Assembly: GCA_000004985.1 (NCBI GenBank)
Contig: GG738845.1
From: Naegleria gruberi
Taxonomy: Eukaryota
Reading direction: 5' to 3' (one strand)
Length of the DNA stretch: 64,000 nucleotides
Positions 1 to 64,000 of the stretch are shown in pieces. How positions within the stretch are numbered: the first letter of the stretch is position 1; each line of letters starts with the position of its first letter. A program made the position numbers and the translations under genes. Below the pieces are notes generated by a model. That model was not told the origin of the DNA and ran no database searches. It saw only the letters and a program-made list of their open reading frames with translations.

Positions 1-3000
1 AAAGACTCTTTCCTATTGGATTAAAAGATACTTCTTCAGCATTTGTAATCTCATCCTCACTAGTGTCCATATTGTCCTCATTACCTCTCTTTTCTCTTTC
101 TATTAAATCTTCCATTTCAATTAACACAGCAAAATCTTCATCGAATGATTTTTCAATCTTTTCAATTTCTTCCTTCTTCCTAGTGAAGAGTCTTTCAGTA
201 TCTCTTAATTCTTTGCTAATATCTTCAAGAGTATTTTTCAACTCTAGTTCTTTTTCTCTAACGGTTTTGATTTCCAGCTTTACAGCTTCAAACTCACTTT
301 CTTTATGTTTGAGAACATCTTCTTTTCCCTTTAGTTCTTCTTTCAAGCGTGATATTTCGTCGTTTAATGTAACACCCTGGTCTTCTAGTTGCTTTCTCTG
401 TTCCTCAAGGGTTTCTATCTTCTTGACAATCATTTCAGCTTCTTTAATATCGGATGTGGTTTGCTTTTCCAATTTTGCTAATTGTTTTTGTTTACTCTCT
501 TTCTGCACCTGAATCTTGCTTACCTTGTCTTGGGCTTCATCCAATTGCTTAGTCAATTGCCTAACTGTTTCGTTTTGTTTTTTTAGTTTTCCTCCACCAG
601 CATTGTCAATTTGTTTTGTTATTTCCTTAATTTCCTTGTCTATATCTTCGTATTGCTTTTTGTGTTTTTCAAGCCTTTTCTCTAGCTCTTCTAATTCTTC
701 ATTTAGAGATTCAATTTCCTGTTCATACTTGCTAAGGTCCTCGGTTTTCATTTGATCCTGGATATCCTTAACTTGCTTCTCTAGATCAGAAATAGTATTT
801 GAAAGAGATTTTGTATCCAAATCTATTTCCCTAATACTAGTATCAGACTTTTTACTCGCTATTCTAAGATTACTTATTTGTTGAGTTAATGAAGATCTGT
901 TTTGTAAGGTGGCTCCCAGTTCAGTTTCAGCTTTTTGAAGAGATTGTTCTGCTTCTTCTACCTCTTCTTCGGTTATACGTACCATTTTCTTTAATCCTCC
1001 AGTGAAGGTCATTAATCCTCTTGCAGTTGATTTTGCACCTCCACCACCACTCAAAGTACCACTGTCTTCTATTACCTCACCATTAAGAGTAACCACTCTC
1101 CATCTTTTTTGATTGTATTTGGAGGCAACTGTTGCCTTGTCCAAATCTTGGGCTACAATGGTATTTTGGAATGCAAAGTGGAATGCAAGTTTGAATTTTT
1201 CATCTGTAGTAATCAAGTCAACTAAAAGTTGGGTTCCTTCCGGAAGTGGACCTGGATTTTGGGGTTTTTTAATCACATCCATAATAATGAATGTAGCGAT
1301 ACCAATATTGCTTTTTTTGAGATAGTCAACACATTTGGTGGCACTTTCAGTTGTTTCTACCACGATACCATTTAACAAACCATTGGCAGAAGCAGCAAGA
1401 TCATACTTTTGATCTATAGTTCCTAAATCACCTAATCTTCCACATACACCTGGAATGTTTGAGTTGTTGACAAGTGCTTTTACAACTTTGTTCTGAGAGG
1501 CACTGTTTTGTTGATCTGTTTTCAACGTATGGAAGCGTTGTCTAAGCGTTCTTACTTGTTGTTCTGATTCTTGGAGACCAGAATTGGTTTGAGCCAACTG
1601 TTCTTCCTTTTCTTTTATCTTATCGAAAATTGACTTTTGAACTCTTTCCTCTCCCTCTCTTTGTTGTTTTTTAGTAGTTAGTTCAGCTTTGACCTTTTCA
1701 ATTTCTTGCTTTTTTCTTTCCAAATCTGTTTTTGAACTATTTCTCTTAGAAGTTAGTAACTCTATTGTAGATTGTTTAACACTAATATCTTCATTAATCT
1801 TATTTTCTTTTTGTTTGAAAGGGGCTAACTCCTTTTGCTTTGTTTCCTTTTGTTTGGAGAGATCTGCAATTTCTTTTTTACATTCAGAATACAATTCTTC
1901 ACAGACTTGAGTTGCCTTTTCCAACTCTGGAGCTAACGAGACTATTTCTTCGTTGGTATTATTCTCATCATTTTCCAATTCTTGTATTTGTGACAGTATT
2001 TCTTCCTTTTTTGTTGAAGCTGTTTTGATGGACTTTTCTAGATTTTGTTTTCTGGTTTTCTCAAGTTTAACTTCTTCTTTGAGTTGTTGATCTTGATTCT
2101 CGAGGTCTGAAAATTTCTTATTGACTTTTTGTAATTGTTTTGAAACGGTCTCTGCTTCTTTTTTAGCATTCTTAAATTCTTCCTCTTTGGAGCCTATTTG
2201 TTGTTGGACCGTTTGAAGTTTTTCCTTCTCTTCATTATATTGTTTTTCCTTTGTCTCGTGTTCTTTTTTCTTATTGTCAAGTCTTAATGAGGCGTCCACT
2301 AAGTGTTTCTGAATAAGTGTGTGTTTCTTCTCCACTAAGTGCCTTTTCTTTTTTAAAAAATTGACAGCTTCTTTCATTGGACCCTCCAATGATTCTTTCT
2401 CTTTTCTAGCACGGTTTGCTCTATTCATCTTTTCTTGTCTTTGGTCGTTTAGCTCTTCTACTAATACAAGTGATTTTTCAATTTTTTCTACATATTTGTT
2501 TGTTCCTATAATATCTTCAATATATTCGAGAAGACCCTCTTCATTCTCAGAAGGAGCCTTTGGTTTCATTAGTGAAATTTGTTCCACTTCTCCTTGGAGG
2601 ATTAAAAATCTGTTATTGTCCAAATCAATTCCTTTAGACATGAGTAATTTTGTCACCTCTGCAAATGAGCTCTTCTTTTCATTTAATTTGTACACAGAGT
2701 TACTATTTCTAGTTACAGTTCTTGTTACCACAAACTCGGATTTTGGTACTAATTGGTAATCTTCTTCATCTGTTGTTTCGTTTTTGATGTAAATTTCTGC
2801 AAAATGAACAGAAACAGAGGCATGAGAAAGATCTGGATAATTTTTGGAAGAGTGAATCAATTCAGAAAGTTTCTTCAGTCTCAACTTCTTTCCCTTCTTA
2901 CCAAATACGAATTGAATTGCATCAATAACGTTTGACTTTCCAGATCCATTCGGACCAACAATACAAGTGAAACTCTAAAATAAATTGTAAATAATAAATT

Positions 3001-3221
3001 TAACATCAACAAACCTTGTGGAAAGGTCCAATCTCTCTTTCTCCTGCATACGATTTAAAATTAGTCATCACCATCTTTTGAATTATCAATCTTTTTGTTA
3101 AAATTTTACCATCACCAGAAACTAATAGTTCGCTTGTTGATTGTTCTTGATCGTTGTTTTCAGCTTCGGATGATGAAGACATTTCGTCATCTTCAATGAT
3201 AGAATGTTCGTCGTCAGACAT
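1..3221 (-). CDS. smc4: SMC4 (condensin subunit); N-terminal ~1060 codons, 3' end runs off the window start
   Basis: Exon 1 is 3221..3015 (MSDDEHS...NFKSYAGEREIGPFHK). A 40-nt intron lies at 3014..2975 (GTTTGT...TTTTAG). Exon 2 starts at 2974 with SFTCIVGPNGSGKSNVIDAIQFVFGKKGKKLRLKKLSELIH, a Walker A motif with the SMC4-type R..K.SELIH. A hinge-like AQDLDKATVA...SGGGG lies around 1000-1440 and the rest is long coiled coil. I only spot-checked frame continuity (2974-2320 and 1440-990), so further introns are possible. The plus-strand ORFs at 63..2935 are antisense artefacts. Confidence 0.8.
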
Positions 3222-3247
3222 TTTTTTTGTGATTTATTTTAAAATAA

Positions 3248-3273
3248 TTTTGGCGGTAAAGATTGCCACCAAA
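3248..3273. promoter_or_regulatory. E2F-like element TTTTGGCGG plus an inverted partner CCACCAAA, 25 nt upstream of the SMC4 ATG
   Basis: Read directly from the sequence at tttggcggtaaagattgccaccaaa. Confidence 0.4.
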
Positions 3274-3329
3274 CTTTCTTGTGTGATAAGTGCATCAAGC
3301 TTAATTAGAATTATATACATTTATTGTAT

Positions 3330-3968
3330 TTAGAAAGCAAAGAACAACAAGGCAACCAAAGTAAGAACAAAGAAGGAGACCTTCATAGCAGTAGCATTGT
3401 TAGCAGCAGTACAATGAACCTTGTAGCCACTAACACAGAGTCCATTAGCACCAGGCAAAGCCTTTTCACCAGTGGTACAAGCAGTATCAGTATAAGCCTT
3501 AAGGTTTCCACATCCAGAGACCTTGAGAGCCTTGAAATCAAAGAAGGAAACTTTGTCAGCAACAGACCTCAAAGCATCTGGAAGAGTTGGCATTTGGATA
3601 CAGACAGAAGAATCGAGGTTAGCACTAACACTGAATGAGGCAGATATCTTAGCACCATCAGATGAAGAACAAGTAGCATCAGTTGGACCATAATAGCTAA
3701 TCATGACAGTACCAGCTGGTGCTTCAGCAGGCATAGTCTTTTCAGCACAGAGAGGCTTGACGGACAAGCTACCAAGAGAAGTACAAGAAAGATCAGTACA
3801 GACTGGATCTAAGAGAGGAACCTTAGTATTAAGGGTAACGTTTCCAATAACATCACTTGAACAATCAGAGGTCTTGTAAATAGCAAAGCGTTCATGACCA
3901 GTACCTAAGGCCAAAACATATTGGAGGGAGACTAATCCCAAGAAGAGAGCAATAATAAATGATTTCAT
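3330..3968 (-). CDS. Secreted Cys-rich surface protein with a signal peptide and a C-terminal hydrophobic, GPI-anchor-like tail (212 aa)
   Basis: It starts MKSFIIALFLGLVSLQYVLA, a signal peptide. It has about 12 Cys and N-glycosylation sites, and ends in the hydrophobic tail KVSFFVLTLVALLFFAF. Confidence 0.6.
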   Translation of the reverse strand: MKSFIIALFLGLVSLQYVLALGTGHERFAIYKTSDCSSDVIGNVTLNTKVPLLDPVCTDLSCTSLGSLSVKPLCAEKTMPAEAPAGTVMISYYGPTDATCSSSDGAKISASFSVSANLDSSVCIQMPTLPDALRSVADKVSFFDFKALKVSGCGNLKAYTDTACTTGEKALPGANGLCVSGYKVHCTAANNATAMKVSFFVLTLVALLFFAF

Positions 3969-4521
3969 TGTTGTGTTATTTTGTTTTTGATTGTTTTATA
4001 AATTGATAAACTAAGGCTGCCTTTTATTTCGTCAAGGGTCAACCTGTGAATCTGATTACAAATCTAAGAGACACAACATATAGTAAGTTCATCCAGTAGT
4101 ATTTCATTATAATCCCTAACAAGCGCTCCTCTCGCTTTCAGGGCCTTAATATGTAACGAATATCTCTACTTTTGTAAATTGTTTATACATTGCTTATAAA
4201 GTTCATTACCAGAACACTGGTTCAAAAGATATCACCACAATTCAACAAGCTTTTTTCCCAGCAATTGACGCTTCTGGTGTTCACAAGCGTTGAAAAGACC
4301 TGTTTATCTCTGATGACCAATATATGATAAGGGTTAAGGGGATTGGACTGTATTGTTTTGGCACATATTGTTATTATTCTTTATTGATGGTCAAGATAAG
4401 TGAATTGATTCATGATTCAAGATTTTGTCTTTCAGGTTTCCATCAACTTTTCGATTTTAAATTGTTCGTCGAAGAAGAGAGTTTCAAAATGCTGTCGTTG
4501 CAGACTGGAGAAATAGCATCT

Positions 4522-5136
4522 TTAGACATGATTAAGAACTTCAGGTGTTGAATTATATTGAACCACAGAGGATGCCTCTGTTGTTTGTGAAGTGGAATAG
4601 GTTGTAGTAGTTGGTTGAACAGTGGTGACCTTTGTGGTCTTTCTTGTTTCTATAACCTTACTGTGAGGTTGTACAATGGTGGCGTTTGCCAAAGGTGCCA
4701 CATTACTTCTCAATATAAAGAACCATCTAATACCAACAATTAAGAGTATCATACCAATCAAGAGGAAAAACACAGAGACCAAAGCAAGAACGATCGGAAT
4801 AGCCATATGAAAACATGTAGTTGGATCGTCGACTTCAGAACCCACACAAACTAGTGAAATTGTTAAATGGTTGGTAATCAAACAATACTTACTTGAATAG
4901 TAACTTCCAATACCAATTGATGCCAAACCAGCCAGGATACCAATAATAAGACATAAGGCTCCCAAAACAATTGAAATAATTGCTCTTCTCTTCTTAATTT
5001 GATAGTACACAGTGGCTCCTTTCTGACCAAGTCCACCATTCAATACAATTGGACGAATAGCTGAGAATTCAAACCCTTCCGGACGACCATCCAACAAGTG
5101 CAAAGCACGTGAAACTTTATTTGGTTTGCCTTCCAT
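4522..5136 (-). CDS. Small membrane protein with two predicted TM helices; function unknown
   Basis: The track ORF 4522..5157 begins at an in-frame TTG; the first ATG (MEGKPNKV) is at 5136. Hydrophobic stretches are AIISIVLGALCLIIGILAGLA and IPIVLALVSVFFLLIGMILLIV, and the tail is Thr-rich. Confidence 0.45.
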   Translation of the reverse strand: MEGKPNKVSRALHLLDGRPEGFEFSAIRPIVLNGGLGQKGATVYYQIKKRRAIISIVLGALCLIIGILAGLASIGIGSYYSSKYCLITNHLTISLVCVGSEVDDPTTCFHMAIPIVLALVSVFFLLIGMILLIVGIRWFFILRSNVAPLANATIVQPHSKVIETRKTTKVTTVQPTTTTYSTSQTTEASSVVQYNSTPEVLNHV

Positions 5137-5657
5137 TATTACTAGTGTGTTATCCAATAATAATAAATAATAGATGTGTTGGGTGATTAATAAGACTGAT
5201 CAGATCGCAACTTAAACTGCTTTTTTTAAAGTGAATTTGCACACAACATGAACTGAATGAAAAGGGAACAACAACGGTCACATGTTAAGGTTTAACTGAA
5301 AAGGGCGCTTGGCATCTATAAGGCAGATGAGGAGGGAAAGAAGTAATAAGGAAACACGCTTCACCATTCTTAAAGACTAGTGCATTATTATGGAAATATT
5401 GACTTCAAATACTATAAACAATACGCCTCTATTCAGATATTAATTTTAGAGGTCTCTTAATGTATTAATAAGACAATGGGTTTTAACATCCTTCTTCCAT
5501 TTTTGTTTTTATATCTGGATTACTTCACATTGATTCATTATATTGTCTAAAAGTGCTTTCGTGACTGATGTTTGTCAGGTCTAATAAATATTAAAATATA
5601 AAAAATAATAAAATATTAATTTCTTTTTAAAAGCGATTTTTTAGATTTTATTAAAAA

Positions 5658-8600
5658 ATGTCTCTCAACAAGGAAAGAGGCAACTCACTCATACGATCAC
5701 TTCATCTTGGTAATGTTCGTCCACACTTACAAACCTTCGGAGGAGGATCAATTGGTGAGTTTTTAGATTCTGGTAATATTATGAATAGTGGATTATTGCC
5801 AGCTAGATTGGATTTATTCTCTACACCAACAAGAGGAAGAAGTAATACGAATGGTTCCGTACATTCTATCGTACCAGAGACATCAATTAATTATGAATTA
5901 TTTTCTCTGAAGAGAATCATGTCTTTATCAACTGGTACCTATCCAGTTAGTCAATCTACACATAATTCTAATGATTATTTAATTGATACAGCACAATGGG
6001 AGGAAATTTCAATGAGTCAATCTTATTGGAACAAGTATATTATGAAAGAGAAAAAATCTGCTGATTTTTTGGATTATGATAAAGCATCATCAAATGATAG
6101 TTTGGGAAATCCGTCTAATCTAGATACAAGCTCGATTAGTTCTAGTACTAATGGATCATCACAAAATGTCGGAGATGATTTTTTCACAAATGCCATCAAG
6201 CAAAATGCAACTTCTGCATCACCAAGAAAAAGACCAACATCGGAAAACTATTCAAAAGATATTAGCAATGTTTCTAAACCAGTTACATTTAAAAATGTAA
6301 TTTCTGGTGGATCGAGTACACTATATAATGTTATTGCTTGTTTGTGTTCGAATAATGTGATTGTGCTGAGATTTTTTGGTACTGTTAAATATATCGAGAG
6401 AGATGATGAAAAACATAAACATGGAAAATATAATGATGAGGATGAAATGTCTGAAACTGAGAGTGTCGCCTCTGTAGGCTCTGTTAATAATATGGGAGGT
6501 GCTAATCTTCGTATGGAGGATGAAGATTATTCCAACAATAGATTATGTTCTCCTATTGTACGATGTTTGAGTTATTTTCAAGAAAATGAAATTGATATAG
6601 AAACAATTTCAATGGAAGAGAGTGCTAGATGGTTGAGCTGCATTACAGCAGAAGGAGATGTATATATTGTACCAATTTGTAGATTATTTTTCCCTTATAA
6701 TTTGGATAATAGTTATCCATTTAAGAAAAATCAAGACGATTCCAATGGTGGTATTAACTTACATCCATCATTAATGGATTATACGCTTTATCAAGTCGAT
6801 ACACCATCTGAAAACAACTCTCAGAATAATCAGTTCACCGAGGCTCTTTCACTAAATCTGATGAAAAACATGGAACTTGTAGTTGCCAACTCTTCCAGTT
6901 CATTGAAAAAACATCAACAAGTACAAAAATACTATCAACAACACTTGTTACAGACCCAATCACTTTTGGAACCAATTGAGAGAATTGTCATGACTTCCAA
7001 CACCAGAACAAAGAGACAATATACACCGTTGAAGCATGGTCAAGTTACCTGTTCTGCATGGTGGGTCTCCTTTTCTAATCATCCCCTCAAAAAGTATTAT
7101 GTGATATTTGGTACTGACAGAGGATTTTTAGTTTTTTAAATTTGCATACTCTGAAAGAAGATTCTATTATTGGTGGTTTCAAGTATGGTATTAAGAATAT
7201 CAGAGTTATTTCTGATGATACGAGTGTAAAGTTTGCATTAGTTACATGTGGAAAAGGAGTTCACTACAAACAAATTCTGGAACAAATGGATTTAAATTTC
7301 CAAAGCTTTAGAAGTATTTGTGATTTTAATCAAACATCTGGAATGAGTTATGGAACAACCAAGGATGCCAAGAAGGATTTACAAAACGATATCGAAACAT
7401 TTAAACTCAGAAAAATTGATCAATTCAGTGACTCAACCTGCTATATGAATGTAAAATGGTTCGATGAGAGAGGTGTAAATATGATATCATGTTTGGATAA
7501 GGAAAAACATAGTTTTTCACTGTATGACGTAGAAACAGTCTCAAGAGCAAATGATCCAACCACAAGGAAGAGACGGGACGAAATCTATCCTCTCTTCCAA
7601 TATCATATCAATGAGAACACAAGTTTGTTACACCCAACTAATAGACTCTTGTTTTCAGTACATAGAGGAGATAGTACAAACAGGAGAGGAATATTGAGCT
7701 CCCCTTCTTTTGAAAGAGATGACAATGAATATCAAGAGAGATTATTTGTAATGAGTAGATCGTCTCTACTTGTGAATTCAAATTCTACCAAAAATAATTC
7801 AATCCTCCAGGAATTCCTCTTGCCAGCCAATGAAATGGTAAAAGGTTTCCTTAGTGGCTTTATGTACAGAGAGGACTCGATTTCACAATACAAATTCAAA
7901 GAAGAAGCTACACAATTCGAGTTGGAAGGTGTTATTTTGTGGACACAGACTGGTATTTATGAACTCCGTCAAAAGTATGCACCACTCAAAATATTTGAGT
8001 ATATTATTTCTAACAAGCAAAATGTTGTGAAAGACAGCGCTCAAGTCGATCAATTTGGGCAAACTTTTGAGATGGACATTCTTAAATTATATGAGCAATA
8101 TGCAGACGAGAAATTCGAGAGTGGAGACATTGATTTTGCATTTACACTGTACAACCTTTCGAATGTAAACGAGGTAAAATATGTACAAAGACTTTCTCAA
8201 GCAAAAAGATCAGAAGAGGCATTTAATTACTTGTTATCAGTTTTAGAAAATTCAGGAAGTATATCCCTATCAAAACGCAAGCAGCTGTCCAATCTTCTTT
8301 TTGATTGTTTTATGCAAAAGCTAATCTCATCAAAAGAATGTGATGTTGAGCTTTGCAAACAATTCAAAAATTTTTTACTGGCCAATACTGATATTAATCC
8401 ACAAGTTGTCATTTCTCAATTAGTGCAATATTGTTGTTGTGATGAGTTTAAATCACAGGAGCAAACAATAATTAATATGGAATTAGTTCTTGAGATTGCC
8501 CACAAGCACAATCTTGTAAAGTATACTTTGCAATTTTTGGTTTCTAGAGGATATATCAATATTTTGACTGAGGAGGGTGGTATTAGATTTTTACATGATA

Positions 8601-10240
8601 ACGAATATGCCTACACCACTCAATCTGTTGGATACGGCGTATTGTTACAACATTGTTCAACCAATACCAAACTCAAATTTTTGTTGGATTATCTAGAGAC
8701 AATGAGAGCAACCAGGGCTAGGGTTTTCTCCTCTTCTGAGGAGGAAGAAAACGAGGCAGAAAAGGACGAATATTTTGGAGCAATGAATTTTGGAAAAAAG
8801 CCAACCAACACACAAAAAGAATCTCCTATCAAACAACAACTCTTTTTTGAAGACACTTTTGAAACAATTCAATATAATTCCAAGCTCTTTGGATTGATTC
8901 TATGCTTGTTACCGAGAGTGGATGATCTTTGCTTACTGTTGAATGTATGCACCAAGTTTAATCCAGAGGAAAACTCTTTCATCACCAAGGAAACAAGACA
9001 AACTTCTTCTGCACTAATGAAAGATCCATCCTACACAAGATATTTCCATTACCCTTATATTCACTTGGAGCAACACTTGGAAATTTTTATAGTGGCAATG
9101 TTGTGTCTTGTTAATTTGAAGAAGAAATTGGCATTCAATCTCCCAGATTCTACTAATTCTCTCAATATTTCGTCTAACAATCTTTATACCCATACACAAG
9201 AAAAGTTGGAACAATGTATCAAGTGCTATAACATGTACAGAAAGCAATTCGTTGTATCATACTGCTTGAAATTACATAACAAGTCAGTGCTTGCACTTAT
9301 CTATGAGAAGGACGAAATGTGGATCGATGCACTTTGTTGTAAATTAGTACAACTGAAAGAAAACTTTAAGATTGTACTGCAGGAGCCTACAATGATGGAA
9401 AATTTACTCAAACAATTCTACACCATATTTGATCGCTATCTCACCAACAAATCAAATGAACTGGATGAAGAAACCAAACTAAAAATGTTGGAAAAGCTTT
9501 TCAACTTCTACTGTAGTCTTTCACTACCGGTTTCAAAACTCGAAGATCATTGTCTGAGGAATATACACATTATTGGAGATACTTTATCCCTTCTCTTACT
9601 GCTCCCATCTCAAAATAATGCAAGTGGAAGTATACTCAAAAAGAATCTCAAATTTTCTCATCAATTCTATCTTAAGATTACTCAAAGCTATGTTAGAAAT
9701 GTCAAGAGGCACGAGAAGGAAGAGGAAAAGGCCTCCAAAAATCTTCTCCAACAAATATTTAGAAATATGGAAAAGGACTTGTACAAGAGAAATTACATAT
9801 CAATCACTCAATCTGAAATATCAAGACTTCACCAACAAGATGAGAAATTGGTAGTGTTCACTTGTGGCGATCATTATACTAGAACTAATTTTACAAACAA
9901 TATTATTCCAGAATTCAAGAACCGAACAAGTCAACTAATTTCTGTAATGAGCTCTGATCTCAACAAGAAGGTTTTCAACTTGGCAACGGATTACATTTTG
10001 AAAGATTACCAAAACTTACTCGAAGAAAGGTGCATGCACACCAACCAAGCTTGTCCAATTTGTGTCTTTAACTTTTTCTTAAAAAATGAAAAAGCCAAAG
10101 TGCAAAAATTGAAACCACAAGCAACCAGAATGTTCCATCACCAACAAATACTTCCCAACAATAGTAATCCTTCTAATTTAAGTGAAGGCACACTCCAGTA
10201 TATTTCAAATATTGAGAAAATTACTTCTTGGACCTTATAA
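5658..10240 (+). CDS. Large uncharacterised protein (~1525 aa) whose C-terminal zinc-finger-like tail (VVFTCGDHY ... CPIC) resembles HOPS/CORVET-family subunits
   Basis: Track ORFs 5658..7139 and 7142..10240 are in different frames. A 47-nt intron at 7111..7157 (GTACTG...GAAAG), phase 1, gives ...YYVIF-E-DSIIGGFKYG. The 5' site is non-consensus, so a frameshift remains an alternative. There is no ATG near 7142. Confidence 0.5.
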
Positions 10241-10363
10241 TAAACTGGCAACTTTCAAAAATATGATATTTGATAGAAAGATCTCAACAAAATAATGAGT
10301 TACTTGGGATGTAATGAATTTCTGAAATTGTTGTCAAAAAGAACAAATATTGAAGAACTAATT

Positions 10364-11626
10364 TTATCTCTTTACAGGTCTATTTGTAGATGGTGTAGAT
10401 CTTGTTCTGTTATTTGTTGGTTTGGTATCAAGTTTGGTTGATTGTTGAGTTGTATCCAATGGTTGTGGATTCTTTGCCTCCTTTGCTTTCAAAACCTTTT
10501 CTTGGATTCCTTCATAATTTGTTAAAAACACCAAACGATAAGCTCTCTTCCAAAGACGTTGATATCTACTGTGTACCTTGAGTCTCTCAATTTTTTCCTT
10601 CTCATTCTTTCTTTTATCTCTTTCCTCGTTTCTCTTTCTCTTTTCTTCCTCCATTACTGCAATAGCATTCTCCAAGAATACTACTCTCTTTTGGTCTCTA
10701 TTGTAATCTTGAACAAGTTGGTTGTATTTTTGAGTGTGTTCACTCATGAAATTGTCATATTTTGTAACAAAATCAAAAACTTGTTGTTCAGAGGTCAATC
10801 TGTCAAGTTTCATGTCACCTTCATCCTTGTGGTGATCCATCTTTAGCTCTGCAATCATTAATTCACATTGCTTGATTTGATCCTTAAGCATTTCCTCAAA
10901 TTTCAAGAATTTGCTATGTGCAACATCCTCTTGTGTTTTCATTGATCCACTAAATTCCTCTCTTTGGTTATTTGTACTCATTTTGAGAGCTACTAATTCT
11001 TCCTCAAGTTTCTTTAATGTTTCTTCTCTGGCAGACACTTCCTTTTCTCTGGTACTTCTCACTGAGGCAAGTTCTCTTTGAAGAGCTTTAAGGTCAGCAT
11101 TTGACTTCTTTTCCCTTGCAGCCTTTTCATTCTTTTGGTCATTCATTACTTGCTCTTCTTCCTTGGTTGTATGTAATTTATCTGCATAAATATTAACCAT
11201 CTCCTTCATGATATATACAAATCGTTCCAATCCTTCATCAGGTTTTAATGGATTTACTTGATCCACATTAAAATTGTACTGATTTAATAATTTACAAAGC
11301 TTCATATAGGTTTTCTTTACAGAAGACGAATCCGGATTTTGTACATATTCCTTAATTTTGGCATCTAGAGCCTGTTCTAGTTCATACAGCTCATAAACTG
11401 ACGAAAGAGCAGCCTCATTAATTAAGAGAGGAAGCTCACCCGAAAATAACTGATGATGTTGTGGCAAGAATTGAAGGTAACGCGTTTGAGTCAAGTGCTC
11501 ATTCAAAACCTTGATAATTCTCTCTCTTTCATCGGTTAGTTTTTGATTCATTTTGTTTAAAAATATTTGTAGAGGTGTGGTTTCAAAAAATGGCGGCAAA
11601 TGCATGAAAATATTGTCATTAAACAT
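10364..11626 (-). CDS. Coiled-coil protein with a K/E/R-rich C-terminal half; function unknown
   Basis: A 420-aa ORF with ATG at 11626 and long heptad-like charged stretches. Confidence 0.5.
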   Translation of the reverse strand: MFNDNIFMHLPPFFETTPLQIFLNKMNQKLTDERERIIKVLNEHLTQTRYLQFLPQHHQLFSGELPLLINEAALSSVYELYELEQALDAKIKEYVQNPDSSSVKKTYMKLCKLLNQYNFNVDQVNPLKPDEGLERFVYIMKEMVNIYADKLHTTKEEEQVMNDQKNEKAAREKKSNADLKALQRELASVRSTREKEVSAREETLKKLEEELVALKMSTNNQREEFSGSMKTQEDVAHSKFLKFEEMLKDQIKQCELMIAELKMDHHKDEGDMKLDRLTSEQQVFDFVTKYDNFMSEHTQKYNQLVQDYNRDQKRVVFLENAIAVMEEEKRKRNEERDKRKNEKEKIERLKVHSRYQRLWKRAYRLVFLTNYEGIQEKVLKAKEAKNPQPLDTTQQSTKLDTKPTNNRTRSTPSTNRPVKR

Positions 11627-11845
11627 TAAAAATATTTAACTAATATTACAAAAATATTTAAAATATTATGAAAAGGTGGCGATTTATTATTGAAAGCATT
11701 TCAATTCGCCGACTTGTAGGCTAAAATTTTTCCATTTAAAAAAATTCAACCACCATAGTGACGAAGGAATTTTTAAACCACTAAAATCGGAGTCGATTAA
11801 AATCTTCATCGTCAACACTACTATTATTTATAAATATATCGGAAA

Positions 11846-13708
11846 ATGATGAATCACAGACAATTCAATCACTTGGTTAGGATGGTTCATACAAACTTGT
11901 TGCAACATAAGAATTTATTCTCGATAGTGCAACAACGTAATATGGGTTATGCTTTTTGGCCAAAGAAAGCTGCTGAAAAGATGCAAAAAGAACGTGCAGG
12001 AAATACACCAACTCCAGAAAATACAGAAAGAATTGTTAATCCAAACAAAAAGGGACACTTTTATGAAAAACCATTGACTGAGAGTGAAAAGGAAACTGTT
12101 AATCAATTTGCTAATGAAAGTAATTATCCTCTTCCACAAAGAGTAGAACAAATCTTTAATAAGGTTGCTCCTGTACCAAAGGAATATGGTGTTGGACAAC
12201 CAAGAGCTTTTTTGAGAATTGCTGGTAAAAGGCCACAATTTTTGAAATTGGCCATTGCAATTGCAATTTTACTCGTCTCCTTGCAGATTATTAATCACTA
12301 TGGTACTATTTTCTTATTGGATGAAATTGTCAAAGAATTGTTAAATGCTAGACCAGATATTGAATCAGTATTTGCCACCCATGATCGTAGTCAAGAAAAA
12401 GTACAACTTCATCATCAATATGTTTCTGAAATGGATGAAATCTTGTCATTCTTAGACAAGAGTTTGGAAGCTGATGAAACTTTAACAAAATACTATTTAC
12501 AAACTGGAGTTATCGACAAGTTGTTAGACCTTTTACAAAAATCAGAGCACCCATTCATTTTACTTCACTCATTGACCACACTAGAAAAGTGTGTTAAATA
12601 TGATCCAAAATGTACTGAATATCTCGTAAAGGAAAAGGGTGCTATTGAAATGTTGAACGATAAATTGTTAAAATTGGGTTATGAAATGATGCAAGAAAAG
12701 AGAATTCCACTCAACAAACTCTTGAACCCTATTGTAAAATTGCTTATCAAATTGTACAGTGAAAATAATGAATGGATTACTGAAAAAGACAGACAATTCC
12801 TCACATTGGGATTACAAATTGCTCAACCAAAATATTTCCACAAAATGGCACTCGAGATTGTTCAAAATTTGGCTACTAACCAAATGAATCGTATCAATAC
12901 TGCTACTGAACAAGATTACTCAGATGAACAAAAGAGAACATCTTTGGAAAAGTCTCTAATCTCTGGAGATGTTGAATTTATGCAAAACTTGCAATTCCTT
13001 TCCCAAAATGCTCCAGTCGAAGAAGTTCGTACTGAGCTCACACTTGTTTTGGAATCACTTCAAAAATCCCACGAAGCCTACTTTAACAAGACTAAAGTAA
13101 TCAATCCAATGGATGTCTCTCCTCTCCACAATGCTGGTTTCAAAGAGACAATGTACAGAAAATATGAAATGGGACCAAAGGAAGCTATTGGTAACGTTCT
13201 CTATCTTTTCATGATTCCTTTCATGATGGGATGGTTGAGATATCGTTGGATGGGTAATGGAGCTCCAGTTCCGTTCATTCGTTGGACAATGTTCCATGCT
13301 GCCAAGCTCTTCTTTGTCACAGATTTCATACTTGCTCCAACTGCTTCCTTCTTATTTGATCCATCTAAGAGCGATTTTTCTAGAAATGTCATGATGAAAT
13401 CACCTGATGCAGTATTCCTTGGATCATTGTGTAATAGAGCATTGACCTATACTTTACAATTGAAGGCCTTCGCTGATACTTACTTTATTGCCTTCCCTTA
13501 TCTCATGAAACAATATGAAGGAACTCAATTCAGTGTCATTAAGAACTCACCACCAGTCTATGCTTATAGAATGTGGGTTGCAAGTCAATTGGTAAAGAGA
13601 AAGCATGTCTATGGTCAAATCCCACTCCAAACACAAACCATCTTGGTCAAACAAACCACTTCAGATACAGCCAAATCAAGCAACTCTGCTGGTGATGAAT
13701 GTCATTAA
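11846..13708 (+). CDS. Uncharacterised protein (620 aa) with a helical-repeat (armadillo-like) middle and hydrophobic segments
   Basis: An uninterrupted ORF starting ATGATG. Hydrophobic segments include LKLAIAIAILLVSLQII and LYLFMIPFMMGWL. Confidence 0.5.
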   Translation: MMNHRQFNHLVRMVHTNLLQHKNLFSIVQQRNMGYAFWPKKAAEKMQKERAGNTPTPENTERIVNPNKKGHFYEKPLTESEKETVNQFANESNYPLPQRVEQIFNKVAPVPKEYGVGQPRAFLRIAGKRPQFLKLAIAIAILLVSLQIINHYGTIFLLDEIVKELLNARPDIESVFATHDRSQEKVQLHHQYVSEMDEILSFLDKSLEADETLTKYYLQTGVIDKLLDLLQKSEHPFILLHSLTTLEKCVKYDPKCTEYLVKEKGAIEMLNDKLLKLGYEMMQEKRIPLNKLLNPIVKLLIKLYSENNEWITEKDRQFLTLGLQIAQPKYFHKMALEIVQNLATNQMNRINTATEQDYSDEQKRTSLEKSLISGDVEFMQNLQFLSQNAPVEEVRTELTLVLESLQKSHEAYFNKTKVINPMDVSPLHNAGFKETMYRKYEMGPKEAIGNVLYLFMIPFMMGWLRYRWMGNGAPVPFIRWTMFHAAKLFFVTDFILAPTASFLFDPSKSDFSRNVMMKSPDAVFLGSLCNRALTYTLQLKAFADTYFIAFPYLMKQYEGTQFSVIKNSPPVYAYRMWVASQLVKRKHVYGQIPLQTQTILVKQTTSDTAKSSNSAGDECH

Positions 13709-13797
13709 AGAATTCTTATATTAATTTAAATCTATAATTATTGATTGTAATACTGGTGTTAATAGATGGAAAATTTAAATAAAAATCTATTAGAAAA

Positions 13798-16700
13798 ATG
13801 AGTCAACAACAAGATGCTCCACAAACTTCATCTCTTCCGAACACAACAACAACAGAGGCTGGAGCATCAACAACAACATCGGAACAACAAATCAACTCAA
13901 TAACATCAACACCAAATATATCATTTGAAAGTAATTTATTTGCTAATCTTCCGAATCATGATCCCACATTGAAACGTACATGTTGTTCTTTCAATGATAC
14001 TACAATTGCATTCGGTACGGAACAGGGGCATATTTACTTTCATGATAGATATACACTAGAATTAAAATTAACAATTACACATCAAGAGTTGGGTCAGAAG
14101 AGAAATTTTACTTTACCAATAACAAGAGTTTCTTTAACACCTAACTTGATCACCAATGATAAAAGGAGAGCTTTTATTGGAGCTGTAGATTCAGCATTTA
14201 TTGTATATATATTTGAAATTGAATTGACAGTCCAACAAATTGGAAATGCTAATGTTTGTTTTCCTAAAGTGGCCAGATTGCTAAACTCTCATTCACAACA
14301 CAAATTCGAAGTCACTTGTATTGCATGGGCTAATGATTTTCTCAAACTTTTTACTGGTGACACTTCAGGATTTGTTTTCGAGTTTAAAAATCAGAAAAAA
14401 TCACTCCTTTCTATTGGAAATTCTACACAAATTTTGAAAGAGGATGGTGCAGGAATTGTACAGCTATCTGTTTCTGGTGATCATTTACTCGTCTCTTCAA
14501 CAAAGCGTTCCATAGATGTTAATCTTTCAGCACAGCAGTATAAGGGTATTGGAACAAAACCAAGAGATGGTGTTTTTGGCGCATGCTTCCAATATGCTCT
14601 CAAAAAGAAAGAAGAAAACTCAGTTTCCACTCAAGATCAGTACACCATTTACGCATTTTCAGCCAGACCTGGAAGAAGAATTTGGTGTTCAGATATCACT
14701 ACTTGTAAGGTATTGTCAACCCTCAAATTTCCATCTGTGTCACAAGTCAAAGATCTCAAATTTACTCATCTTCTCAGTGTAGGTCCATATCTTGCCTCAT
14801 ACAATGAAGAAACAGTTACTATTTTGGATATTGTCAAATTGAAAATTTTGGATGTGAAATATGGAATAGGAACAATCAAACATGCATCTAGCTTTGGATT
14901 TTCCATGTTTATTGTACATGTTGATGAAAATTCCAATCATATTGTCAGTAGAATAGACTTACAACTTCCAGAAAATGAGAAACAATTCTTTATCAACCAA
15001 ATCCTACCAAAAGTTAGTAGACCAATTACAACCAATCCACAACAACCTGTGCAACCTCCACAACAGCCTCAACAAACTTCACAACCAGTCCAACAACCAG
15101 CACAGAAAAAGGACGAAAATCCACTTCAGCTCATTACTGGTTTGTTAAAAAGAAATGATACCCCTCCAGTGCCTCTTGTTAAAACTCCAAGTAATCCAAT
15201 TTTAATCAACTCTCAAAAAGAAACAGCCTCTTCTAGTGGTAATAGTACGCCAACAACCCCTGCCTCCATTTCTACCTCTTCTATACCTAAAGTTATTGCT
15301 ACAAGTAACAACACTCCAAAAGAAGAAAAGTTATTAGATTTTGAGAATGTAAAGATTGTTTCCACACCACCACCAAAATCTTCTTCCGCATTCTCTTTTT
15401 CATTACCTTCTGTTCAGCTCAAAGACAAATTTTCTGATTTGACAAGTGAAATGATGAAAAAAGCTGCAGCTGTTCTACCTAAACAAGATAAGGAACAACC
15501 AACAGCCAAACCACAAGAAGATATTAAGCCAACTGTAGAAGAGCCAAAACAACCCCAAAAAGATGAAAGTTGGTCTGCCCCAATGGTAGTCCAACCAAAG
15601 AAGATTAAAAAGAAGAAAAAGAAGCCTGAGCGACTCATTAGTTTTGATGGAAGTACCGCTGAACCAACACTCTTAATTGAAGAGAAGAAACCAAAAAAGA
15701 CCAGCTCTAAAAGAAGAACAAAATCTAAGGACTTTGATCAACTCTCACAAGTTTCAGATGATACCAGTAAAACTGGCTCCCTTGGATCAGATAATGAGGA
15801 TAGTGATAACACAGAAGATACTATTACAAGTTCTTCCAGCTTAGTTGATCCTTCACCAATTACTGAAAATTTACCAGCCATGGTTACTGAAGGTGACAAA
15901 TCACCTGGTACACCTTTAGAGAAGGAAGAACCTGTTCCTGAGCAAAAAACTGAACTTACAGAAAGTACTGAAGTTACTAACGTTGCACCAATTATTGAGG
16001 AAATCAAATCTAACGAAGAAATTCCTTATGATGACAACAGTAAGGATACTTCAGTAGCAATTCTTGAAATAATTGATACCGTAACAACAATAGAAGAAGA
16101 AACAATAGATCATATTCAACCTTCTGTTACTGACTCAATTCAAGTAATTGAGCCTGCGGAAAATGAACAAGAAATTCCAGTTGAGTCTGTAGTAAGTGGA
16201 GATGAATCAACAACAAAACAAGTCTCACCAGAAACTACAGAAGAAATTGAAACTATTTCTGAACAAGAAAAACAAGATTTGGAAAAGAAACAAGAGGAGG
16301 AGAGAAGAGAATTGCAACGTATCGAAGATGAAAACAAAAAAGCTGAACAAGAGAGAATTAGAATTGAGGAAGAAAAACTTAAAGAACAAGAAAGGATTGC
16401 AGAGGAAAAAAGAAAAGAAGAAGAACGACTTGCGGAAGAGAGAAGAAAAGAGCAAGAACGTACAGCAGAAGAAAAGAGAAAAAAGGAAGAGGAAGAAGAA
16501 AAGAGAATTGCAGAAGAGAGAAGAAAGAAGGAACTTGAAAGGCTCGAAGAAGAGAGGAAGAGAAAAGAGCAAGAGGAAAAACAAAGGCTCGAAGAGGAAA
16601 AAAGAAAGGAACAAGAAAGGCTTGAGGAAGAAAGAAAGAGAAAGGAACAGGAAAGAATTGAAGAAGAAAAAAGAAAGAGAGAAGAATTAATCAAAAAGAA

Positions 16701-18345
16701 ACATGCTTCCTTCTTTGAACTTATTGTGGAACCTATGGATAGCCTGTTTGAACAATTGGCAAACTTTTTAAGTGTGGGAGATGGAATTTGGTGTCCTAAA
16801 TTTACTTCCACACTCAAGACATGGTTTGACGATTTTGTAAAGTTAGTAGAGACAGAGCAAAAAGAAAAACATGACTATTGCATAATATCTGAAATGATTT
16901 CTCAAGAATTGAATGAAGAACAACAAAGCCAACTTTCCAAACTGCTCAACTTTAGATTTGAGAGATTATTTGCTGAGGAAACTATTGAAAAACCTTACAT
17001 TTCTCGCGTACTCTCCATATTACATGAATTTTTATTCATGTCTCAATGCTGTACACTCTGTAATTCTCATAACTGTGCTGAGTGCATTAACACTATTTTT
17101 GAAATTGAAGACCAACATAACTACCTCTCAGAAGAAAGAAAGAATATTGATAGACTTTTCGAACAATTCAAGGTAAAGAACTCTATGGAAATTAGAGACC
17201 AAATATTCAAAGATATCGACTCTTTAAAGAATGATTACCCCTCTATTCCATTGAGATATACACTAGCACTATCTAAACTTCCTGGAGGACATGAGCTTTG
17301 TGCTCTACTTTATCCTTATATCCAAGTGTGGAATTACAATAATGCAATTGGTACTGAAAGCAATCATTCAAAGTATATCCAATATCTAATGAGTGTTTAC
17401 AAGCTTAACCATTCTAGCCATATTAGTCATCAATTTATGGAACACTTTGTTATCAAATTGGTTACCAATTTTGAGAGAAATGTCCACGAATCACTGATTA
17501 TCAACATTATTGATGAGGCTCAAAGTAAGCTTAATTGCTTTAGTGACACTCACTTTTTAGAGAAGGAATTGAAAAAGACTCCCTCAACTCAACACTGCCT
17601 CCACTATTTTTATGAAAAGTTTGATAAGATATCAGAGTTAATAGATTTGATTGTCAGAGGTGATAGCTTGAATAATCTTGCAACCTTTATGGAAAAACAT
17701 TACGAAAATCAACAAAATTGGATTACACTAATGAATTGCATTGAAAATAGTCCAAAATCAATATGTACAAAAGAGCAAGCTGTATTTTTAATGTGTAAAT
17801 GTCTGGGATCTTTGCAAACTCTAAATATTTTGCAAGATGCCTCTGTAGAAAGTTGTCTACACGATGTTGATCCAATAATTTACACCAAGATTTGTCAATT
17901 AGCCAGAGCAGAAACAGAACAAAGCAAGCTAAGACATAACATGATAGAAATCATGGACAGCTACATGTGGTCAGAAAAGGATGAGTGCATTGCTCCACAA
18001 ATAAGGTCAATTTTATCCTTCCAAACTGACATTCCACCTTCCCTCTTCAGTTCCATTAATACACCTGAAGAGTCGTTCCCTTACATGGCTTCATTCTTCA
18101 AATTAGACAATTCCAAGTCCTCACTCAATGAATTCCAAACAGAGCTTCCAAGATTCACAGAAGACTGTGGATCAAACTGGGGATCTCAGATAAGAGTTGG
18201 CAAAACAGCCAGATGCTTCTGTTGCAGATTACCTCTCACAGAACGAGTTGGTGGTGATGTATTGGTATTCCCATGTGGACATTGTTATCATCGTTCTTGC
18301 AATCCTCTCGAAGTTTGTACTCACAACGGATGTAGAGATGCATAA
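13798..18345 (+). CDS. Vps8/Vps41-like protein with an N-terminal beta-propeller-like region, a central low-complexity plus ER/K-rich helical insert, and a C-terminal RING-H2
   Basis: A 1515-aa ORF. The C terminus is CFCCRLPL...VLVFPCGHCYHRSC...C.H..C, the pattern C-x2-C ... VFxCGHxYH. The middle is P/Q/T-rich, with a KKIKKKKKK stretch and a ~150-aa E/R/K repeat. Confidence 0.55.
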   Translation: MSQQQDAPQTSSLPNTTTTEAGASTTTSEQQINSITSTPNISFESNLFANLPNHDPTLKRTCCSFNDTTIAFGTEQGHIYFHDRYTLELKLTITHQELGQKRNFTLPITRVSLTPNLITNDKRRAFIGAVDSAFIVYIFEIELTVQQIGNANVCFPKVARLLNSHSQHKFEVTCIAWANDFLKLFTGDTSGFVFEFKNQKKSLLSIGNSTQILKEDGAGIVQLSVSGDHLLVSSTKRSIDVNLSAQQYKGIGTKPRDGVFGACFQYALKKKEENSVSTQDQYTIYAFSARPGRRIWCSDITTCKVLSTLKFPSVSQVKDLKFTHLLSVGPYLASYNEETVTILDIVKLKILDVKYGIGTIKHASSFGFSMFIVHVDENSNHIVSRIDLQLPENEKQFFINQILPKVSRPITTNPQQPVQPPQQPQQTSQPVQQPAQKKDENPLQLITGLLKRNDTPPVPLVKTPSNPILINSQKETASSSGNSTPTTPASISTSSIPKVIATSNNTPKEEKLLDFENVKIVSTPPPKSSSAFSFSLPSVQLKDKFSDLTSEMMKKAAAVLPKQDKEQPTAKPQEDIKPTVEEPKQPQKDESWSAPMVVQPKKIKKKKKKPERLISFDGSTAEPTLLIEEKKPKKTSSKRRTKSKDFDQLSQVSDDTSKTGSLGSDNEDSDNTEDTITSSSSLVDPSPITENLPAMVTEGDKSPGTPLEKEEPVPEQKTELTESTEVTNVAPIIEEIKSNEEIPYDDNSKDTSVAILEIIDTVTTIEEETIDHIQPSVTDSIQVIEPAENEQEIPVESVVSGDESTTKQVSPETTEEIETISEQEKQDLEKKQEEERRELQRIEDENKKAEQERIRIEEEKLKEQERIAEEKRKEEERLAEERRKEQERTAEEKRKKEEEEEKRIAEERRKKELERLEEERKRKEQEEKQRLEEEKRKEQERLEEERKRKEQERIEEEKRKREELIKKKHASFFELIVEPMDSLFEQLANFLSVGDGIWCPKFTSTLKTWFDDFVKLVETEQKEKHDYCIISEMISQELNEEQQSQLSKLLNFRFERLFAEETIEKPYISRVLSILHEFLFMSQCCTLCNSHNCAECINTIFEIEDQHNYLSEERKNIDRLFEQFKVKNSMEIRDQIFKDIDSLKNDYPSIPLRYTLALSKLPGGHELCALLYPYIQVWNYNNAIGTESNHSKYIQYLMSVYKLNHSSHISHQFMEHFVIKLVTNFERNVHESLIINIIDEAQSKLNCFSDTHFLEKELKKTPSTQHCLHYFYEKFDKISELIDLIVRGDSLNNLATFMEKHYENQQNWITLMNCIENSPKSICTKEQAVFLMCKCLGSLQTLNILQDASVESCLHDVDPIIYTKICQLARAETEQSKLRHNMIEIMDSYMWSEKDECIAPQIRSILSFQTDIPPSLFSSINTPEESFPYMASFFKLDNSKSSLNEFQTELPRFTEDCGSNWGSQIRVGKTARCFCCRLPLTERVGGDVLVFPCGHCYHRSCNPLEVCTHNGCRDA
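16250..16700. repeat. Purine-rich GAA/AAG/AGA coding repeat (ER/K-rich single alpha-helix segment of the 13798..18345 gene)
   Basis: Repeats such as EEERLAEERRKEQERTAEEKRKKEEEE generate three spurious overlapping track ORFs (16140..16817 -, 16196..16690 +, 16225..16614 -). Confidence 0.7.
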
Positions 18346-18669
18346 AATACATTGTTTTTTTATGTGGACTTTTCTGACAATAGATTCTACCAATTCAAAA
18401 TGTAATCTTCATGTTGTAAAATTCTCATATGTTTACGAACTAGATATTTTCCAACAGTGCCTTTTTGGACAAATACAGCCCTATTATCATGCGCCCACAC
18501 CACTACTGTACACACATAACTTGTTGCATTCAAACTAACTGTTCAGAGTTTTCAATAGTGGGGTTTAACCCTCAATCAGCAGAACAGAAAAACACACTAA
18601 GAGTTGTTTGCGATGATATTTATTTAAACACTCGCCCCATGAGCGCATTGAGTTACCATTCAAAAAAAA

Positions 18670-20898
18670 ATGTCTGCATCCAAGACAGCTATTGTTTCAA
18701 CCTTAGTGGTTGTTATGATGGTTTTGATCCAAAGTGCCTTGTCTCTTAAGAATTCTGCCCACAAGAGAAGTGAAGATGACTGGATTCCGGGTAGGTTTTA
18801 TTGTTGTTCTTGTTGCGGATATTTATTCTGTAATTTTTTATATTAAGGCTACAATTACATGTTGAGCGGTTTCGACGTTAGAAGTATGCAAAGTTCTTCT
18901 AACAGCATGGATCCTGCTAAGAATGTTGTAAATTTAATTTTCAGACCAACCACTGAGTTTGGAACTTTGTACCGTATGCCAGTTTCTAAGGAAAAGTTTA
19001 AGGTACCAGATGCCATTGAAGTTTATGATTATGTTACTACAAACGTTACTAAAACATCAGACACTATGGAATCAATGTCTGAATCATTGAAGTATGAAGC
19101 TTCAAGCTATTCATTCTCATTCTCTGTCAACGTTGGTGTTGTCGGTGTTAGTGCTGGTTTGAACACATCTTTTGGCCACATTCACCAAACCTTTGCTCAA
19201 AGCAATCTCTTTATGGCCACTGGTTCTATTAGAGGTACTATTTATCAAGCTACCCTTGAACCACCAACATTCTTGGAACAAAATCCATACTTTAAGAGAG
19301 CTTTGGCTGCCATTCCAAACACTCCAACTGCTGCCGATTTGGACAAGATTAATACCTTGATCAAATACTTTGGTGTTTCATATGTTTCAAAGGGTGTTTT
19401 CGGTGGTAAATTCAATTTGATCACTAAGGTTTCTGATAAGATCCTCAAGTCCTATGACAAGTCTTGGTGTATTACTCAATTGTCCTTGACCTTCAGTTAT
19501 GGCGCTTATTCATTTGGTATGTCTGGATTCAAAAATAAGACTGATATCCATGTCAATAATGATTTTGCCAATAACGCCAAGACTGACATGTTCTTCGTTG
19601 GTGGTGACTTTACTTTGCAAAGTAACGAAACTCTTAAGGAATGGTACCAATCAATTCCAGGCCAACCATCCCTTATCGGAGGTGAATTCAATTTGATTTC
19701 TGATTTGGTTGATAACAATGCTGTAAAGAAGAAGAATTTGGAAGCCATCTTGAAGAACTATGTTGCCACTGGTAGAGTTGAAATTCCTGCTTCCATCAAG
19801 AAGATTGCTGTTCCTCATCCACTCAAGAGAAATGTCCTCCTTGATCTTTCTCGTATTCCAGGTGCTGCCTTGATTGGTTCTGGTTTCGATACCTTTACGT
19901 AAGTTGTTTTTTGTTTAAATCTCAACTAATTAACGTTAAATAGTCTCACTCCAAGATTGAGTCTTTTCAAGCAAGCTCCAGATTCCAAGGCTACTACTTG
20001 GACTAATCCAATCTATAAGGATATTCAATTCGCTGTTCCAGGAAACGTCCTCGTCAGAAATAATGCTGAATCATACTATGCTAACAGCACTTTTGTTGCT
20101 TTGACCAAGCAAGAATACGAATATCAATATAGAGAACACTCCTCTAAATCTGGCATGTTCGGTTTGAGTCACCATTCTAGAGATGTTTTCATTTATAACT
20201 ATCGTTATGAATTTGAAGATTCTTACCAATTGAATACTTTCAGAAGAATTTCTTGGTATGATTTGTCATTGGATCCTCTCTGTTTGTTCGATCTTAATAA
20301 CCGTCTTGAACCATTTGCTAAGAGAATGATTGATTCTCTCCCAGCTACTGGTGGTGATCAAAAAGAAGTCAGAGATAAGTACAAGAAGTTTATCGATTAC
20401 TATGGTACTGCTGTTGTCACCAAGACAACTATGGGTGGTGGTATCTTCTTCAAGGTTAACTTTAAGAAGGATTTGACCAAGACTTTGAGCATTCATGAAA
20501 TCCACGAACAATCTGGATGGTCATTCCTCCACATTTTCGGTGAAAAGTCAACTCACGATTTCTATCTTAAGAAGTTGTCTCAACAGTTCATTCAACACTC
20601 GTCTGTTGAATTCAACACTCAAGGTGGTTCTTGGACTCCAGAAATTAACGGTGTTAGACCAACTGGTCCAAATGCTCTTAACATTATTGATTCTCCAGAA
20701 GGTTACATGAGTTGGGAAGATTATGCTAACTCTATCAAGTATGACCCATACCCAGTCAACTATGAATTGCAACCAATTCACACTATCTTTGCTGATAAGG
20801 CCAAGCAAGGTATTATGAAGTCTGTTCTTGATGAATATCTCCAAGAAAAGTACAATCAAAAGCCAGCTTCATTCTCCAGAGCCGGTAAGGAATACTAA
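18670..20898 (+). CDS. Secreted protein with two tandem MACPF (perforin-like) domains; 3 exons, ~708 aa
   Basis: Exon 1 is 18670..18790 and encodes the signal peptide MSASKTAIVSTLVVVMMVLIQSALS. A 57-nt intron lies at 18791..18847 (GTAGGT...TTAAG). Exon 2 is 18848..19898. A 45-nt intron lies at 19899..19943 (GTAAGT...AATAG), in phase. Exon 3 is 19944..20898. Each half carries SGFD...SFSFSVNVGVVGVSAG...YFGVSYVSKGVFGG or YYGTAVVTKTTMGGG, and a C9-like end (YDPYPVNYELQPIHTIF). Confidence 0.75.
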
Positions 20899-20923
20899 AT
20901 AAATATAATTGTTGTTTATTCAA

Positions 20924-23070
20924 TTAAAGCTTATCAAAATCTTGTATTTCTAATATCAATTTTTTCATTTCCTCAATAATGTCTTGACTGGAATTGTGCT
21001 TGTTGCATCCATTCTTCAAAAGAAAATTAAGGAGATGAATCTTTTCTTCCAAAGTTACCCGTATAGAGGTCAATCTATCATAGAACAAGGTGGTGAGATT
21101 AAAGGTAGATTTAACCTTTTTCTTCTCTAGTTGATTATTTACAGTAACCATCAATTTCGAATTAGGTGTAGAATTAATTAAGAGAGGATACCAAAAGGAT
21201 GATTTGACTGCGTTTCTATTGAGTAAAATTGGATGAGCCAGAGTTGTTTGAAAAGGCTGTCTCAGAAATTGTGAATAAATAAAAGGTACCTTTGTTTTAA
21301 ATTTAGGAATTGAGTTGATAGTTTTCATGTGTAACCTATCCTCACGATAAGTATTGAAAGACTGCATAAAAAGTCAAAATTCTCATCTCTACCAACATTT
21401 TCACGTAAAATTTCCTCAACACTCTTATGATACATATTTTGAATGATAGCTTGAATTCCTTTCCTATTGAGCTCCAAATGTGAATCTCCAGAACAGTTAT
21501 CAATAATATGACAAAGTAAGTAATCCAACTTTGCTCCTCTAATGAATAAATCACCACTACCACTTTTACATTCTTTCAAAATAGAATAATATTCTGGTGA
21601 TAGTGAAATATTCCTTGATATTTCTGATACTATTGTTGGTGCGGTAATATTACAATGATTGGAATGGGATCTGGTTGCTAGTAGAATAATAATAAACGTT
21701 GGAGAAAATGTAAAAGGCACCTGGTCGGTAATAGATGGTACCTTAGTCTGAAGAGATTCGAAAACACGATCCAACAATCCAACTTTCATAAAACTAGTTT
21801 GCTCAGCTCTGTAAAGATCATAAAGGAGGGCTATTGTCATCCAATTTGTCAAGTTGATAGGGCATTTTCCAATACTATTTGATTTCAAAATATTATCCAT
21901 CTTCACCAACAGTGACTCTAGATTTTCTTTCTCTTCAGGCGTAAAAACCGAGTCAACTATTTCAGGAGTAATCTCTCTAATTGATATTTCATCCTCACTA
22001 GAACGAAATATTCTATCTCTAAAATAATCCAATTGCCTGAGTAAATCCTTAAACAAATCAGTACACTCCCCAAAACAATAGCTCACCAAACAAGTCATTA
22101 GAGAAAACCAATCAGAATCATTGTTAGTGTATGGAATGTTATCGCGTATTTGTACCATCCATTCCTCAAATTTTGAATTCTTATAAACTGAATCAGTTAA
22201 TAATGACTGTTGAATAGCATTACTATCCAAATTTGGAATATGTTTTTCTAGCAGTTTACAGAAATAATCAACTTGCATTATTGACTCGTCACTAGAAAGA
22301 AAGCAATCAATGTCACCATTCTCCAATTTACGTATTCTCCAACTTTTCTCCCTCAATGAATCAGTATTATCCTCCATTATCATTGGAGGTTCAGGAATAG
22401 ACAATGTTCTCTCATCTTCATCTCCATTACTCATTAGAATATTAATCTTCCTCTCCAATGGTGCCCAACTATATGAAGAGTAGGTCGTTTTCCTATTTTC
22501 TCTCTGTTCATTCCAAATATTGAATACAGTTTCAATACATTCAGGAAGTGACTGTTGAGTGGTGAATAAATTTAAAACTGAATCGCTTGTTGAACCACTC
22601 AACAAATCAACATCATCCACCAACAAACTGATAATTTTCGGAAAGTTATACTGTCTAATATTGGGATATGAAAAAGTTGCTCTAAAATCATGTAAACACA
22701 TTCCATCATTAATTTTCATAGCCATCAATGGATTGAATAATAAATTCAAATGAAATGATAGACAATTATTCGCTTGTAATGATGATGATTCAATTGAAAC
22801 TCTATCATTATTAATTAAATTATAATTTAATATTATATCGAGAATACACTCTTGCTCTGACAAGGCTTGTTGAGAGGAGGGAAATAACAAATTGAATTTA
22901 GCAAATGATTTGTTCCAATCGGAGACTTGATTTCTTGTTGTTATATTGTTGTTTTCCGAGTAGAGAGAAATAAGCCACTCTACTAATTCATTGTGTACTA
23001 GATGATTGAATAATTGTTGCCCAGAGGAATCATGTTTCATGTTTTTAAATTTTTTTGTTAAGAAATGCAT
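20924..23070 (-). CDS. Uncharacterised protein (~715 aa)
   Basis: Exon 1 is 23070..21397 and exon 2 is 21361..20924. They are joined by a 35-nt intron at 21396..21362 (GTTGGT...TTTTTATGCAG), giving ...EILREN-SFNTYREDRL. The intron is short with a weak 5' site, so the junction is tentative. Confidence 0.45.
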
Positions 23071-23096
23071 AATATTTAATAATTAAAAAGAATGAG

Positions 23097-23169
23097 TGGA
23101 GATGCGGGGTATCGATCCCCGTACCTCTTCCATGCTAAAGAAGCGCTCTACCATGTGAGCTACATCCCC
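23097..23169 (-). tRNA. tRNA-Ala (anticodon AGC), 73 nt
   Basis: A cloverleaf I folded by hand. The acceptor stem GGGGATG/CATCTCC has the G3:U70 alanine identity pair. The D stem is GCTC/GAGC, the anticodon stem CTTCT/GGAAG, the loop TTAGCAT with U33 and A37, and the T stem CGGGG/CCCCG. A discriminator A is present and no CCA is encoded. The T loop ATCGATA has A54 instead of T54, and the D loop deviates from the usual A-box. Confidence 0.8.
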
Positions 23170-23369
23170 TTCACATTCACTATAAACATTTCCTGATAAT
23201 ATTACTTATTCGAATTGTGGGCTGCTTCTAGACCATGAAAATTAAACTTTGTCATCCTTGTTATCTTCAATGCATTACTTACTTTTTGTCACAAGGCAAT
23301 CGAAATTAATCATTTGAAAAAAACATTCAATCAATTTCCTTCATCACACAATAACTCTTTTTTAAAAAA

Positions 23370-23822
23370 ATGGCAATTCAATTTCTCGGAGTGTTAGTGA
23401 GAGCAGCTGTTGCAGTGGGTTCTATCGCAGTCGGTGCCTTCAGAGATGCCTACAAACAAGCAGCTGCTAGAGGTGCTGCTGCAGGCGCTGCTGGTGCCAA
23501 TACTGGAGCTTTTGGACAAAAATTAGACGTTACCAAATCACAACCAATGACCATGATGGAAGCACAAAAGATTTTAGGATTACCAAAGGTTGCTGAAGGT
23601 GAAACTGTGGATTATAATCTCGTTCAAGAAAAATTCGATAAAATGTTCAAGAATAATAACCCAAAGACCGGAGGAAGTTTTTATATTCAATCTAAAATAA
23701 TAAGAGCTAAACAATTTATTGAATATGAACTGATAAAGGAAAACAAATTAACTGAAGAACAAAGACTCACATTTGAAGAAAGGACAAAGAATATTGTGGA
23801 TCAACACTCTTCCGAAAATTAA
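23370..23822 (+). CDS. pam16: Mitochondrial import motor subunit Pam16/Tim16 (Magmas-like)
   Basis: The N-terminal hydrophobic segment is followed by the degenerate J-like region MTMMEAQKILGL...GGSFYIQSKIIRAKQFI. Confidence 0.7.
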   Translation: MAIQFLGVLVRAAVAVGSIAVGAFRDAYKQAAARGAAAGAAGANTGAFGQKLDVTKSQPMTMMEAQKILGLPKVAEGETVDYNLVQEKFDKMFKNNNPKTGGSFYIQSKIIRAKQFIEYELIKENKLTEEQRLTFEERTKNIVDQHSSEN

Positions 23823-23986
23823 GCTCTCCTCTTTTTCACTTTTCCAATTTCCCTCTCTAATTTTCCCACCAATTCTCCTTTTAATAAAAACTCAAAAAAT
23901 TCAATCATAATGATATGTATTGAATTCTCCTATTAAATATGATTTGACATCAAAATGATCAAATCTATCAAATTAGAAAACAAAAA

Positions 23987-24694
23987 ATGGCTGTAACGGT
24001 AATATTGCATGACTTTTGGTTTGTTGGTTCGGAACAAAAGTTACTGACAGACAAGTTTCAATCTCTACCCCCAGTTAGATATCCAATTTCTTATCAAATA
24101 TTATGTGCATCCTTTGCAACTTTAACAACTAATTCATGGACTGTGTATGAGGAGGAAAAAATTGAAGAACCAAGAATGGGACCTTCAGGATTATTCCTCT
24201 CCTGTAAAAAACTATTCGATATTTATTTACGCTTGGTACGTGACTATGATGGTTTCATAGAAGATGATTCATTGCAAGAGGGACTTTGGAAGAATTGTAG
24301 AGCCACCGATTTCTATGGTGAACAACCAGAGGAGATGAAAACAGCTTTCAATTCTTTATTCAAAACTGGAGTATTCAAAAGTAAAGACAAATTAAAAGAG
24401 CTTGAGAATGAAGAATTGAATCAAGTAAATAGAGCAACAAGAAACATTGATAATGACATGATAGGAGAGGGTCCTTACACAAATCGTGTACTGAACTGGT
24501 TGAAATATGTTAATGGACTTGAAGGAGGTGATGATTGGGGTGATCATGCTCTGGTTTTTTATTTTGAAATTAAGAGAACCAGTTCAGATTACCATGGCAA
24601 TGAATACCAAGATGACCTTCTCCCAATGTTATGTTCCTGTAAATATATGAAATATTTCTATGAGAACAAGAGAAAGGAGAAAAAATTAAAATAG
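23987..24694 (+). CDS. Hypothetical protein (235 aa)
   Basis: A clean ORF from ATG to TAA. I recognise no motifs. Confidence 0.4.
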   Translation: MAVTVILHDFWFVGSEQKLLTDKFQSLPPVRYPISYQILCASFATLTTNSWTVYEEEKIEEPRMGPSGLFLSCKKLFDIYLRLVRDYDGFIEDDSLQEGLWKNCRATDFYGEQPEEMKTAFNSLFKTGVFKSKDKLKELENEELNQVNRATRNIDNDMIGEGPYTNRVLNWLKYVNGLEGGDDWGDHALVFYFEIKRTSSDYHGNEYQDDLLPMLCSCKYMKYFYENKRKEKKLK

Positions 24695-24834
24695 ATTTCA
24701 ATTATTAATTAAAAAAATAAGGATGATAACAAGCAATATTACTACCCTGTATTATAATTTCATTGTTTTAATTTTAAATATTTTAATCAAATTTAGATCA
24801 CAAAAATAATTCCAAATTTATTAACACAAAAAAA

Positions 24835-26559
24835 ATGTTGAGAAAATCACTCACCACTGTATCATCACAAGGCGGAAAAAAGTTGATGTTTGCCAATAGC
24901 AATAAATTGGCTCTGTTCAACAACAATAACATCACTACTTCATCTTCTTCCTTCCATACCGCTTCGCAAAAGTTCGATACAACAAAACCTGCTGCTGCCC
25001 CTATTGCACAACAACAACAACAAAAGGGTAATAATAACAGTGGAAGCGGACAACAAACAAGTGGAGGATCTATGGGTAAAACTGTTGTCATTTCAACACT
25101 CTTGACTGGTGCTCTCGGTGTTGGTTTTGTTCTTTATTTTAATAATTATTTGCAATCACTTGAAAAGAAAAACCAAGAACAAGCTTCATCTATTGAATCA
25201 CAAAAAAAGAAAATTCAAGCTGAAAAACTTGAACAAGATAATGATAAGATTAATTCTATTAACTCTGAATTGGAAGGATTGGAAAAGGCTCACTCTGCTA
25301 AATTGTCAGCCTTGAAGGAAACTTATACCAACAAGATGAATGAATTACAACATCAATTGAATGCTATCAATGAAAAGATTACATCATTAGAAAAGGAAAA
25401 GAATGATCTTTCTGTAACTCTTGAAAAAAATAGAAAGAAACAACTTGAATTGCTCTCCGAAAAGGAAAATTTAATCTCTGAAAAGAAAACTTTGGAAGAT
25501 CAATTAAATAGCTTTAGTAGTTTGAAGGTCAGAAGTACTGATGCCGTTCTCTCTGATATTTTGGGAAGACAAGTTGAAGAAGGTGAAGTCCTCACTGAAG
25601 AAGATAGAGACAAGTTCCTCTCACGTATTCAACGTTTGGAATCTCAAGTTAAGAGAAAGGATAAAATGATTGAACAAATCAAACAAGAAACTGAAGAAAA
25701 TATTCAAAGAATTAAGACTATTAGTCAAGAAAAATTACGTGCTGTTCAATCTGAATCTGAAGAAAGTATTAAGAAATTGGAATCTGAAATGGAATCTGTT
25801 AAAAATGAATATAGTGCTTTAATTGCCAAGGAAAGAGAAACTATTCTTGATGAATTTGAAAAGAAGATGCAAGAACAAGCCCATAGTTTATTAATTGGAT
25901 ATTATGATAGTGTACTTGATAGATCTAAACATGTCCAAGAATTGACAAACAAAGTCTATGCTATGGAAGAAACATTCAAGGTTGCATCTGCTAATTTCTC
26001 AAATAATATTGATTTACAAAACTTGACAGCTGCTGTTTTGGCTTTGCAAGATACTCTTCAAACAAATGCTCCATTCAAGCCAGAAGTTGATACTCTTAAG
26101 AGATTATCAGATAATGATGAATTTTTGAAGGCTGCTTTAGAATCTATTCCAAAATCGATAACAGAATCTGGTGTATTGAAACTTGATGATTTGACATCTA
26201 GATTCAAGATTGTTAAAAAGAAGGCTATCGAGGCATCACTTATACCAGAAGAAACTGGTCTTATGGGTCTCCTCTTGGCCAAGACCTTATCTGTAGGAGT
26301 TGTTGCTGAAGAAGGATTTGTGGATGGTGATTCTTTACCAGCTATTTTATCCAGAGCTGAATTTTATTTAAAGCAAAAGAGATTAACAGATGCTGTCAAT
26401 GAAATCAATAAGGCTTACTGTGTTGCTCCAAAGAATGTCACACAAGTCATTGAAGATTGGGCAACCGAGGCAAGAAATAGACTTTTAGTAGAACAAGTTC
26501 TTGAAACTATGTCATCACATTTGGTCATACAATCACACTCCTTAAAGCAACAAAAATAA
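24835..26559 (+). CDS. mic60: MICOS complex subunit MIC60 (mitofilin)
   Basis: After an N-terminal presequence-like region comes one TM (VVISTLLTGALGVGFVLYF), then a long coiled coil. The C-terminal mitofilin signature is AEFYLKQKRLTDAVNEINKA...VIEDWATEARNRLLVEQ. Confidence 0.75.
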   Translation: MLRKSLTTVSSQGGKKLMFANSNKLALFNNNNITTSSSSFHTASQKFDTTKPAAAPIAQQQQQKGNNNSGSGQQTSGGSMGKTVVISTLLTGALGVGFVLYFNNYLQSLEKKNQEQASSIESQKKKIQAEKLEQDNDKINSINSELEGLEKAHSAKLSALKETYTNKMNELQHQLNAINEKITSLEKEKNDLSVTLEKNRKKQLELLSEKENLISEKKTLEDQLNSFSSLKVRSTDAVLSDILGRQVEEGEVLTEEDRDKFLSRIQRLESQVKRKDKMIEQIKQETEENIQRIKTISQEKLRAVQSESEESIKKLESEMESVKNEYSALIAKERETILDEFEKKMQEQAHSLLIGYYDSVLDRSKHVQELTNKVYAMEETFKVASANFSNNIDLQNLTAAVLALQDTLQTNAPFKPEVDTLKRLSDNDEFLKAALESIPKSITESGVLKLDDLTSRFKIVKKKAIEASLIPEETGLMGLLLAKTLSVGVVAEEGFVDGDSLPAILSRAEFYLKQKRLTDAVNEINKAYCVAPKNVTQVIEDWATEARNRLLVEQVLETMSSHLVIQSHSLKQQK

Positions 26560-26645
26560 TTTGTGAAATTGTGAAATAGTTGGTGTAATAAAGAGCTCAA
26601 TATGATATTTAAATATTCGCAGTACTTCATAAAGTTTGTTGAGAA

Positions 26646-26657
26646 TTTGGCGCCAAT
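26646..26657. promoter_or_regulatory. Palindromic E2F-like site TTTGGCGCCAAT, ~40 nt upstream of the RRP8 ATG
   Basis: The GGCGCC core with T/A-run flanks. Confidence 0.45.
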
Positions 26658-26697
26658 TTTTTAAACCAACAAATTATTTCAAATTCAAACAAAAATA

Positions 26698-27735
26698 ATG
26701 CCACCACACCAAAAGATATTCAACAATAACAGCAAGAAGAGAAAACAAGCTGAGAAGAGAAAGGAAGAAACCGAAATATTTGAAGAGGAAGATGATGAAA
26801 TTGTCATCAAGAAAGTAGAAGATATTTCTATTGCCTCTCCGGATGCAAAGAAAAGAAAGGTTGATAGCAAACCAACAAAACAACAAACTCCAATCAAACA
26901 ACAACAACAGGCACCAACAACAACAAGTAAGAAACAAAACAAAACATCATCATCAACACAACAGGGTTCTTCTTCCTCTCAATTAACATCCCTCCAACAA
27001 GAATTCCAAGAGAAATTAAAATCATCTAAATTCCGTTTCTTGAATGAAAAACTTTACACCACAACAGGTCATCAAGCAAAATTGCTCTTTGAAAAGGATC
27101 CTTCTCTGTTCACTCTTTATCATGATGGATATAGACAATCAATGGAAAAGTGGCCATTCCAACCTGTTAAAAACATGATTAAATATTTAAATGGAAAACC
27201 ATTGAACTGGGTTGTTGCTGATATGGGTTGTGGAGAAGCTGAAATTGCCAAGAATGCAAAGCAAAAGACAATTCACTCTTTTGATTTAGTTGCTGCAAAT
27301 GATAAAGTTGTAGCTTGTGATATGAGAAAGACACCTCTCTCAGAGGAATGTGTTGATTGTGTCATCTTTTGTCTTTCATTGATGGGCACCAATTTTTATG
27401 ATTATTTGAGAGAATCATCGAGGATTTGTAAACAAGGAGGTTGTTTGAGAATTGCAGAATTGGAATCAAGATTTTTAACAGAGGAAACAAAGTCAAATAC
27501 TATGGAAGATGAAGTTCCATCAAAATCACCAAAGAAGAAGATTAACCCATTCGTAAAATTCGTTTCATGTGTTGAACATTTTGGATTTAAATTACAAAAA
27601 CAATCCACACCAAATGGATACTTTGTAATTTTTGAATTTGATAAGGTTAAGCCTTACTCTGAGGTAAAATCCCTCAAAGATCCAAACTTTACCAATCTTG
27701 ATGTCTTGAAGCCATGTATCTATAAGAGAAGATAA
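26698..27735 (+). CDS. rrp8: rRNA-processing methyltransferase RRP8
   Basis: The N terminus is K-rich. The SAM-methyltransferase region is ADMGCGEAEIA...SFDLVAANDKVVACD...CVIFCLSLMGTNFYDYLRESSRICKQGGCLRIAELESRF. Confidence 0.75.
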   Translation: MPPHQKIFNNNSKKRKQAEKRKEETEIFEEEDDEIVIKKVEDISIASPDAKKRKVDSKPTKQQTPIKQQQQAPTTTSKKQNKTSSSTQQGSSSSQLTSLQQEFQEKLKSSKFRFLNEKLYTTTGHQAKLLFEKDPSLFTLYHDGYRQSMEKWPFQPVKNMIKYLNGKPLNWVVADMGCGEAEIAKNAKQKTIHSFDLVAANDKVVACDMRKTPLSEECVDCVIFCLSLMGTNFYDYLRESSRICKQGGCLRIAELESRFLTEETKSNTMEDEVPSKSPKKKINPFVKFVSCVEHFGFKLQKQSTPNGYFVIFEFDKVKPYSEVKSLKDPNFTNLDVLKPCIYKRR

Positions 27736-27890
27736 TATGTGTGAAATAAATTACATTTTTCTAAAATGAGATACTTTTTGCAAGATGTGAATGGCATGGT
27801 ATGGTACATAATTGGAATTTACAGTTTCCAGCCAAGTTGTTAAAACTTGCAAGTTAGTGTTAGAATTCATTGATAAATGTAACTGAATTA

Positions 27891-27902
27891 TTGGCGCCAA
27901 AA
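27891..27902. promoter_or_regulatory. E2F-like site TTGGCGCCAAAA, ~15 nt upstream of the ATG of the Cys-rich zinc-finger gene
   Basis: Read directly from the sequence. Confidence 0.45.
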
Positions 27903-27916
27903 TTGTTACCGCCACT

Positions 27917-28959
27917 TTGAAAATGCAAACGTTTCAATTTCCTCAATTTAAAAAAATGTCAACAGCATTAAGGATAGCGATTGCTCATCGCAATTCTTCA
28001 CCAATTCAACAACAGCAGCAACAATTAGTTCAAGAAGTACCTCCTTCATCACCTCAAGTAACCTCTCCCTCCCAAACCTTCTACTATGCCAATGGTTCTA
28101 AAGTTTCCAACACACAGAACATTCATGTTTGCAGAATGAAGAATGGATTGGAACATACACCCAATGGAAAGGAAAAGGACGCCTTCAAGTACTATTGTCC
28201 TATATGTATGATGTATTTTAAGAGTAAGTAATTGCGTTCCGAAGTTAGTTCGGTTTATCATGTGATGATAAATTGTAGAAATTTTCAAAGTCGACTGTTG
28301 TTCACAATATATATGTAAATACTGTATGGAAGATATACTGGATCATGGTAAAACAGCTAAATGTTCCTCACTGAGTTGTCCCTATTGTTTAAAGGAACAA
28401 GTAAGGTTTAAACCAGTTGATAAACGAGAACAAGTAAGAAGCTATTCGGATGAGATGCCAAAACCTTCTCCCTCTTCCAAATTGAATAATACGATAATAT
28501 CTAACAACTCGAATAGTTTGAAAACACATGAAACTCCTTATTTCCACAGAAGATGCTAAAGTTGAAGCTCAACGATGCTCCTCTCCTCTCTCAATAAGAA
28601 GTAACAGAATTATTCCACTCAGAAAGACAAAGAGTGAATCTCAAATGGTCATGTTTGATGATTTGTTCTATATTGAAAATGAGCAACCACTGGAAAGACA
28701 ATTGTCATTCTCATCACAAGATGATGGTCCAAAATTGTTTGAAACTAAATTGGACACTACGTTTATTAATGTTGTTCCTGCTAGAAAACAGAGATCAGCA
28801 CCATCAACTTTAGGAACAAGAAAGCATGTTAAGAAACAGCCATTATTTGATAATAACTTTAAAAAGGAAAACGACATTATTCGGGACGAATTTACTCCTA
28901 GAGCTTCTCAAAAGAAAAAGTTTAGAAATCCTGTAAAGGAATGTTGTTGCTTCCAATAA
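27917..28959 (+). CDS. Cys-rich zinc-finger (RING-like) protein; 2-3 exons
   Basis: Exon 1 is 27917..28223 (...KYYCPICMMYFK). A 55-nt intron lies at 28224..28278 (GTAAGT...TTGTAG). Exon 2 is 28279..28515 and continues IFKVDCCSQYICKYCMEDILDHGKTAKCSSLSCPYCL. A tentative 34-nt intron at 28516..28549 (GTTTGA...CACAG) would link to exon 3, 28550..28959. If it is not spliced, the CDS ends at 28559. Confidence 0.5.
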
Positions 28960-28964
28960 TAAAT

Positions 28965-31900
28965 TTATTGAGAATCACCACCTGTTTGATCAATTAGGTC
29001 TGTTTCACTATTGTCATGATCATTTTCTTGATTTGTAATATGTTGGGTGCGATTAGAATTTTCGACATGGTGAACATGTTCATCTATCAAATTCATGGCA
29101 TTCAAACTATTCCTCAATGATGGGGTATTACTAATAACACTTGGTTGCTTGTCGAAATATTCTTCAGTATTATTCAAATCCAATGTTGTTCCAACAACAT
29201 CAGGTGGTTGCAGAACAGTAGTCAATTGTGGTGAGCCACTAGTTGCTGGTTGCTGTTGTTGCTGAAGCTGTGAATCAGTAGTAGGAAGAGTGGCTTTAGA
29301 ATTCTTTCTGTTGAGATTCTTCGTTGATGGCATTCTAGTGTTGTTTGGTTGTTTTTGAGGTGTTTCTTGTTTCTTCAAAGACTTCTTTTTCAACCTCGCC
29401 TCCTCTTGTTGCAAATAATAATTGAGAGATTCAACTATTGGACCAGATGGATTACTAATTCTTCCTTCTTTCTGTTTCTTATCAACAAATTTAACAAGTT
29501 TAACATGGAAACACTCTTGTTGAGTTTCTCTATATGAATTCTTATGATACCATTCTGGTTTCAACCAACTTCCCATCGGATCAAATATTATAGAATAGTA
29601 ATAACGACACGAAGTATCTGTCAGTCTCTTAACCATGAATGCAGTTTTAATCTCAGCTCTATATTTGTTGATTGGCATTTTAGGATTGTTGATGGAACGA
29701 GATATGCACAAGTAAACTTCTTCCTTTCTATCGTATTGACAACTGTAGGCATGAACTAGCTCTCTATTCTTGTGTGGGAATGGCATTTTGAATATTTCAT
29801 GACAAACAGTATGCGCATACTTTCCAACTTTAACGAAATCAATTTGTTGAGATTGAATCAAATGGTCAATCCTGGTACCATACGAGTCGTGGTCAATCCA
29901 GGCATTGAATAATTCGTGATGTGTACAATTCATATCATAAATGTACTTGATTTGCACGTGACGTCTTGAATTAGAAAGGTGATTGTGAGAAACCTCTGGT
30001 GCGAAATAAGTTTTACCACCAGAAGTTTCGAATATAACTCTCCACTGATTCAAATCTTGTAATAATTCCTTTCTATTATCAAATTCCCAATCATTAAATC
30101 TGTGATTTTCCAAATTAATAATTTCAGTTCCACACTTTTCACAAAACAGAATAAATTCCTTCTCATCATCTTCATCTGCACTTGATGATTCTCCTTCTCC
30201 TTTCATGTAGGATCTCAACTGTTCTGGATTTCTCTTCTTTTGTTCCAAGAATTTGCTGAAAATTTTTGATTTGACAAAGCTTGGAAATTCGTGTTTGAGT
30301 GCCCTAACAGACAAATTGTAAAAGTTTTCAAATAGGTCAACTGGACAATTATCTTCATTACATTCATTGAATTTAATTTGAAATGGTCCAAATGCATTCT
30401 TCATGTATTTAAATTTCAATCTCTTTGGAGCATTTTCTGCCAAATATTCCTTCACTAAATGCTTAGCAATTCCAAATCTAACTGGAGAGCTTGCATTATC
30501 CTTGTACTCAATGGCGTGTAAATAGAAAGCCAAAATATCAGCTAATTGTATGAATATTGAAATGTATTGTAATGATTCAACCTTCATAACTACACTTACA
30601 GTTTGGAGTTCCATTTACGAATTCCTTAAACAAATTGATAAATGCTGTATCTTGAACAATTTTAAGGAATTGATAAGTTTCGTGTGAGTGTAAATTCACA
30701 TTTGAGAACATGGCTTCGAATGATTGGTCTGAAACTGTCATTAAAGAAATATCATGGTGTTTCTCTTTCAATAAATAAGTTGAAACCACAACTGATGGTT
30801 TAATTTCCAAACCTTTCACTTCATCAAATTCGAAAATATCGTACACTCTTTCATAAGTCTTTCTGCTGACTTGAATTCTTCCAGGTATTCCCTTCGATTC
30901 CATCACTTGGCAAATTGTCATTATCAATTTTCAAATTACAAAACTTACAATTAGCTATAGTTAATGTTTCTCCCCACAAATCATATGCAAATTTGAGATT
31001 ACCAATACATCCAGCAATAACTGGTCCTGAGTGAATTCCAATTCTAATGTTCAAATTCTTATTTTGTTGCGCATTATATTTTGTAATGACTGATAACATG
31101 TGAGTGGCGAATAGAATAACCTTTTCGGGGTGATCTGACGATTGGTTTGACATGCCTCCTACACAGAAGTAGGCATCTCCAATTGTCTTTATCTTTTCCA
31201 ATCCGAACATGTGTGTTAAATTATCAAATCCATTCACAATGTGATTCAATAATTGAATGAGCTCAGTAGCTGTCAAAGTTGATGACATTTTGGTAAATCC
31301 AACCATGTCACTATACAGACAAGTAACATCATCAAACTTTTCTGAAATACATGTTTCACCAGCTTTCAATCTCACAGCAATACGTTCAGGCAAAATATTT
31401 AACAAAAGAGAATCAGATTTCCTGCGTTCCTCTTCGAGTAGAATTTTAAACTTCTTCTCAAATGTAATGTCTCGCAACAAGATGGTGACTAGATTCTTAT
31501 TTTCGTACATGTAAACAGACAGAGAAACTCCAACAGCTACAGTCGAACCATTCTTTCTCAATGCTTCTAGTTCAACATATTCGCCAATGGATTGCTTGGC
31601 TGAGAACATGACATCGAGGAGCAATTTCAATTTACTAGCTTGTTCACCTTCACCAAAGAGTGCCATTACATCTGTTATTTCATTCATGGCGTATCCTAAC
31701 ATTTTACAAGCAGATTGATTAATAATTTCAACGAGAGTCGTGTTGGTTTTCAAGACAATCACTCCATCAACTGCTCCATCTAAAATAGCTTGTGATTTGC
31801 TTGTTTTACTCTTTTCCTTACGCTCTCCCAAATTGTAAAACAATACGAATTGTTTAATTTCTTCAATATGTGAAATTGTGTCAGTTGGTAGCATGTTCAA

Positions 31901-34900
31901 TAATCTTCTCAAGTGATTGCATTCCTCAGTGTATTTGTTTAATTGAGAATAGTGAAAGAAGCAATTAATGAATATCAAGAATAAGGCTATGATGTAGATG
32001 GCCAGAGAAATTGGAATTCTCACCCCAATCATTGAGCTCACTAAATAGGTTGATAACAAATCAATCTTATCGCTAATCAGCTTATTGATTTGAATTAATT
32101 TGATAAATAAATTTTCATTTTCCAATCCCATGTTGGATGAATATAAGCTATCCATAATTACGGCATAATTTTCAATTAATGAATCTAAACCGTCACACGC
32201 ATACTTAATATGACAATTATTTGAGGTATTGGAGTAAATGTCGGAAATAGCTGTGATGTGAATAGAGTTGCTGTAACTTGTTTCATTTGTATAACTATCT
32301 TCAAGAACCTCATTCATCATTAAGGCAAATTGCTTGACATTTTCTGGATATTGTTCAGATCCATACCTAAATAGAATCCATGATTCTTCTAGACCTGATT
32401 GAAGACTATATTTATACGTATTACTTTCCAAGTAAGTATTAGTAAGCATCAACTGCTCACTGCTAATTGAATTCAAAAATTTTCCCATATGACTTATTTT
32501 AAATGTTACACTGTGTGAATATGAATCAGTAACCATCGACTCCCAAAATGATATAGATAATGATATAATTGAAACACAATAGGTCATTACCACGATCAAT
32601 AGTAATTTCTTTGAGAAATTGAGAAAAGATGGAGAAATATTGTGATTCTCATTCGATTTTTGTCTTGACAATTTCTTTTCCAATGAGTGAAATATCATAC
32701 CAACAACATCTTTAGGTATTTTAGTGAAGAGTGAAATGATCTTTTCTTTGGTATTGAAAAACAGCTTTGAAAATATTAAGTACAGTATAAACACAATACT
32801 GAAGGAGCCAATTAATGTGCTGAATACAATAATTAATTGATCTGATGGTTTTGAAATCATTTCATTAACCATAGATTGGCAGAAACGTGTTAAATATTCA
32901 CTTGTACTGTTGTGGTTCAATTCTAAGTACAAATATTCATAATTACTATTGAGTGTTTCTAGAGTTGTAAATTTCCAATTCTTGATAGAATCTCCAATAA
33001 CATTCAAATCAGTTATCATTGTGGAGATGGATACATTTTGATAATTGATCACCACTCCATTCTTTGAAATTGTTGGAATAATGACAGGGAAATTGTTTTG
33101 TGAATAATAGTTTAGTTCAGTATTTTTCAATACTCCATACTGATTCATTTTCCCCTTATTTAGAAAAGTTTCCAAAGTGGATATTCTACTCTTGAAGTAA
33201 TTGAAATAATCAAGGGAATGGTAATGGCTGGCTAGTTTTACTTCTCTTAGTAATGAATGAGGAATAAACGATAGCTGGCAACTATTCTTAATTGTAATGA
33301 TGTCGCTTCCATTGGAAGTAACAATAAAACTTGTGATAATAGCCCCAGTTATGAATAGTATGGAAATAAATTGAATAATCAACAAGTAAATATTCTGCTT
33401 TTTCAAATTCAAATGAGTGTTAATAGAATCTCTGAAAACTTTTTCAGTCAACCTGAATGACTGTTTTTTAGTAAAAGATTCATTGATTGGTATTATTTTA
33501 GAACTTGATCTTTTGAAACTCTTTGATCGATCTAAATCAATACTTGAAGATTTTGTATCAATTTCTGAATTTTGAAAAGCATCCATATAGTCATTATTTT
33601 CAAATAAAAACTCAGCAAAAAATTGTTGCTTTCTCTTCAATATTTGTTGATTTTCTGGGTAGTTCAACATTAAGTGATTGAAAATAGATAATATTGACTC
33701 CTGTACATTGAACATTTCATGAATTAGTGAGTCAATTTTTTCCAAATCATCTTCATTCGAAACAAAGTATTGCCAAAAGAACTTTCTTAAAAATCTCAAC
33801 TTTTCCTGAAGATTTAGTTGCCTCTCCAATAGTGTTCTAATCTCTGAAGTTGTCTGCTGTCCTGAATTCAACTCAATTTCCTGTATTTTAGTTTGGATTA
33901 TTAATCGTTGAAGGATATTTGATTGTCTGTTAGCATATCTCAAAGTATTGAGTGAAAACAGAGGATTATCATGAAATATGGATGTGTAAACTGCACTCAC
34001 AATCAAAGTTGAAATGTTGAGTTGTGACTTTTTACTCATGCAAAATTTAATCAATTCCTCATCCAATTCAGTAGCATGCATTTTCAATTTTAGACAATTC
34101 TTTAGATACTTCTCTGGAAAGTTGTGATTGAAAAAACTAACTCCGTCCATTTGATTTCTGTATTCGAGAGCAGCTCTCTTCATTATTAGATTGTAAATTT
34201 CAACAATTCCAAAACCAATAAAAAAGAGAATTATCAAACCTGATATTCCACCTCCTAATAAAATAGACAATCCTATTGGCATGTCATTAGTAGTATTCAC
34301 GTAGAGAGATACAATTTCACTTTCACTACCACTAAGTTTGGCTAAAATAACTCCTCCATATATTGAGCCAAATCGATGATTTAAAAAAGGCATGTTCAAT
34401 ATTAAATATACAAATAGTAAAATTGAAATGATGACGTTTAGCAATGGTCTAATGATAAATACTTGAGGAGGAATAAATTGAGAAATAAATACATATAATT
34501 GGTTGAGAATTGAAAATATTGCAATAAATTCAAATGATTCCAATGAAAGAAAGGATGGTCTTCTTCTCATTCCCAAACTACTAGATTCAATGATTATTAT
34601 AATACCTAATATTGTGAGTGGAATTTGTACAATTATGTAAACAATTGAAAATCCAGCTAATATTCCATTAAACAAGGACCAACACTCTACGTTTGGAAAT
34701 CTTCTGAGTCGATATGAATTTTCATTATAATCACATGCAATAAATGTTGTTGCCCAATACGTAAATACCAAATTAAATATTGCAAAAATACATAAAAATA
34801 TTCTGACGAAATACTTGAATTTCCCTAAATAGGAACTTCCGTTTTTAAATGCTAAATATGAAAAATATAAACTTAATAAAGTTAATAACTCGAAAGAAAA

Positions 34901-35436
34901 CAAAATAATGACTATAATTTGTAAAGATTCATAACTGTACCAATCAGATCCAAAAGTTCGGAGAGCTGATTGTGAAAAAATTACAATATCTCCAATTTTG
35001 GAAAAGTTAAATTCTAACAAAAAAACAAATAAATAAATGCAAAATACAGGAAATCCAACCTACCAGACTCAAAACTAATACTCAAAGTCCCATAAATTAT
35101 CGAATAACAATGGAACATCAAAAGTGACCATTGAGGAATAGGCGATTTCACTAACAAGGATAAAATCATCATTGAAAATTGTTCAATTTTGGCATTCACA
35201 TAACTTATCTTATCCATTGGATTAGCTGCAGACCCCTTTGATATATCGGAAGCTACATTGAGAGCAGAACGTGAGTCATCGAGCGAATTCCTTTGCCCAG
35301 TTTCATATTCTTTAAGGACTGGGGCTAAGAGTGGTGAACTGTTTCCTCCTGAGAGTGTATGAGGAGTGTTTCCTCCACTATTATTACTTGAAACACTTGT
35401 TGATATAGCGAGACTCCTCACTTTTTCTGCCATCAT
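28965..35436 (-). CDS. Polytopic membrane receptor-like nucleotidyl cyclase with PAS, class III cyclase and RGS domains plus a Q/N/T-rich tail (~2106 aa, 4 exons)
   Basis: Exon 1 is 35436..35064; the ATG follows an in-frame TTG at 35445. A 50-nt intron lies at 35063..35014 (GTAGGT...TTGTTAG). Exon 2 is 35013..30949. A 43-nt intron lies at 30948..30906 (GTAAGT...CCAAG). Exon 3 is 30905..30600. A 58-nt intron lies at 30599..30542 (GTAAGT...CAATTAG). Exon 4 is 30541..28965. Total coding length is 6321 nt, which is divisible by 3. There are at least 10 hydrophobic helices and a PAS-like segment (GAVDGVIVLKTNTTLVEIINQSACKMLGY...). The cyclase core is FDDVTCLYSDMVGFT...KIKTIGDAYFCVGG...IRIGIHSGPVIAGCIG...YDLWGETLTIAN/LMESKGIPGRIQVS. 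The RGS domain is split by intron 3: SFEAMFSN...AFINLFKEF...|SDILAFYLHAIEYKD...FPSFVKSKIFSKFL. Confidence 0.7.
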
Positions 35437-35998
35437 TTTGTCCAATAATAATATTTATATTAATATTTTACAAATGGAATTACAAATTCAGAAAGATATC
35501 TTTAACATGCAACAATATCGTTAGAATAATGTATTTCCTGACGGTGCGTTATTATTGGTTGTTGTTATGATGATGGAATTGAATAAACAAGGCAGCAAAC
35601 AACAACACTTGGCCTGAATATTTGATGAACCGATTTTGAGGCTGTTTTTCTCAAAAAGCTCTTAGAGGTTCAACCGAAGAGCCAATCGATAGGGAAGAGA
35701 AAATTGGCACACTCATCAAGAACCTCCTCTTAATAGAATGACCTCTCCGCAGAATTGACAAATTCAATCCTTACGTCCTGTTAAGGCATTGAAAAAATAT
35801 TGTGGCGAAATTGTTAAGCGTTGTTGTGTGACTAAATAAAGATGTGAATTAACCAAATATTAAAATATTTATATTAAGATTTTTGATTTAGTCTTTGATA
35901 AAATGTTGTTTTGAAATCATGGTTTTATTATTTTACAATTTAAACTCGCAGACTATATAGTTGTTGTGTTCCTTTTCTAAGCAAGAAATAGAACAATT

Positions 35999-36655
35999 TT
36001 ACATGAGGGAACAAACCTTAACCTTTCTCTTCTTCTTATTGGTTTGTTTGGATGTCTTATCTTCGGTAGGTTCATCCTCAACTTCACCATTTTCTACATC
36101 TTGGCTGTATCCTGCAATGAGTTTGACCAGAGATTTGAAAATCTCATCAATTCCAGTTCTAGTTCTGGCAGAGGCTTCAACATATCTACAGTATGGACCC
36201 ATTTGTTTGACAGCTGCTTCACATTCCTCCTTGGAAATGGCTCTCTCAGAAACCAAATCACACTTATTACCAACCAAAACAATTGGTACCTCATCAGATT
36301 CCTTGCTTCTTAACAATTGTTCATGAATATCCATGATATCAGTCAATGAACTTGGATCATTCAAGGCAAAGACAAGAACAAAACCATCTCCAGTTCTCAT
36401 ATATGAATCTCTCAAAGCAGAATACTCCTCCTGTCCAGCAGTATCAAGAATGTCCAACACCTTGACGACACCATCGACTTCAAAATGTTTTCTATATGAA
36501 TCCTCCTGAAATGAATGAGTTCTAAAAGAACTAACTGGACTACTTACAATTGTTGGATCGTATCTTTCAATAAAGCTTCCTTGAATGAACTGGATTGTGC
36601 AGGCTGTTTTGCCGACACCACCACTACCTAAAATAACTAACTTGTAATCACTCAT
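35999..36655 (-). CDS. Ras-family small GTPase (Ras/Rap-like) with a polybasic tail and CAAX box
   Basis: Exon 1 is 36655..36548 and exon 2 is 36505..35999. The 42-nt in-frame intron at 36547..36506 (GTAAGT...TTTCAG) restores the effector loop YDPTIEDSYRK. Motifs are GSGGVGKT, DTAGQEEY and NKCD, and the C terminus is KKKRKVKVCSLM. Confidence 0.8.
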   Translation of the reverse strand: MSDYKLVILGSGGVGKTACTIQFIQGSFIERYDPTIVSSPVSSFRTHSFQEDSYRKHFEVDGVVKVLDILDTAGQEEYSALRDSYMRTGDGFVLVFALNDPSSLTDIMDIHEQLLRSKESDEVPIVLVGNKCDLVSERAISKEECEAAVKQMGPYCRYVEASARTRTGIDEIFKSLVKLIAGYSQDVENGEVEDEPTEDKTSKQTNKKKRKVKVCSLM

Positions 36656-37349
36656 TGTTTCGTTTTTTTTTGGTTTTTAGTTTGGATGTGAGTGAACTTT
36701 GTACTCTTAAAATTAACAAAGCTTATTAATGAATGCGGAACAATGTTCCACCAATTTCATTTACAAGTTCAAACTTCAAAGTATTCGAATCCTTTCAAGT
36801 TGTCATTTTCTTTACAATATTTATCTTCTCTAATAGCATATTTTCAATTCAATTTATCACAATACTTCAATAATGCTTCATGTACCATTCCAATCATATT
36901 TAGCTACTTTATAATAATTGGAAGTATTATCTATTTAAGGATTGGAAATGTTACGTTTTCATGAAGCAAAGAATTTCAGAAGCAAAATTATCAAGAGAAA
37001 AATATTCGCACACTCACACATCTCCAAACATCATCAATTGTCTGACAAACAACAACAACAACTTTGAAGAAATAATACGGGTTGTATTACCATAGAGTTG
37101 TTATATTGATATAGAGTTGTTTTGGCCGATTTTTTGTTGTATAATATTATTCATCACCACCCACCCAGTATACTTCCCTCCCATCAAACAGTTAAAACAT
37201 TTAGCCTTTTGAGAGAAGAAACGAAAATATCGTTATCATCATCTCTTATATATTTATTATAATAGTAGTTTACTATTCAATTTTTGTTCTATTTGTGTTA
37301 GATCATCACTCTACAAATATTACTACTACCTATCTCTATCATCATCATT

Positions 37350-38765
37350 ATGAATTTTAATATTAAGAATATTGGAAATTTGTGGGATGAAATTTGTAAT
37401 TTAATAATTCGTCCACAAAGATGTATATATGAACCATCGATTGCTCTTGGTCCTAAATTATTTACTCTCGACAATCGTATATTTGAAAGAAAGGATTTTA
37501 CATTGACAAATTCTAGAGGAAAGACAATAGAATGCTCTCATTATCAACCAATAGAATCACAAAGAACTAAAGAACGATTACCATGTGTTATTTATTGTCA
37601 TGGTAACTGTGGATCTAGATGTGATGCTCTTGATGCTGTCAGGTAAGTTTCAATCATGAGAATCATCATCACCAACTGTCAACTTTTCAGTATTTTACTG
37701 CCATACAATATTACAGTATTTGCTTTTGATTTTACTGGATCTGGACTTTCTGAAGGTGACTATGTGTCACTGGGTTTTTATGAAAAGCAAGATGTTGGAA
37801 CAGTGGTGGAATATCTTTGGTCAACAAAGAGAGTAAGCAGAATTGGATTGTGGGGAAGATCTATGGGAGCAGCAACAAGTATCATGTATGCATCTACTGA
37901 TCAAAGTATTGCTGGTATTGTTGTTGACAGTCCATTCACATCTTTGGAAGATTTGTCAATGGAACTTGTTCACTCATACCAATCTTGGATACCAAAGAAA
38001 ATGATTAAAATGGGAATTAATTTAATAAGAAAGTCAATTATAGGAAAAGCAGGATTTGACATTAGAGCTTGTGGTCCATTGGAGTGTGCAGGTTCATGTT
38101 TTGTTCCAGGTTTATTTGCTCATGCTGAGAATGATGATTTTATCAAAATTCATCACTCTGAAAAGCTCTATGAAACCTATGCTGGAGACAAGAATATGAT
38201 TAGATTCGAGGGTGATCACAATAGTGCAAGACCAGATTTCATGTATGATTCAGTCTGTATATTTTTCTACAATGTCCTAGTTAGTAATGATAAGGAATTA
38301 GAAAATAAGGACATACCAAAGGGTTCAATGGCCCACAAGAATGATGTTGGAGTTGTCACAGATAAGGGAAGACAGAGTAAGTATACTTTTCAATCATGAT
38401 CTAATTGACCAATAATAGTTGCCATTGAAAATGGAGAAGCTGAATTTTTCGAGGAATATTTTGAATCTGATCCAAACAAGAAAACAGCAAACAAGATTGC
38501 AATTCCAAGAGATCCATCCCATGCCAATCATGATTCCTTCCTCCAATCACCTTCCTATCCACAAATGATTGTACCAAGTTCACTAAATGATAAATATGAA
38601 GGGGTGGGAACAAGCGACGAGGATGAAATGCTTTTCAGAGCACTAATTGAAAGTGTAAAGGAAGAACTCAATGTCTGTAAAGATGAAAACGAGAAGAAGG
38701 AGCTAGAGATAAGGCTCAAAGAGCTTTATGAACAAGCCAAAGATCATTCCCTTAAAATTGTATAA
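37350..38765 (+). CDS. Alpha/beta-hydrolase, BEM46/ABHD13/ABHD17-like serine hydrolase (3 exons, ~441 aa)
   Basis: The exons are 37350..37642, 37691..38376 and 38419..38765. The introns are 48 nt (37643..37690, GTAAGT...TTTTCAG) and 42 nt (38377..38418, GTAAGT...ATAATAG). Motifs are HGNCGSR, FDFTGSGLSEG and the nucleophile GRSMG. Confidence 0.7.
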
Positions 38766-38870
38766 AAAAAACTAATATTCACATTATCTCTTTTCTATTT
38801 GATCGATGTTTTATCTTCACCAATAATATTGAGATGAGCTTATTGTCACTGAAATGTCTAGGATTTGAAT

Positions 38871-38882
38871 AATGGCGCCAGC
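38871..38882. promoter_or_regulatory. Weaker E2F-like core AATGGCGCCAGC in the intergenic region between the hydrolase and Pcf11 genes
   Basis: Read directly from the sequence; the flanks are less canonical. Confidence 0.3.
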
Positions 38883-39158
38883 AACAAATTGTTTTTTTAA
38901 TTTTAATTTTAAAAAAAATATCATCACGACATACGTTCCTGCCTGCCGGAAGCGAAAAATCACCAACATCATTGAACCATCACTGTTTTTTTTGGAGTGT
39001 ATTTGTTGAGAAAAAGATATTTGAAGATTTGGATTAAAGAAGGCGGAATCAATTATTGGACATATTCGGATATTCTGCAATACAAATCTACTAAATTGTA
39101 TAAACATTTAAAATAGTGTATATATTGTTGTTATAATAATACAAAGTAAATTATAAAA

Positions 39159-40689
39159 ATGTCAAACTTACCAGAAGTTGTGCAAGATTTTAGTGAAGCT
39201 CTTCAGACTGATCTTAAAACAGCTGATAGCATGCAAATTTATGTGTTAACAGAAATTGCACAAGATAACATTGAATATGCTAAGGAAATATCTAAAGTAA
39301 TTTGTACTAGAATTAATACTGTACGTACAGTTGTTGTTGTTGTGAATTAATTAATATTCGGAATTTATTTGGATCTTGTTTTATAATAATTATTAGGCTC
39401 CAACTGGAGAGAAACTCTATGCTCTCTACCTTTTGGATTCTATAGCAAAAAAGATTGGAGGACCATACATACAAGAATTTTCGAAAAGTATTTCAGACGT
39501 ATTTTTCTATGCATATAAACAAAACAAAGACATTCCAAACTCTAAGAAATCATATTTAAAACTCCTCTCAACCTGGGGAGAAGTATTTGGAGAAGAAAAA
39601 GCAAAGGAAATTAAGAATAGAATTGATGTTGCAGAAGGAGGAGGACAAAGAGTTGTCCAACAACCACCAAAACAACAGCCACAATCATCAAATAGTGGAA
39701 TGAAACGAGTTGGATCTTCATCTGATGTAGGTTTATTAATTGTACTACTATTTATTAATATTTCATATTTCAATTCTTTAAAAACTGAATAGCAATCCGA
39801 ACAAGCTCTTTTAGGAACACTTCTTGAAAAATTACAAAGAAATCCTGAATTAATCAATGATCCTCAAACAGCATCTTTGTTTAAACAATTGACATCTAAA
39901 ATGAGCATTAATCTTCCTCAACAAATTGGGAGACCTAATCCATATGCTCCTCCAAATCAAACAACCAGTGTCAACATTAATAATAACCCATATTCGGGAA
40001 ATTCCTCAAAAAACACACAACAAACAAATCAATTTTCAAATATTCCCTCAACCCATTCCATGATGCAAAGCTCCTCTCAGCAACAATCCAATAAACCATC
40101 ATCTAATCCAGTGCATCGACTGTATGAGGCACTCACTAAACAGTGCATGAACTGTGGAGTGAGATTCTCATCCCAGAAACAACTTGGAGAACATTTAGAT
40201 GTTCACCAAAGAAAGAATCAATTCTTTAGAAATAATAAGGATTTATCGAGAAAGTGGTACTCTGGGGAAGATGAATGGATAAAGCTAAGGGATAATGACG
40301 AAACCGAAGCAATTCAATGCCCTGGAGCAATTATATTTGGTGATTCAGAATCATTTAATCCTCAATCTCTCACCAAAACAGCCTCAACAACCGCCCTCTC
40401 AGCAGTCGATTTCTTTGCTACTTTCAATACCAACAAGTCCAAACCTAAAGATGTGAATGAAGGTAGTGGCGAAATTGTTGCCGACACTGAACAAGACACA
40501 TGTCCAGTTTGTCATGAGGAATTAGAAAAGTTCTACAATTCAGAGACAGCAGAATGGATGCTGAAAGGTGCTGTGTATGATGAATCATGCAACCTCTACG
40601 TTCACCAGAATTGCCTTTCCTCTTCGCACAAGAGAAAATCAGATGGAGATGCAGGAGGTTTCAATAAAAAAGTAAAGCAAGAGTTCTAG
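39159..40689 (+). CDS. pcf11: Pcf11-like pre-mRNA cleavage/polyadenylation factor (CID domain plus zinc fingers)
   Basis: The exons are 39159..39320, 39397..39726 and 39793..40689. The introns are 76 nt (GTACGT...TATTAG) and 66 nt (GTAGGT...GAATAG). The CID is ...KLYALYLLDSIAKKIGGPYIQEF.... Zinc fingers CMNCGVRF...HLDVH and CPVCHEE...HQNC follow. Confidence 0.65.
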
Positions 40690-40791
40690 ATGCTAATAGA
40701 AATATGAAGTATTTGAGGTTATTGAAGATCGTGGAAAATTAACCTTAAAGTATGAAATGTAAAAATAAAGTAATTTAATGAAGTAGTAAGT

Positions 40792-42000
40792 TTACTCATT
40801 TTCCATCCCTCTGAGAGTGGCCAACATTTTTAATTTTTCAAGCATTTGCTTTTGTTCAGTTGGAGCAACACCAGATTCCTTTTGTTGCTGTCTTATTAAT
40901 TTGTTTCTATTATAATTTTCAACAACACGTTGTCTTTCAGCTTCTCTTTGCTTTTCCAAGGCAATATCCTCTTCCTTCTTTTCCTTAATCTTCTTTTCCA
41001 AGTTTCCTCTCAATTTACTGAGACGAGGTGGTTCTTGAGCAACTTCACCAAATGCAACTTCATCTCTCTTTTCTTCCATCAAATCTTCAGAATCATAGCC
41101 AACTTCATCTGCAACTTCGTCCTTTCCAAGAGACAGAAGAGTTTCGTTACGTTTTCTTTCATTCTTTCCGTATTCCTTTTCATCCAAAAATTCGTCAAGA
41201 TCTTCAAATTTAGCATTCTTCATCTTGTGTTTCTTGACCTTTGATTTATCAAGAGCTGTTTCTTGAGCTAATTTCTTCTTTAATTTCTTCAAAGCTTCCT
41301 TTTCCTTCTTCATCTTGAAATAGACCTTCTTTTTAAGTTTGGCCTTGGTTGTTTCATTTGGTAAAGTTGAAAGTCCTTTAAGTGATTCTGGAACAAGATC
41401 CAAATTACCAGTCTTAATGGCAGTAACTAGAGCACCTCGAGTATTTGTGAACACATTCATTGATTTTCCTGCATTTTGTCTTCTTACAGTTCCATCATCA
41501 GATGATCCATTATTTACACTATTAGCAGTAGCAGTGGTAGATCTATTAGTGACAGTACTGCCATCAGTCGATGTCACCACTTCCACATTTGATGCAAAAA
41601 CAGCAGATGTATTCTTTTCAACTTTTCTTTGTTTGGCTGATTTTTCCACAATCGGTCCATTTCCATTATCAATATTCAATCTTCTCTTTTTTGTTGTTGA
41701 AGCATTATTCGTAGTAGTAGTAGATGCTGGAGGAGCATTCTTTGATTGTGCAATAAAATCCATAATAGCCTTATTCTTATTCGACACATAACGATCCTCT
41801 CTTCCTTTGATTGGTTTATTTAATCCCTTCTCGAATTGTTCTTCATAAACCCTAGCAGATTCATCCACATCCTTTGAAGCCATAATTCCGATATTTTCCA
41901 ATCGTTGGGCCTTTTTGGTTGATGCCGCTTTTCGTGACTTTTCCAATTCTTTTCTGTTTTTGCCTCTACGAAGCAAACCTCTCTGCATATTTCTGCCCAT
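40792..42000 (-). CDS. Basic K/E-rich protein, probably a nucleolar or ribosome-biogenesis-type factor (402 aa)
   Basis: It starts MGRNMQRGLLRRGKNRK, has poly-K/E stretches and a charged coiled-coil C terminus. I cannot assign a family confidently. Confidence 0.4.
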   Translation of the reverse strand: MGRNMQRGLLRRGKNRKELEKSRKAASTKKAQRLENIGIMASKDVDESARVYEEQFEKGLNKPIKGREDRYVSNKNKAIMDFIAQSKNAPPASTTTTNNASTTKKRRLNIDNGNGPIVEKSAKQRKVEKNTSAVFASNVEVVTSTDGSTVTNRSTTATANSVNNGSSDDGTVRRQNAGKSMNVFTNTRGALVTAIKTGNLDLVPESLKGLSTLPNETTKAKLKKKVYFKMKKEKEALKKLKKKLAQETALDKSKVKKHKMKNAKFEDLDEFLDEKEYGKNERKRNETLLSLGKDEVADEVGYDSEDLMEEKRDEVAFGEVAQEPPRLSKLRGNLEKKIKEKKEEDIALEKQREAERQRVVENYNRNKLIRQQQKESGVAPTEQKQMLEKLKMLATLRGMENE

Positions 42001-42207
42001 TTTTTTCTACTTTGTGTTTTTGAAGTTTTTCACCACAAAAAAATTTTGAAGTTTTCTTGATAATTTGAACATGTGATGATTATGTGGTCAATTTTGAAAC
42101 GATTTCAAAGTTTTAGAGAGCTTGAAGAAATGTTTGAGGCAAATTGCAAATAAAATTAATAGGAGAAGGATTAGGTTAAAATCTAGTTGTTGTTGTTGGT
42201 ATTTATT

Positions 42208-43653
42208 CTAGTTGAAAACAATGCTGTAGGTCTCTCTTGGATCCTTGAATGGACAATTGCAAACCTGAACGACAACACCTTCGTCATCGGTCTCTTCTTT
42301 TTGTAATGGTTTATGTTCCTCAGGGAATCTCAAATGCTTCAACCAGAAAGATCTATCAAAGCTCTTCAGGAAATTATATTCTAATGGATGATTTCTATCA
42401 AATTGATGATCAATGTCGAAAAGCTCTGAAACAAATGTATCCAATTCAAGATGGGTTTTAAAAACCTTTTCAGATTCTGCTCTGTTAAATTTCTTTTTAA
42501 AAGCAGAATCCATTTTGAAAACAAGATCACATTTGCCTCTCGTTCTCATATCTTTCAAAAATTCAGCCATTGGACCTTGATATAATTTATCCTTGGAGAC
42601 TCCAATTGCATGGAGAACACTATCAACAAAATCTTGACAATTACCAAATTTACCAGTTCCACCATGATCTTTGTAAAACATGAGTGTATTCCATCTGATA
42701 ATAACATCAGCCAATTTTGAAACTAGAACATCCAAACTTTCATCAAGTGTTATTGATCCCAAATCAGCAGTAATGAGAGAAGCAGTACTGACACATTTTC
42801 TTGGCTATTTCAATATTTCACATAATTATTCGTATTAAATGAAAGTAAACCACTTACCACACACAATGCACTATTGTTGTATTCCAATTTCCATGGACCT
42901 ATCAGTAAGGCGCTGTGAAACATGCCGAGTCTATAAACAGGTTTGAATTATTCAATTAGTAAAATGATAAGTGTTAAAAATTTCTTCCACAGATATATTA
43001 TTAGAAACTTACTCTGGGAATGTATCATCAAAGGCAGAGACAACTGGTGAAATTAAACGTCTAATAGCTCTCTTTGAAGCAGTATGAGAAACCTCCGAAA
43101 CAATAAACTTAATCTTGATTTTAGCTTGTCCCATATTAATAATGTCAGGATTTTCTTCTTGTTCAACGACTCCCAATTCATCTTCGTCATCAACTTCATT
43201 GTTTGTCACCACGCCGACATCAGCAACAGCTGTTGATTGACTGACAGTACTTTGAAGTGCACTAGTCGATCTTTCACATTGACTCATCATTTCCATTGTT
43301 AATTTCTTAGTTTCTGCCCAGTCAGTTGTCAAATAAGTTTTAATTAATTCATCTTTAACACAGAGAGCATCTCTAAATTTCTCCAACAATGGTCTATTAT
43401 GTTTTAATTTGGCACTGTAAATATCATTGGTAAGTAATTTTTCTTCAACAATTTTCTTCATGTCTCCTAATGAAGGAAGAGGAAACTTGAGAATTTCTTC
43501 CCATTGTTGTTGAGTAGTGTTGTTATTTGTATTAGAAGTAGTAGTAGTTGTAGAAGTTGTATTGGAATTAGTTGGCTGTGTAGCAATATTATGTTTAGTT
43601 TCGATATTGTTGATATCGTCCCTTCCGTCTCTTTTTGAATTTTTACTTCCCAT
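42208..43653 (-). CDS. PPPDE/DeSI-type putative deSUMOylating/deubiquitinating peptidase with an N-terminal MGxxxS myristoylation motif and a T/N-rich linker (3 exons, ~436 aa)
   Basis: Exon 1 is 43653..43013; the ATG follows the TTG at 43665. An 82-nt intron lies at 43012..42931 (GTAAGT...TTTATAG). Exon 2 is 42930..42858 and encodes LGMFHSALLIGPWKLEYNNS, the catalytic His region. A 53-nt intron lies at 42857..42805 (GTAAGT...GAAATAG). Exon 3 is 42804..42208 and carries the catalytic Cys box KFGNCQDFVDSVLHAIGV. Confidence 0.65.
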
Positions 43654-44372
43654 GATGATGATCAAATTAAATTTTACTCTCTTTTAATTGAATTGTGGTG
43701 GTGGGTAAATTTCTTTGATTATCGTTTTTTTTCTCTCTTTTCGATAATGTCTTTTCGACTTTTTTATGAAGAGACTTTCATCCAATCATTTGAAGAGATA
43801 ATGATGAGAAGTGGATGTTGTGAGAAAATCAGGATTGAATGGTTTACCAAGGCTTGTATCGAGTTCCTTCTTCCAAGGATATTAAAAAGTTATTTTTAGA
43901 TAATTAAAAACATTTGTGAAATCGTGTGTAAAAAAGTTCTGATAATGAAAGATTTGATGATCGAACAGATTGGTTGTAAAAAATTATGGGGAATTGATGG
44001 TTTTCAATAGGAATGAGTTTTTTAAACCATGATGAAGGAATTTTGAAGAAGGTAACACCCATGATGATGAATTTGTGGTTTTTTATTGAAAATCAAACAG
44101 TAAGTGCTGACGAGTTCTAGTATTAGGCTAAACTAGATCAAGTCCCTTGATGTTCCAAACTACGGTTTTTTTTTGATTCCTTCCAATTATTAAAAAGGCT
44201 TTTCAAATTGGTTACTAATGAATGATGGATTAACTCTTGGTTCATTATAGATTATGATTAAGGAGCAAATAAGAATCATTAAACTAGTGAGTTGATATTT
44301 TCCCAGTTTTTCTCTCACTATCATCAATTCTTGTTCAAATATTTAATTGATTTTAAAAAAAATTGGAAAAAA

Positions 44373-45695
44373 ATGCAACAATTTCTTGCTAAACAAAAAC
44401 AACGTGACCAACAAAAGGAACAAGAAAACCGGAAAGATAGAGAAGAATGGAGACAACGTAGTAAAAAGACACCAACAACAACAACAACACCCGGTAAATC
44501 ATTGATATCATCGACCTCACAAGCTTCAACAACCACAACAACCTCAAGTAGTAATACTCTCTTTTTAAATGGAGCCAAATCATTCCGTATGAGAATAATA
44601 TTATCAACCATTTCTAATAGACCAATTCAAATTAGTAATATCAGACCAAATCATGGTGGTATTAGAGAATTTGAACGTAATTTCCTTCTTTTGATTGATA
44701 AAATTACTAAAGGAAGTAAAATAGAAATTGATTCAACAGGTACAAGAGTTAGCTATAAACCAGGTGTTATTGTTGGAAGTGGAATTGGTTCATTGGCTTT
44801 TGATTGTGGATTAGAACGTGGTATTGGATATTATATTGAAGCTTTAATTTGTCTTTGTCCATTTGGAAAAACATCATCTGATATCTTATTAAAAGGTATT
44901 ACAAATCATCCATTAGATGTTTCAGTTGATATGTATCGTAATTGTACACTTCACTTGTTCGATCATTTTACGAAAAAACAAAATCAACCAGTTGCCCCAA
45001 TTAGTTTACAAATTTTGAAGAGAGGTGCTTTACCATTAGGTGGAGGTGAAGTCAGATTTGAATGCCCAATGGTTAAGGATCAATTAAATCCAATTCAAGT
45101 TCTTGATGAAGGTATGATTAAGAGAGTTAGAGGTATTGCATATAGTACACGTGTTGCACCAACTGTTAGTAATAGACTTGTTGATGGTGCCAGACAAATG
45201 TTAAATTTATACATTCCTGATATTTGGATTCACACAGATCACTATGGTGGTAAAACAAGTGGTTCATCTCCTGGTTGGGCTATTTATTTACAAGCTGAAA
45301 CTGACACTGGTTGTAGAATCACAACTGAATATGTTCCAGATCAAACACACGAAGTTATTCCAACTAGTAAGGATTTAAGTGGAGATTCTGAATGGATGAA
45401 AATACCTGAAGATGTTGGTAAACATTGTGCTAAATTATTATTTGAAGAAATTCACAAAGGTGGTTGTGTTGATTCAATTAATCAGTGGTATATGCTTTAT
45501 TTAATGGCTTTAACTAGTGAAGATGTTTCAAAGATTAGAATTGGAAAACTTAACTCTTATTCAATTGCTTATCTGAGACATTTAAAGGACTTTTTGGGTG
45601 TTGTTTTCAAGATTACTCCTGAGCATGATTCACGAACAATTGTTTTGAGTTGTGTTGGTAGTGGTTATAAGAACATTGCTAGAAAGAGTAATTAA
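44373..45695 (+). CDS. rcl1: RNA 3'-terminal phosphate cyclase-like protein (RCL1/RtcA family)
   Basis: The ATG is at 44373; the track start at 44292 is an upstream TTG. The core is FRMRIILSTISNRPIQISNIRPNHGGIREFE...GSKIEIDSTGTRVSYKPG.... Confidence 0.7.
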   Translation: MQQFLAKQKQRDQQKEQENRKDREEWRQRSKKTPTTTTTPGKSLISSTSQASTTTTTSSSNTLFLNGAKSFRMRIILSTISNRPIQISNIRPNHGGIREFERNFLLLIDKITKGSKIEIDSTGTRVSYKPGVIVGSGIGSLAFDCGLERGIGYYIEALICLCPFGKTSSDILLKGITNHPLDVSVDMYRNCTLHLFDHFTKKQNQPVAPISLQILKRGALPLGGGEVRFECPMVKDQLNPIQVLDEGMIKRVRGIAYSTRVAPTVSNRLVDGARQMLNLYIPDIWIHTDHYGGKTSGSSPGWAIYLQAETDTGCRITTEYVPDQTHEVIPTSKDLSGDSEWMKIPEDVGKHCAKLLFEEIHKGGCVDSINQWYMLYLMALTSEDVSKIRIGKLNSYSIAYLRHLKDFLGVVFKITPEHDSRTIVLSCVGSGYKNIARKSN

Positions 45696-45820
45696 AGTTT
45701 ATTTTTATTTACTTTTTGAGTTTTTATTAAGGTCAATTCTTTAGCAAACACCAATTATCACTCACTTCATTGGACAATAAAACTGTGATAATATTTGCAC
45801 ATTTTAAAAATAAATTTAAA

Positions 45821-45834
45821 AAAAAGGCGCCAAC
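45821..45834. promoter_or_regulatory. E2F-like site AAAAAGGCGCCAAC upstream of the PP2A B'' gene
   Basis: Read directly from the sequence. Confidence 0.4.
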
Positions 45835-46011
45835 ACAAACGTTTAATTAAACAAAAAAATATTTAATTGTGTTCATCTTAACGGTCGAAATATCCTTTTC
45901 TCCCCATTGAAAATATTGTTTTCATCCAACGGCCTCGTTCCGGAACTTGCAATATCTAGAAGAATTAAAGCAACTTTTAAAGTAGATATCCTACAAAGTA
46001 GCCGATAGACG

Positions 46012-48246
46012 ATGGATTTTGATCATCAAACAACAACATCTTCCTATTCGACACAGAATCCATCAGTCGTGCCCTCTTCATCTCTTATATCCTCTCCCAA
46101 AACAAAGGATAGTGATTCTCCTTCTGAACTTAATCAGTACGCTAAACAAAAGCTAAACGAATTGTATCTATATTGGATTGGTAAGAAGGAATCACAACAC
46201 CTCATGTTTGAATACATGGAGTCTTTTAATGAATCCATTTCATCACCATTAATGCAATCTCCGAGTAACTCCCCAAATGTTAGCATGATGGATTTGTCAT
46301 CGTCAAGCCAACTATCTTCAAGATCCCAGAATTCTACAATGGATTTTAAACTTAGTGAAGCAAGCTCCTCATCTTCAATGCCTTTAACTCAAATGAAATC
46401 CGACGTACAATATTTAGGAAGTGAAAATAATAGATTTTCATCATCGGATCCAATGATCCAACAACAACCAACTCTTAAAACATCTCCCTCCAAACTTTCC
46501 AACAATTCAAAGATGTCCTCCCCTAAAATGTTTTCCTCCCCAAACAGATCTTCAAAATCACAAGTAATAGTAGATGAAGTAGATTTTTCAATGCAACACA
46601 AACTCTCACATAACGAACCTAGCCATCATTCTCATCATCATTCCCATCCACCTCCTATCAATCCACAAAATGAAACCATGTTTACTACTGTTCTGACAGA
46701 TCAACCCGGAAGTATAGTGTCTATTTCAAACTCCCTTCAAAACATCACTCCTCATTACTTTTCTAATTTATCTACAGGTTCATCTACTCCTCCTAAATCT
46801 CCAATCCACTCCCCAACACGGTCCTCTAAACCAACCAATCTTGATGTGGAAATTGCACATCACCCTTCTATTAACAGTATCAGAAAAAAGTTGAACTTTT
46901 CAGATGACTTGGAAGATAATACTCAAATCAAAACAGGAATTTTACAAAGAAAACTTCAAGAGCTTCAAAACGTAGCAATTAACTATGAAAGCCAAAAGAA
47001 GAAGATGAAAATGAGTGTAGATGATGCTTCATTCTCAAAAATTCCAAGGTTTTACTTTCCTAACGAAAAGATTACAACCACCTCCAAAATTAAGGAGGAT
47101 TTCATCAAGATTAAGCAATTCTTCCTAGGATATCCAACCGGTGTTACTTTGGAGCAATTTGGAAAATTGATAACCGATATTTGTGACTTTCCATCATTTT
47201 TTAGATTTCATTTATTTTCTAGAATAGATGAATTTGGGATGGGAGTTGTAACATGTGAAATGTTTGAAGATTATTGGAAACAAAATATGCAATTTGATAA
47301 CGAGAGCTATAGATATTTTAATGTAATCAAACAGAAAAATAATGACTTTATTGTTCCATCTGATTTCAAGTTACTTTTGAGAGAAATATTGGCCAATCAT
47401 CCTGGATTAAGATTTTTAGAACAAGCTCCTCAATTTCAAGAGAAATATGCAGAGACAGTGATTATTAGAATTTTCTATGGACTTTCCAAATCTTCATCGA
47501 TTGGGAAAATATATCTGAGAGAGTTCAAAAATAGTAATCTTGTAGAAACCTTTAAATTATTAGACAAGGAGCAAGATACCAATAATGAGATTAATTACTT
47601 TGCATACGAGCATTTTTATGTTCTTTTCTGCAAGTTCTGGGAATTGGATACAGACAGAGATGGTATGCTCTCTAAAGATGACTTATTAATTTATGGAGAT
47701 AGCTGTTTAACAGAGTTTATTATTGATAGAATTATGAGTGGATTTGGTAAAAAGCTAACTGGTAAAAACCCAAACATGATGTCATACGAAGATTTTGTGT
47801 GGTTTTGCCTCTCTGAAGAAGATAAAACTACACCAGTTGCTCAAGAATACTGGTTTAGATGTGTAGATATTGATGGAGATGGAGTATTGAGCCTCTACGA
47901 GTTGGAGCAAGTATTTTCAGAACAAAAAGAACGTATCAAACAATATGATCCAGAAATTTCTTTCAGCGACATCCATTGCCAAATAATAGATATGTTAAAA
48001 CCAAAGAATAGAGATGTGATTACATTAGCTGACATTAAGAAATCAAAAATGTCACCAATATTCTTCAATATTTTGTTCAATCTTACAAAATTCTTTGTAT
48101 TTGAACAAAGAGGAACTTTTGGCACCAACAATGTTTGGGCCATCTATGCTAAAGAAGAATATCAAAGATTAATAAGTGAAGACGAAGAAGACCAACAAGA
48201 AATGGTTGATGAAGAGTTGGAAGCCGAAGATGTTGTTATCAACTAG
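46012..48246 (+). CDS. Protein phosphatase 2A regulatory subunit B'' (PR72/PR130 family, EF-hand)
   Basis: The C-terminal half matches the B'' core: HFYVLFCKFWELDTDRDGMLSKDDL...YWFRCVDIDGDGVLSLYELEQVF...VFEQRGTF. The N-terminal ~350 aa is S/P/H-rich low complexity. Confidence 0.7.
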   Translation: MDFDHQTTTSSYSTQNPSVVPSSSLISSPKTKDSDSPSELNQYAKQKLNELYLYWIGKKESQHLMFEYMESFNESISSPLMQSPSNSPNVSMMDLSSSSQLSSRSQNSTMDFKLSEASSSSSMPLTQMKSDVQYLGSENNRFSSSDPMIQQQPTLKTSPSKLSNNSKMSSPKMFSSPNRSSKSQVIVDEVDFSMQHKLSHNEPSHHSHHHSHPPPINPQNETMFTTVLTDQPGSIVSISNSLQNITPHYFSNLSTGSSTPPKSPIHSPTRSSKPTNLDVEIAHHPSINSIRKKLNFSDDLEDNTQIKTGILQRKLQELQNVAINYESQKKKMKMSVDDASFSKIPRFYFPNEKITTTSKIKEDFIKIKQFFLGYPTGVTLEQFGKLITDICDFPSFFRFHLFSRIDEFGMGVVTCEMFEDYWKQNMQFDNESYRYFNVIKQKNNDFIVPSDFKLLLREILANHPGLRFLEQAPQFQEKYAETVIIRIFYGLSKSSSIGKIYLREFKNSNLVETFKLLDKEQDTNNEINYFAYEHFYVLFCKFWELDTDRDGMLSKDDLLIYGDSCLTEFIIDRIMSGFGKKLTGKNPNMMSYEDFVWFCLSEEDKTTPVAQEYWFRCVDIDGDGVLSLYELEQVFSEQKERIKQYDPEISFSDIHCQIIDMLKPKNRDVITLADIKKSKMSPIFFNILFNLTKFFVFEQRGTFGTNNVWAIYAKEEYQRLISEDEEDQQEMVDEELEAEDVVIN

Positions 48247-48474
48247 CAGCATTATCACAAAAATAAACTTCTATCAAATTCATTTCAGTCATTCACAAAA
48301 AAGCTCCTAAATTATATCAAATTATGATTTATAAAGTATTCCGAAAGCCAAAATCTCTTCCATTATTTGATTCTCTCTTCCACCATACAATGCACAACAA
48401 ATAACAGATATTATTATCATCTTTGTGATTCCTCTCTAATATTTAAATCGTATCAATAATTTCAAAATTAATAA

Positions 48475-48810
48475 TTAATTGGTGAAACAATTCTTTTGCA
48501 TTGCCTCTCTCAACATGGTTGGATTATTACCAATAAAACGGTCCACAACTTTACCATCCTTGAGAAAGATAAAACTTGGCATTTGATTCACATGATATTT
48601 ATCAGCAAGTTCATCATGATGATCCACATTAACTTTAACAACATTGATACAGTGTTGATATTGGGTTGCCAATTGTTCAACAGTCGGAGCGATTTGTCGG
48701 CAAGGACTGCACCAATTTGCATAGAAATCTGCCATCACCACTTTGGCGGCAGTACTGCTGGAGGAGAGAACTTGATTGAATTCTTGTGGTGAATGAATGT
48801 GTTGAGCCAT
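48475..48810 (-). CDS. trx: Thioredoxin (active-site variant WCSPC)
   Basis: A 111-aa ORF with the motif FYANWCSPCRQIAP. Confidence 0.75.
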   Translation of the reverse strand: MAQHIHSPQEFNQVLSSSSTAAKVVMADFYANWCSPCRQIAPTVEQLATQYQHCINVVKVNVDHHDELADKYHVNQMPSFIFLKDGKVVDRFIGNNPTMLREAMQKNCFTN

Positions 48811-49096
48811 TTTTTGTTAATATTATTTTTAAATATTATTACAACGCTGTAGTTGTCATTTAGTAATTTTAGATAACACTATTTTCCTTAATGCTCTTCA
48901 TTCTTTCAAGAAAAAGAATATTAATAAGAACTGTTGCTCTCTGTTACTGGTGCCCTCAATAAAAAGTTAATTCTCCCTCACTTGTTATCTTCGTAATCAA
49001 AAAAACCGGCTTCCGAAGGATGTTACCCAATGACTTTTTGTGATTTCCTTCAAACAATCTCAACGGTTAGAAACATAATCTCGGTTCTGATTTGTG

Positions 49097-49110
49097 AATT
49101 GGCGCCAAAA
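49097..49110. promoter_or_regulatory. Palindromic E2F-like site AATTGGCGCCAAAA in the divergent promoter between the thioredoxin (-) and ELO (+) genes
   Basis: Read directly from the sequence. Confidence 0.45.
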
Positions 49111-49505
49111 TCGCATCATTCTCGCCCATAAAATTTTAAAAAATTAAAAAATTTTGAAAAAAAATTTCCTAGTGTTTTACGAGGTATGTTATGAGTGTTG
49201 TTGTTGGTGCTAACAACAAATTATGCGCTGCGCTTTGTTAAATTGCTCTTCGGCTGGTTCTACATACAAATTATTCATATTATTTTCCAACAACTTGGAT
49301 GACGTGAAATATCCACATGCACTCCATTTTCAATTTTTTTCTCCTTTTGTTTCATGGTATAACATGTGGAACTTCCATGTGTGATTTTAATTGACACTTG
49401 CTGGATGGATACACGTTATCTTTATTTGATGATAACAATATTGCTACGTTGTAAATTATTTTAACAATTGTTAAAATTGCCACGTGTATTTTGGTAAATA
49501 GTACT

Positions 49506-50444
49506 ATGCCTCTCCTTCTCAAAGAACCATTGCTCGCCTTCTATCGTGAGGTTGTTGCTGAACCATCCAAACTCATGGATGTTAACTTCCTTTCCACTTC
49601 ATATCATGAAAAGTTTAGACTTACATTGGACCAAACTTACTTCATGAAGGAATGGACAAACGTTCTCCCAATTTCTTCAGTAATTATCTACTTGTTCATT
49701 GTCTTTGTTTTGCCAAAGATGCTTCCAAAACCAGATAAGAATGCTTCCAGACCAATTTTGAAGACTGTCATGTTCTTGTGGAATATTTTCTTGTGTATTT
49801 TGTCACTTGCCATGTTGTTAGGTACTGCTATCCCATACTTCAACCTCTTGAAGAATGAATACAATTATTCTATGCCAGGTTTGATTTGTGAACAAAAGAA
49901 GGCTGTTGGTGCTGCTGAAGGTTATCCACACATTGTTTGGGCCTACATCTTTGCTCTCTCTAAGTATTTAGAACTCTTCGACACTGTCTTGTTGGTTATC
50001 AAGCATCCAGACCGTAAAGTTCCATTCTTGCACTGGTTCCACCACTTGACCGTTTTGTGTTTCACTTGGTATGCTGTTTATACTCAATATGCTGTCGGAT
50101 ATTGTTTCATTATCATGAACTCTCTCATTCACACTTTCATGTACTATTACTATGCTTTGACTGAATTGGGTTTCAGACCAAGCTGGAATTTCCTCTTGAC
50201 TATTGGACAAATTTCTCAAATGATTTTGGGTATTGTCTGTAACGTCATCTTTGCCATGAAGTGGTTCGAAAATAAGGAAAAGGGACTCTCAATCGATGAA
50301 AATTGTACTTGTTATGCTCCTTATGAAATTATGCTCAGCTGCGTTCTTATGTACGGTTCATACTTGTATTTGTTCGTTGACTTCTTCGTTAGAAAGTACT
50401 TTGGATCAAGCAAGCCAGTTGTTGCCAAGCCTAAGTCAGAATAA
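49506..50444 (+). CDS. elo: ELO-family fatty-acid elongase
   Basis: The ATG is at 49506; the track start is an upstream TTG. It has multiple TM helices, the KxxExxDT box (KYLELFDT) and the HxxHH box (LHWFHH). Confidence 0.8.
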   Translation: MPLLLKEPLLAFYREVVAEPSKLMDVNFLSTSYHEKFRLTLDQTYFMKEWTNVLPISSVIIYLFIVFVLPKMLPKPDKNASRPILKTVMFLWNIFLCILSLAMLLGTAIPYFNLLKNEYNYSMPGLICEQKKAVGAAEGYPHIVWAYIFALSKYLELFDTVLLVIKHPDRKVPFLHWFHHLTVLCFTWYAVYTQYAVGYCFIIMNSLIHTFMYYYYALTELGFRPSWNFLLTIGQISQMILGIVCNVIFAMKWFENKEKGLSIDENCTCYAPYEIMLSCVLMYGSYLYLFVDFFVRKYFGSSKPVVAKPKSE

Positions 50445-50808
50445 TTCTTTTCAACCAAACTATTTGAGTTTAAAAACTAAATAAATTTTGTAATTCTCTT
50501 GTAAAGTATGTTTGTAAAGTATGTTCCCCCATTGAAACTTGAAACAAATTTAAATTGCAGCTATTTTGGTAAAATTCACCAAGAAGTTTATTAAGAAAAC
50601 CATTCTAAATAGACTTAAAGTCCAAAAGTCTAGATATAGGACAAGCAGATTCTAAATGATACGGAATGCTAATTTGTTGGATGGCACCTTGCCCAAACAA
50701 AGACTTGTTCCCAATTTGGTCACCCTTAATATTTTTGAATGTTTCAGGAACTGCACTCTTTGTTAGAGACACAATTGAAAAAAAAACAAACTGATTCAGT
50801 GGCGCGTA

Positions 50809-51731
50809 GTGATGGGATCGAACACGTCCATTACACACACAACTCCTACCCTGATGATTGAGAGGAGACATCATTACAAACCAAGAGCAACACCATACCA
50901 CCATTCTGATCATTCTAATGATGGTAGGAGAAGAGAAGGTCGAGCCTCACGTTCATTGAATGGTTCATCTTCGCACAGTCATGATTACTCTACAGCAAAG
51001 GAAGAAGAGGCACTCCCTTAATAATTCTACCGCACAGGATAAGAAACGATATGTACATCGAAGTAATGATGACTTGATCTTTTCAAAGAGGGTTGGTGCT
51101 ACTCTTCATAGAAGTCAAGAAAATTCCTCTAACCAATCCAATGGCTCATTTGGAAAGATTGCAGGTTTTACTCCAGTTGTTGACTTCTCGCCACTTCCAA
51201 AGGTTGAAAGTGAATCAAATTTCATTATTCATCACTCACCGAATCCAAGTACTGCTACCATTCCTCCAGTATCAAAAATTCTAATTCCAACATATACTAA
51301 TTCTCAATGTCATAGATTTAAGACCTCAAATGTCAGATTCTCCATCAAAGCTTCCTCAACTGACTTTTGGAAAGCAAGCAAGAAAGTCGATTGTTGTATC
51401 GGATGCAAGTGGCTTAATTGTATCTTTTATAACAAATGCATTTGACAAATCAAGAGGAAAATCAGAAGATGACGACTTGGTTGTTATCGACCAATCTCTT
51501 TCCTCATCATATCAATCATTACCACCACTCAATGAAAATCTTGGAAATGAGCAAGTTCAAATCATTGTAACTCCACCACCAAGCCTGCCAGATTTGAGCC
51601 ATTTGGGTGTATCTCATTGTAAGTTAAGACTCATGTCTCTTGAAATTTCACAAAAGCGTAAAATGTCCAGAGACAAGAGGGATATTATTTGCTCACCGTC
51701 CAATAAATTCAAACCTATTGTTTTGAGGTAA
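50809..51731 (+). CDS. Possible S/T/N-rich protein gene with unresolved exon structure
   Basis: Three overlapping track ORFs in all three plus frames (50809..51021, 50960..51445, 51330..51731) plus a minus ORF 50605..50913. No canonical intron reconciles the frames: b-to-c would need a 28-nt GT...AG. This could be a frameshift or separate small genes. Confidence 0.2.
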
Positions 51732-51859
51732 ATAAAGTGTAAGCTGACTGCATTAATTACGTACTAACAATGAACAATTAATGTCTAGAGGAATTAATTT
51801 AATAAATACTCTTTCATCCAGTGGACACCAGAATTATTATTTACATTGTTCTATACAGC

Positions 51860-53779
51860 TTAATCGTCGAAATTTGTCATTTCTTCTTCTTCATCCAAGT
51901 TTCGTTCTTCATCAAAGAATTGATCTATCATTGAACCAAGAGTTTTGGAATCATATGAAACGTACTTTGTAACATTCTTACTGAATTCGGTATTTTTGTA
52001 CTTTTCAACAAATTGTGTATATACAGGTATAACTTCTTCACGAGTTTTGTCTCTGAGCTCTTCCTTTAGTTCTATATCCCTGATGCAGTATGTTCTCTGA
52101 ATCATGTAAATAGCTTGGAATAGTTCGTTGAATTTGGAAAATCTCTTCTTAATCTCTTTCTTTGGATACTTTCCATTCTTATCAGGTTTTAACTTTTCTT
52201 GGTCTCTGAAATGTGAAAGAACATCATCCCAGGTAGCTCTTATGTATGAGTTGGTATCATCTTCCTTTAACTTCTTGTATTCTCTTTGTTTGGCTTCAGG
52301 AACATGCTTCTTGATTTTGGCATCTTGTAAATTCTTGAAAATATAATAGTGATTGTTCAGCACGAAAAGAGAAGCAAGACTCTTTTGTTTTGTGCTGTAT
52401 TGCTTTTTCTTTTCATCAATATTATGCTCAACAGCCTCTATCAATTGTAATAAATATTTGGCAAAGTAGGTCTTAATGTCACTATAACCAAACATTCTAT
52501 CAGTGTCGAATCTCTTCTGTTTGAGGATATTCTCAATGGATGGGTATTCAAGTAGTCTCTTCATGAAGGAGAATGCATTACTTGTAGCTTGATGGACAAC
52601 ACCATCCTCAAATGCTTTGATTTGATTGGTATGAATATTCTTATGAAAATCTGTCAGTAAATCATTAATATTATTCTTGAATGTTTCAGATAAGGTCTTG
52701 AATGCTTGCAAATGTTGAGTGTGAGCCAAAACTTCTTCGAAATTTTTCAAAAGCTTATTCTCAAAGTTTTCCAAAATATCTAGCATGACAAACACCTTTT
52801 CACTAGTTCTATTCTTATCTGCCAAATCTTCTGCTTGTTCTTTGAATATCTTTAAACTTGGAGAAACAACGTCACCATAAATTTGATTCTTTTGGTAGTC
52901 AACACTGACAACTTTCAGTGCAATCTTTCTTTCAGATTCCAACAGTTTCAAGTAAAAGTTCATGTAAAATATGAATGGATGAGAACCCTTCTTGTAGTAT
53001 TTCTGACTAAGAATCATATCATCATCCTTCTTTTTCAATTGTTTGATAGCATTCAAATTTGTTGGAACTTGCAATGCTTTATCCTTCTTTTCTGGTATAA
53101 GTACATTAAGAGCTGTTGTAATGCACTTGGATCTGTATTGAATGTATGTTCTTCTATAATCAATTTTACTGTAAAATTCCAATTTTTGAGCAATTGTAGA
53201 TAATTGATCAATCTTCTCCGAAGGAATTAAATCATAAGTTAAATCAAAATCATCCCTTTCCAAATCTTCCTTTCTATATCTGAAAGGGTCATTAGCTGGT
53301 GCTTTGGCACTAACAGTTTGAAGAATGTTAGAAAATTCGGCTTCCAATATTTGAACTGATTTTTGTCTCAACGAAAGACATTTGTCTTTTAATTTATCAG
53401 CACCTTTATAATTACTATGTTTTGAGAAGAAGGTAATAGTTTCATCATTTTGTTTGACAACTCCGAGAAAGCCTTCCAAATCATTAGCAATTCCTTTTTC
53501 AATCCTCTTTTCGAACATTTGTGGTCTATTATACTTTTCCAGAGTAAGATCCACACTTTTAATTGTAGAATCAATATTATCATGAGCCATCTTTAAAACA
53601 TCAATTCTATCATTCATGCTCGTCATTTCCTGCTCCAATTTTGAAAATCGATTTTCAAATCGATCTAGAATAGATACAATCTGATCCTTGATTTGAGAGC
53701 TTTTATTTAAACTCTCCTCCAACACTTTCAAATTCTTTTCAAAATGTTGAAAGGTTTTTGTAGGTATCGGGTTTTGCAT
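51860..53779 (-). CDS. exo70: Exocyst complex component Exo70
   Basis: A 639-aa ORF. The C-terminal Exo70 signature is LASLFVLNNHYYIFKNL...KKEIKKRFSKFNELFQAIYMIQRTYCIRDIELKEELRDKTREEVIPVYTQFVEKY. Confidence 0.75.
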   Translation of the reverse strand: MQNPIPTKTFQHFEKNLKVLEESLNKSSQIKDQIVSILDRFENRFSKLEQEMTSMNDRIDVLKMAHDNIDSTIKSVDLTLEKYNRPQMFEKRIEKGIANDLEGFLGVVKQNDETITFFSKHSNYKGADKLKDKCLSLRQKSVQILEAEFSNILQTVSAKAPANDPFRYRKEDLERDDFDLTYDLIPSEKIDQLSTIAQKLEFYSKIDYRRTYIQYRSKCITTALNVLIPEKKDKALQVPTNLNAIKQLKKKDDDMILSQKYYKKGSHPFIFYMNFYLKLLESERKIALKVVSVDYQKNQIYGDVVSPSLKIFKEQAEDLADKNRTSEKVFVMLDILENFENKLLKNFEEVLAHTQHLQAFKTLSETFKNNINDLLTDFHKNIHTNQIKAFEDGVVHQATSNAFSFMKRLLEYPSIENILKQKRFDTDRMFGYSDIKTYFAKYLLQLIEAVEHNIDEKKKQYSTKQKSLASLFVLNNHYYIFKNLQDAKIKKHVPEAKQREYKKLKEDDTNSYIRATWDDVLSHFRDQEKLKPDKNGKYPKKEIKKRFSKFNELFQAIYMIQRTYCIRDIELKEELRDKTREEVIPVYTQFVEKYKNTEFSKNVTKYVSYDSKTLGSMIDQFFDEERNLDEEEEMTNFDD

Positions 53780-53934
53780 TTTTTTTTGATAATAAATTAT
53801 CCACTCACAACAACAATTTAAATTTATTATTAAAAAAACGTGATTTGAAAGAAGAATGGAATTCGTTAGAAGTTTTCAACAACAAAAATAACATTTTAAT
53901 AAAAGTGACTTGTATTTTTAATTATTTTAAAGTA

Positions 53935-53946
53935 TTTTGGCGCCAG
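53935..53946. promoter_or_regulatory. E2F-like site TTTTGGCGCCAG in the 183-nt divergent promoter between the Exo70 (-) and Tctex (+) genes
   Basis: Read directly from the sequence. Confidence 0.45.
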
Positions 53947-53962
53947 TATTAACTACAAAAAA

Positions 53963-54301
53963 ATGTCAATGCACAACGAGAAGGATTTAGCCTTGGATAA
54001 GGAAAAGATTCAAAGAATAGTGAAGGATGCTGTTGAAAGTGTTATACAACATGATACGCCCTATGATCATTCTAAAGTGACTCACTGGGTTAATAATATT
54101 ATTGATAAAACAATGAAGGCAACAACAGGTCTTTCAAAGCCATTCAAATATATTGTTACTTGTGTGATTGTACAAAATAACGGAGCTGGTTTCCATACGG
54201 CATCATCTTGTTATTGGGAAACAACTGACGACAGTTATATTGACAAGTTTGAAGGACAGAATTTGTATTGTATAACCAGTGTTTATTGGATAAGTCTCTA
54301 A
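53963..54301 (+). CDS. Tctex-type dynein light chain (DYNLT)
   Basis: A 112-aa ORF with KPFKYIVTCVIVQNNGAGFHTASSCYWETTDDSYI...NLYCITSVYWIS. Confidence 0.75.
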   Translation: MSMHNEKDLALDKEKIQRIVKDAVESVIQHDTPYDHSKVTHWVNNIIDKTMKATTGLSKPFKYIVTCVIVQNNGAGFHTASSCYWETTDDSYIDKFEGQNLYCITSVYWISL

Positions 54302-55107
54302 GATGATTTATTTTGGATAGTATTATTATTATTATTTGTTTCATCATGATTTGATGGTGATTTTTCATTGATTTCATTATTCAATAGTACTTTTGAATCC
54401 TGCTGAGAAATGAGCTCAGCCTTTTGTAAATCCTCTTTCAGTAATTGATCATCATCTTTAATCACTGCAATATCATGCATTTCTTCTCTAAACTTTTTAA
54501 TTCCACTCGCAACATTTTTAACTTGATCCATCCATTGATCCTTATTAAACATTTGATTTGTTCCTAATAAATCAGATAATTCCTTCCTCTTTTTAAATGA
54601 TTCAATATCTCTTCCCATTCCTTCATTATATCCAATCATAAATTGCCTTATACATGTTTGAACGAGCATAAATCTAGATCTAACAATATGTTGAAATTTT
54701 GTTTGGAATTTTTCCCAATCATGTAATGAATTTGTAAATTGTTTTTCGGGTTCTTGTTGATTTTCTTTTTTATCATTTCTTGGAATGACCATTGATTCTC
54801 CAACTTCTTCCCTATATTGACTATCCCAACTTTCATTATTCTTTTTAAACATATTAACATAGTACATGACTCCATCTTTAATTTCCGTAAAGGTATCCAC
54901 AAGAGTATCACGAATTATTTTAGGTTGAGCAGAGAGTGGTATTTTCTTAGGTTCTGGTTCACCTGGATCATTCGGAATACCAGCAGAATGTTCATGTTTA
55001 ATATCTTCCCATCTCCATTTAACTTCAAATTTAATCTTATCCCAATGTTGTCGGAGAGGAATTGATCTTAATTTATCAACCGTTTGTTTAATTCTTTGTG
55101 GATTCAT
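54298..55107 (-). CDS. Hypothetical charged/acidic protein (~270 aa)
   Basis: Track ORF 54298..55149; the more plausible ATG (MNPQRIKQTV) is at 55107. I recognise no family. Confidence 0.4.
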   Translation of the reverse strand: MNPQRIKQTVDKLRSIPLRQHWDKIKFEVKWRWEDIKHEHSAGIPNDPGEPEPKKIPLSAQPKIIRDTLVDTFTEIKDGVMYYVNMFKKNNESWDSQYREEVGESMVIPRNDKKENQQEPEKQFTNSLHDWEKFQTKFQHIVRSRFMLVQTCIRQFMIGYNEGMGRDIESFKKRKELSDLLGTNQMFNKDQWMDQVKNVASGIKKFREEMHDIAVIKDDDQLLKEDLQKAELISQQDSKVLLNNEINEKSPSNHDETNNNNNTIQNKSS

Positions 55108-55320
55108 TTTTTTAATTATTAATAATAAAATCAATAATTTATTATTCAATTAATTGAACAATTTATTGAGAACACTAATTTTGCAATAAATCCACCTTGA
55201 GTAGTGGTAGTAGAACATCTGAAAAGATATTTCAATTTCACACCAATTTTATCTTTCCGTAATTGTAAACTGTAAACAAACTTTTTATAGAATCTTCATC
55301 ATCATCAATTTATTAAAAAA

Positions 55321-56418
55321 ATGAGTGGATGGTGGGGCGTAGGAGCTCAGTCTTCAATTGATTCAGCCGTTTCTTTGTCTAATCAACAAAAGAAACAAAA
55401 TATCACCTCTCCGAACGGCATTCGTGGATCTAAATCTAACTTGCAATCTGGTGATGTAGAAATTAATGAATTAAAAATTAATTCCATTGAAGATTTGAGT
55501 ACATTTATTCAACAATTTGCTGCTAGTATTCATAATATGGAAAGAAATGTAAAGCACTTGTTGAGAAATTACGAATCATCTAATGGTAAGAATGGTAAAT
55601 CCGCTCTTGATACTCTGAATAATAATAAGGATTCCGAGAGGTTGAGATCCAAAATTAAAGTTTCAAAGGATAAAATTCAAAAGAGTAGAGATGCCATTCA
55701 AAAGGGCTTACTTCGTTTCTCTAAAAAGAAGATGGAATCATCATCCGGTTATGATTTAGGTAGTGATACTGATTCTGTTGCTGGTGGTTTGGATTCCTCA
55801 ATTGGAGGCGTTTCATCAGCACAAAAAGTACAATTTAACAAGTTACAATCTCAGTTTAAGGAATTATGTAAACAATATGAAAAATGTATTCAAGACTATC
55901 GTGATAGTGAAAAGAGTATGAAGAGATCTCAATTGTTTAAATATGGTGATGATGATTTAGATGCCATGTTTTCCAATAAGAATGGAGATAAATCATCAGC
56001 CAAGAATGGTTCTTCCAACAGAACTAAATCTTCCAGTGCTTCCCGTAATAATGGTGACGAAGAAGAAGATGATGATCTTGGACAGCAAGCTCAAGCCCTC
56101 GAACAAAACAAATTCGTCCTTAGTAGTGCCGATCAAGGAACATTGGACGTTGAGAAACAAATCGCCCTCGAAACTAATAGAGAATTGAAAGACTTGGAAA
56201 CTAACTATTACGAATTGCATCAATGCTTTGTTGATTTGAATGAAATGGTAAAGGAACAAGGAGAAGGAATTGAAGTTATCCAACAAAATGTACAACTAGC
56301 TAACGAATATGTAGAACAAGGTGTGGAAAATATTAAGGTCGCCAAGAGTTTTACTGGTATGGGCTTATTACAAAACATCTTTTCTCCTGGTAATATCATT
56401 AAGAATCTTATTAAGTAA
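55321..56418 (+). CDS. Syntaxin-like Qa-SNARE (no obvious C-terminal TM anchor)
   Basis: The SNARE heptad motif IALETNRELKDLETNYYELHQCFVDLNEMVKEQGEGIEVIQQNVQLANEYVEQGVENIKVAK has a Q in the zero layer. The ORF stops 25 aa later without a hydrophobic tail. Confidence 0.6.
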   Translation: MSGWWGVGAQSSIDSAVSLSNQQKKQNITSPNGIRGSKSNLQSGDVEINELKINSIEDLSTFIQQFAASIHNMERNVKHLLRNYESSNGKNGKSALDTLNNNKDSERLRSKIKVSKDKIQKSRDAIQKGLLRFSKKKMESSSGYDLGSDTDSVAGGLDSSIGGVSSAQKVQFNKLQSQFKELCKQYEKCIQDYRDSEKSMKRSQLFKYGDDDLDAMFSNKNGDKSSAKNGSSNRTKSSSASRNNGDEEEDDDLGQQAQALEQNKFVLSSADQGTLDVEKQIALETNRELKDLETNYYELHQCFVDLNEMVKEQGEGIEVIQQNVQLANEYVEQGVENIKVAKSFTGMGLLQNIFSPGNIIKNLIK

Positions 56419-56642
56419 ATGTAAATTAATTCACTAACTTTAAGATTATTTTAATCAATTTTACTTTTGTAACTGACCTCCAATTAATCGACTAAAGGTT
56501 CTGATCTTTTCTAAGTAATTGATTATATAATTCAACCCAGTTCAAATCTGCTTCCATGTCACTAATTATCATTGTTCAAATTTGAAATAGTTTTACTTTT
56601 AAAGTATTGAATTCAATCAAAAGCTTCTAGAAGGAAGAAAAC

Positions 56643-56850
56643 ATGAGTTTGAGCTGGCTGCAAATACAACAAAAAAGACATGAAGAAGCGAGTAAGGAGA
56701 AGGTAATAAAGCTCCATTGTTTGAAATTAAAATGGTGTAGCTGATCATCGTTTATCCACTATGAAGGTGAAGAACAACAAAACATCAAAGTTTGAAGGAG
56801 TTATGTTAGAGAAAGATGGTGATGATGTGCATGAATATTTCTTCAAGTGA
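56643..56850 (+). CDS. Candidate small 2-exon ORF (47 aa) of unknown function
   Basis: Exon 1 is 56643..56702 (MSLSWLQIQQKRHEEASKEK). A 64-nt intron lies at 56703..56766 (GTAATA...TGAAG). Exon 2 is 56767..56850 (VKNNKTSKFEGVMLEKDGDDVHEYFFK*). It is speculative. Confidence 0.2.
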
Positions 56851-57764
56851 AAAGATTTTTTACATCTCTCATAGAAATAACATTAAGGATGAAAGTTTTG
56901 AATTTGAATACATCATTGTGATTTGTTGATCCAATGGACAACTAGTCTGATTATTAGACCTAATAGAGTACTTTTCTTTACAATTGTTCTCTCCATTTTT
57001 CAACGACAACAGTGTTACGGCAGAATAGTTTCGCCTCTTTTTCAATGATTCTCCTCTTTTCAATTCCTACCGAAGAATCTTCAACAACAATTTGAATTGA
57101 ATTGAGAACGAACATCATGAGCATCTACTACATTCTGATTGAATCAATCAACATGTCGAATTGACAATAAAGGCAATAATTAAATACATATGCTATTATC
57201 TTTCGATTTTCATTGTAAAAACAGTAAACATGCAAAACATGCGCACCACTCAAACAAACTTCTTTACCAACAACAAAACAACTTTCAATACACAACAATA
57301 ACAGATGAGCATTAATACAATATATCATTCCATATTGCACCAACAACTCTGAAAACAACCTTGCTTTTTTTCCTTTTCTGTAATTCCCACTCAAATGGCG
57401 GCAAAACAATCATTTTCTTTTAAGGGCGGCACAACATTTCTAAACCGCCTCCCGAATACCCGAAAAAAAGAATCAAAAAAATGATGTCTGAGAACGAGCC
57501 AATGCACAAGGTGTTTGCTGATGAGTTTTACCGATTAGTAGGAGAATCATAACTTGTAAGGGACAGAGAAACGGCGATCATTCTCCTGAATAAGTAAATT
57601 TTAAACAGCACGAGTCGGCGAGAGGGATTTTAATTGGCAGCCAATAATACTACTGCTATTGTTGTTAGGTATCTTTGAAAGCTGGTTGAATTGTTTAAAT
57701 AGTTGGCCCTACATTGTGGTGAATTACAAAAAAACAACAACAAAACAAGAATAATAACAACAAG

Positions 57765-58070
57765 ATGAGCATTAACACTAATACATTCTCTTACTTTATG
57801 AGAAAGCCAGCTTTCCAATTTGCTGTCATTGGTGGTACTTTGGGTCTCTCTTTCTTCATTAACAGAGCTCAAAAATCAATGCAAGGCAAGACTTTTGAAA
57901 ACCACGTTCCAACTGATGAAATGTGGGCTTGGTATGATAAGCACTGTGCTAGACAAGGTGAAAATCAAGATATTGTCATGAAGGATCACTCTATCAACAT
58001 TCCACACATGATGGGTCGTTTCGATCGTAGAGATGAAGTTGACTCAAACCCATTCTACTTGAAGAAGTAA
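57765..58070 (+). CDS. Small single-TM protein (101 aa), possibly a mitochondrial respiratory-complex accessory subunit
   Basis: One hydrophobic helix (FQFAVIGGTLGLSFFI) with a charged tail ending NPFYLKK. Family assignment is uncertain. Confidence 0.4.
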   Translation: MSINTNTFSYFMRKPAFQFAVIGGTLGLSFFINRAQKSMQGKTFENHVPTDEMWAWYDKHCARQGENQDIVMKDHSINIPHMMGRFDRRDEVDSNPFYLKK

Positions 58071-59120
58071 ATTCGTAAATAGAAGGGCACTCAACCTACA
58101 TCAATTTAAACCCTACACTTTGTGCATTTTCCTCACTACTCTGAGGGAGATTGCAAAGAGTGTGAAATTTTGTACAAAACCTCCCTAATGATATCCCCTT
58201 ACCTTAATAAACAATTTTTAAAATCTCTTAAAGAATTCTGTATTTGTTATATGTGTGCATTTCGACTTTAGTAGTTGGGATTTGTTATTAGCTTTCATCG
58301 GATATTCCAATTAAAATTGAAGAATTAACATATGGATTAAGCAAAATAATGCTTGTAATTGCCTTTGGTTGTCAAGGAAGAATTTGATTTGTTCATTTCT
58401 AAAAACATGCATAATGGAACATCATGTATGGAAATTATGAAAAGTTTTCTCGTAGGTGAACAGACAAAGGAGGTTATTGAGCTTGTTTTTAGACGAGTCA
58501 AGTGTAAAGTGAGCTCATTCACTCCAAGGTTGGATTAGATCTCATATTTTAACAGGTAGGCTTGTTGTTTCAATTTCGTAATAAGATAACTCACTACAGT
58601 TCACTACAGTGTTTGAACATTGATGCCGCAACTCATTGTTACTCTGTAACAAACCCATCTGCTATCCTTGAAATTATTTTCTATACGAAAGAGGGAATCG
58701 TGCGATTTTCCCAACCCTATTTTTTGGTGTCTCTATTCCTTATTAGCATATCAACACCATGCGTAATAGTTGATTGTTATCATCCTTGTGCCGGTTAGAA
58801 TCAAATTAGAGGATCGGTTTACCTTGACTGAAACCAATTTAATCAGTTTACTTCCAATGTTTGTTAAGGTGTTCAATTTCATTACTTTCTGTCCTCAATC
58901 ATGATTTTTAACAAGATAGTGCGTATTGTGTTCACAATGTTCAATTTACAATTATGAGAGTGTCACTCCCTTTGATTGTGGAGCTGTGTTAAAAAAAAAA
59001 GCACTTTTCCATAACAGTGATATACTTACTATTTTAAATTAACTAGAACGTACGTTTAAATATTAAACATGCGCGATTGAATATTTAATTCTCATACATA
59101 AAAAAATACTAATATTCACA

Positions 59121-60686
59121 ATGGTCAAGCTTCAACTTGTTGCTGTCTTTGCCATTCTTTTGGTATGCATGAGTGCATTGGCTAGTTGTACCTCCTTCAA
59201 ACAAGCTTTGGGAGATTACGTCAGTCAACCAGAAAGTGCCTACTCTTACAAGTTAATTGGTTCTAGAACCATTACTGGAGCAACAATTTACACCTTGAAT
59301 GTTACTTCATTAACTTGGTTGCCAACCTCAGAAGTTGGTGCTGCCAACACTTGGTTCCACTATGTTGAAATTACCATTCCAAACAATTTGAATAAGAATA
59401 ATCATGAAAGTTTATTCTTCATTACTAATGGTGATAACAATGTTGCTGTTCCTGGTGCCACTGATGCCTCTGCCTCTCCAATTTATGTTCCTTCCTTCAT
59501 GTATAGTACTGCTGTAGCTACAAAGAGTGTTACTGCTATTGTTTATATGATTCCAAATCAACCAATTACTTATAATTCTGATCCAACTTTGGCTAGTCGT
59601 GTTGAAGATGCTATTATTGGTTATGGATGGAATCGTTTCATGAGCAATACTACAAATAGTAATCTTTTATATGTTACTCAATTGCCTCAAGTTAAGGGAA
59701 GTAAGATGGCCATGGATGCTGTTGTTTCATTTGTTAAGAAACAAGCTAATCATGTCATTGACCAATTCACTGTCAGTGGTGCTTCAAAGAGAGGGTAAGT
59801 ATATTTTAGTCAATTGAGTCATTTAACATTTTATTAGTTGGACAACCATTCTTTTGGCTGCTGTTGATAGCCGTGTTGCTGCCATTGCTCCAATGGTCAT
59901 TCCAGTATTCGGAACTAAGGATTTCATTGTCAGAACATACAATAACTTGTGTGCTTGGCCTTGGGCTTTCTATGATTATGTCAGTAATGGAGTTACTGAT
60001 AAGCTTTTCAATAATGTTTTTGAAAGTTTGACCGACATTGTTGATCCATTGAATTACAATAGATTGAAGAATATTCCAAAGTATCAAATTCTCTCATTGG
60101 GTGATGAATTCTTTGCTCCGTAAGTTTCTACATACTTTCCATTAGTTTCTAATATTATATATATATATTCAGTGATCTCAATAACCTTGCCTACTCAAAG
60201 ATTAAGGGTGAAAAGTATGTCCGTTTCATTCCAAACACTGGTCACTTGATGTTGAACTCTGACGTCTTACCAGTTCTCGGTTCCTTCTACGCCTCCAGAT
60301 TGGCCAACACTGTCCTTCCAAAGTATACCTTCTCTCACGAATTTGTCGATAACGGTGTTATTATCTATGTTTCAGTTACTAATGGTGCCAAGCCAACCTC
60401 TGTCAAATTGTGGAGTGCCACCAATCCAAGCACTCGTGATTTCAGAACCTCAACTATTGGTGCTGATGTCTGGAAGAACTCAACCTTGGTTGAAGTTAGA
60501 GAATCTGAATGGCAAGCTTTTGTTAGAAATCCAACAACTGGTTGGACTACTGCTATGATTGAATTGACTTTTGCTAATTCTGTCAGCACTGAACCATTGG
60601 TTTTCACATCAAATGCTTTCATTACTCCTGATACTTTGCCATGTAATATTAGTAAGAAGAATTTGCCAACTCACAACATGATTTAA
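59121..60686 (+). CDS. Secreted alpha/beta-hydrolase-like protein, candidate PhoPQ-activated pathogenicity-related (PqaA) family member (3 exons, 489 aa)
   Basis: The exons are 59121..59794, 59838..60119 and 60173..60686. The introns are 43 nt (59795..59837, GTAAGT...TATTAG) and 53 nt (60120..60172, GTAAGT...ATTCAG). The signal peptide is MVKLQLVAVFAILLVCMSALAS. The motif TVSGASKRG|WTTILLAAVDSRVAAIAPMV spans intron 1. Confidence 0.55.
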
Positions 60687-60882
60687 ATAAATTGTAATCT
60701 TTGAGAGTGACCATGAACTTTTTCATTATGATTGATAGTTAAGTGGTACATTCCAGTATTGACCTTAGTGTCTCGGTCCACTCTCTTCATTTCAACAGAA
60801 TTTAAATAGATTCTAGCTCTCATCAATTTTGAACTAAACAAATTTTCGTTTAAATTTTTTCAAAAAAACTTGATAAAAAAAA

Positions 60883-63670
60883 ATGGAAGTTTTGGATGAT
60901 CAATTATCTTCCTCATTGTTATTATCATCGGAGGAAGACAATTCTTCAAGCTTGAATAATAATGGCACAATAAATAATCAGCAACAACAGGAAGTAGCCA
61001 CTAGTGTAATAAATAGTGAACAATCATTTCATATTCTAGAGTACAATAACAAGTTATTAAATCAATTGGAAGAACATCAAAAAAGTCCGAATGTTATTGT
61101 TAATAGTAATAATGTATTATATCATTCTATTCAATGTTTAATTTATTGGGATTACGAAAATATTTCGTTATCATCAAATATTAATCAATTTAAAAGTAAT
61201 ACTGTGACTACAAGTGTATTTTTATCAAGTTTAATTAATAGATTGGAGGCGGAGTTACAACAATACTATAATAATTATTTAAATATGAACAATAATAATG
61301 TTGTAAATAATGTTCAAATTAAAGTCAATACACCATTTATTAAAGTATATGGAGATATGTATCAAATACCCAAGTACAGAAGAACTGAATTTTATCAAAA
61401 TGGATGTCATTTGATTGATGTTCCTCACTTGGGAACTACTAGGAAAGAAGTGGTTGATAAAATGATGTTAACAGATGTGTTAATGGATTTGAATATTTAT
61501 AATAGACCTATTTTCAATCAATTTATGAACACTCAATCCAATGTCTTACCTAGTACAGCTATAATTTTGTTAACAGGAGATCAAGATTTTTGCCATTTAC
61601 TATCAAGATTGAAATATCAATCAATTCCATCTGTTGTAATCATTAAAAAGGATCAAACTCAACACGGAGGTTCTATGTATGATTCTGATAGTGATCAATC
61701 TATTAACACTTTATTACAAGCTTCAACTTTTTGGATTCCTTTTGAAAATGTCTATAATGATTCATTGAATTTTATGAAATTTGAAAAGACTCGTTTATTG
61801 AATGGTGGAGGAGTTTTAGCATCGAACACCATTCCAACAAACAATAGTGTTTCATTACCAAATAATAACATTTTGACGACACAACCTGTCACCACTAGTA
61901 ATTACATTACCAATGGTAATACCAACAACAATACTGTTAATAATGTGTTATAATAATAACATTTCTGATGAAGATAAAAGTGGGGATGAAAAGAAGGAAG
62001 TTTCCCTTGATGAATATATTGAAAGTATTTCTCCACAAACTCCTAGAGAACTACTTCCAAAAGATATCAAACTTATTAGTTTTATTTTATTGAAATATGT
62101 GGAGCCATTAGAATTGGGAAATTTGAGTTCACAACTTGTCAACTTGAATATTACTCCTAAAAAATTGAAAAAATTCATTGAAGGTTATGATAATAGCCAA
62201 TTTATTGAGTTAATCAAGAGTAAAAACTCAACCAATATTTTACTTACAGATAGGAAGAAAATCTTAAAGTTATTGCCAAATTATGTTAAAGTTACAATTA
62301 CCAAAAAGAAGAGCCTGTTAAATATCCAATCAGCTATAACTGTTGATCATACTGTAATTGATGAAGTTGGAGAATCAAAAGAATATCCAAAATTCCAAAA
62401 GTTTGATGATGAAAATAATCATGAAGAGAATAGTAATGGAAAATTAGTAGAGCCTGCATTCAAAATGTCTTTGGAAGAATACATTATGAAATATCTTTCA
62501 GCACCAAACAAACGAGATTTAAATAGTACGGATATGTACTTGATTTGTTTCATTCTATTGTTGGAAGATAATATGGAGTTGGGAGCTTTGAGCAGCAGAT
62601 TATATCAATACAGAGTGAAACCAAGATCATTGAAAAAGAATCTGATTGAATTTAACACTTTGGGAGATAAGAACGGTCAATTGGTTGGCATTTTCAAATT
62701 AGAACAGAGAGGAAACATGTTGTTTATTGCATTGACAGACAGAAATGTTGTCATGAATTTATTACCAAAGAATGTAGAGTTTACTCCACCTCCTAAAACT
62801 CCACTATCCTTAATACTGAATAATAGTATTTTTGGTGATAACAACCAATTAATATCTCCAAATGTAAGCCAGTTAATACCAAAACAAACTCAATTAGCCA
62901 AATTACCGAAAAAGGTACTATCTGAGAATAATATTGTAGATGCTAGCCCTACTGCCGTGCCATCGTCACCAAGCAAATTAGCAAGTAGTTCAGATAATGA
63001 TGATAATTTATCTGTGGGAAGAGCAAGTGTTTCATCCAGTGGTGCATCCTCTTCTCAAAGTGTTGGAAATGAAAGCAATGATAGTCCTGCAAACAAGGAT
63101 GGAGAGGAGGAGGAATCGTCTGTTTCTTCTGGCAATGAAAACATTGAAGGAAAGAAGAGTATCACCAATGATATCCTGATGGAATTGGAGGATACAGTCA
63201 AGGATTTCAAGGATCAAAAGATGAGCTACTTGACAGTGAAAAATCATTACACCAAGTTGGGATTCAACACTAAACACTTGCAAAGAAAAATTGTACAATT
63301 ATCTCCTCACTTGAATGTTGTTCAAAGAGGAAATGAAATGGTAATTGAATACGACAGTCAAAAAACAACCACTGTACCTTCCAATCTATCGAATAATTTA
63401 CAAGTTTATTCAAAGAAGGAACATAAGGTTGCAACATTCCATGATATTTTGAAAATTATTGAAGATTTATCTTCCAGCTATCCATATGAGGCAGATCTTT
63501 CTCTTGTTGGTACAATTGTAAAACAATTAGGATGGCGTGTTGAAGGTAATATGAAATTGAAAGATTTTCTCCAAATGAATGATACTTCACAAATATTACA
63601 ATTTGACAAGACCAAGAATAATTGGATGATTAAAATCAAAAAGAAAACAAAGAAACAAACTCTCAATTAA
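60883..63670 (+). CDS. MARF1/limkain-b1-like protein with an NYN ribonuclease domain followed by about four LOTUS (OST-HTH) repeats
   Basis: The NYN region is IYWDYENIS...NGCHLIDVPHLGTTRKEVVDKMMLTDVLMDL...AIILLTGDQDFCHLLSRLKYQSIPSVVII. Repeated units of the form ...ISFILLKYVEPLELGNLSSQL...KKFIEGY...ILLTDRKKILKLLPNYVKV follow. Track ORFs 60883..61953 and 61913..63670 would be joined by a tentative 58-nt intron at 61916..61973 (GTAATA...GATGAAG), giving exons 60883..61915 and 61974..63670. An alternative is a 34-nt intron at 61947..61980. A frameshift is not excluded. Confidence 0.55.
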
Positions 63671-63760
63671 AAATTGATACAACAAGCTTAATTATAATAA
63701 TTGAAAAAATCTTTAATCCAATAATAGTCAATTTACATTTAAAATATCAATCAAAAAAAA

Positions 63761-64000
63761 ATGTCAAACGTGGACCTCCAACAAGTACAAACCACTACCA
63801 CTAGTAATAAATTAAATTTAGTAAAATTAAAAGAATATGTTACTGAACAATTTAATCATAATTTATTACCAGTATTAGAAGATTTTATTCGTATTCCTAA
63901 TTTATCACCTAATTTTGATAAAGAAGTATTAAGTAATGGACATATGGAACAAGCCTTGAGTTTAATTGTACATTGGATTAAAAATCAAAATATCAAAGGT
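63761..64000 (+). CDS. 5' part of a gene, possibly an M20-family metallopeptidase; truncated by the window end
   Basis: The ATG is at 63761. The N terminus is MSNVDLQQVQTTTTSNKLNLVKLKEYVTEQFNHNLLPVLEDFIRIPNLSPNFD. Confidence 0.35.
   Translation, partial: MSNVDLQQVQTTTTSNKLNLVKLKEYVTEQFNHNLLPVLEDFIRIPNLSPNFDKEVLSNGHMEQALSLIVHWIKNQNIKG

Follow-up and report, generated by a model that had tools for sequence, protein, structure and literature searches.

Short GC elements upstream of genes in the window

The window, meaning the whole 64,000-nt stretch of Naegleria gruberi NEG-M DNA analyzed here, contains six copies of the hexamer GGCGCC (at 26649, 27893, 38874, 45826, 49101, and 53939) and, in the SMC4 promoter, elements of related sequence (Table 1). 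The genes flanking the palindromes are functionally mixed; SMC4 is the only classical S- or M-phase gene among the flanked genes, and no MCM, PCNA, or RNR gene was found in the window. Public gene models of Exo70, Rrp8, and PP2A-B″ differ from the plain open reading frames.

Table 1 Genes and promoter elements in the window.
Feature	Position	Strand	Remarks
SMC4 gene, 5′ part	1..3221	-	Exon 1, short intron, exon 2 running past the window edge
Asymmetric E2F-like site, TTTACCGCCAAA in SMC4 sense	3249..3260	-	28 nt upstream of ATG 3221
Degenerate second element, TTTGGTGGCAA in SMC4 sense	3263..3273	-	Upstream of the SMC4 site
Palindromic site TTTGGCGCCAAT	26646..26657	.	49 nt upstream of Rrp8 ATG (26698)
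Rrp8-type rRNA methyltransferase gene	26698..27735	+	
Palindromic site ATTGGCGCCAAA	27890..27901	.	30 nt before RING-finger gene ATG (27923)
Second GC element TTACCGCCA	27906..27914	+	Between the palindrome at 27890..27901 and the RING-finger ATG
RING-finger gene	27923..28959	+	At least one intron
Site AATGGCGCCAGC, weak flanks	38871..38882	.	285 nt upstream of Pcf11 ATG (39159); 110 nt past the stop of a hydrolase gene
Pcf11-like gene	39159..40689	+	CID domain, Pcf11 zinc finger
Site AAAGGCGCCAAC, weak flanks	45823..45834	.	186 nt upstream of PP2A B″ ATG (46012)
PP2A regulatory B″ subunit-like gene	46012..48246	+	EF-hand_13
Thioredoxin gene	48478..48816	-	
Palindromic site ATTGGCGCCAAA	49098..49109	.	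Divergent thioredoxin(-)/ELO(+) intergenic region; 285 nt from thioredoxin ATG, 406 nt from ELO ATG
ELO fatty-acid elongase gene	49507..50444	+	
Exo70 gene	51860..53779	-	
Site TTTGGCGCCAGT	53936..53947	.	Divergent Exo70(-)/Tctex(+) intergenic region; 30 nt from Tctex ATG (53969), 160 nt from Exo70 ATG (53779)
Tctex-1 dynein light chain gene (NAEGRDRAFT_29177)	53969..54298	+	

An earlier note on this DNA had described GGCGCC as rare yet recurrent upstream of genes, and the counts agree with it: dinucleotide shuffles of the window gave a mean of 0.54 copies and a maximum of 3, with six or more in none of 100 shuffles. All six copies are intergenic, whereas intergenic DNA (30% GC) makes up 17.7% of the window (P = 3e-5 under uniform placement). 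Among the 36 strand-collapsed G/C-only hexamers, GGCGCC is the commonest in the window, most of the others having zero copies. In a scan for over-represented k-mers, run without bias on the 30 intergenic regions, the top 7-mer was GGCGCCA (6 regions vs 0.08 expected, p = 4e-10) and the top 8-mer TGGCGCCA (5 regions vs 0.018 expected, p = 1e-11). The motif is genuine and not a product of chance, and it is located in promoters as defined by start codons.

The consensus of the palindromes is wTTGGCGCCAaw, of which only GGCGCC followed by A is invariant across the six sites, the T/A runs being variable. The sites at 38874 and 45826 consist of the core with weak flanks, lack the T/A runs, and are distant from an ATG. 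The earlier note was headed by the 12-mer TTTGGCGCCAAA, which has no exact occurrence; the 12-mers present are TTTGGCGCCAAT, ATTGGCGCCAAA (twice), AATGGCGCCAGC, AAAGGCGCCAAC, and TTTGGCGCCAGT. Its six sites exist; the positions it gave precede the hexamer by 2–5 nt and approximate the starts of these 12-mers. All of the elements lie upstream of genes as it proposed, though the range of 15–400 nt becomes 28–406 nt for the seven sites (the six palindromes and SMC4), four of which are within 50 nt; these distances were read from the sequence and are measured to the ATG, so that promoter proximity is relative to start codons. The two sites that it placed exactly between head-to-head genes are in divergent intergenic regions but away from the midpoint.

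SMC4 carries an asymmetric variant, without the GGCGCC palindrome. Of the half-site pair described 25 nt upstream of this gene, the half-site TTTGGCGG is found at 3249, with a distance of 28 nt from the ATG. The neighboring TTTGGTGGCAA resembles TTGGCGCCAA with two changes and may be of significance. The second GC element before the RING-finger gene, TTACCGCCA, shares the core ACCGCCA with the SMC4 promoter site.

Conservation in related Heterolobosea

Orthologous promoters were compared for Rrp8 and SMC4. GGCGCC is kept in the Rrp8 promoter of N. gruberi, N. fowleri, Willaertia magna, and an environmental Naegleria-like contig from ENA, all four having it 49–60 nt from the ATG, although the Rrp8 proteins are just 51–76% identical per compared pair. 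Positions were read directly from the sequences, as a MAFFT alignment of the four upstream regions misplaced the N. gruberi site. The promoter site is the sole GGCGCC in each of two 21-kb Rrp8 loci, and the upstream neighbors of Rrp8 differ between lineages where the flank is available, the neighbor being divergent in N. fowleri. The presence of the palindrome TTGGCGCCAA at the same position in distant relatives argues for a genuine gene switch, and, as judged from these sequences, the Rrp8 promoter site is under purifying selection.

In the four SMC4 promoters compared (N. gruberi, N. lovaniensis, one related Naegleria assembly from Logan, and Willaertia), (C)CCGCCAA, TTCCCGC, or TTTCCCGC was found in every case, ~30–120 nt from the ATG. 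Across 170 kb of independent heterolobosean loci, 12 of 22 occurrences of TTSSCGC fall within 150 nt upstream of ATGs, a zone covering 6.2% of the sequence (p = 1e-9); with the Rrp8 and SMC4 promoters removed, the bias is still seen (7/17, p = 4e-5). It was absent for three scrambled control patterns in the same loci. The control pattern TTTSCSGC was left out of this test because it overlaps the genuine E2F octamers TTTCCCGC. Site density is ~3 times higher in the window than in the examined loci of relatives.

Synteny footprinting of Exo70 found other neighbors and no adjoining Tctex in N. fowleri, N. lovaniensis, and Willaertia. A metagenome scan with Tctex gave only relatives that were no more than 49% identical along most of the protein, with up to 69% in a few short segments, and none of them had the motif in context.

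Match to the E2F code and candidate binding proteins

Two of the window sites agree at 12 of 12 positions with ATTGGCGCCAAA, the HT-SELEX consensus published for human E2F1; the JASPAR form of this consensus is TTTGGCGCCAAA. Exact octamers of the E2F consensus (TTTSSCGC or the palindromic TTTGGCGCCAAA) are found in only four of the six sites, in the form of the full TTTGGCGC or GCGCCAAA. Medina et al. 2016 give the sequences of NgruE2F, NgruDP, NgruDEL, and NgruRB in their supplement. The DNA-binding domain of NgruE2F aligns to E2F4 of the E2F4-DP2-DNA crystal structure 1CF7 (E = 7e-25), its 24-residue recognition helix being identical to that of human E2F4, and it also matches the E2F8 structure 4YO2. 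N. gruberi thus encodes an E2F and a DP with the RRxYD DNA-recognition helix (NgruDP contains RRRVYDALNVL, read by eye), and NgruDEL, of the DEL type, has two DNA-binding domains. The C-terminus of NgruE2F, also read by eye, is EGEGVSDLF, which we take to be an RB-binding-type motif.

We consider it probable, at roughly 60%, that the GGCGCC palindromes are transcription factor binding sites in proximal promoters and that the factor is most likely E2F/DP or another member of the E2F family. Counting against this reading are the mixed functions of the genes at the palindromes, the asymmetric form at SMC4, the weak flanks of two sites, the short invariant core, and the higher site density in the window than in the relatives' loci. 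The earlier assignment of the motif to the E2F type holds in that, from the consensus match and the encoded E2F, DP, DEL, and RB, E2F is the best-fitting known binder. The putative binder could be an E2F/DP heterodimer or another protein of the family, for example one of the DEL/E2F7-8 type. Each GCGC-containing half would be read by one winged-helix domain via its RRxYD recognition helix, and the T/A runs on both flanks would add affinity. The asymmetric (TTT)ACCGCCAAA at SMC4 would then belong to this class of site. Binding by E2F/DP, which is the candidate that these sequences suggest, would couple the flanked genes to RB-controlled proliferation or cell-cycle state. The step that the earlier note took from the motif to genes co-regulated by the cell cycle finds no support in the identity of the flanked genes, SMC4 excepted.

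An element matching E2F is no new kind of system. As in animals and plants, where the E2F-DP site is TTTSSCGC or the E2F1 palindrome TTTGGCGCCAAA, the core and the twofold symmetry are shared, the placement appears promoter-proximal as judged from start codons, SMC4 carries one of the sites, and the cognate E2F/DP are encoded. In contrast, the host is here a discoban amoeboflagellate, the best-conserved instance is at the ribosome-biogenesis gene Rrp8, most flanked genes are outside replication and mitosis, and E2F binding and periodic expression are putative. The earlier note had named SMC4 as an E2F target, and SMC4 is indeed a target of the RB/E2F pathway in Dictyostelium and human. In Dictyostelium discoideum, a free-living amoeba with E2F, DP, and RB, the condensin genes including smc4 are repressed by RB (RblA) (Strasser et al. 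2012, PMC3386910), which parallels the E2F-like site at Naegleria SMC4. However, Dictyostelium belongs to the Amoebozoa rather than the Discoba, and its regulon was defined by mutant expression, the candidate set of Naegleria by sequence and conservation.

Our literature search turned up no E2F cis-element in this discoban amoeboflagellate and no binding data for Naegleria, and hardly any promoter element has been characterized in Naegleria or other Heterolobosea; a review describes the factors controlling Naegleria differentiation and cilium genes as an open question. The element described here is clearly conserved and fits the E2F code, and its lineage is far removed from animals and plants, which supports the view that the DNA specificity of E2F/DP dates from the last eukaryotic common ancestor. 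With Rrp8 and SMC4 as test promoters, the motif offers a starting point for designing reporters and for interpreting the mitotic-synchrony and differentiation RNA-seq of N. gruberi (Kennard et al.). The spore-germination data that the earlier note had in mind do not apply, because N. gruberi is an amoeboflagellate.

Role of the palindromes and other explanations

In a wider and more tentative reading, which we think unlikely, TTGGCGCCAA would mark an ancient E2F-family regulon of the Heterolobosea whose scope lies for the most part outside the cell cycle. Genes for growth, ribosome biogenesis, and trafficking would belong to it, Rrp8 being the member conserved best, and it would tie proliferation genes to RB-controlled cell-cycle exit as the amoeba turns into a flagellate or cyst. 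It would be set apart from the asymmetric CCGCCAA/TTCCCGC at mitotic genes such as SMC4. If true, it would provide cis-regulatory evidence from Discoba that both the E2F DNA code and a target range broader than S phase come from the last eukaryotic common ancestor.

The palindrome might instead be read by another dimeric factor and act as a motif of general or housekeeping promoters that has no tie to the cell cycle. The mixed functions of the flanked genes, with zero classical S-phase genes at the palindromes, would fit this, as would an invariant core of GGCGCC plus A, the variable T/A runs, and the use of a different variant at SMC4. We nevertheless regard it as rather unlikely, given the two sites identical to the E2F1 consensus and the identical recognition helices of the organism's own E2F and DP; moreover, the asymmetric E2F-type octamers TTTCCCGC and TTTGCCGC share the bias toward promoter-proximal positions in related genomes. 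We know of no other factor family with specificity for a GGCGCC palindrome. NF-Y was rejected as such a factor: CCAAT or ATTGG overlaps only three of the six window sites and is missing from the site at Rrp8 in N. fowleri, Willaertia, and the environmental contig, whereas GGCGCC is invariant in all of them.

It is improbable, though less so than chance, that the palindromes are E2F-family sites serving mainly a DEL/E2F7-8-type or RB/DREAM-like repressor that shuts down growth genes at cell-cycle exit (flagellate differentiation, encystment) rather than driving periodic G1/S expression. NgruDEL and NgruRB are encoded, Rrp8, Pcf11, and Exo70 represent growth, ribosome biogenesis, and trafficking among the putative targets, and Naegleria, as stated in a paper, leaves the cell cycle on differentiation. 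On the other hand, repression of Tctex, a dynein light chain, is not an obvious need during flagellum assembly. E2F7/8 also favors the asymmetric TTCCCGCCAAAA over the GGCGCC palindrome; this site is resembled by the SMC4-type (C)CCGCCAA(AA) and TTTCCCGC, whereas the six main Naegleria sites are symmetric.

Chance, relics of repeats or mobile elements, and a 3′-end or terminator signal are effectively refuted: four of the six sites do follow the stop codon of a same-strand gene at a distance of 90–160 nt, but the shuffles and k-mer p values (~1e-10) speak against chance, two sites are in divergent promoters that have no gene end close by, and the Rrp8 site is kept despite its changed upstream neighbor. 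Beyond ~3 nt on each side, the sequences around the sites are unrelated, their identity being at the random level, and the sites are therefore not copies of a repeat. An origin of GGCGCCA from a tRNA 3′ end or primer-binding site was likewise discarded, the sole tRNA gene of the window lying at 23096-23169, away from all of the sites.

GGCGCC sites in the window

The hexamer GGCGCC occurs six times in the 64-kb window (GC content 30-36%), where the mean over dinucleotide-preserving shuffles is 0.54 and the maximum 3. With genes mapped from ORFs, Pfam matches and reading across short introns, all six copies are intergenic (P=3e-5; intergenic DNA makes up 17.7% of the window, with 30% GC), bearing out the observation of the earlier note that the hexamer recurs upstream of genes. 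GGCGCC is the most frequent of the 36 strand-collapsed G/C-only hexamers, the majority of which are absent, and an unbiased k-mer count placed GGCGCCA first (6 of 30 intergenic regions, 0.08 expected, p=4e-10), jointly with TGGCGCCA (5 of 30 regions, 0.018 expected, p=1e-11). Its density, six per 64 kb, compares with three copies in ~170 kb from relatives, leaving aside three Rrp8 sites that were fetched deliberately. We consider this E2F-type element to be a real, selected promoter motif, with high confidence (about 0.9).

An A directly follows the hexamer at every site, and a T directly precedes it at five of the six. The 12-mer palindrome TTTGGCGCCAAA named in the earlier note therefore holds as a consensus but has zero exact occurrences in the window, since the 12-mers actually present are the variants listed in the table. 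Beyond ~3 nt on each side, identity between sites is 22-46% (32% by chance); because this flanking sequence is unrelated, an origin of the six sites as copies of a repeat is excluded. Every site has at least one start codon downstream of it; those at 38874 and 45826 have weak flanks and are distant from the ATG.

Over the whole window, genic DNA shows a CpG depletion (observed/expected 0.38) that is milder in intergenic DNA (0.69); GpC is near 0.8-0.95. The CpG inside the motif might matter if Naegleria methylates cytosines.

Positions of the elements and of other features (window coordinates unless a relative is named)
Feature	Position	Strand	Sequence	Relation to genes
Six GGCGCC sites	26649, 27893, 38874, 45826, 49101, 53939		TTTGGCGCCAAT, ATTGGCGCCAAA (x2), AATGGCGCCAGC, AAAGGCGCCAAC, TTTGGCGCCAGT	
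Site at Rrp8-type rRNA methyltransferase				49 nt before ATG
Site at RING-finger gene				30 nt before ATG
Site at Pcf11				285 nt before ATG
Site at PP2A B'' subunit				186 nt before ATG
Site in divergent pair				thioredoxin 285 nt, ELO 406 nt
Site in divergent pair				Exo70 160 nt, Tctex-1 30 nt
Rrp8 site, N. fowleri			TTTTGGCGCCATTT	59 nt before ATG
Rrp8 site, Willaertia magna (locus 25% GC)			TTTTGGCGCCACTT	51 nt before ATG
Rrp8 site, environmental contig			CTTGGCGCCAAAT	60 nt before ATG
SMC4 ATG	3221	-		
SMC4 E2F-like variant	3249-3260		TTTGGCGGTAAA	
SMC4 promoter, N. gruberi			TTTACCGCCAAAA	
SMC4 promoter, N. lovaniensis			ATTCCCGCTCATCAAA	
SMC4 promoter, Logan assembly			ATACCCGCCAATCAAA	alignable position
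SMC4 promoter, Willaertia			GTTTCCCGC, CTCCCGCCAAC	both <60 nt from ATG
Two-part layout, RING-finger promoter	27890-27925			
Two-part layout, SMC4 promoter	3249-3273			
GC-rich element cluster	57397-57616		ATGGCGGCAAAAC, GGGCGGC, CCGCCTCCCG, CGGCG (x2)	150-370 nt upstream of 101-aa ORF
101-aa ORF	57765-58070			
Two MACPF/perforin-domain ORFs	18859-20898	+		tandem, head to tail
tRNA-Ala(AGC)	23096-23169	-		between two protein-coding genes
PAS/cyclase gene	30851-35445	-		
Exo70	51860-53779	-		
Willaertia locus L003, cluster	992-1234		ATTGGGCGCCAATGG, GCGCCAAA, CCGCGAAA	110-345 nt upstream of large gene
Relative's locus L005, site	5605		TTTCCCGCC	88 nt upstream of small called gene

Conservation of the element in relatives

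Genome sequences exist for the relatives N. fowleri, N. lovaniensis, Willaertia magna and Acrasis kona. The Rrp8 site recurs in N. fowleri, in Willaertia and in an environmental contig, the Rrp8 of which shares ~70% identity with each of the two Naegleria proteins. It is the sole GGCGCC in each of two 21-kb loci. The upstream neighbours of Rrp8 are unlike among the three lineages with flanking sequence, and N. fowleri has a divergent one. This assigns the element to the 5' end of Rrp8 and excludes its reading as a 3'-end signal of the neighbouring gene.

At SMC4, the half-site that the earlier note had put 25 nt upstream is indeed close to the ATG, at a distance of 28 nt. Counterparts were found in N. 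lovaniensis, in a Logan assembly close to it (88% identity to the N. lovaniensis SMC4) and in Willaertia. Dictyostelium smc4 is repressed by RblA (Strasser et al. 2012, PMC3386910) and SMC4 is among the listed human DREAM/E2F targets, which upholds its description as a classic E2F target; the conserved Naegleria site fits both.

In the 170 kb of fetched loci, 12 of 22 TTSSCGC cases fall in the 150 nt before an annotated ATG, a zone covering 6.2% of the sequence (p=1e-9), and 7 of 17 still do so once the Rrp8 and SMC4 promoters are removed (p=4e-5). The scrambled controls TTTSSGCC, TTTCGSSC and AAASSCGC showed no such upstream bias in the same loci.

Some further arrangements were observed. The large gene downstream of the L003 cluster encodes a product that combines an RCC1-like domain with WD40 repeats. 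The small gene at L005 directly precedes a MAP10_N-domain gene, and the two may be a single gene for a mitotic microtubule protein. In the window, the RING-finger and SMC4 promoters, two cases only, have a common two-part layout in the gene sense, a (degenerate) TTGGyGsCAA element followed after a 4-5 nt gap by TTACCGCCA (~15-16 nt start to start); 3' of it, a CHR-like CTTTGAAA abuts the RING gene ATG. The GC-rich cluster is part of a 2.7-kb stretch for which no gene could be called with confidence, the 101-aa ORF having no Pfam match.

Candidate reader of the element

The identification of the palindrome as an E2F/DP-type sequence is supported by motif collections, as the HT-SELEX motif listed for human E2F1 is ATTGGCGCCAAA, and its JASPAR form is TTTGGCGCCAAA. 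NF-Y would be a common reader through the CCAAT box that overlaps three of the six window sites; it is excluded in that role, because the Rrp8 sites do not conserve the box. With moderate confidence, on the strength of the sequences, we regard an E2F-family protein as the likeliest reader. Sequences of N. gruberi E2F, DP, DEL (E2F7/8-type) and RB are available from Medina et al. 2016 (supplement). When NgruE2F is aligned with the E2F4 chain of 1CF7, a crystal structure of E2F4-DP2-DNA (E=7e-25), the recognition helix (24 residues) is identical. The coiled-coil/marked-box region of NgruE2F matches E2F4 and E2F5. Read directly from the sequences, NgruDP carries RRRVYDALNVL; the EGEGVSDLF at the end of NgruE2F we take to be an RB-binding-type motif. 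From these features we infer that N. gruberi has a putative reader of the palindrome with intact DNA-contacting residues.

The element is a predicted E2F site in a discoban protist, E2F sites themselves being already known; our literature searches turned up no description of a GGCGCC motif or of cis-elements for E2F from Naegleria. The genes at the six palindromic promoters are a mixed set, none of them classical S-phase genes, and cell-cycle co-regulation is plausible for SMC4 among the flanked genes. RNA-seq of synchronised mitosis and differentiation in N. gruberi exists (Kennard et al.).

The Exo70 locus and other genes

Gene order around Exo70 (41-64 kb of the window) is wholly unlike that of N. 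fowleri and N. lovaniensis, which resemble each other, and that of Willaertia; as synteny is not kept, the locus yields no footprint. Among the proteins of the window, several correspond to NCBI entries for N. gruberi NEG-M (Tctex is NAEGRDRAFT_29177), and the plain ORFs of Rrp8, PP2A-B'', thioredoxin, the Ras-like GTPase and Rcl1 had no exact match in the protein collection. The Exo70 ORF is 100% identical to the N. gruberi protein. The public model has 588 aa and the uninterrupted ORF 639 aa, with orthologues of 641 aa in N. fowleri and N. lovaniensis, and the model is probably truncated at its N-terminus. Elsewhere, the tRNA-Ala(AGC) gene is a single one, and the product of the very large PAS-domain gene also has an adenylate/guanylate cyclase catalytic domain.

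Follow-up and report, generated by a model that had tools for sequence, protein, structure and literature searches.

The gene at positions 18670-20898 on the plus strand of the window (the whole 64,000-nucleotide stretch of DNA that was analysed) encodes a soluble, nuclear-encoded protein in which two MACPF modules are joined by a flexible linker of approximately 25 residues. Taken together, the sequence and the structure models are best explained by a single-chain heterotypic pore former, in which the N-terminal module (N) would probably insert into the membrane, while the C-terminal module (C) would probably act as its partner subunit. The preliminary description of this DNA had discussed the gene in the context of amoeboid protists, and the organism is indeed one, Naegleria gruberi. 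Splicing of three exons (18670-18790 / 18848-19898 / 19944-20898) generates a 2127-nt ORF, the translation of which (708 aa plus stop) is a 100% match to the deposited N. gruberi model EFC50572.1 / XP_002683316.1 / D2UX64 (708 aa); the database label of EFC50572.1 / XP_002683316.1 is "predicted protein". The gene had been deposited before, but is uncharacterised.

The two MACPF modules

Apart from its signal peptide, the protein is made up of two complete MACPF modules, and it possesses no second hydrophobic segment. Its sole strongly hydrophobic stretch spans residues ~6-26, with an A-x-S site preceding L26, in agreement with the upstream signal-peptide exon (18670-18790) that had been proposed earlier. 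The N module (18787-19776, plus strand; residues 40-350) is split by intron 1 and the C module (19855-20856, plus strand; residues 377-695) by intron 2, while the inter-module linker (19777-19854, plus strand; residues 351-376) is modelled with a pLDDT below 50 at residues 359-371 and is variable in length between homologues. Approximately 13 residues follow the C module, and the entire protein contains two cysteines. With the Pfam MACPF profile (PF01823), the full-length protein reaches 110.5 bits, the N half by itself 61.9 bits (profile 3-214) and the C half by itself 57.1 bits (profile 58-214); since both halves are well above the gathering cut-off of 21.5 bits, the match is not due to chance. 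A Pfam scan of the whole protein at E <= 1 revealed no domain besides MACPF.

Structural modelling led to the same assignment. The N-module model displays long bent strands (residues 97-114, 161-177, 218-236 and 284-291/315-323), between which lie two helical clusters, and the predicted structure presents the features of the MACPF fold, i.e. a bent four-stranded central sheet and CH1/CH2 helical clusters, such clusters being predicted in both modules. A profile search against solved chains retrieved C6 (5.8e-23) and perforin (3e-22), as well as C7, TgPLP1, C8-beta, MPEG1 and C9; MACPF chains were matched from both halves, and the two C8 chains are both hit by the family profile (C8-beta 3.7e-16, C8-alpha 7.6e-13). 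Similarly, a Foldseek search with the full model identified Mpf2Ba1 (1.7e-15) and perforin (1.1e-13), and the structure models resemble the solved pore formers MPEG-1, Mpf2Ba1, GNIP1Aa, perforin and C9, and also C8-alpha and C8-beta. The presence of two complete MACPF domains in tandem, as claimed in the preliminary description, is thus upheld, as each half exceeds the Pfam threshold and profile and fold agree. The orientation of one module relative to the other is modelled with low confidence (pTM 0.48), because of which their side-by-side packing within the molecule is a conjecture.

Every MACPF motif that had been quoted for this protein was located in it. SFSFSVNVGVVGVSAG is found at residues 128-143, the N-module signature YFGVSYVSKGVFGG at 19366-19407 (plus strand; residues 214-227), the C-module signature YYGTAVVTKTTMGGG at 20398-20442 (plus strand; residues 543-557), YDPYPVNYELQPIHTIF at residues 657-673 and LDEYLQEKY at residues 685-693. 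Across 28 family members, G216 and G226 of the N signature and G545 and G555 of the C signature are invariant, and G556 is nearly so. The two signatures, F-G-V-S-Y-x6-G-G (N) and Y-G-T-A-V-x6-G-G (C), depart from the canonical Y/W-G-T/S-H-F/Y-x6-G-G at two or three positions, and distant family members carry FGTHY-x6-GG at the position of the N signature. The designation of the C-terminal motif as 'C9-like' had to be abandoned: the motif represents the last strand and helix that are general to MACPF and that also end the N half, and the LDEYLQEKY region offers no specific tie to C9.

Comparison of the N and C modules by hhalign (probability 100%, E 4.1e-40, 288 columns, ~18% identity) shows that they are paralogues of each other; BLASTP between the halves aligned 65 residues at 29% identity. 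As the homology extends over the whole length, yet with an identity of ~18%, the internal duplication, which copied an entire MACPF unit, is ancient, the copies having since become two different types, and the recent duplication that had been considered earlier is rejected.

The tandem family and the proposed division of labour

An exhaustive profile search, for which an alignment of two homologues and two exon translations served as the query, identified 762 relatives at E <= 0.001, and word-indexed protein searches retrieved 2-3 relatives, twice missing even the exon-2 product of the gene itself. Among the best 150 cluster representatives, 48 to 50 display the N-C order and an additional 10 or 11 display this order with a split C module. 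Coverage exceeds 200 profile positions in both modules for 34 of these 150 sequences; 30 of the 34 start with Met, and a hydrophobic N-terminus is present in 21/30. Double-MACPF proteins, described earlier as rare, are thus rare in the literature, whereas in sequence space they are not, given that ~60 of the best 150 representatives are N-then-C. The tandem N-C family as used here (~600-730 aa) is our own delimitation rather than a curated family. On the module HMMs, the N. gruberi protein reaches 568 bits (N) and then 597 bits (C), and it displays the family layout, in which a signal peptide precedes an N-type module that is joined by a short linker to a C-type module, with no other domain. 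Named members occur in Willaertia magna (the homologue of which is colinear with the Naegleria protein), Carpediemonas membranifera and Soliformovum irregulare. Additionally, two giant-virus-like contigs carry intron-less single ORFs encoding the full N-C tandem, with 31% and ~23% identity to the Naegleria protein. The Naegleria protein belongs to this previously undescribed family, which is shared by several free-living protists and giant-virus-like contigs, and across which the two module types have stayed distinct and their order fixed.

The regions in which a MACPF module would form its membrane hairpins (TMH/CH) differ between the modules. In the N module these are TMH1/CH1 (19069-19206, plus strand; residues 115-160, i.e. 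46 residues, containing YSFSFSVNVGVVGVSAGL) and TMH2/CH2 (19435-19575, plus strand; residues 237-283, i.e. 47 residues, containing ITQLSLTFSYGAYSFGMSGF), both modelled as helices or coil. In the C module, TMH1/CH1 (20101-20220, plus strand; residues 444-483, i.e. 40 residues) is aromatic and charged (EYEYQYRE...FIYNYRYEFE), with modelled helices at 446-457 and 470-481, while TMH2/CH2 (20467-20598, plus strand; residues 566-609, i.e. 44 residues) is His-rich, includes the conserved QSGWSFLHIFG and is modelled as a helical cluster at 568-608. In the family profile, N TMH1 holds the top period-2 amphipathic window (99.9th percentile), the alternation being visible in the alignment, and N TMH2 reaches the 99.7th percentile; C TMH1 and C TMH2 are positioned at the 76th and 75th percentiles, respectively, in regions that are poorly aligned and in which a family-level signal may be blurred. 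When members were scored individually, N TMH1 reached the member's own 95th percentile in 17/28 cases and N TMH2 in 24/28, against 42% for control regions, which constitute a demanding control relative to which the per-sequence enrichment of N TMH1 is modest. C TMH1 and C TMH2 did so in 9/28 and 5/28 members, below the 42% of the control. These sequence profiles suggest that the conserved alternation expected of membrane-inserting hairpins has been kept by the N module only.

According to the mechanism that we propose, the protein would enter the secretory or endolysosomal route and, on a target membrane, oligomerise side by side as other MACPF proteins do. Both helical clusters of the N module would then unfurl into amphipathic beta-hairpins lining the pore. 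The C module appears to have retained the MACPF fold with its Gly-Gly hinge motif, but in its hairpin regions, which are shorter and carry more charge, amphipathicity is not conserved; this module would be a built-in partner alternating with N in the ring and contributing to assembly, regulation or partial insertion, analogous to C8-beta, C6 or C7 alongside C8-alpha and C9 in the membrane attack complex. With two modules per chain alternating in this manner, a ring would require half as many polypeptides. The weakest step of the proposal concerns its use, which may be the killing or permeabilisation of ingested or nearby prey by a bacterivorous amoeba; defence and development, which had been suggested earlier beside prey killing, would be further candidate roles.

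It is unlikely that both modules insert equally, the protein being a covalent homodimer-like pore former with four hairpin regions per chain and no division of labour. Each module does retain two helical clusters of 40-47 residues together with the Gly-Gly motif, and N. gruberi's own C TMH1 displays an aromatic/charged alternation at the 95th percentile, by which both modules may insert; the same idea has been raised in a review for the multi-MACPF chains of piroplasms (PMC7522308). However, the C hairpin regions lie at the 75th-76th percentile of the family profile versus at least 99.7 for those of N, they pass their own 95th percentile less frequently than the control regions, and the modules remain distinct in type and fixed in order family-wide.

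A non-lytic function is decidedly improbable, whether in signalling or adhesion, in the biology of vesicles or the cyst wall, or in the controlled remodelling of membranes. Precedents exist in the astrotactins, Torso-like, the BRINPs and plant CAD1/NSL1, and lytic pores are not known for astrotactins, Torso-like, BRINPs or CAD1; furthermore, no membrane-targeting domain (C2, APC-beta or MABP) was recognisable in the Pfam scan. Nevertheless, the top structural matches are proven pore formers, and the N hairpin regions are the strongest period-2 stretches family-wide, which would be hard to explain without insertion, while a signal peptide without a membrane anchor suits a released, toxin-like protein.

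Gene structure and genomic setting

Exon 1 (18670-18790, plus strand) contains the start codon, the signal peptide (18670-18744, plus strand; residues 1-25) and, past a short spacer, the initial residues of the N module. It is followed by intron 1 (18791-18847, plus strand; 57 nt, GTAGGT...TTAAG, phase 1), for which the deposited 708-aa model implies the same boundaries, and which carries one substitution in a second isolate. The exon 1/2 junction (WIP/GYNYMLSGFD) aligns without gaps to Willaertia GPVPGFQYMLSGFN, intron 1 being absent from the Willaertia gene. Exon 2 (18848-19898, plus strand), for which there is a prokaryote-style gene call of 347 aa (P0010), encodes the bulk of the N module and continues through the linker into the first strand of the C module (IPGAALIGSGFDTF). 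The preliminary description had assigned the stop between two same-frame ORFs to a 45-nt GTAAGT...AATAG intron, and this was confirmed: intron 2 (19899-19943, plus strand; 45 nt, phase 2) maintains the reading frame upon removal, and its retention would create a TAA stop codon (19900-19902) across the donor site. The exon 2/3 junction (GSGFDTFT/LTPRLSLF) aligns without gaps to both Willaertia GSGFDLLTAQPKLNLF and the viral-contig ORF GSGYDPITKQIKTTIF, and exon 3 (19944-20898, plus strand) completes the C module and adds a short tail before the TAA stop (20896-20898). The sole intron of the Willaertia gene falls in the inter-module linker, ~30 codons upstream of N. gruberi intron 2. Comparison with these homologues indicates that both introns are probably spliced, and the single gene with a signal-peptide exon that had been put forward earlier accords with the deposited annotation, the Willaertia magna homologue and the intron-less viral-like ORFs.

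That the intron model has falsely joined two neighbouring MACPF genes, or the pieces of a gene in decay, is barely credible and is rejected: although an in-frame stop divides the two long ORFs and prokaryote-style callers report two proteins (P0010 and P0159), the second ORF has neither a plausible start codon nor a signal peptide, the first strand of the C module sits 5' of the stop, the stop itself lies within a canonical intron, both modules share one ORF in Willaertia and the two intron-less contigs, and 6/7 coding differences in the second isolate are synonymous.

This second isolate is 99.35% identical and differs by six synonymous changes versus one non-synonymous change, the latter mapping outside both modules, which suggests that the gene is under purifying selection. 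The neighbouring genes, HPS5-like and Mic60, are ordinary chromosomal ones, and the GC3 of the gene (0.37) is higher than that of its neighbours; it is not AT-rich as is contig L001. A recent viral insertion is rejected on the basis of the two spliceosomal introns, the ordinary eukaryotic neighbours and this GC3 value. As a separate observation, the gene ranks strongest among the 28 ORFs of the window in its preference for AAG/GGT/CCA codons, which may reflect high expression, and no benchmark gene, ribosomal or other, for calibrating codon bias was found within the window.

Comparison with known systems and significance

Complement C8 resembles the Naegleria protein in that C8-alpha and C8-beta bring two anciently diverged MACPF domains into one unit with unequal membrane insertion. 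However, the C8 chains are separate polypeptides with TSP1, LDLRA and EGF modules that work within the C5b-9 cascade only, whereas the Naegleria modules share one chain without any accessory domain; they are not orthologues of the C8 chains, and the flanking TSP1, LDLRA and EGF-like domains that define C6-C9 are absent.

More than one MACPF domain per secreted chain is also predicted for the piroplasm perforin-like proteins (PLPs) TA18285 of Theileria annulata and BBOV_III000410 of Babesia bovis, for which fewer monomers per pore have been suggested (PMC7522308). These differ from the Naegleria protein in being ~140 kDa in size with three predicted MACPF domains and in belonging to obligate parasites, a distinction drawn from descriptions only. 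In characterised apicomplexan PLPs, the MACPF domain is followed by a specific beta-rich C-terminal domain, and cysteine pairs are conserved (PMC7522308); the Naegleria protein, with ~13 residues past its C module and two cysteines in total, has no such features, and its match to TgPLP1 is to the generic MACPF only. MPEG1 (perforin-2), to which it is 11% identical, combines one MACPF domain with a P2/MABP domain that binds membranes and with a transmembrane anchor, the last two of which the Naegleria protein lacks. The insecticidal MACPF toxins Mpf2Ba1, GNIP1Aa and Photorhabdus Plu-MACPF (12-19% identity) differ in being bacterial and in combining a single MACPF domain with a C-terminal receptor-binding beta domain.

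Klosneuvirus-type giant viruses also encode MACPF proteins, and the giant-virus set comprises Hyperionvirus A0A3G5AAY6, Hokovirus HKV1 A0A1V0SEM7 / SHI4 / SEM2, and proteins of Terrestrivirus and Orpheovirus. The 1130-aa Hyperionvirus A0A3G5AAY6 is a structural match (E 4.6e-40) over 710 columns. In contrast to the Naegleria gene, these are viral and intron-less, and often adjoin further single-MACPF genes with Cys-rich tails. In a neighbour-joining tree, Naegleria and Willaertia are located together beside a sequence of metagenomic origin, close to the clade of the viral contigs; as this tree carries no support values, no direction of transfer was drawn from it. A viral contig collection, scanned with the seed alignment and the two viral-contig proteins, yielded no relative. 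In the library searched, there was no paper describing giant-virus MACPF/perforin proteins, none pairing Naegleria with MACPF or dealing with the accessions of the gene, and nothing relevant on MACPF with amoeba and protist. It is a bold and quite doubtful extension of the heterotypic reading that a distinct, ancient single-chain 'heterodimeric' pore former, in which only N pierces the membrane and C templates assembly, has been swapped between amoeboid or flagellate hosts and their giant viruses (Klosneuvirus-like and others). In the viruses it would serve for breaching the phagosomal or host membrane or for cell lysis, and in hosts such as Naegleria and Willaertia for killing prey.

A MACPF pore is usually an assembly of many identical one-domain subunits; the complement complex, with its several different chains, departs from this rule. 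Judged from sequence and models, two diverged MACPF modules fused with nothing else attached would represent a natural single-chain heteromeric assembly. Such a chain could be used to test how many modules must insert and what non-inserting neighbours contribute, a question raised as open in a review of apicomplexan PLPs (PMC7522308). Chains with several MACPF domains had been predicted earlier, in Theileria and Babesia (PMC7522308). The MACPF genes on giant-virus genomes, full tandem homologues included, constitute a little-explored set. Naegleriapores are saposin-like effectors, and the free-living Heterolobosea would gain, besides these, a candidate perforin-like effector. If the exchange between giant viruses and their hosts were true, the family would offer a minimal, genetically fused model of a heteromeric MACPF assembly and a first perforin-like role in giant-virus biology.

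Gene structure and evidence for a single gene

The window represents nuclear DNA of Naegleria gruberi NEG-M: four of its intron-less ORFs exactly match proteins already deposited for N. gruberi from a scaffold of 1.56 Mb. The region 18670–20898 (+) contains three same-frame pieces (18670–18790, 18848–19898 and 19944–20898), which upon joining generate an ORF of 2127 nt specifying 708 aa. Intron 1 (57 nt, GTAGGT...TTAAG) is in phase 1, and intron 2 (19899–19943) comprises 45 nt (GTAAGT...AATAG). The preliminary description had placed a stop within the latter intron, between two same-frame ORFs, and this was borne out by the splice reconstruction and by the deposited model: the 708-aa product is identical to EFC50572.1 (XP_002683316.1, UniProt D2UX64), whose record (NAEGRDRAFT_61653) carries the name 'predicted protein' only. 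The tandem-MACPF protein is already deposited but uncharacterised, and a literature search identified no paper on this gene or on any Naegleria MACPF. Read-through of intron 2 leads to an immediate TAA (19900–19902) spanning the donor site; with the intron retained, the product would be an N-module-only protein of ~410 aa that also includes the initial C-module strand, possibly a regulated isoform.

Splicing into one gene is strongly suggested by several observations. The second ORF has neither its own start codon nor its own signal peptide, and the opening strand of its module (IPGAALIGSGFDTF) is encoded upstream of the stop. Across both exon junctions there is gap-free alignment with the Willaertia magna homologue (680 aa; 96% coverage at 50% identity) and with a Logan-contig protein of 652 aa; the latter and a 656-aa relative are single unbroken ORFs on gene-dense, intron-less contigs. 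The W. magna gene requires one intron of 58 nt in the inter-module linker (contig L002:10980–11100); relative to intron 2 of N. gruberi it is shifted ~30 codons upstream. As it differs in position from both N. gruberi introns, the introns were gained independently, in genuine eukaryotic genes. Additionally, the substitutions observed in a second isolate support a single gene. A metagenome contig (L004:1–9083; ENA ERZ929261, run ERR1078381) matches window positions 13772–22851 at 99.35% identity, with the same locus present, and the ERR1078381 environmental sample therefore contains a near-identical N. gruberi strain. The MACPF coding sequences differ at seven positions, six of them synonymous, the sole replacement being A30S, in the stretch that separates the signal peptide from the first module. 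The chance of at least six of seven being synonymous is ~0.001 by our own arithmetic, assuming synonymy for about one in four random changes. The gene is subject to purifying selection and is no pseudogene.

Other features of the window include a tRNA-Ala(AGC) gene (23096–23169, −), with 26 nt between it and the start codon of a 581-aa ORF (21325–23070, −), and an ORF (59121–59798) that scores 133 bits against the bacterial-type 'PhoPQ-activated pathogenicity-related protein' family; like the MACPF gene, this ORF strongly prefers AAG/TTC codons.

Domain organisation and origin of the two modules

The Pfam scan matched MACPF as the sole family (110.5 bits for the whole 708-aa protein) and revealed no domain beyond it. 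When each half was scanned alone, the N half scored 61.9 bits (profile 3–214) and the C half 57.1 bits (profile 58–214) against a cut-off of 21.5 bits, confirming the MACPF identity proposed for both. Furthermore, a profile of 28 family members matches the solved chains of complement C6, perforin-1, C7, TgPLP1, C8-beta and MPEG1, as well as C9, GNIP1Aa, Mpf2Ba1 and Plu-MACPF, these matches drawing on both halves. The full-length AlphaFold2 model (mean pLDDT 78.6) displays four long strands and the two sought helical clusters (CH1/CH2) in each half. Linker residues 359–371 are disordered, and with a pTM of 0.48 the relative placement of the modules is not predicted. Both HMM and fold place the protein in the MACPF superfamily. 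The N-terminal signal sequence (residues ~6–26, with an A-x-S site) is its lone hydrophobic segment; the proposed signal-peptide exon (18670–18790) forms part of the spliced model. The motifs named in the preliminary description were likewise all located where it had placed them, and its observation and interpretation both hold overall.

Neither of two known architectures applies: a complement-type component was rejected, as the protein is without TSP1, LDLRA or EGF modules and contains only two cysteines, and an apicomplexan PLP was rejected, as the C-terminal beta-rich domain is absent. In C8, two MACPF domains act as one unit on separate chains (PMC3021121), whereas the Naegleria protein has both in one chain. 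Three MACPF domains are predicted in single chains of Theileria TA18285 and Babesia BBOV_III000410, for which the question of whether fewer monomers suffice has already been raised (PMC7522308).

By BLASTP the halves share 29% identity over 65 residues only. Profile–profile alignment of the modules (28 members) extends end to end over 288 columns (probability 100%, E 4.1e-40, 18% identity). Common to both modules outside the Pfam model are the PG-x-x-x-G-x-G-F/Y-D start, a P-I-F motif, V-P-D and a final W...P...P-I..L-I strand-helix. The end-to-end alignment led us to reject a fusion of unrelated MACPF lineages, and a recent internal duplication, raised previously, is likewise rejected at 18% identity at profile level over 288 columns. 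The halves represent an ancient duplication of the whole ~310-residue unit.

Distribution among protists and giant viruses

When 1.84 billion cluster representatives were searched exhaustively with a profile, 762 matches were obtained at E ≤ 0.001, 88 of which reached E ≤ 1e-30. The best 150 of the 762 were sorted with separate N and C module HMMs: 48–50 display the N–C order and a further 10–11 are N–C with a split C match. Thirty-four of the 150 span more than 200 profile positions per module (559–861 aa), and among these a hydrophobic N-terminus is present in 21 of 30 Met-starting members. Many 'N only' or 'C only' matches probably stem from fragmentary sequences or from genes called in pieces; the products of the two N. 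gruberi exons themselves appear as such separate entries. Named members derive from Willaertia magna (Heterolobosea), Soliformovum irregulare (Amoebozoa) and Carpediemonas membranifera (Metamonada), the last with two paralogues annotated 'MAC/Perforin domain', and EukProt transcriptomes also yield family members.

Two contigs with tandem homologues, L001 and L003, are inferred to be of giant-virus origin. L001 (GC 24.6%) carries dense intron-less genes with DUF5845, FNIP and F-box matches, and two single-MACPF genes with Cys-rich tails lie directly downstream of its tandem-MACPF gene (L001:10001–15170). On L003 (8534–11971) the tandem gene and a MACPF gene of 469 aa are arranged back to back, this pair being ~0.4 kb from a family B DNA polymerase of 1243 aa, with split Rpb1 genes nearby. 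Independently of these contigs, a viral structure library contains MACPF proteins of Hyperionvirus (1130 aa; 710 columns aligned, E 4.6e-40), Hokovirus HKV1 (three), Terrestrivirus and Orpheovirus; a literature search found no paper on giant-virus MACPF proteins. In a neighbour-joining tree without support values, from which no direction of host–virus transfer was drawn, Naegleria and Willaertia lie beside a metagenomic sequence, adjoining the viral-contig clade. No sign of recent acquisition of the N. gruberi gene was observed: it has two introns, ordinary neighbours (HPS5-like upstream, Mic60 downstream) and a GC3 of 0.37, above its neighbours and second highest of the window's 28 long ORFs. 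The upstream neighbour (13798–18345; 1515 aa) combines an HPS5-type beta-propeller (114 bits) with a long repeat region rich in Glu, Lys and Arg; its C-terminus is rich in cysteine and produces only a sub-threshold Vps8 RING-finger match (16.7 bits; cut-off 27.4).

Possible module asymmetry and proposed function

The N-module helical clusters (residues 115–160 and 237–283, containing YSFSFSVNVGVVGVSAGL and ITQLSLTFSYGAYSFGMSGF) are the top period-2 amphipathic windows of the whole protein in the family profile (99.9th and 99.7th percentile) and appear as helix or coil in the AlphaFold2 model. Within individual sequences, they reach the 95th percentile of that sequence in 17 and 24 of 28 members, respectively, against 42% of random equal-length regions. 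The C-module clusters (444–483 and 566–609) are shorter and richer in charge and histidine, and their amphipathicity is not conserved (76th and 75th percentile; only 9 and 5 of 28 members at the 95th percentile of their own sequence). This difference favours a division of labour, although the asymmetry is suggestive rather than proven, given the poor alignment of the C hairpin regions and the alternating aromatic and charged residues of N. gruberi C TMH1 itself.

A secretory signal, two MACPF folds, a flexible linker and conservation are established; we infer that the protein forms pores in the manner of MACPF proteins. The N module provides the strongest evidence for membrane insertion. The N module would insert in the membrane, while the C module would be a built-in partner alternating with it in the ring, contributing to assembly, regulation or partial insertion, a role likened to that of C8-beta, C6 and C7 beside C8-alpha and C9. 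Since N. gruberi feeds on bacteria, killing or permeabilising prey is the natural guess, and the weakest step of this proposal. The codon preference of the gene is the strongest among the window's 28 long ORFs (AAG 0.89, GGT 0.77, CCA 0.84) and, as an uncalibrated measure, may hint at high expression.

What is new is a conserved tandem of two MACPF types, in fixed order and without an accessory domain, whose modules appear functionally asymmetric and which is common to distant free-living protists and, as far as the two viral-looking contigs are correctly assigned, giant viruses. Evidence of pore formation, of a division of labour between N and C, or of a part played in infection by giant viruses would make it of greater interest.

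What the first reader, a model, noticed from the sequence alone, without database searches (positions are those of the whole stretch)
28965..35436. One gene fuses a polytopic membrane module, PAS, class III nucleotidyl cyclase and an RGS domain
Four exons are joined by 50-, 43- and 58-nt introns, all GTAAGT/GTAGGT...AG and phase-consistent; total CDS is 6321 nt. The second intron repairs the cyclase motif YDLWGETLTIAN|LMESKGIPGRIQVS. The third intron lies inside the RGS domain, so helices alpha1-3 (SFEAMFSN...AFINLFKEF) are encoded in the cyclase frame and the remainder (ILAFYLHAIEYKD...FPSFVKSKIFSKFL) in the downstream frame. Without splicing, the two ORFs would overlap by 38 nt on the same strand. 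A receptor-like cyclase carrying its own G-alpha GAP (RGS) domain would couple cNMP synthesis and G-protein turn-off in one polypeptide. I do not know of a described cyclase-RGS fusion.
Basis: partly seen in the sequence, partly recalled or inferred. Interest (0 to 1): 0.8.

Follow-up and report, generated by a model that had tools for sequence, protein, structure and literature searches.

The report
Naegleria membrane cyclase fused to RGS–START
This is one real Naegleria gruberi gene for a 2106-residue membrane protein that joins a sensor-like membrane module, a PAS domain, an adenylyl-cyclase-type domain, an RGS domain and a lipid-binding START domain; the public annotation skips one of its exons, and both the cyclase and the RGS domain lack key catalytic residues.

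Summary
Four exons on the minus strand (35436..28965) are joined by GT..AG introns of 50, 43 and 58 nt, giving a 6321-nt CDS of 2106 aa.

Pfam finds PAS_9, a full-length Guanylate_cyc and a full-length RGS. The RGS passes threshold only in the spliced model.

The window is Naegleria gruberi. The public model XP_002683621.1 is 100% identical but lacks aa 1-331 and skips exon 3.

In N. lovaniensis and two Logan assemblies, the cyclase C-terminus, RGS and the downstream domain lie in one uninterrupted ORF. The fusion therefore does not depend on the predicted introns.

RGS–START is a pre-existing cassette. It occurs stand-alone (Acrasis kona), ankyrin-linked, and cyclase-linked. The cyclase-linked form was seen only in Naegleria, as two paralog groups.

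The functional reading needs correction:
- The cyclase keeps both metal Asp and AC-type Lys/Asp. In all five orthologs it lacks the transition-state Arg and the KGKG lysine, and usually the Asn. This makes it C1-like.
- The RGS has Lys at the RGS4 Asn128 position.

It is most likely a regulatory or heterodimerising cyclase subunit with a Gα-docking RGS-homology domain. I found no published description of this architecture.

The parts
28965..35436 (-). Whole gene: 4 exons, 6321-nt CDS, 2106 aa. It corresponds to Naegleria gruberi NAEGRDRAFT_45297 with a corrected model.
   Evidence: Searches give the splicing and translation. Searches show 100% identity to XP_002683621.1 over aa 332-1479 and 1582-2106.
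35064..35436 (-). Exon 1 (aa 1-124 plus 1 nt). It has a low-complexity N-terminus and the first hydrophobic segment.
   Evidence: An in-frame stop lies 6 codons upstream of the ATG. Residues 85-123 are 59-62% identical to N. lovaniensis and locus L004.
35014..35063 (-). Intron 1, 50 nt, GTAGGT...TTAG, phase 1.
   Evidence: In N. lovaniensis and L004 the tblastn match also breaks and changes frame at about aa 123-125, as expected for an intron there. GC is 0.26.
30949..35013 (-). Exon 2 (aa 125-1479). One uninterrupted ORF carries the membrane modules, PAS and the first two thirds of the cyclase domain.
34181..35181 (-). N-terminal block of about 7 hydrophobic segments (aa 86-402). Absent from the public gene model.
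   Evidence: Kyte-Doolittle scan. No Pfam family matches.
33602..33814 (-). Weak TmcB-type TPR helical region (aa 525-595).
   Evidence: PF25474 scores 13.7 bits, E = 0.061, here. It scores 65 bits in N. fowleri paralog P0265 and is present in many Naegleria PAS-cyclases.
31955..33391 (-). Four TM helices (aa 666-684, 851-869, 928-946, 1126-1144) flanking two long, mainly helical loops. This is a putative extracytoplasmic helical-bundle sensor.
31463..31768 (-). PAS domain (aa 1207-1308).
   Evidence: PAS_9, E = 1.8e-12.
31361..31435 (-). Helical linker with the motif LLLNILPERIAVRLK (aa 1318-1342), of the cyclase-transducer-element type.
   Evidence: Read directly from the sequence. The same motif is conserved in all aligned PAS-cyclases. 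The CTE assignment rests on established knowledge of class III cyclases.
30766..31345 (-). Class III nucleotidyl cyclase domain (aa 1348-1526, interrupted by intron 2). It is AC-type and C1-like: Asp1360 and Asp1404 (metal), Lys1400 and Asp1469 (adenine) are present; Asn->Thr1474, Arg->Leu1480 and KGKG->KPSV (aa 1515-1518).
   Evidence: Guanylate_cyc 3-182 of 183, E = 6.4e-50. HMMER alignments to AC8 and AC9 C1 and C2. Comparison with paralogs and orthologs.
30906..30948 (-). Intron 2, 43 nt, GTAAGT...CCAAG, phase 1. It lies inside the ...IAN|LMES... motif of the cyclase.
   Evidence: N. fowleri and locus L002 show a break in the tblastn match at the same residue (IAQ / VMES), consistent with an intron. 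N. lovaniensis and L004 have none and read straight through.
30600..30905 (-). Exon 3 (306 nt, aa 1480-1581). It encodes the C-terminal third of the cyclase domain plus RGS helices alpha1-3. The public N. gruberi model skips it.
   Evidence: It is 61-80% identical to orthologs. It is required for full-length Guanylate_cyc and RGS hits.
30542..30599 (-). Intron 3, 58 nt, GTAAGT...TTAG, phase 1. It lies in the RGS alpha3-alpha4 loop and contains the TGA at 30577.
   Evidence: It is absent from all four orthologous loci, which are colinear and gap-free here.
28965..30541 (-). Exon 4 (aa 1582-2106 plus stop). It encodes the rest of RGS, the CxxC motif, START and a low-complexity tail.
30249..30669 (-). 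RGS / RGS-homology domain (aa 1559-1679, interrupted by intron 3). The residue at the RGS4 Asn128 position is Lys1624, and at the Asn88 position it is Ile.
   Evidence: Pfam RGS 27.5 bits, 2-117 of 117. The best single-sequence PDB hit is RGS17, E = 0.017. The family profile hits RGS8 at 1.3e-11, GRK2 RH at 1.2e-10 and RGS4 at 2.7e-8.
30081..30164 (-). Near-invariant motif EKEFILFCEKCGTEIINLENHRFNDWEF (aa 1708-1735) between RGS and START. It may be half of a zinc ribbon.
   Evidence: The columns are invariant across Naegleria cyclase-linked members. The ankyrin-linked member P0124 has a weak Zn_Ribbon_1 hit. The function was not tested.
29406..30107 (-). START lipid-binding domain (about aa 1727-1960).
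   Evidence: Pfam START does not reach threshold on this protein itself. It passes in the orthologs, which are 64-66% identical over the aligned RGS-START region: P0002 33.3 bits, P0001 26.6 bits, gathering score 22. The family profile containing this sequence hits STARD10 at 2.4e-13, PCTP at 6.5e-8, and StAR, CERT, STARD5 and STARD6.
28968..29405 (-). Low-complexity Q/N/S/T-rich tail (aa 1961-2106). It is not conserved in orthologs.

Best explanation
Shown: a single Naegleria gruberi gene (NAEGRDRAFT_45297, mis-modelled in the public annotation) encodes a 2106-aa multi-pass membrane protein. It belongs to the large Naegleria family of TmcB-type TM / PAS / class III cyclase proteins. At its C-terminus it has acquired a pre-existing RGS-(CxxC)-START cassette.

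Inferred mechanism:
- The protein dimerises through the helical linker and cyclase domain, as class III cyclases do.
- This paralog (type A) keeps the two metal-binding Asp and the adenine-specifying Lys and Asp. It has lost the transition-state Asn and Arg and the gamma-phosphate Lys.
- It is therefore the C1-like half of a pseudo-heterodimeric adenylyl cyclase. The missing residues would come from a canonical partner. The most obvious candidate is the type B paralog with the same architecture and a fully canonical site.
- As a homodimer it should be nearly inactive.
- The RGS-homology domain, with Lys instead of the GAP-critical Asn, most likely serves as a docking site for an activated G-alpha. 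This would work as in the RGS-RhoGEF effectors, with weak or altered GAP activity.
- The STARD10/PCTP-like START domain adds a lipid input or membrane tether.
- The membrane-proximal helical-bundle loops and the PAS domain are the upstream sensors.
For: One gene:
- Exon 2 is one 4065-nt ORF covering TM, PAS and cyclase.
- The cyclase tail, RGS and START lie in one uninterrupted ORF in locus L004 and in P0002 (L002). In N. lovaniensis the cyclase tail and RGS are read in a single frame.
- The public N. gruberi model also joins them.

Exon 3 is real:
- Pfam hits are full-length only with it.
- It is 61-80% identical to orthologs.

C1-like cyclase:
- HMMER alignments give 116 bits to AC8 and AC9 C1 against 78 bits to C2.
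- 'IANLMES' matches AC9 C1 'LANLMEQ'.
- The Arg position is L, A, L, V, V. The Asn position is T, N, S, T, S. KGKG is KPSV, KPGV or KPGH in five orthologs.
- All other Naegleria PAS-cyclases inspected, and paralog B, have NxASRMES and KGKG.
- The metal Asp, Lys and Asp are strictly conserved. The catalytic domain is 52-76% identical between orthologs (highest in N. lovaniensis and L004), while the membrane module is about 30-43% identical. This argues for retained function.

RGS:
- The Asn128 equivalent is Lys in all Naegleria cyclase- and ankyrin-linked members (Gln in one).
- It is Asn in 7 of the 8 stand-alone RGS-START proteins aligned (Ser in one).

START and the cassette.

Precedent for an effector enzyme using an embedded RGS domain to engage G-alpha in Naegleria: Nf RGS-RhoGEF (PMC9283941).
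Against: - I have no transcript, protein or activity data.
- Heterodimerisation with paralog B is pure inference. I could not show that N. gruberi has a type B gene; B was seen in N. fowleri and one Logan sample.
- Residue-based calls of 'inactive' can fail. Some RGS proteins tolerate Ser at the Asn128 position, and Naegleria G-alpha subunits are divergent.
- The RGS alignment to metazoan RGS proteins is weak for the single sequence (E = 0.017). Residue equivalences rest on a MAFFT family alignment.
- START is below Pfam threshold on this protein itself.
- The AlphaFold model of the RGS-START region was unusable (pLDDT 38).
Confidence: 0.6

Rival explanations
1. One reading: a catalytically competent receptor-type cyclase homodimer whose own RGS domain is an active G-alpha GAP. 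One polypeptide would both make cAMP or cGMP and switch off the G protein.
For: - Both Pfam domains are full-length and above threshold.
- The metal Asp, Lys and Asp of the cyclase are intact.
- The acidic residues equivalent to RGS4 Glu87 and Asp163 are conserved.
- Paralog B has a fully canonical cyclase site joined to the same RGS-START cassette. The coupled design is therefore plausible for B.
- RGS domains in Naegleria effectors can be true GAPs.
Against: - The transition-state Arg is missing in all five orthologs, as is the KGKG lysine. The Asn is missing in four of five.
- RGS4 Asn128 is replaced by Lys and Asn88 by Ile or Met throughout the cyclase-linked clade. Stand-alone relatives keep Asn128.
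Confidence: 0.2
2. The public exon-3-skipped model is the true or dominant transcript. It has one 407-nt intron, 30948..30542, giving ...TLTIAN|SDILAFY.... The protein would then have a truncated cyclase domain and a partial RGS domain. Alternatively, exon 3 is an alternatively spliced, frame-preserving cassette that switches the protein on and off.
For: - Exon 3 is 306 nt and is flanked by introns of the same phase, so skipping keeps the frame.
- The JGI/NCBI model XP_002683621.1 uses exactly this junction.
Against: - Exon 3 is an open 102-codon frame, 61-80% identical to orthologs.
- In N. lovaniensis and L004 it is contiguous with its neighbouring sequence, with no introns to allow skipping.
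- Skipping removes the last third of the cyclase fold and RGS helices alpha1-3. Pfam then gives Guanylate_cyc 3-134 of 183 and no RGS.
- A 407-nt intron would be about eight times longer than the short introns seen in this window.
Confidence: 0.08
3. Two separate genes: a membrane PAS-cyclase ending at the TGA at 30577, and an independent RGS-START protein starting at ATG 30614. The N. fowleri annotation is split in this way.
For: - The unspliced ORFs exist and overlap by 38 nt.
- N. fowleri is annotated as two genes, FDP41_007269 and a 481-aa START protein.
- Stand-alone RGS-START proteins exist in Acrasis kona.
Against: - An ORF starting at 30614 lacks RGS helices alpha1-3 and scores only 11.5 bits for RGS.
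- In N. lovaniensis, L004 and L002 the cyclase tail and RGS are one continuous ORF.
- The N. fowleri cyclase model ends by reading into an intron (...PVVAGWYVLFFTVL). The split is therefore an annotation artefact.
Confidence: 0.03
4. A decaying pseudo-enzyme or pseudogene: the loss of catalytic residues reflects relaxed selection, and the protein has no signalling role.
For: Key residues of both enzymatic domains are lost.
Against: - All ORFs are intact over 6.3 kb.
- The same substitutions are conserved across five Naegleria lineages.
- The cyclase, RGS and START regions are the best conserved parts (about 62-67% identity in N. lovaniensis against about 41% for the membrane module, with the same trend in the other orthologs).
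- The metal-binding and adenine-binding residues are invariant.
Confidence: 0.05

Closest known systems
Naegleria TmcB-type TM / PAS / class III cyclase family (for example N. gruberi 'PAS domain-containing guanylate cyclase' P0011, NAEGRDRAFT_78958 P0006, and N. fowleri FDP41_003059)
   Same: - The same order of multi-pass membrane module, TmcB-type TPR region, a TM-loop-TM pair, PAS, an LLxNILPxxVAxRLK linker and a single class III catalytic domain.
- 40-48% identity over PAS and cyclase.
   Different: - Those proteins end right after the cyclase domain and have canonical NxASRMES and KGKG motifs.
- This protein has degenerate motifs.
- It carries an extra 580 aa: RGS, a CxxC motif, START and a tail.
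N. fowleri FDP41_000489 (XP_044569303.1, 2109 aa): type B paralog of the cyclase-RGS-START group
   Same: - An identical overall architecture.
- About 50% identity in RGS-START, including the EKEFILFCEKCGTEIINLENHRFNDWEF motif.
- Lys at the RGS4 Asn128 position.
   Different: - Type B has a fully canonical catalytic site: SDLVGFT, KIKTIGDAYF, YDLWGDTINMASRMES and VKGKG.
- Pfam does not call its RGS domain.
- It is only about 21% identical in the membrane module (measured for the Logan B locus).
Mammalian transmembrane adenylyl cyclases (AC5, AC8, AC9): C1/C2 pseudo-heterodimer
   Same: - Best PDB sequence matches, E = 1e-57 to 1e-52.
- The window domain resembles C1 (116 bits) more than C2 (78 bits).
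- It shares the C1-type 'ANLME' motif, the two metal Asp and the absence of the C2 residues Asn, Arg and Lys.
- G-alpha regulation is a shared theme.
   Different: - There is one catalytic domain per chain, not two.
- The membrane module is unrelated.
- Mammalian ACs bind G-alpha directly on C1 or C2 and carry no RGS, PAS or START domain.
RGS-RhoGEF effectors (Nf RGS-RhoGEF, Eh RGS-RhoGEF, mammalian p115, LARG and PDZ-RhoGEF)
   Same: - An effector enzyme with an embedded RGS or RGS-homology domain that engages activated G-alpha. In Naegleria this happens through a canonical RGS interface with GAP activity (PMC9283941).
- PDZ-RhoGEF and LARG RH domains appear among the weak single-sequence PDB hits.
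   Different: - The output domain is DH-PH, not a cyclase.
- There is no START domain and no membrane module.
- G-alpha binding by the cyclase-linked RGS is untested.
Stand-alone and ankyrin-linked RGS-START proteins (Acrasis kona KAL0491886 and KAL0480747; N. lovaniensis C9374_007590; N. fowleri FDP41_006167)
   Same: - The same two-domain RGS-START cassette.
- The family profile hits RGS boxes and STARD10/PCTP in the PDB.
   Different: - The stand-alone members are about 425 aa, keep RGS4 Asn128 and lack the CxxC motif.
- The Naegleria ankyrin-linked members share the Asn-to-Lys change and CxxC but have no cyclase.
7TM-RGS proteins (AtRGS1; 28 in N. fowleri)
   Same: A membrane-embedded, receptor-like protein with a cytosolic C-terminal RGS domain, in an organism with self-activating G-alpha subunits.
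   Different: - Those have a 7TM module directly followed by a canonical RGS.
- Here PAS and a cyclase domain intervene, the RGS is non-canonical and a START domain follows.

Membership tests
Class III nucleotidyl cyclase (Pfam PF00211) | Full-length match to the catalytic-domain profile above the gathering score | tested here: met
   169.7 bits against a cut-off of 21.9, profile positions 3-182 of 183, in the spliced model only. The public exon-skipped model gives 3-134 of 183.
Class III nucleotidyl cyclase (catalytically competent homodimer) | Two metal-binding Asp (AC5 C1 Asp396 and Asp440 equivalents) | tested here: met
   SDMVGFT (Asp1360) and IGDAYF (Asp1404). Both are conserved in all orthologs.
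Class III nucleotidyl cyclase (catalytically competent homodimer) | Transition-state Asn and Arg (AC2 C2 Asn1025 and Arg1029 equivalents) and the gamma-phosphate Lys of the KGKG hairpin (Lys1065) | tested here: not met
   The sequence is ETLTIANLMES: Asn is replaced by Thr and Arg by Leu. KGKG is replaced by KPSV. The Arg and the Lys are absent in all five orthologs. Canonical motifs are present in the other Naegleria cyclases.
Adenylyl versus guanylyl cyclase | Purine-specifying pair: Lys and Asp for AC, Glu and Cys (or Ser) for GC | tested here: met
   The pair is AC-type: K in KIKTIGD (Lys1400) and D in YDLWG (Asp1469). The assignment follows established rules; activity was not measured.
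RGS domain (Pfam PF00615) | Full-length match to the nine-helix RGS box profile above the gathering score | tested here: met
   27.5 bits against a cut-off of 23.9, positions 2-117 of 117. Exon 4 alone gives 11.5 bits. The family profile hits RGS8, RGS18, RGS4 and GRK2 RH at 1e-11 to 1e-8.
Canonical G-alpha GAP-type RGS (R4, RZ or R7-like) | G-alpha switch-contact residues, above all RGS4 Asn128 (Ser in the RZ family), plus Asn88, Glu87, Asp163 and Arg167 | tested here: not met
   Asn128 is replaced by Lys, Asn88 by Ile, Arg167 by Ser, Glu87 by Asp and Asp163 by Glu (consistent with the pairwise HMMER alignments to RGS17 and RGS5). The alignment is distant, so this is indicative rather than proof.
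Canonical G-alpha GAP-type RGS | Measured acceleration of G-alpha GTP hydrolysis or AlF4-selective binding | not testable with these tools
   This requires the biochemistry used in PMC9283941.
START domain (Pfam PF01852) | Match to the START helix-grip profile | tested here: inconclusive
   There is no Pfam hit on the window protein itself. The orthologs, 64-66% identical over the aligned RGS-START region, pass: 33.3 and 26.6 bits against a cut-off of 22. The 14-sequence family profile that includes the window sequence hits STARD10 at 2.4e-13 and PCTP at 6.5e-8 over profile positions 181-381. The structure model failed.
PAS domain (PF13426) | Profile match above the gathering score | tested here: met
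   47.9 bits against a cut-off of 27, positions 2-102 of 103.
TmcB-type membrane proteins (PF25474 TPR_TmcB) | Match to the TmcB TPR profile | tested here: inconclusive
   13.7 bits, E = 0.061, below the cut-off of 27. Paralog B scores 65 bits. The window protein aligns colinearly with TmcB-positive paralogs at 21-29% identity.
Four-helix-bundle (4HB_MCP-type) extracytoplasmic sensor | A TM-flanked antiparallel helical bundle resembling chemoreceptor or histidine-kinase ligand-binding domains | tested here: inconclusive

The most novel reading that the evidence does not exclude
The type A protein (this gene: C1-like, with Asn, Arg and Lys lost) and the type B protein (canonical) of the cyclase-RGS-START group form an obligate pseudo-heterodimeric adenylyl cyclase with one catalytic site and one degenerate regulatory site. 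Each subunit would carry an RGS-homology plus START module that recruits an activated G-alpha and senses a membrane lipid. That would be an independent, convergent invention in a discoban protist of the mammalian logic of a C1/C2 pseudo-heterodimer regulated by G-alpha, using an RGS-type docking domain instead of direct G-alpha binding to the catalytic core.
Probability: 0.15. Interest if true: 0.75.

Novelty: new variant of a known kind. Interest (0 to 1): 0.45.

Why it matters
Naegleria has one of the largest known repertoires of G-protein and cyclic-nucleotide signalling parts. Published counts are 80-100 cyclases, more than 30 G-alpha subunits and up to 229 RGS genes (PMC9283941, PMC9928731, PMC5784254). 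Nothing is known about how G proteins connect to cyclases there.

A cyclase that physically carries an RGS-type G-alpha-binding domain is the first concrete candidate for such a link. It could be tested with the G-alpha/RGS assays already established for N. fowleri.

The finding also corrects a public gene model. The N. gruberi entry lacks 331 N-terminal residues and a 102-residue exon. The N. lovaniensis and N. fowleri orthologs are split into two genes. This explains why the architecture has escaped domain censuses: the RGS is truncated or below Pfam threshold in every annotated copy.

The conserved loss of C2-type catalytic residues gives a testable case of pseudo-heterodimer evolution in single-domain eukaryotic cyclases.

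The biology is limited to one genus and rests on sequence inference only.

Tried and rejected
- Exact-sequence look-ups of the neighbouring ORF 24835-26559 and of the unspliced ORF 28965-30614 found nothing. The organism was identified only later, through the representative search and cluster look-up.
- The search for homologous proteins with the RGS-START segment and with the 14-sequence profile returned only 2 and 4 hits. It missed NCBI entries that the exhaustive HMMER search found, so it gave no architecture census.
The ortholog P0002 with a 4-sequence alignment gave pLDDT 38, which is unusable, so no fold search was run on RGS-START. Profile-versus-PDB sequence search was used instead.
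- Foldseek of the membrane-sensor model against the PDB gave no significant hit.
- Anantharaman et al. 2011 (Gene 475:63) is the paper most likely to mention unusual RGS architectures in Naegleria. It is not held in the library, so I cannot exclude that it lists this fusion.
- Five literature searches for a cyclase-RGS fusion found none.
- I looked for a second cyclase paralog in the window, as exists next to the ortholog in N. lovaniensis. There is none.
- I considered GTAAGT enrichment as evidence for the introns and rejected it. The hexamer is not enriched in the window.

Full report
**1. Observation**

The minus strand between 35436 and 28965 carries four open segments.
- Removing 35063..35014 (50 nt, GTAGGT..AG), 30948..30906 (43 nt, GTAAGT..AG) and 30599..30542 (58 nt, GTAAGT..AG) yields a 6321-nt CDS. 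It encodes 2106 aa with no internal stop.
- The two unspliced ORFs 30577..30927 and 28965..30614 overlap by 38 nt.
- An in-frame TAA lies six codons upstream of the ATG at 35436.
- The three introns are each 26% GC; the exons are 31-38% GC.
- A similar ~45-nt GTAAGT...TAG intron joins two ORFs of a MACPF gene elsewhere in the window.
- GTAAGT itself is not enriched. The case for splicing rests on frame restoration and homology, not on the hexamer.

**2. Domains**

Pfam on the spliced protein gives:
- PAS_9, aa 1207-1308, E = 1.8e-12.
- Guanylate_cyc, aa 1348-1526, profile 3-182 of 183, E = 6.4e-50.
- RGS, aa 1559-1679, profile 2-117 of 117, 27.5 bits against a gathering score of 23.9.

Exon 4 alone scores only 11.5 bits (E = 0.41) for RGS. 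A complete RGS box is therefore recovered only in the spliced model.

A hydropathy scan finds about seven hydrophobic segments in aa 86-402 and four more at 666-684, 851-869, 928-946 and 1126-1144.

**3. Identity of the locus**

The neighbours are ordinary eukaryotic genes: mitofilin, a Rab-like GTPase, MACPF and Pcf11.

An exhaustive HMMER search followed by a cluster look-up identified Naegleria gruberi XP_002683621.1 / D2UX70 (NAEGRDRAFT_45297, 1673 aa). It is 100% identical to model residues 332-1479 and 1582-2106. The window is therefore N. gruberi.

The public model differs in two ways:
- It starts 331 residues too late.
- It skips exon 3 entirely (...TLTIAN|SDILAFY...), treating 30948..30542 as one 407-nt intron.

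As a consequence, Pfam sees only PAS_9 and a truncated Guanylate_cyc (3-134 of 183) in the public protein, and no RGS.

**4. Comparative support for the gene model**

Orthologous loci were fetched from N. lovaniensis (L001), N. fowleri (L003) and two Logan assemblies (L002, L004). tblastn of the window protein shows the following:
- In N. lovaniensis and L004, residues 1461-1655 and 1461-1974 respectively lie in one frame. The cyclase C-terminus and the RGS (and START in L004) need no splicing there.
- In L004 a prokaryote-style ORF call holds Guanylate_cyc and RGS in one ORF. In L002 the ORF P0002 holds the cyclase tail, RGS and START.
- The tblastn match breaks at the position of window intron 2 in N. 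fowleri and L002 (IAQ / VMES), consistent with a shared intron. It breaks and changes frame at the position of intron 1 in N. lovaniensis and L004. Intron 3 is specific to N. gruberi.
- All junctions align without gaps.
- The N-terminal extension is conserved from residue 85.

The annotations of N. lovaniensis (two genes) and N. fowleri (cyclase gene plus a '481-aa START protein') are fragmented. The N. fowleri cyclase model ends by reading into an intron.

Two separate genes, or exon-3 skipping as the main form, are therefore unlikely.

**5.

Orthologs carry Pfam START after the RGS: P0002 at 33.3 bits and P0001 at 26.6 bits, against a gathering score of 22.

The window protein itself is below threshold. 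A 14-sequence profile that includes it gives these PDB hits:
- Over profile positions 181-381: STARD10 (2.4e-13), PCTP (6.5e-8), StAR, CERT, STARD5 and STARD6.
- Over positions 7-133: RGS8 (1.3e-11), GRK2 RH (1.2e-10) and RGS4 (2.7e-8).

RGS-START is an independent cassette. It occurs in three forms:
- Alone, at about 425 aa. Examples are two Acrasis kona proteins and metagenomic proteins.
- Behind ankyrin repeats. Examples are N. lovaniensis C9374_007590 and N. fowleri FDP41_006167.
- Behind TM-PAS-cyclase modules.

The cyclase-linked form was seen only in Naegleria, as two paralog groups:
- Type A is this gene and its orthologs.
- Type B is N. fowleri FDP41_000489 (XP_044569303.1, 2109 aa) and Logan locus L005.

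An invariant EKEFxLFCxKCGTEIINxENHRFNDWEF motif separates RGS and START in the Naegleria cyclase-linked members.

**6. The cyclase site**

HMMER alignments to solved structures show that the domain matches the C1 halves of AC8, AC9 and AC5 (about 116 bits) better than the C2 halves (about 78 bits). It shares AC9 C1's 'ANLME' motif.

I used the established roles of residues from the AC5-C1/AC2-C2 structures. That mapping is my own knowledge; the residue correspondences come.
- The two metal Asp (SDMVGFT, IGDAYF) are present.
- The adenine-specifying Lys (KIKTIGD) and Asp (YDLWG) are present. The specificity is therefore AC-type.
- The Asn1025 equivalent is Thr.
- The Arg1029 equivalent is Leu.
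- The KGKG hairpin, which carries the Lys1065 equivalent, is KPSV.

Across five type A orthologs:
- The Arg position is L, A, L, V, V.
- The Asn position is T, N, S, T, S.
- The hairpin is KPSV, KPGV or KPGH.

All other Naegleria PAS-cyclases examined, and type B, have NxASRMES and KGKG.

In N. lovaniensis and L004 the catalytic domain is about 75-80% identical to the window; in N. fowleri it is 52-79%, depending on the segment. The membrane module is about 30-43% identical. This is the signature of a conserved, C1-like, non-self-sufficient subunit rather than decay.

**7. The RGS site**

I aligned the window protein, its orthologs, paralog B, the ankyrin-linked members and the stand-alone RGS-START proteins with human RGS4. 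The RGS4 sequence was recalled from memory. Its numbering reproduces the known key residues.

The GAP-critical Asn128 position gives:
- Lys in all Naegleria cyclase- and ankyrin-linked members, and Gln in one.
- Asn in seven of eight stand-alone proteins, and Ser in one.

At other positions in the window protein:
- Asn88 is Ile (Met in the N. lovaniensis and L002 orthologs).
- Arg167 is Ser (Asn in those two orthologs).
- Glu87 and Asp163 remain acidic.

The pairwise HMMER alignments to RGS17 and RGS5 agree.

The domain is a complete RGS fold by profile. At the sequence level it looks like an RGS-homology domain whose GAP competence is doubtful.

**8. Membrane module**

An AlphaFold model of aa 640-1200, built on a 15-sequence alignment, has pLDDT 75 and pTM 0.70. 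It is almost entirely helical. The four TM helices extend into long extracytoplasmic hairpins.
- Generic bundles (talin, vinculin, designed proteins) score nearly as well.
- Foldseek finds nothing significant.

'Receptor-like' is plausible but not established.

**9. Mechanism proposed**

- Shown: one gene, the domain order, the conserved degenerate residues, and the cassette origin.
- Inferred: type A acts as the C1-like partner of a canonical cyclase, possibly type B. This would give one active and one degenerate site.
- Inferred: the RGS-homology domain docks an activated G-alpha, as in Naegleria and Entamoeba RGS-RhoGEF effectors (PMC9283941).
- Inferred: START provides a lipid input or tether.
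- Inferred: PAS and the helical ectodomain are sensors.

**10. Novelty**

No paper in the searchable library describes a natural cyclase-RGS fusion. The 2022 survey of N. fowleri G-protein components lists 80 cyclases and more than 100 RGS proteins without noting it. Anantharaman et al. 2011 could not be read.

The proteins are already in public databases as hypothetical proteins. In each, the RGS is truncated (N. gruberi), below threshold (N. lovaniensis, 18.1 bits) or not called (N. fowleri type B). That explains the silence.

In a genus with a reported 229 RGS genes and about 100 cyclases (PMC5784254; PMC9928731), such domain shuffling is not shocking. I rate it a new variant of a known kind, of moderate interest.

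Noticed in passing
window 28965-35436 (minus strand): The public N. gruberi gene model XP_002683621.1 / NAEGRDRAFT_45297 is 100% identical to the window. It omits the N-terminal 331 aa (about 7 TM segments) and the 102-aa exon 3 (30600-30905). The N. lovaniensis and N. fowleri orthologs are each split into two annotated genes.
   Followed up: yes
window 30081-30164 (minus strand): A near-invariant 28-residue motif, EKEFILFCEKCGTEIINLENHRFNDWEF, lies between RGS and START in all Naegleria cyclase-linked members. Ankyrin-linked members have CPKCG or CSKCG, one with a weak Zn_Ribbon_1 hit. Stand-alone RGS-START proteins lack it. It may be a metal-binding or interaction element.
   Followed up: partly
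L005 (Logan SRR29240419_1655) 5149-11693, and N. fowleri XP_044569303.1: A second paralog group (type B) has the same TM / TmcB / PAS / cyclase / RGS / START architecture but fully canonical cyclase catalytic motifs. Whether N. gruberi has a type B gene is unknown, because it would lie outside the window.
   Followed up: partly
L001 18428-23627 and L004 18283-21992: In N. lovaniensis and one Logan assembly, another TmcB-PAS-cyclase gene without RGS-START lies about 4 kb downstream of the ortholog, past an EF-Tu-like GTPase gene. The N. gruberi window has no such neighbour and different flanking genes, so local synteny is not conserved.
   Followed up: partly
window 18859-20898 (plus strand): A MACPF-domain gene appears split into two ORFs by a ~45-nt GTAAGT...AATAG intron near 19903-19947. 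It resembles the short introns of the cyclase gene.
   Followed up: partly
window 60883-63670 (plus strand): ORFs 60883..61953 and 61913..63670 overlap by 41 nt on the same strand. This is the same pattern as the 38-nt overlap at intron 3, so it may be another gene joined by a short intron.
   Followed up: no
window 28968-29405 (minus strand): A 146-residue Q/N/S/T-rich low-complexity tail follows the START domain. It has no counterpart in the N. lovaniensis or Logan orthologs.
   Followed up: no
Acrasis kona KAL0491886.1 and KAL0480747.1 (P0139, P0144): Stand-alone RGS-START proteins in Acrasis kona are named 'cytochrome P450' and 'STARD6' in the source records. Pfam finds only RGS and START in P0144, and in P0139 only those plus a sub-threshold DP-EP hit, so the names look like mis-annotations.
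   Followed up: no
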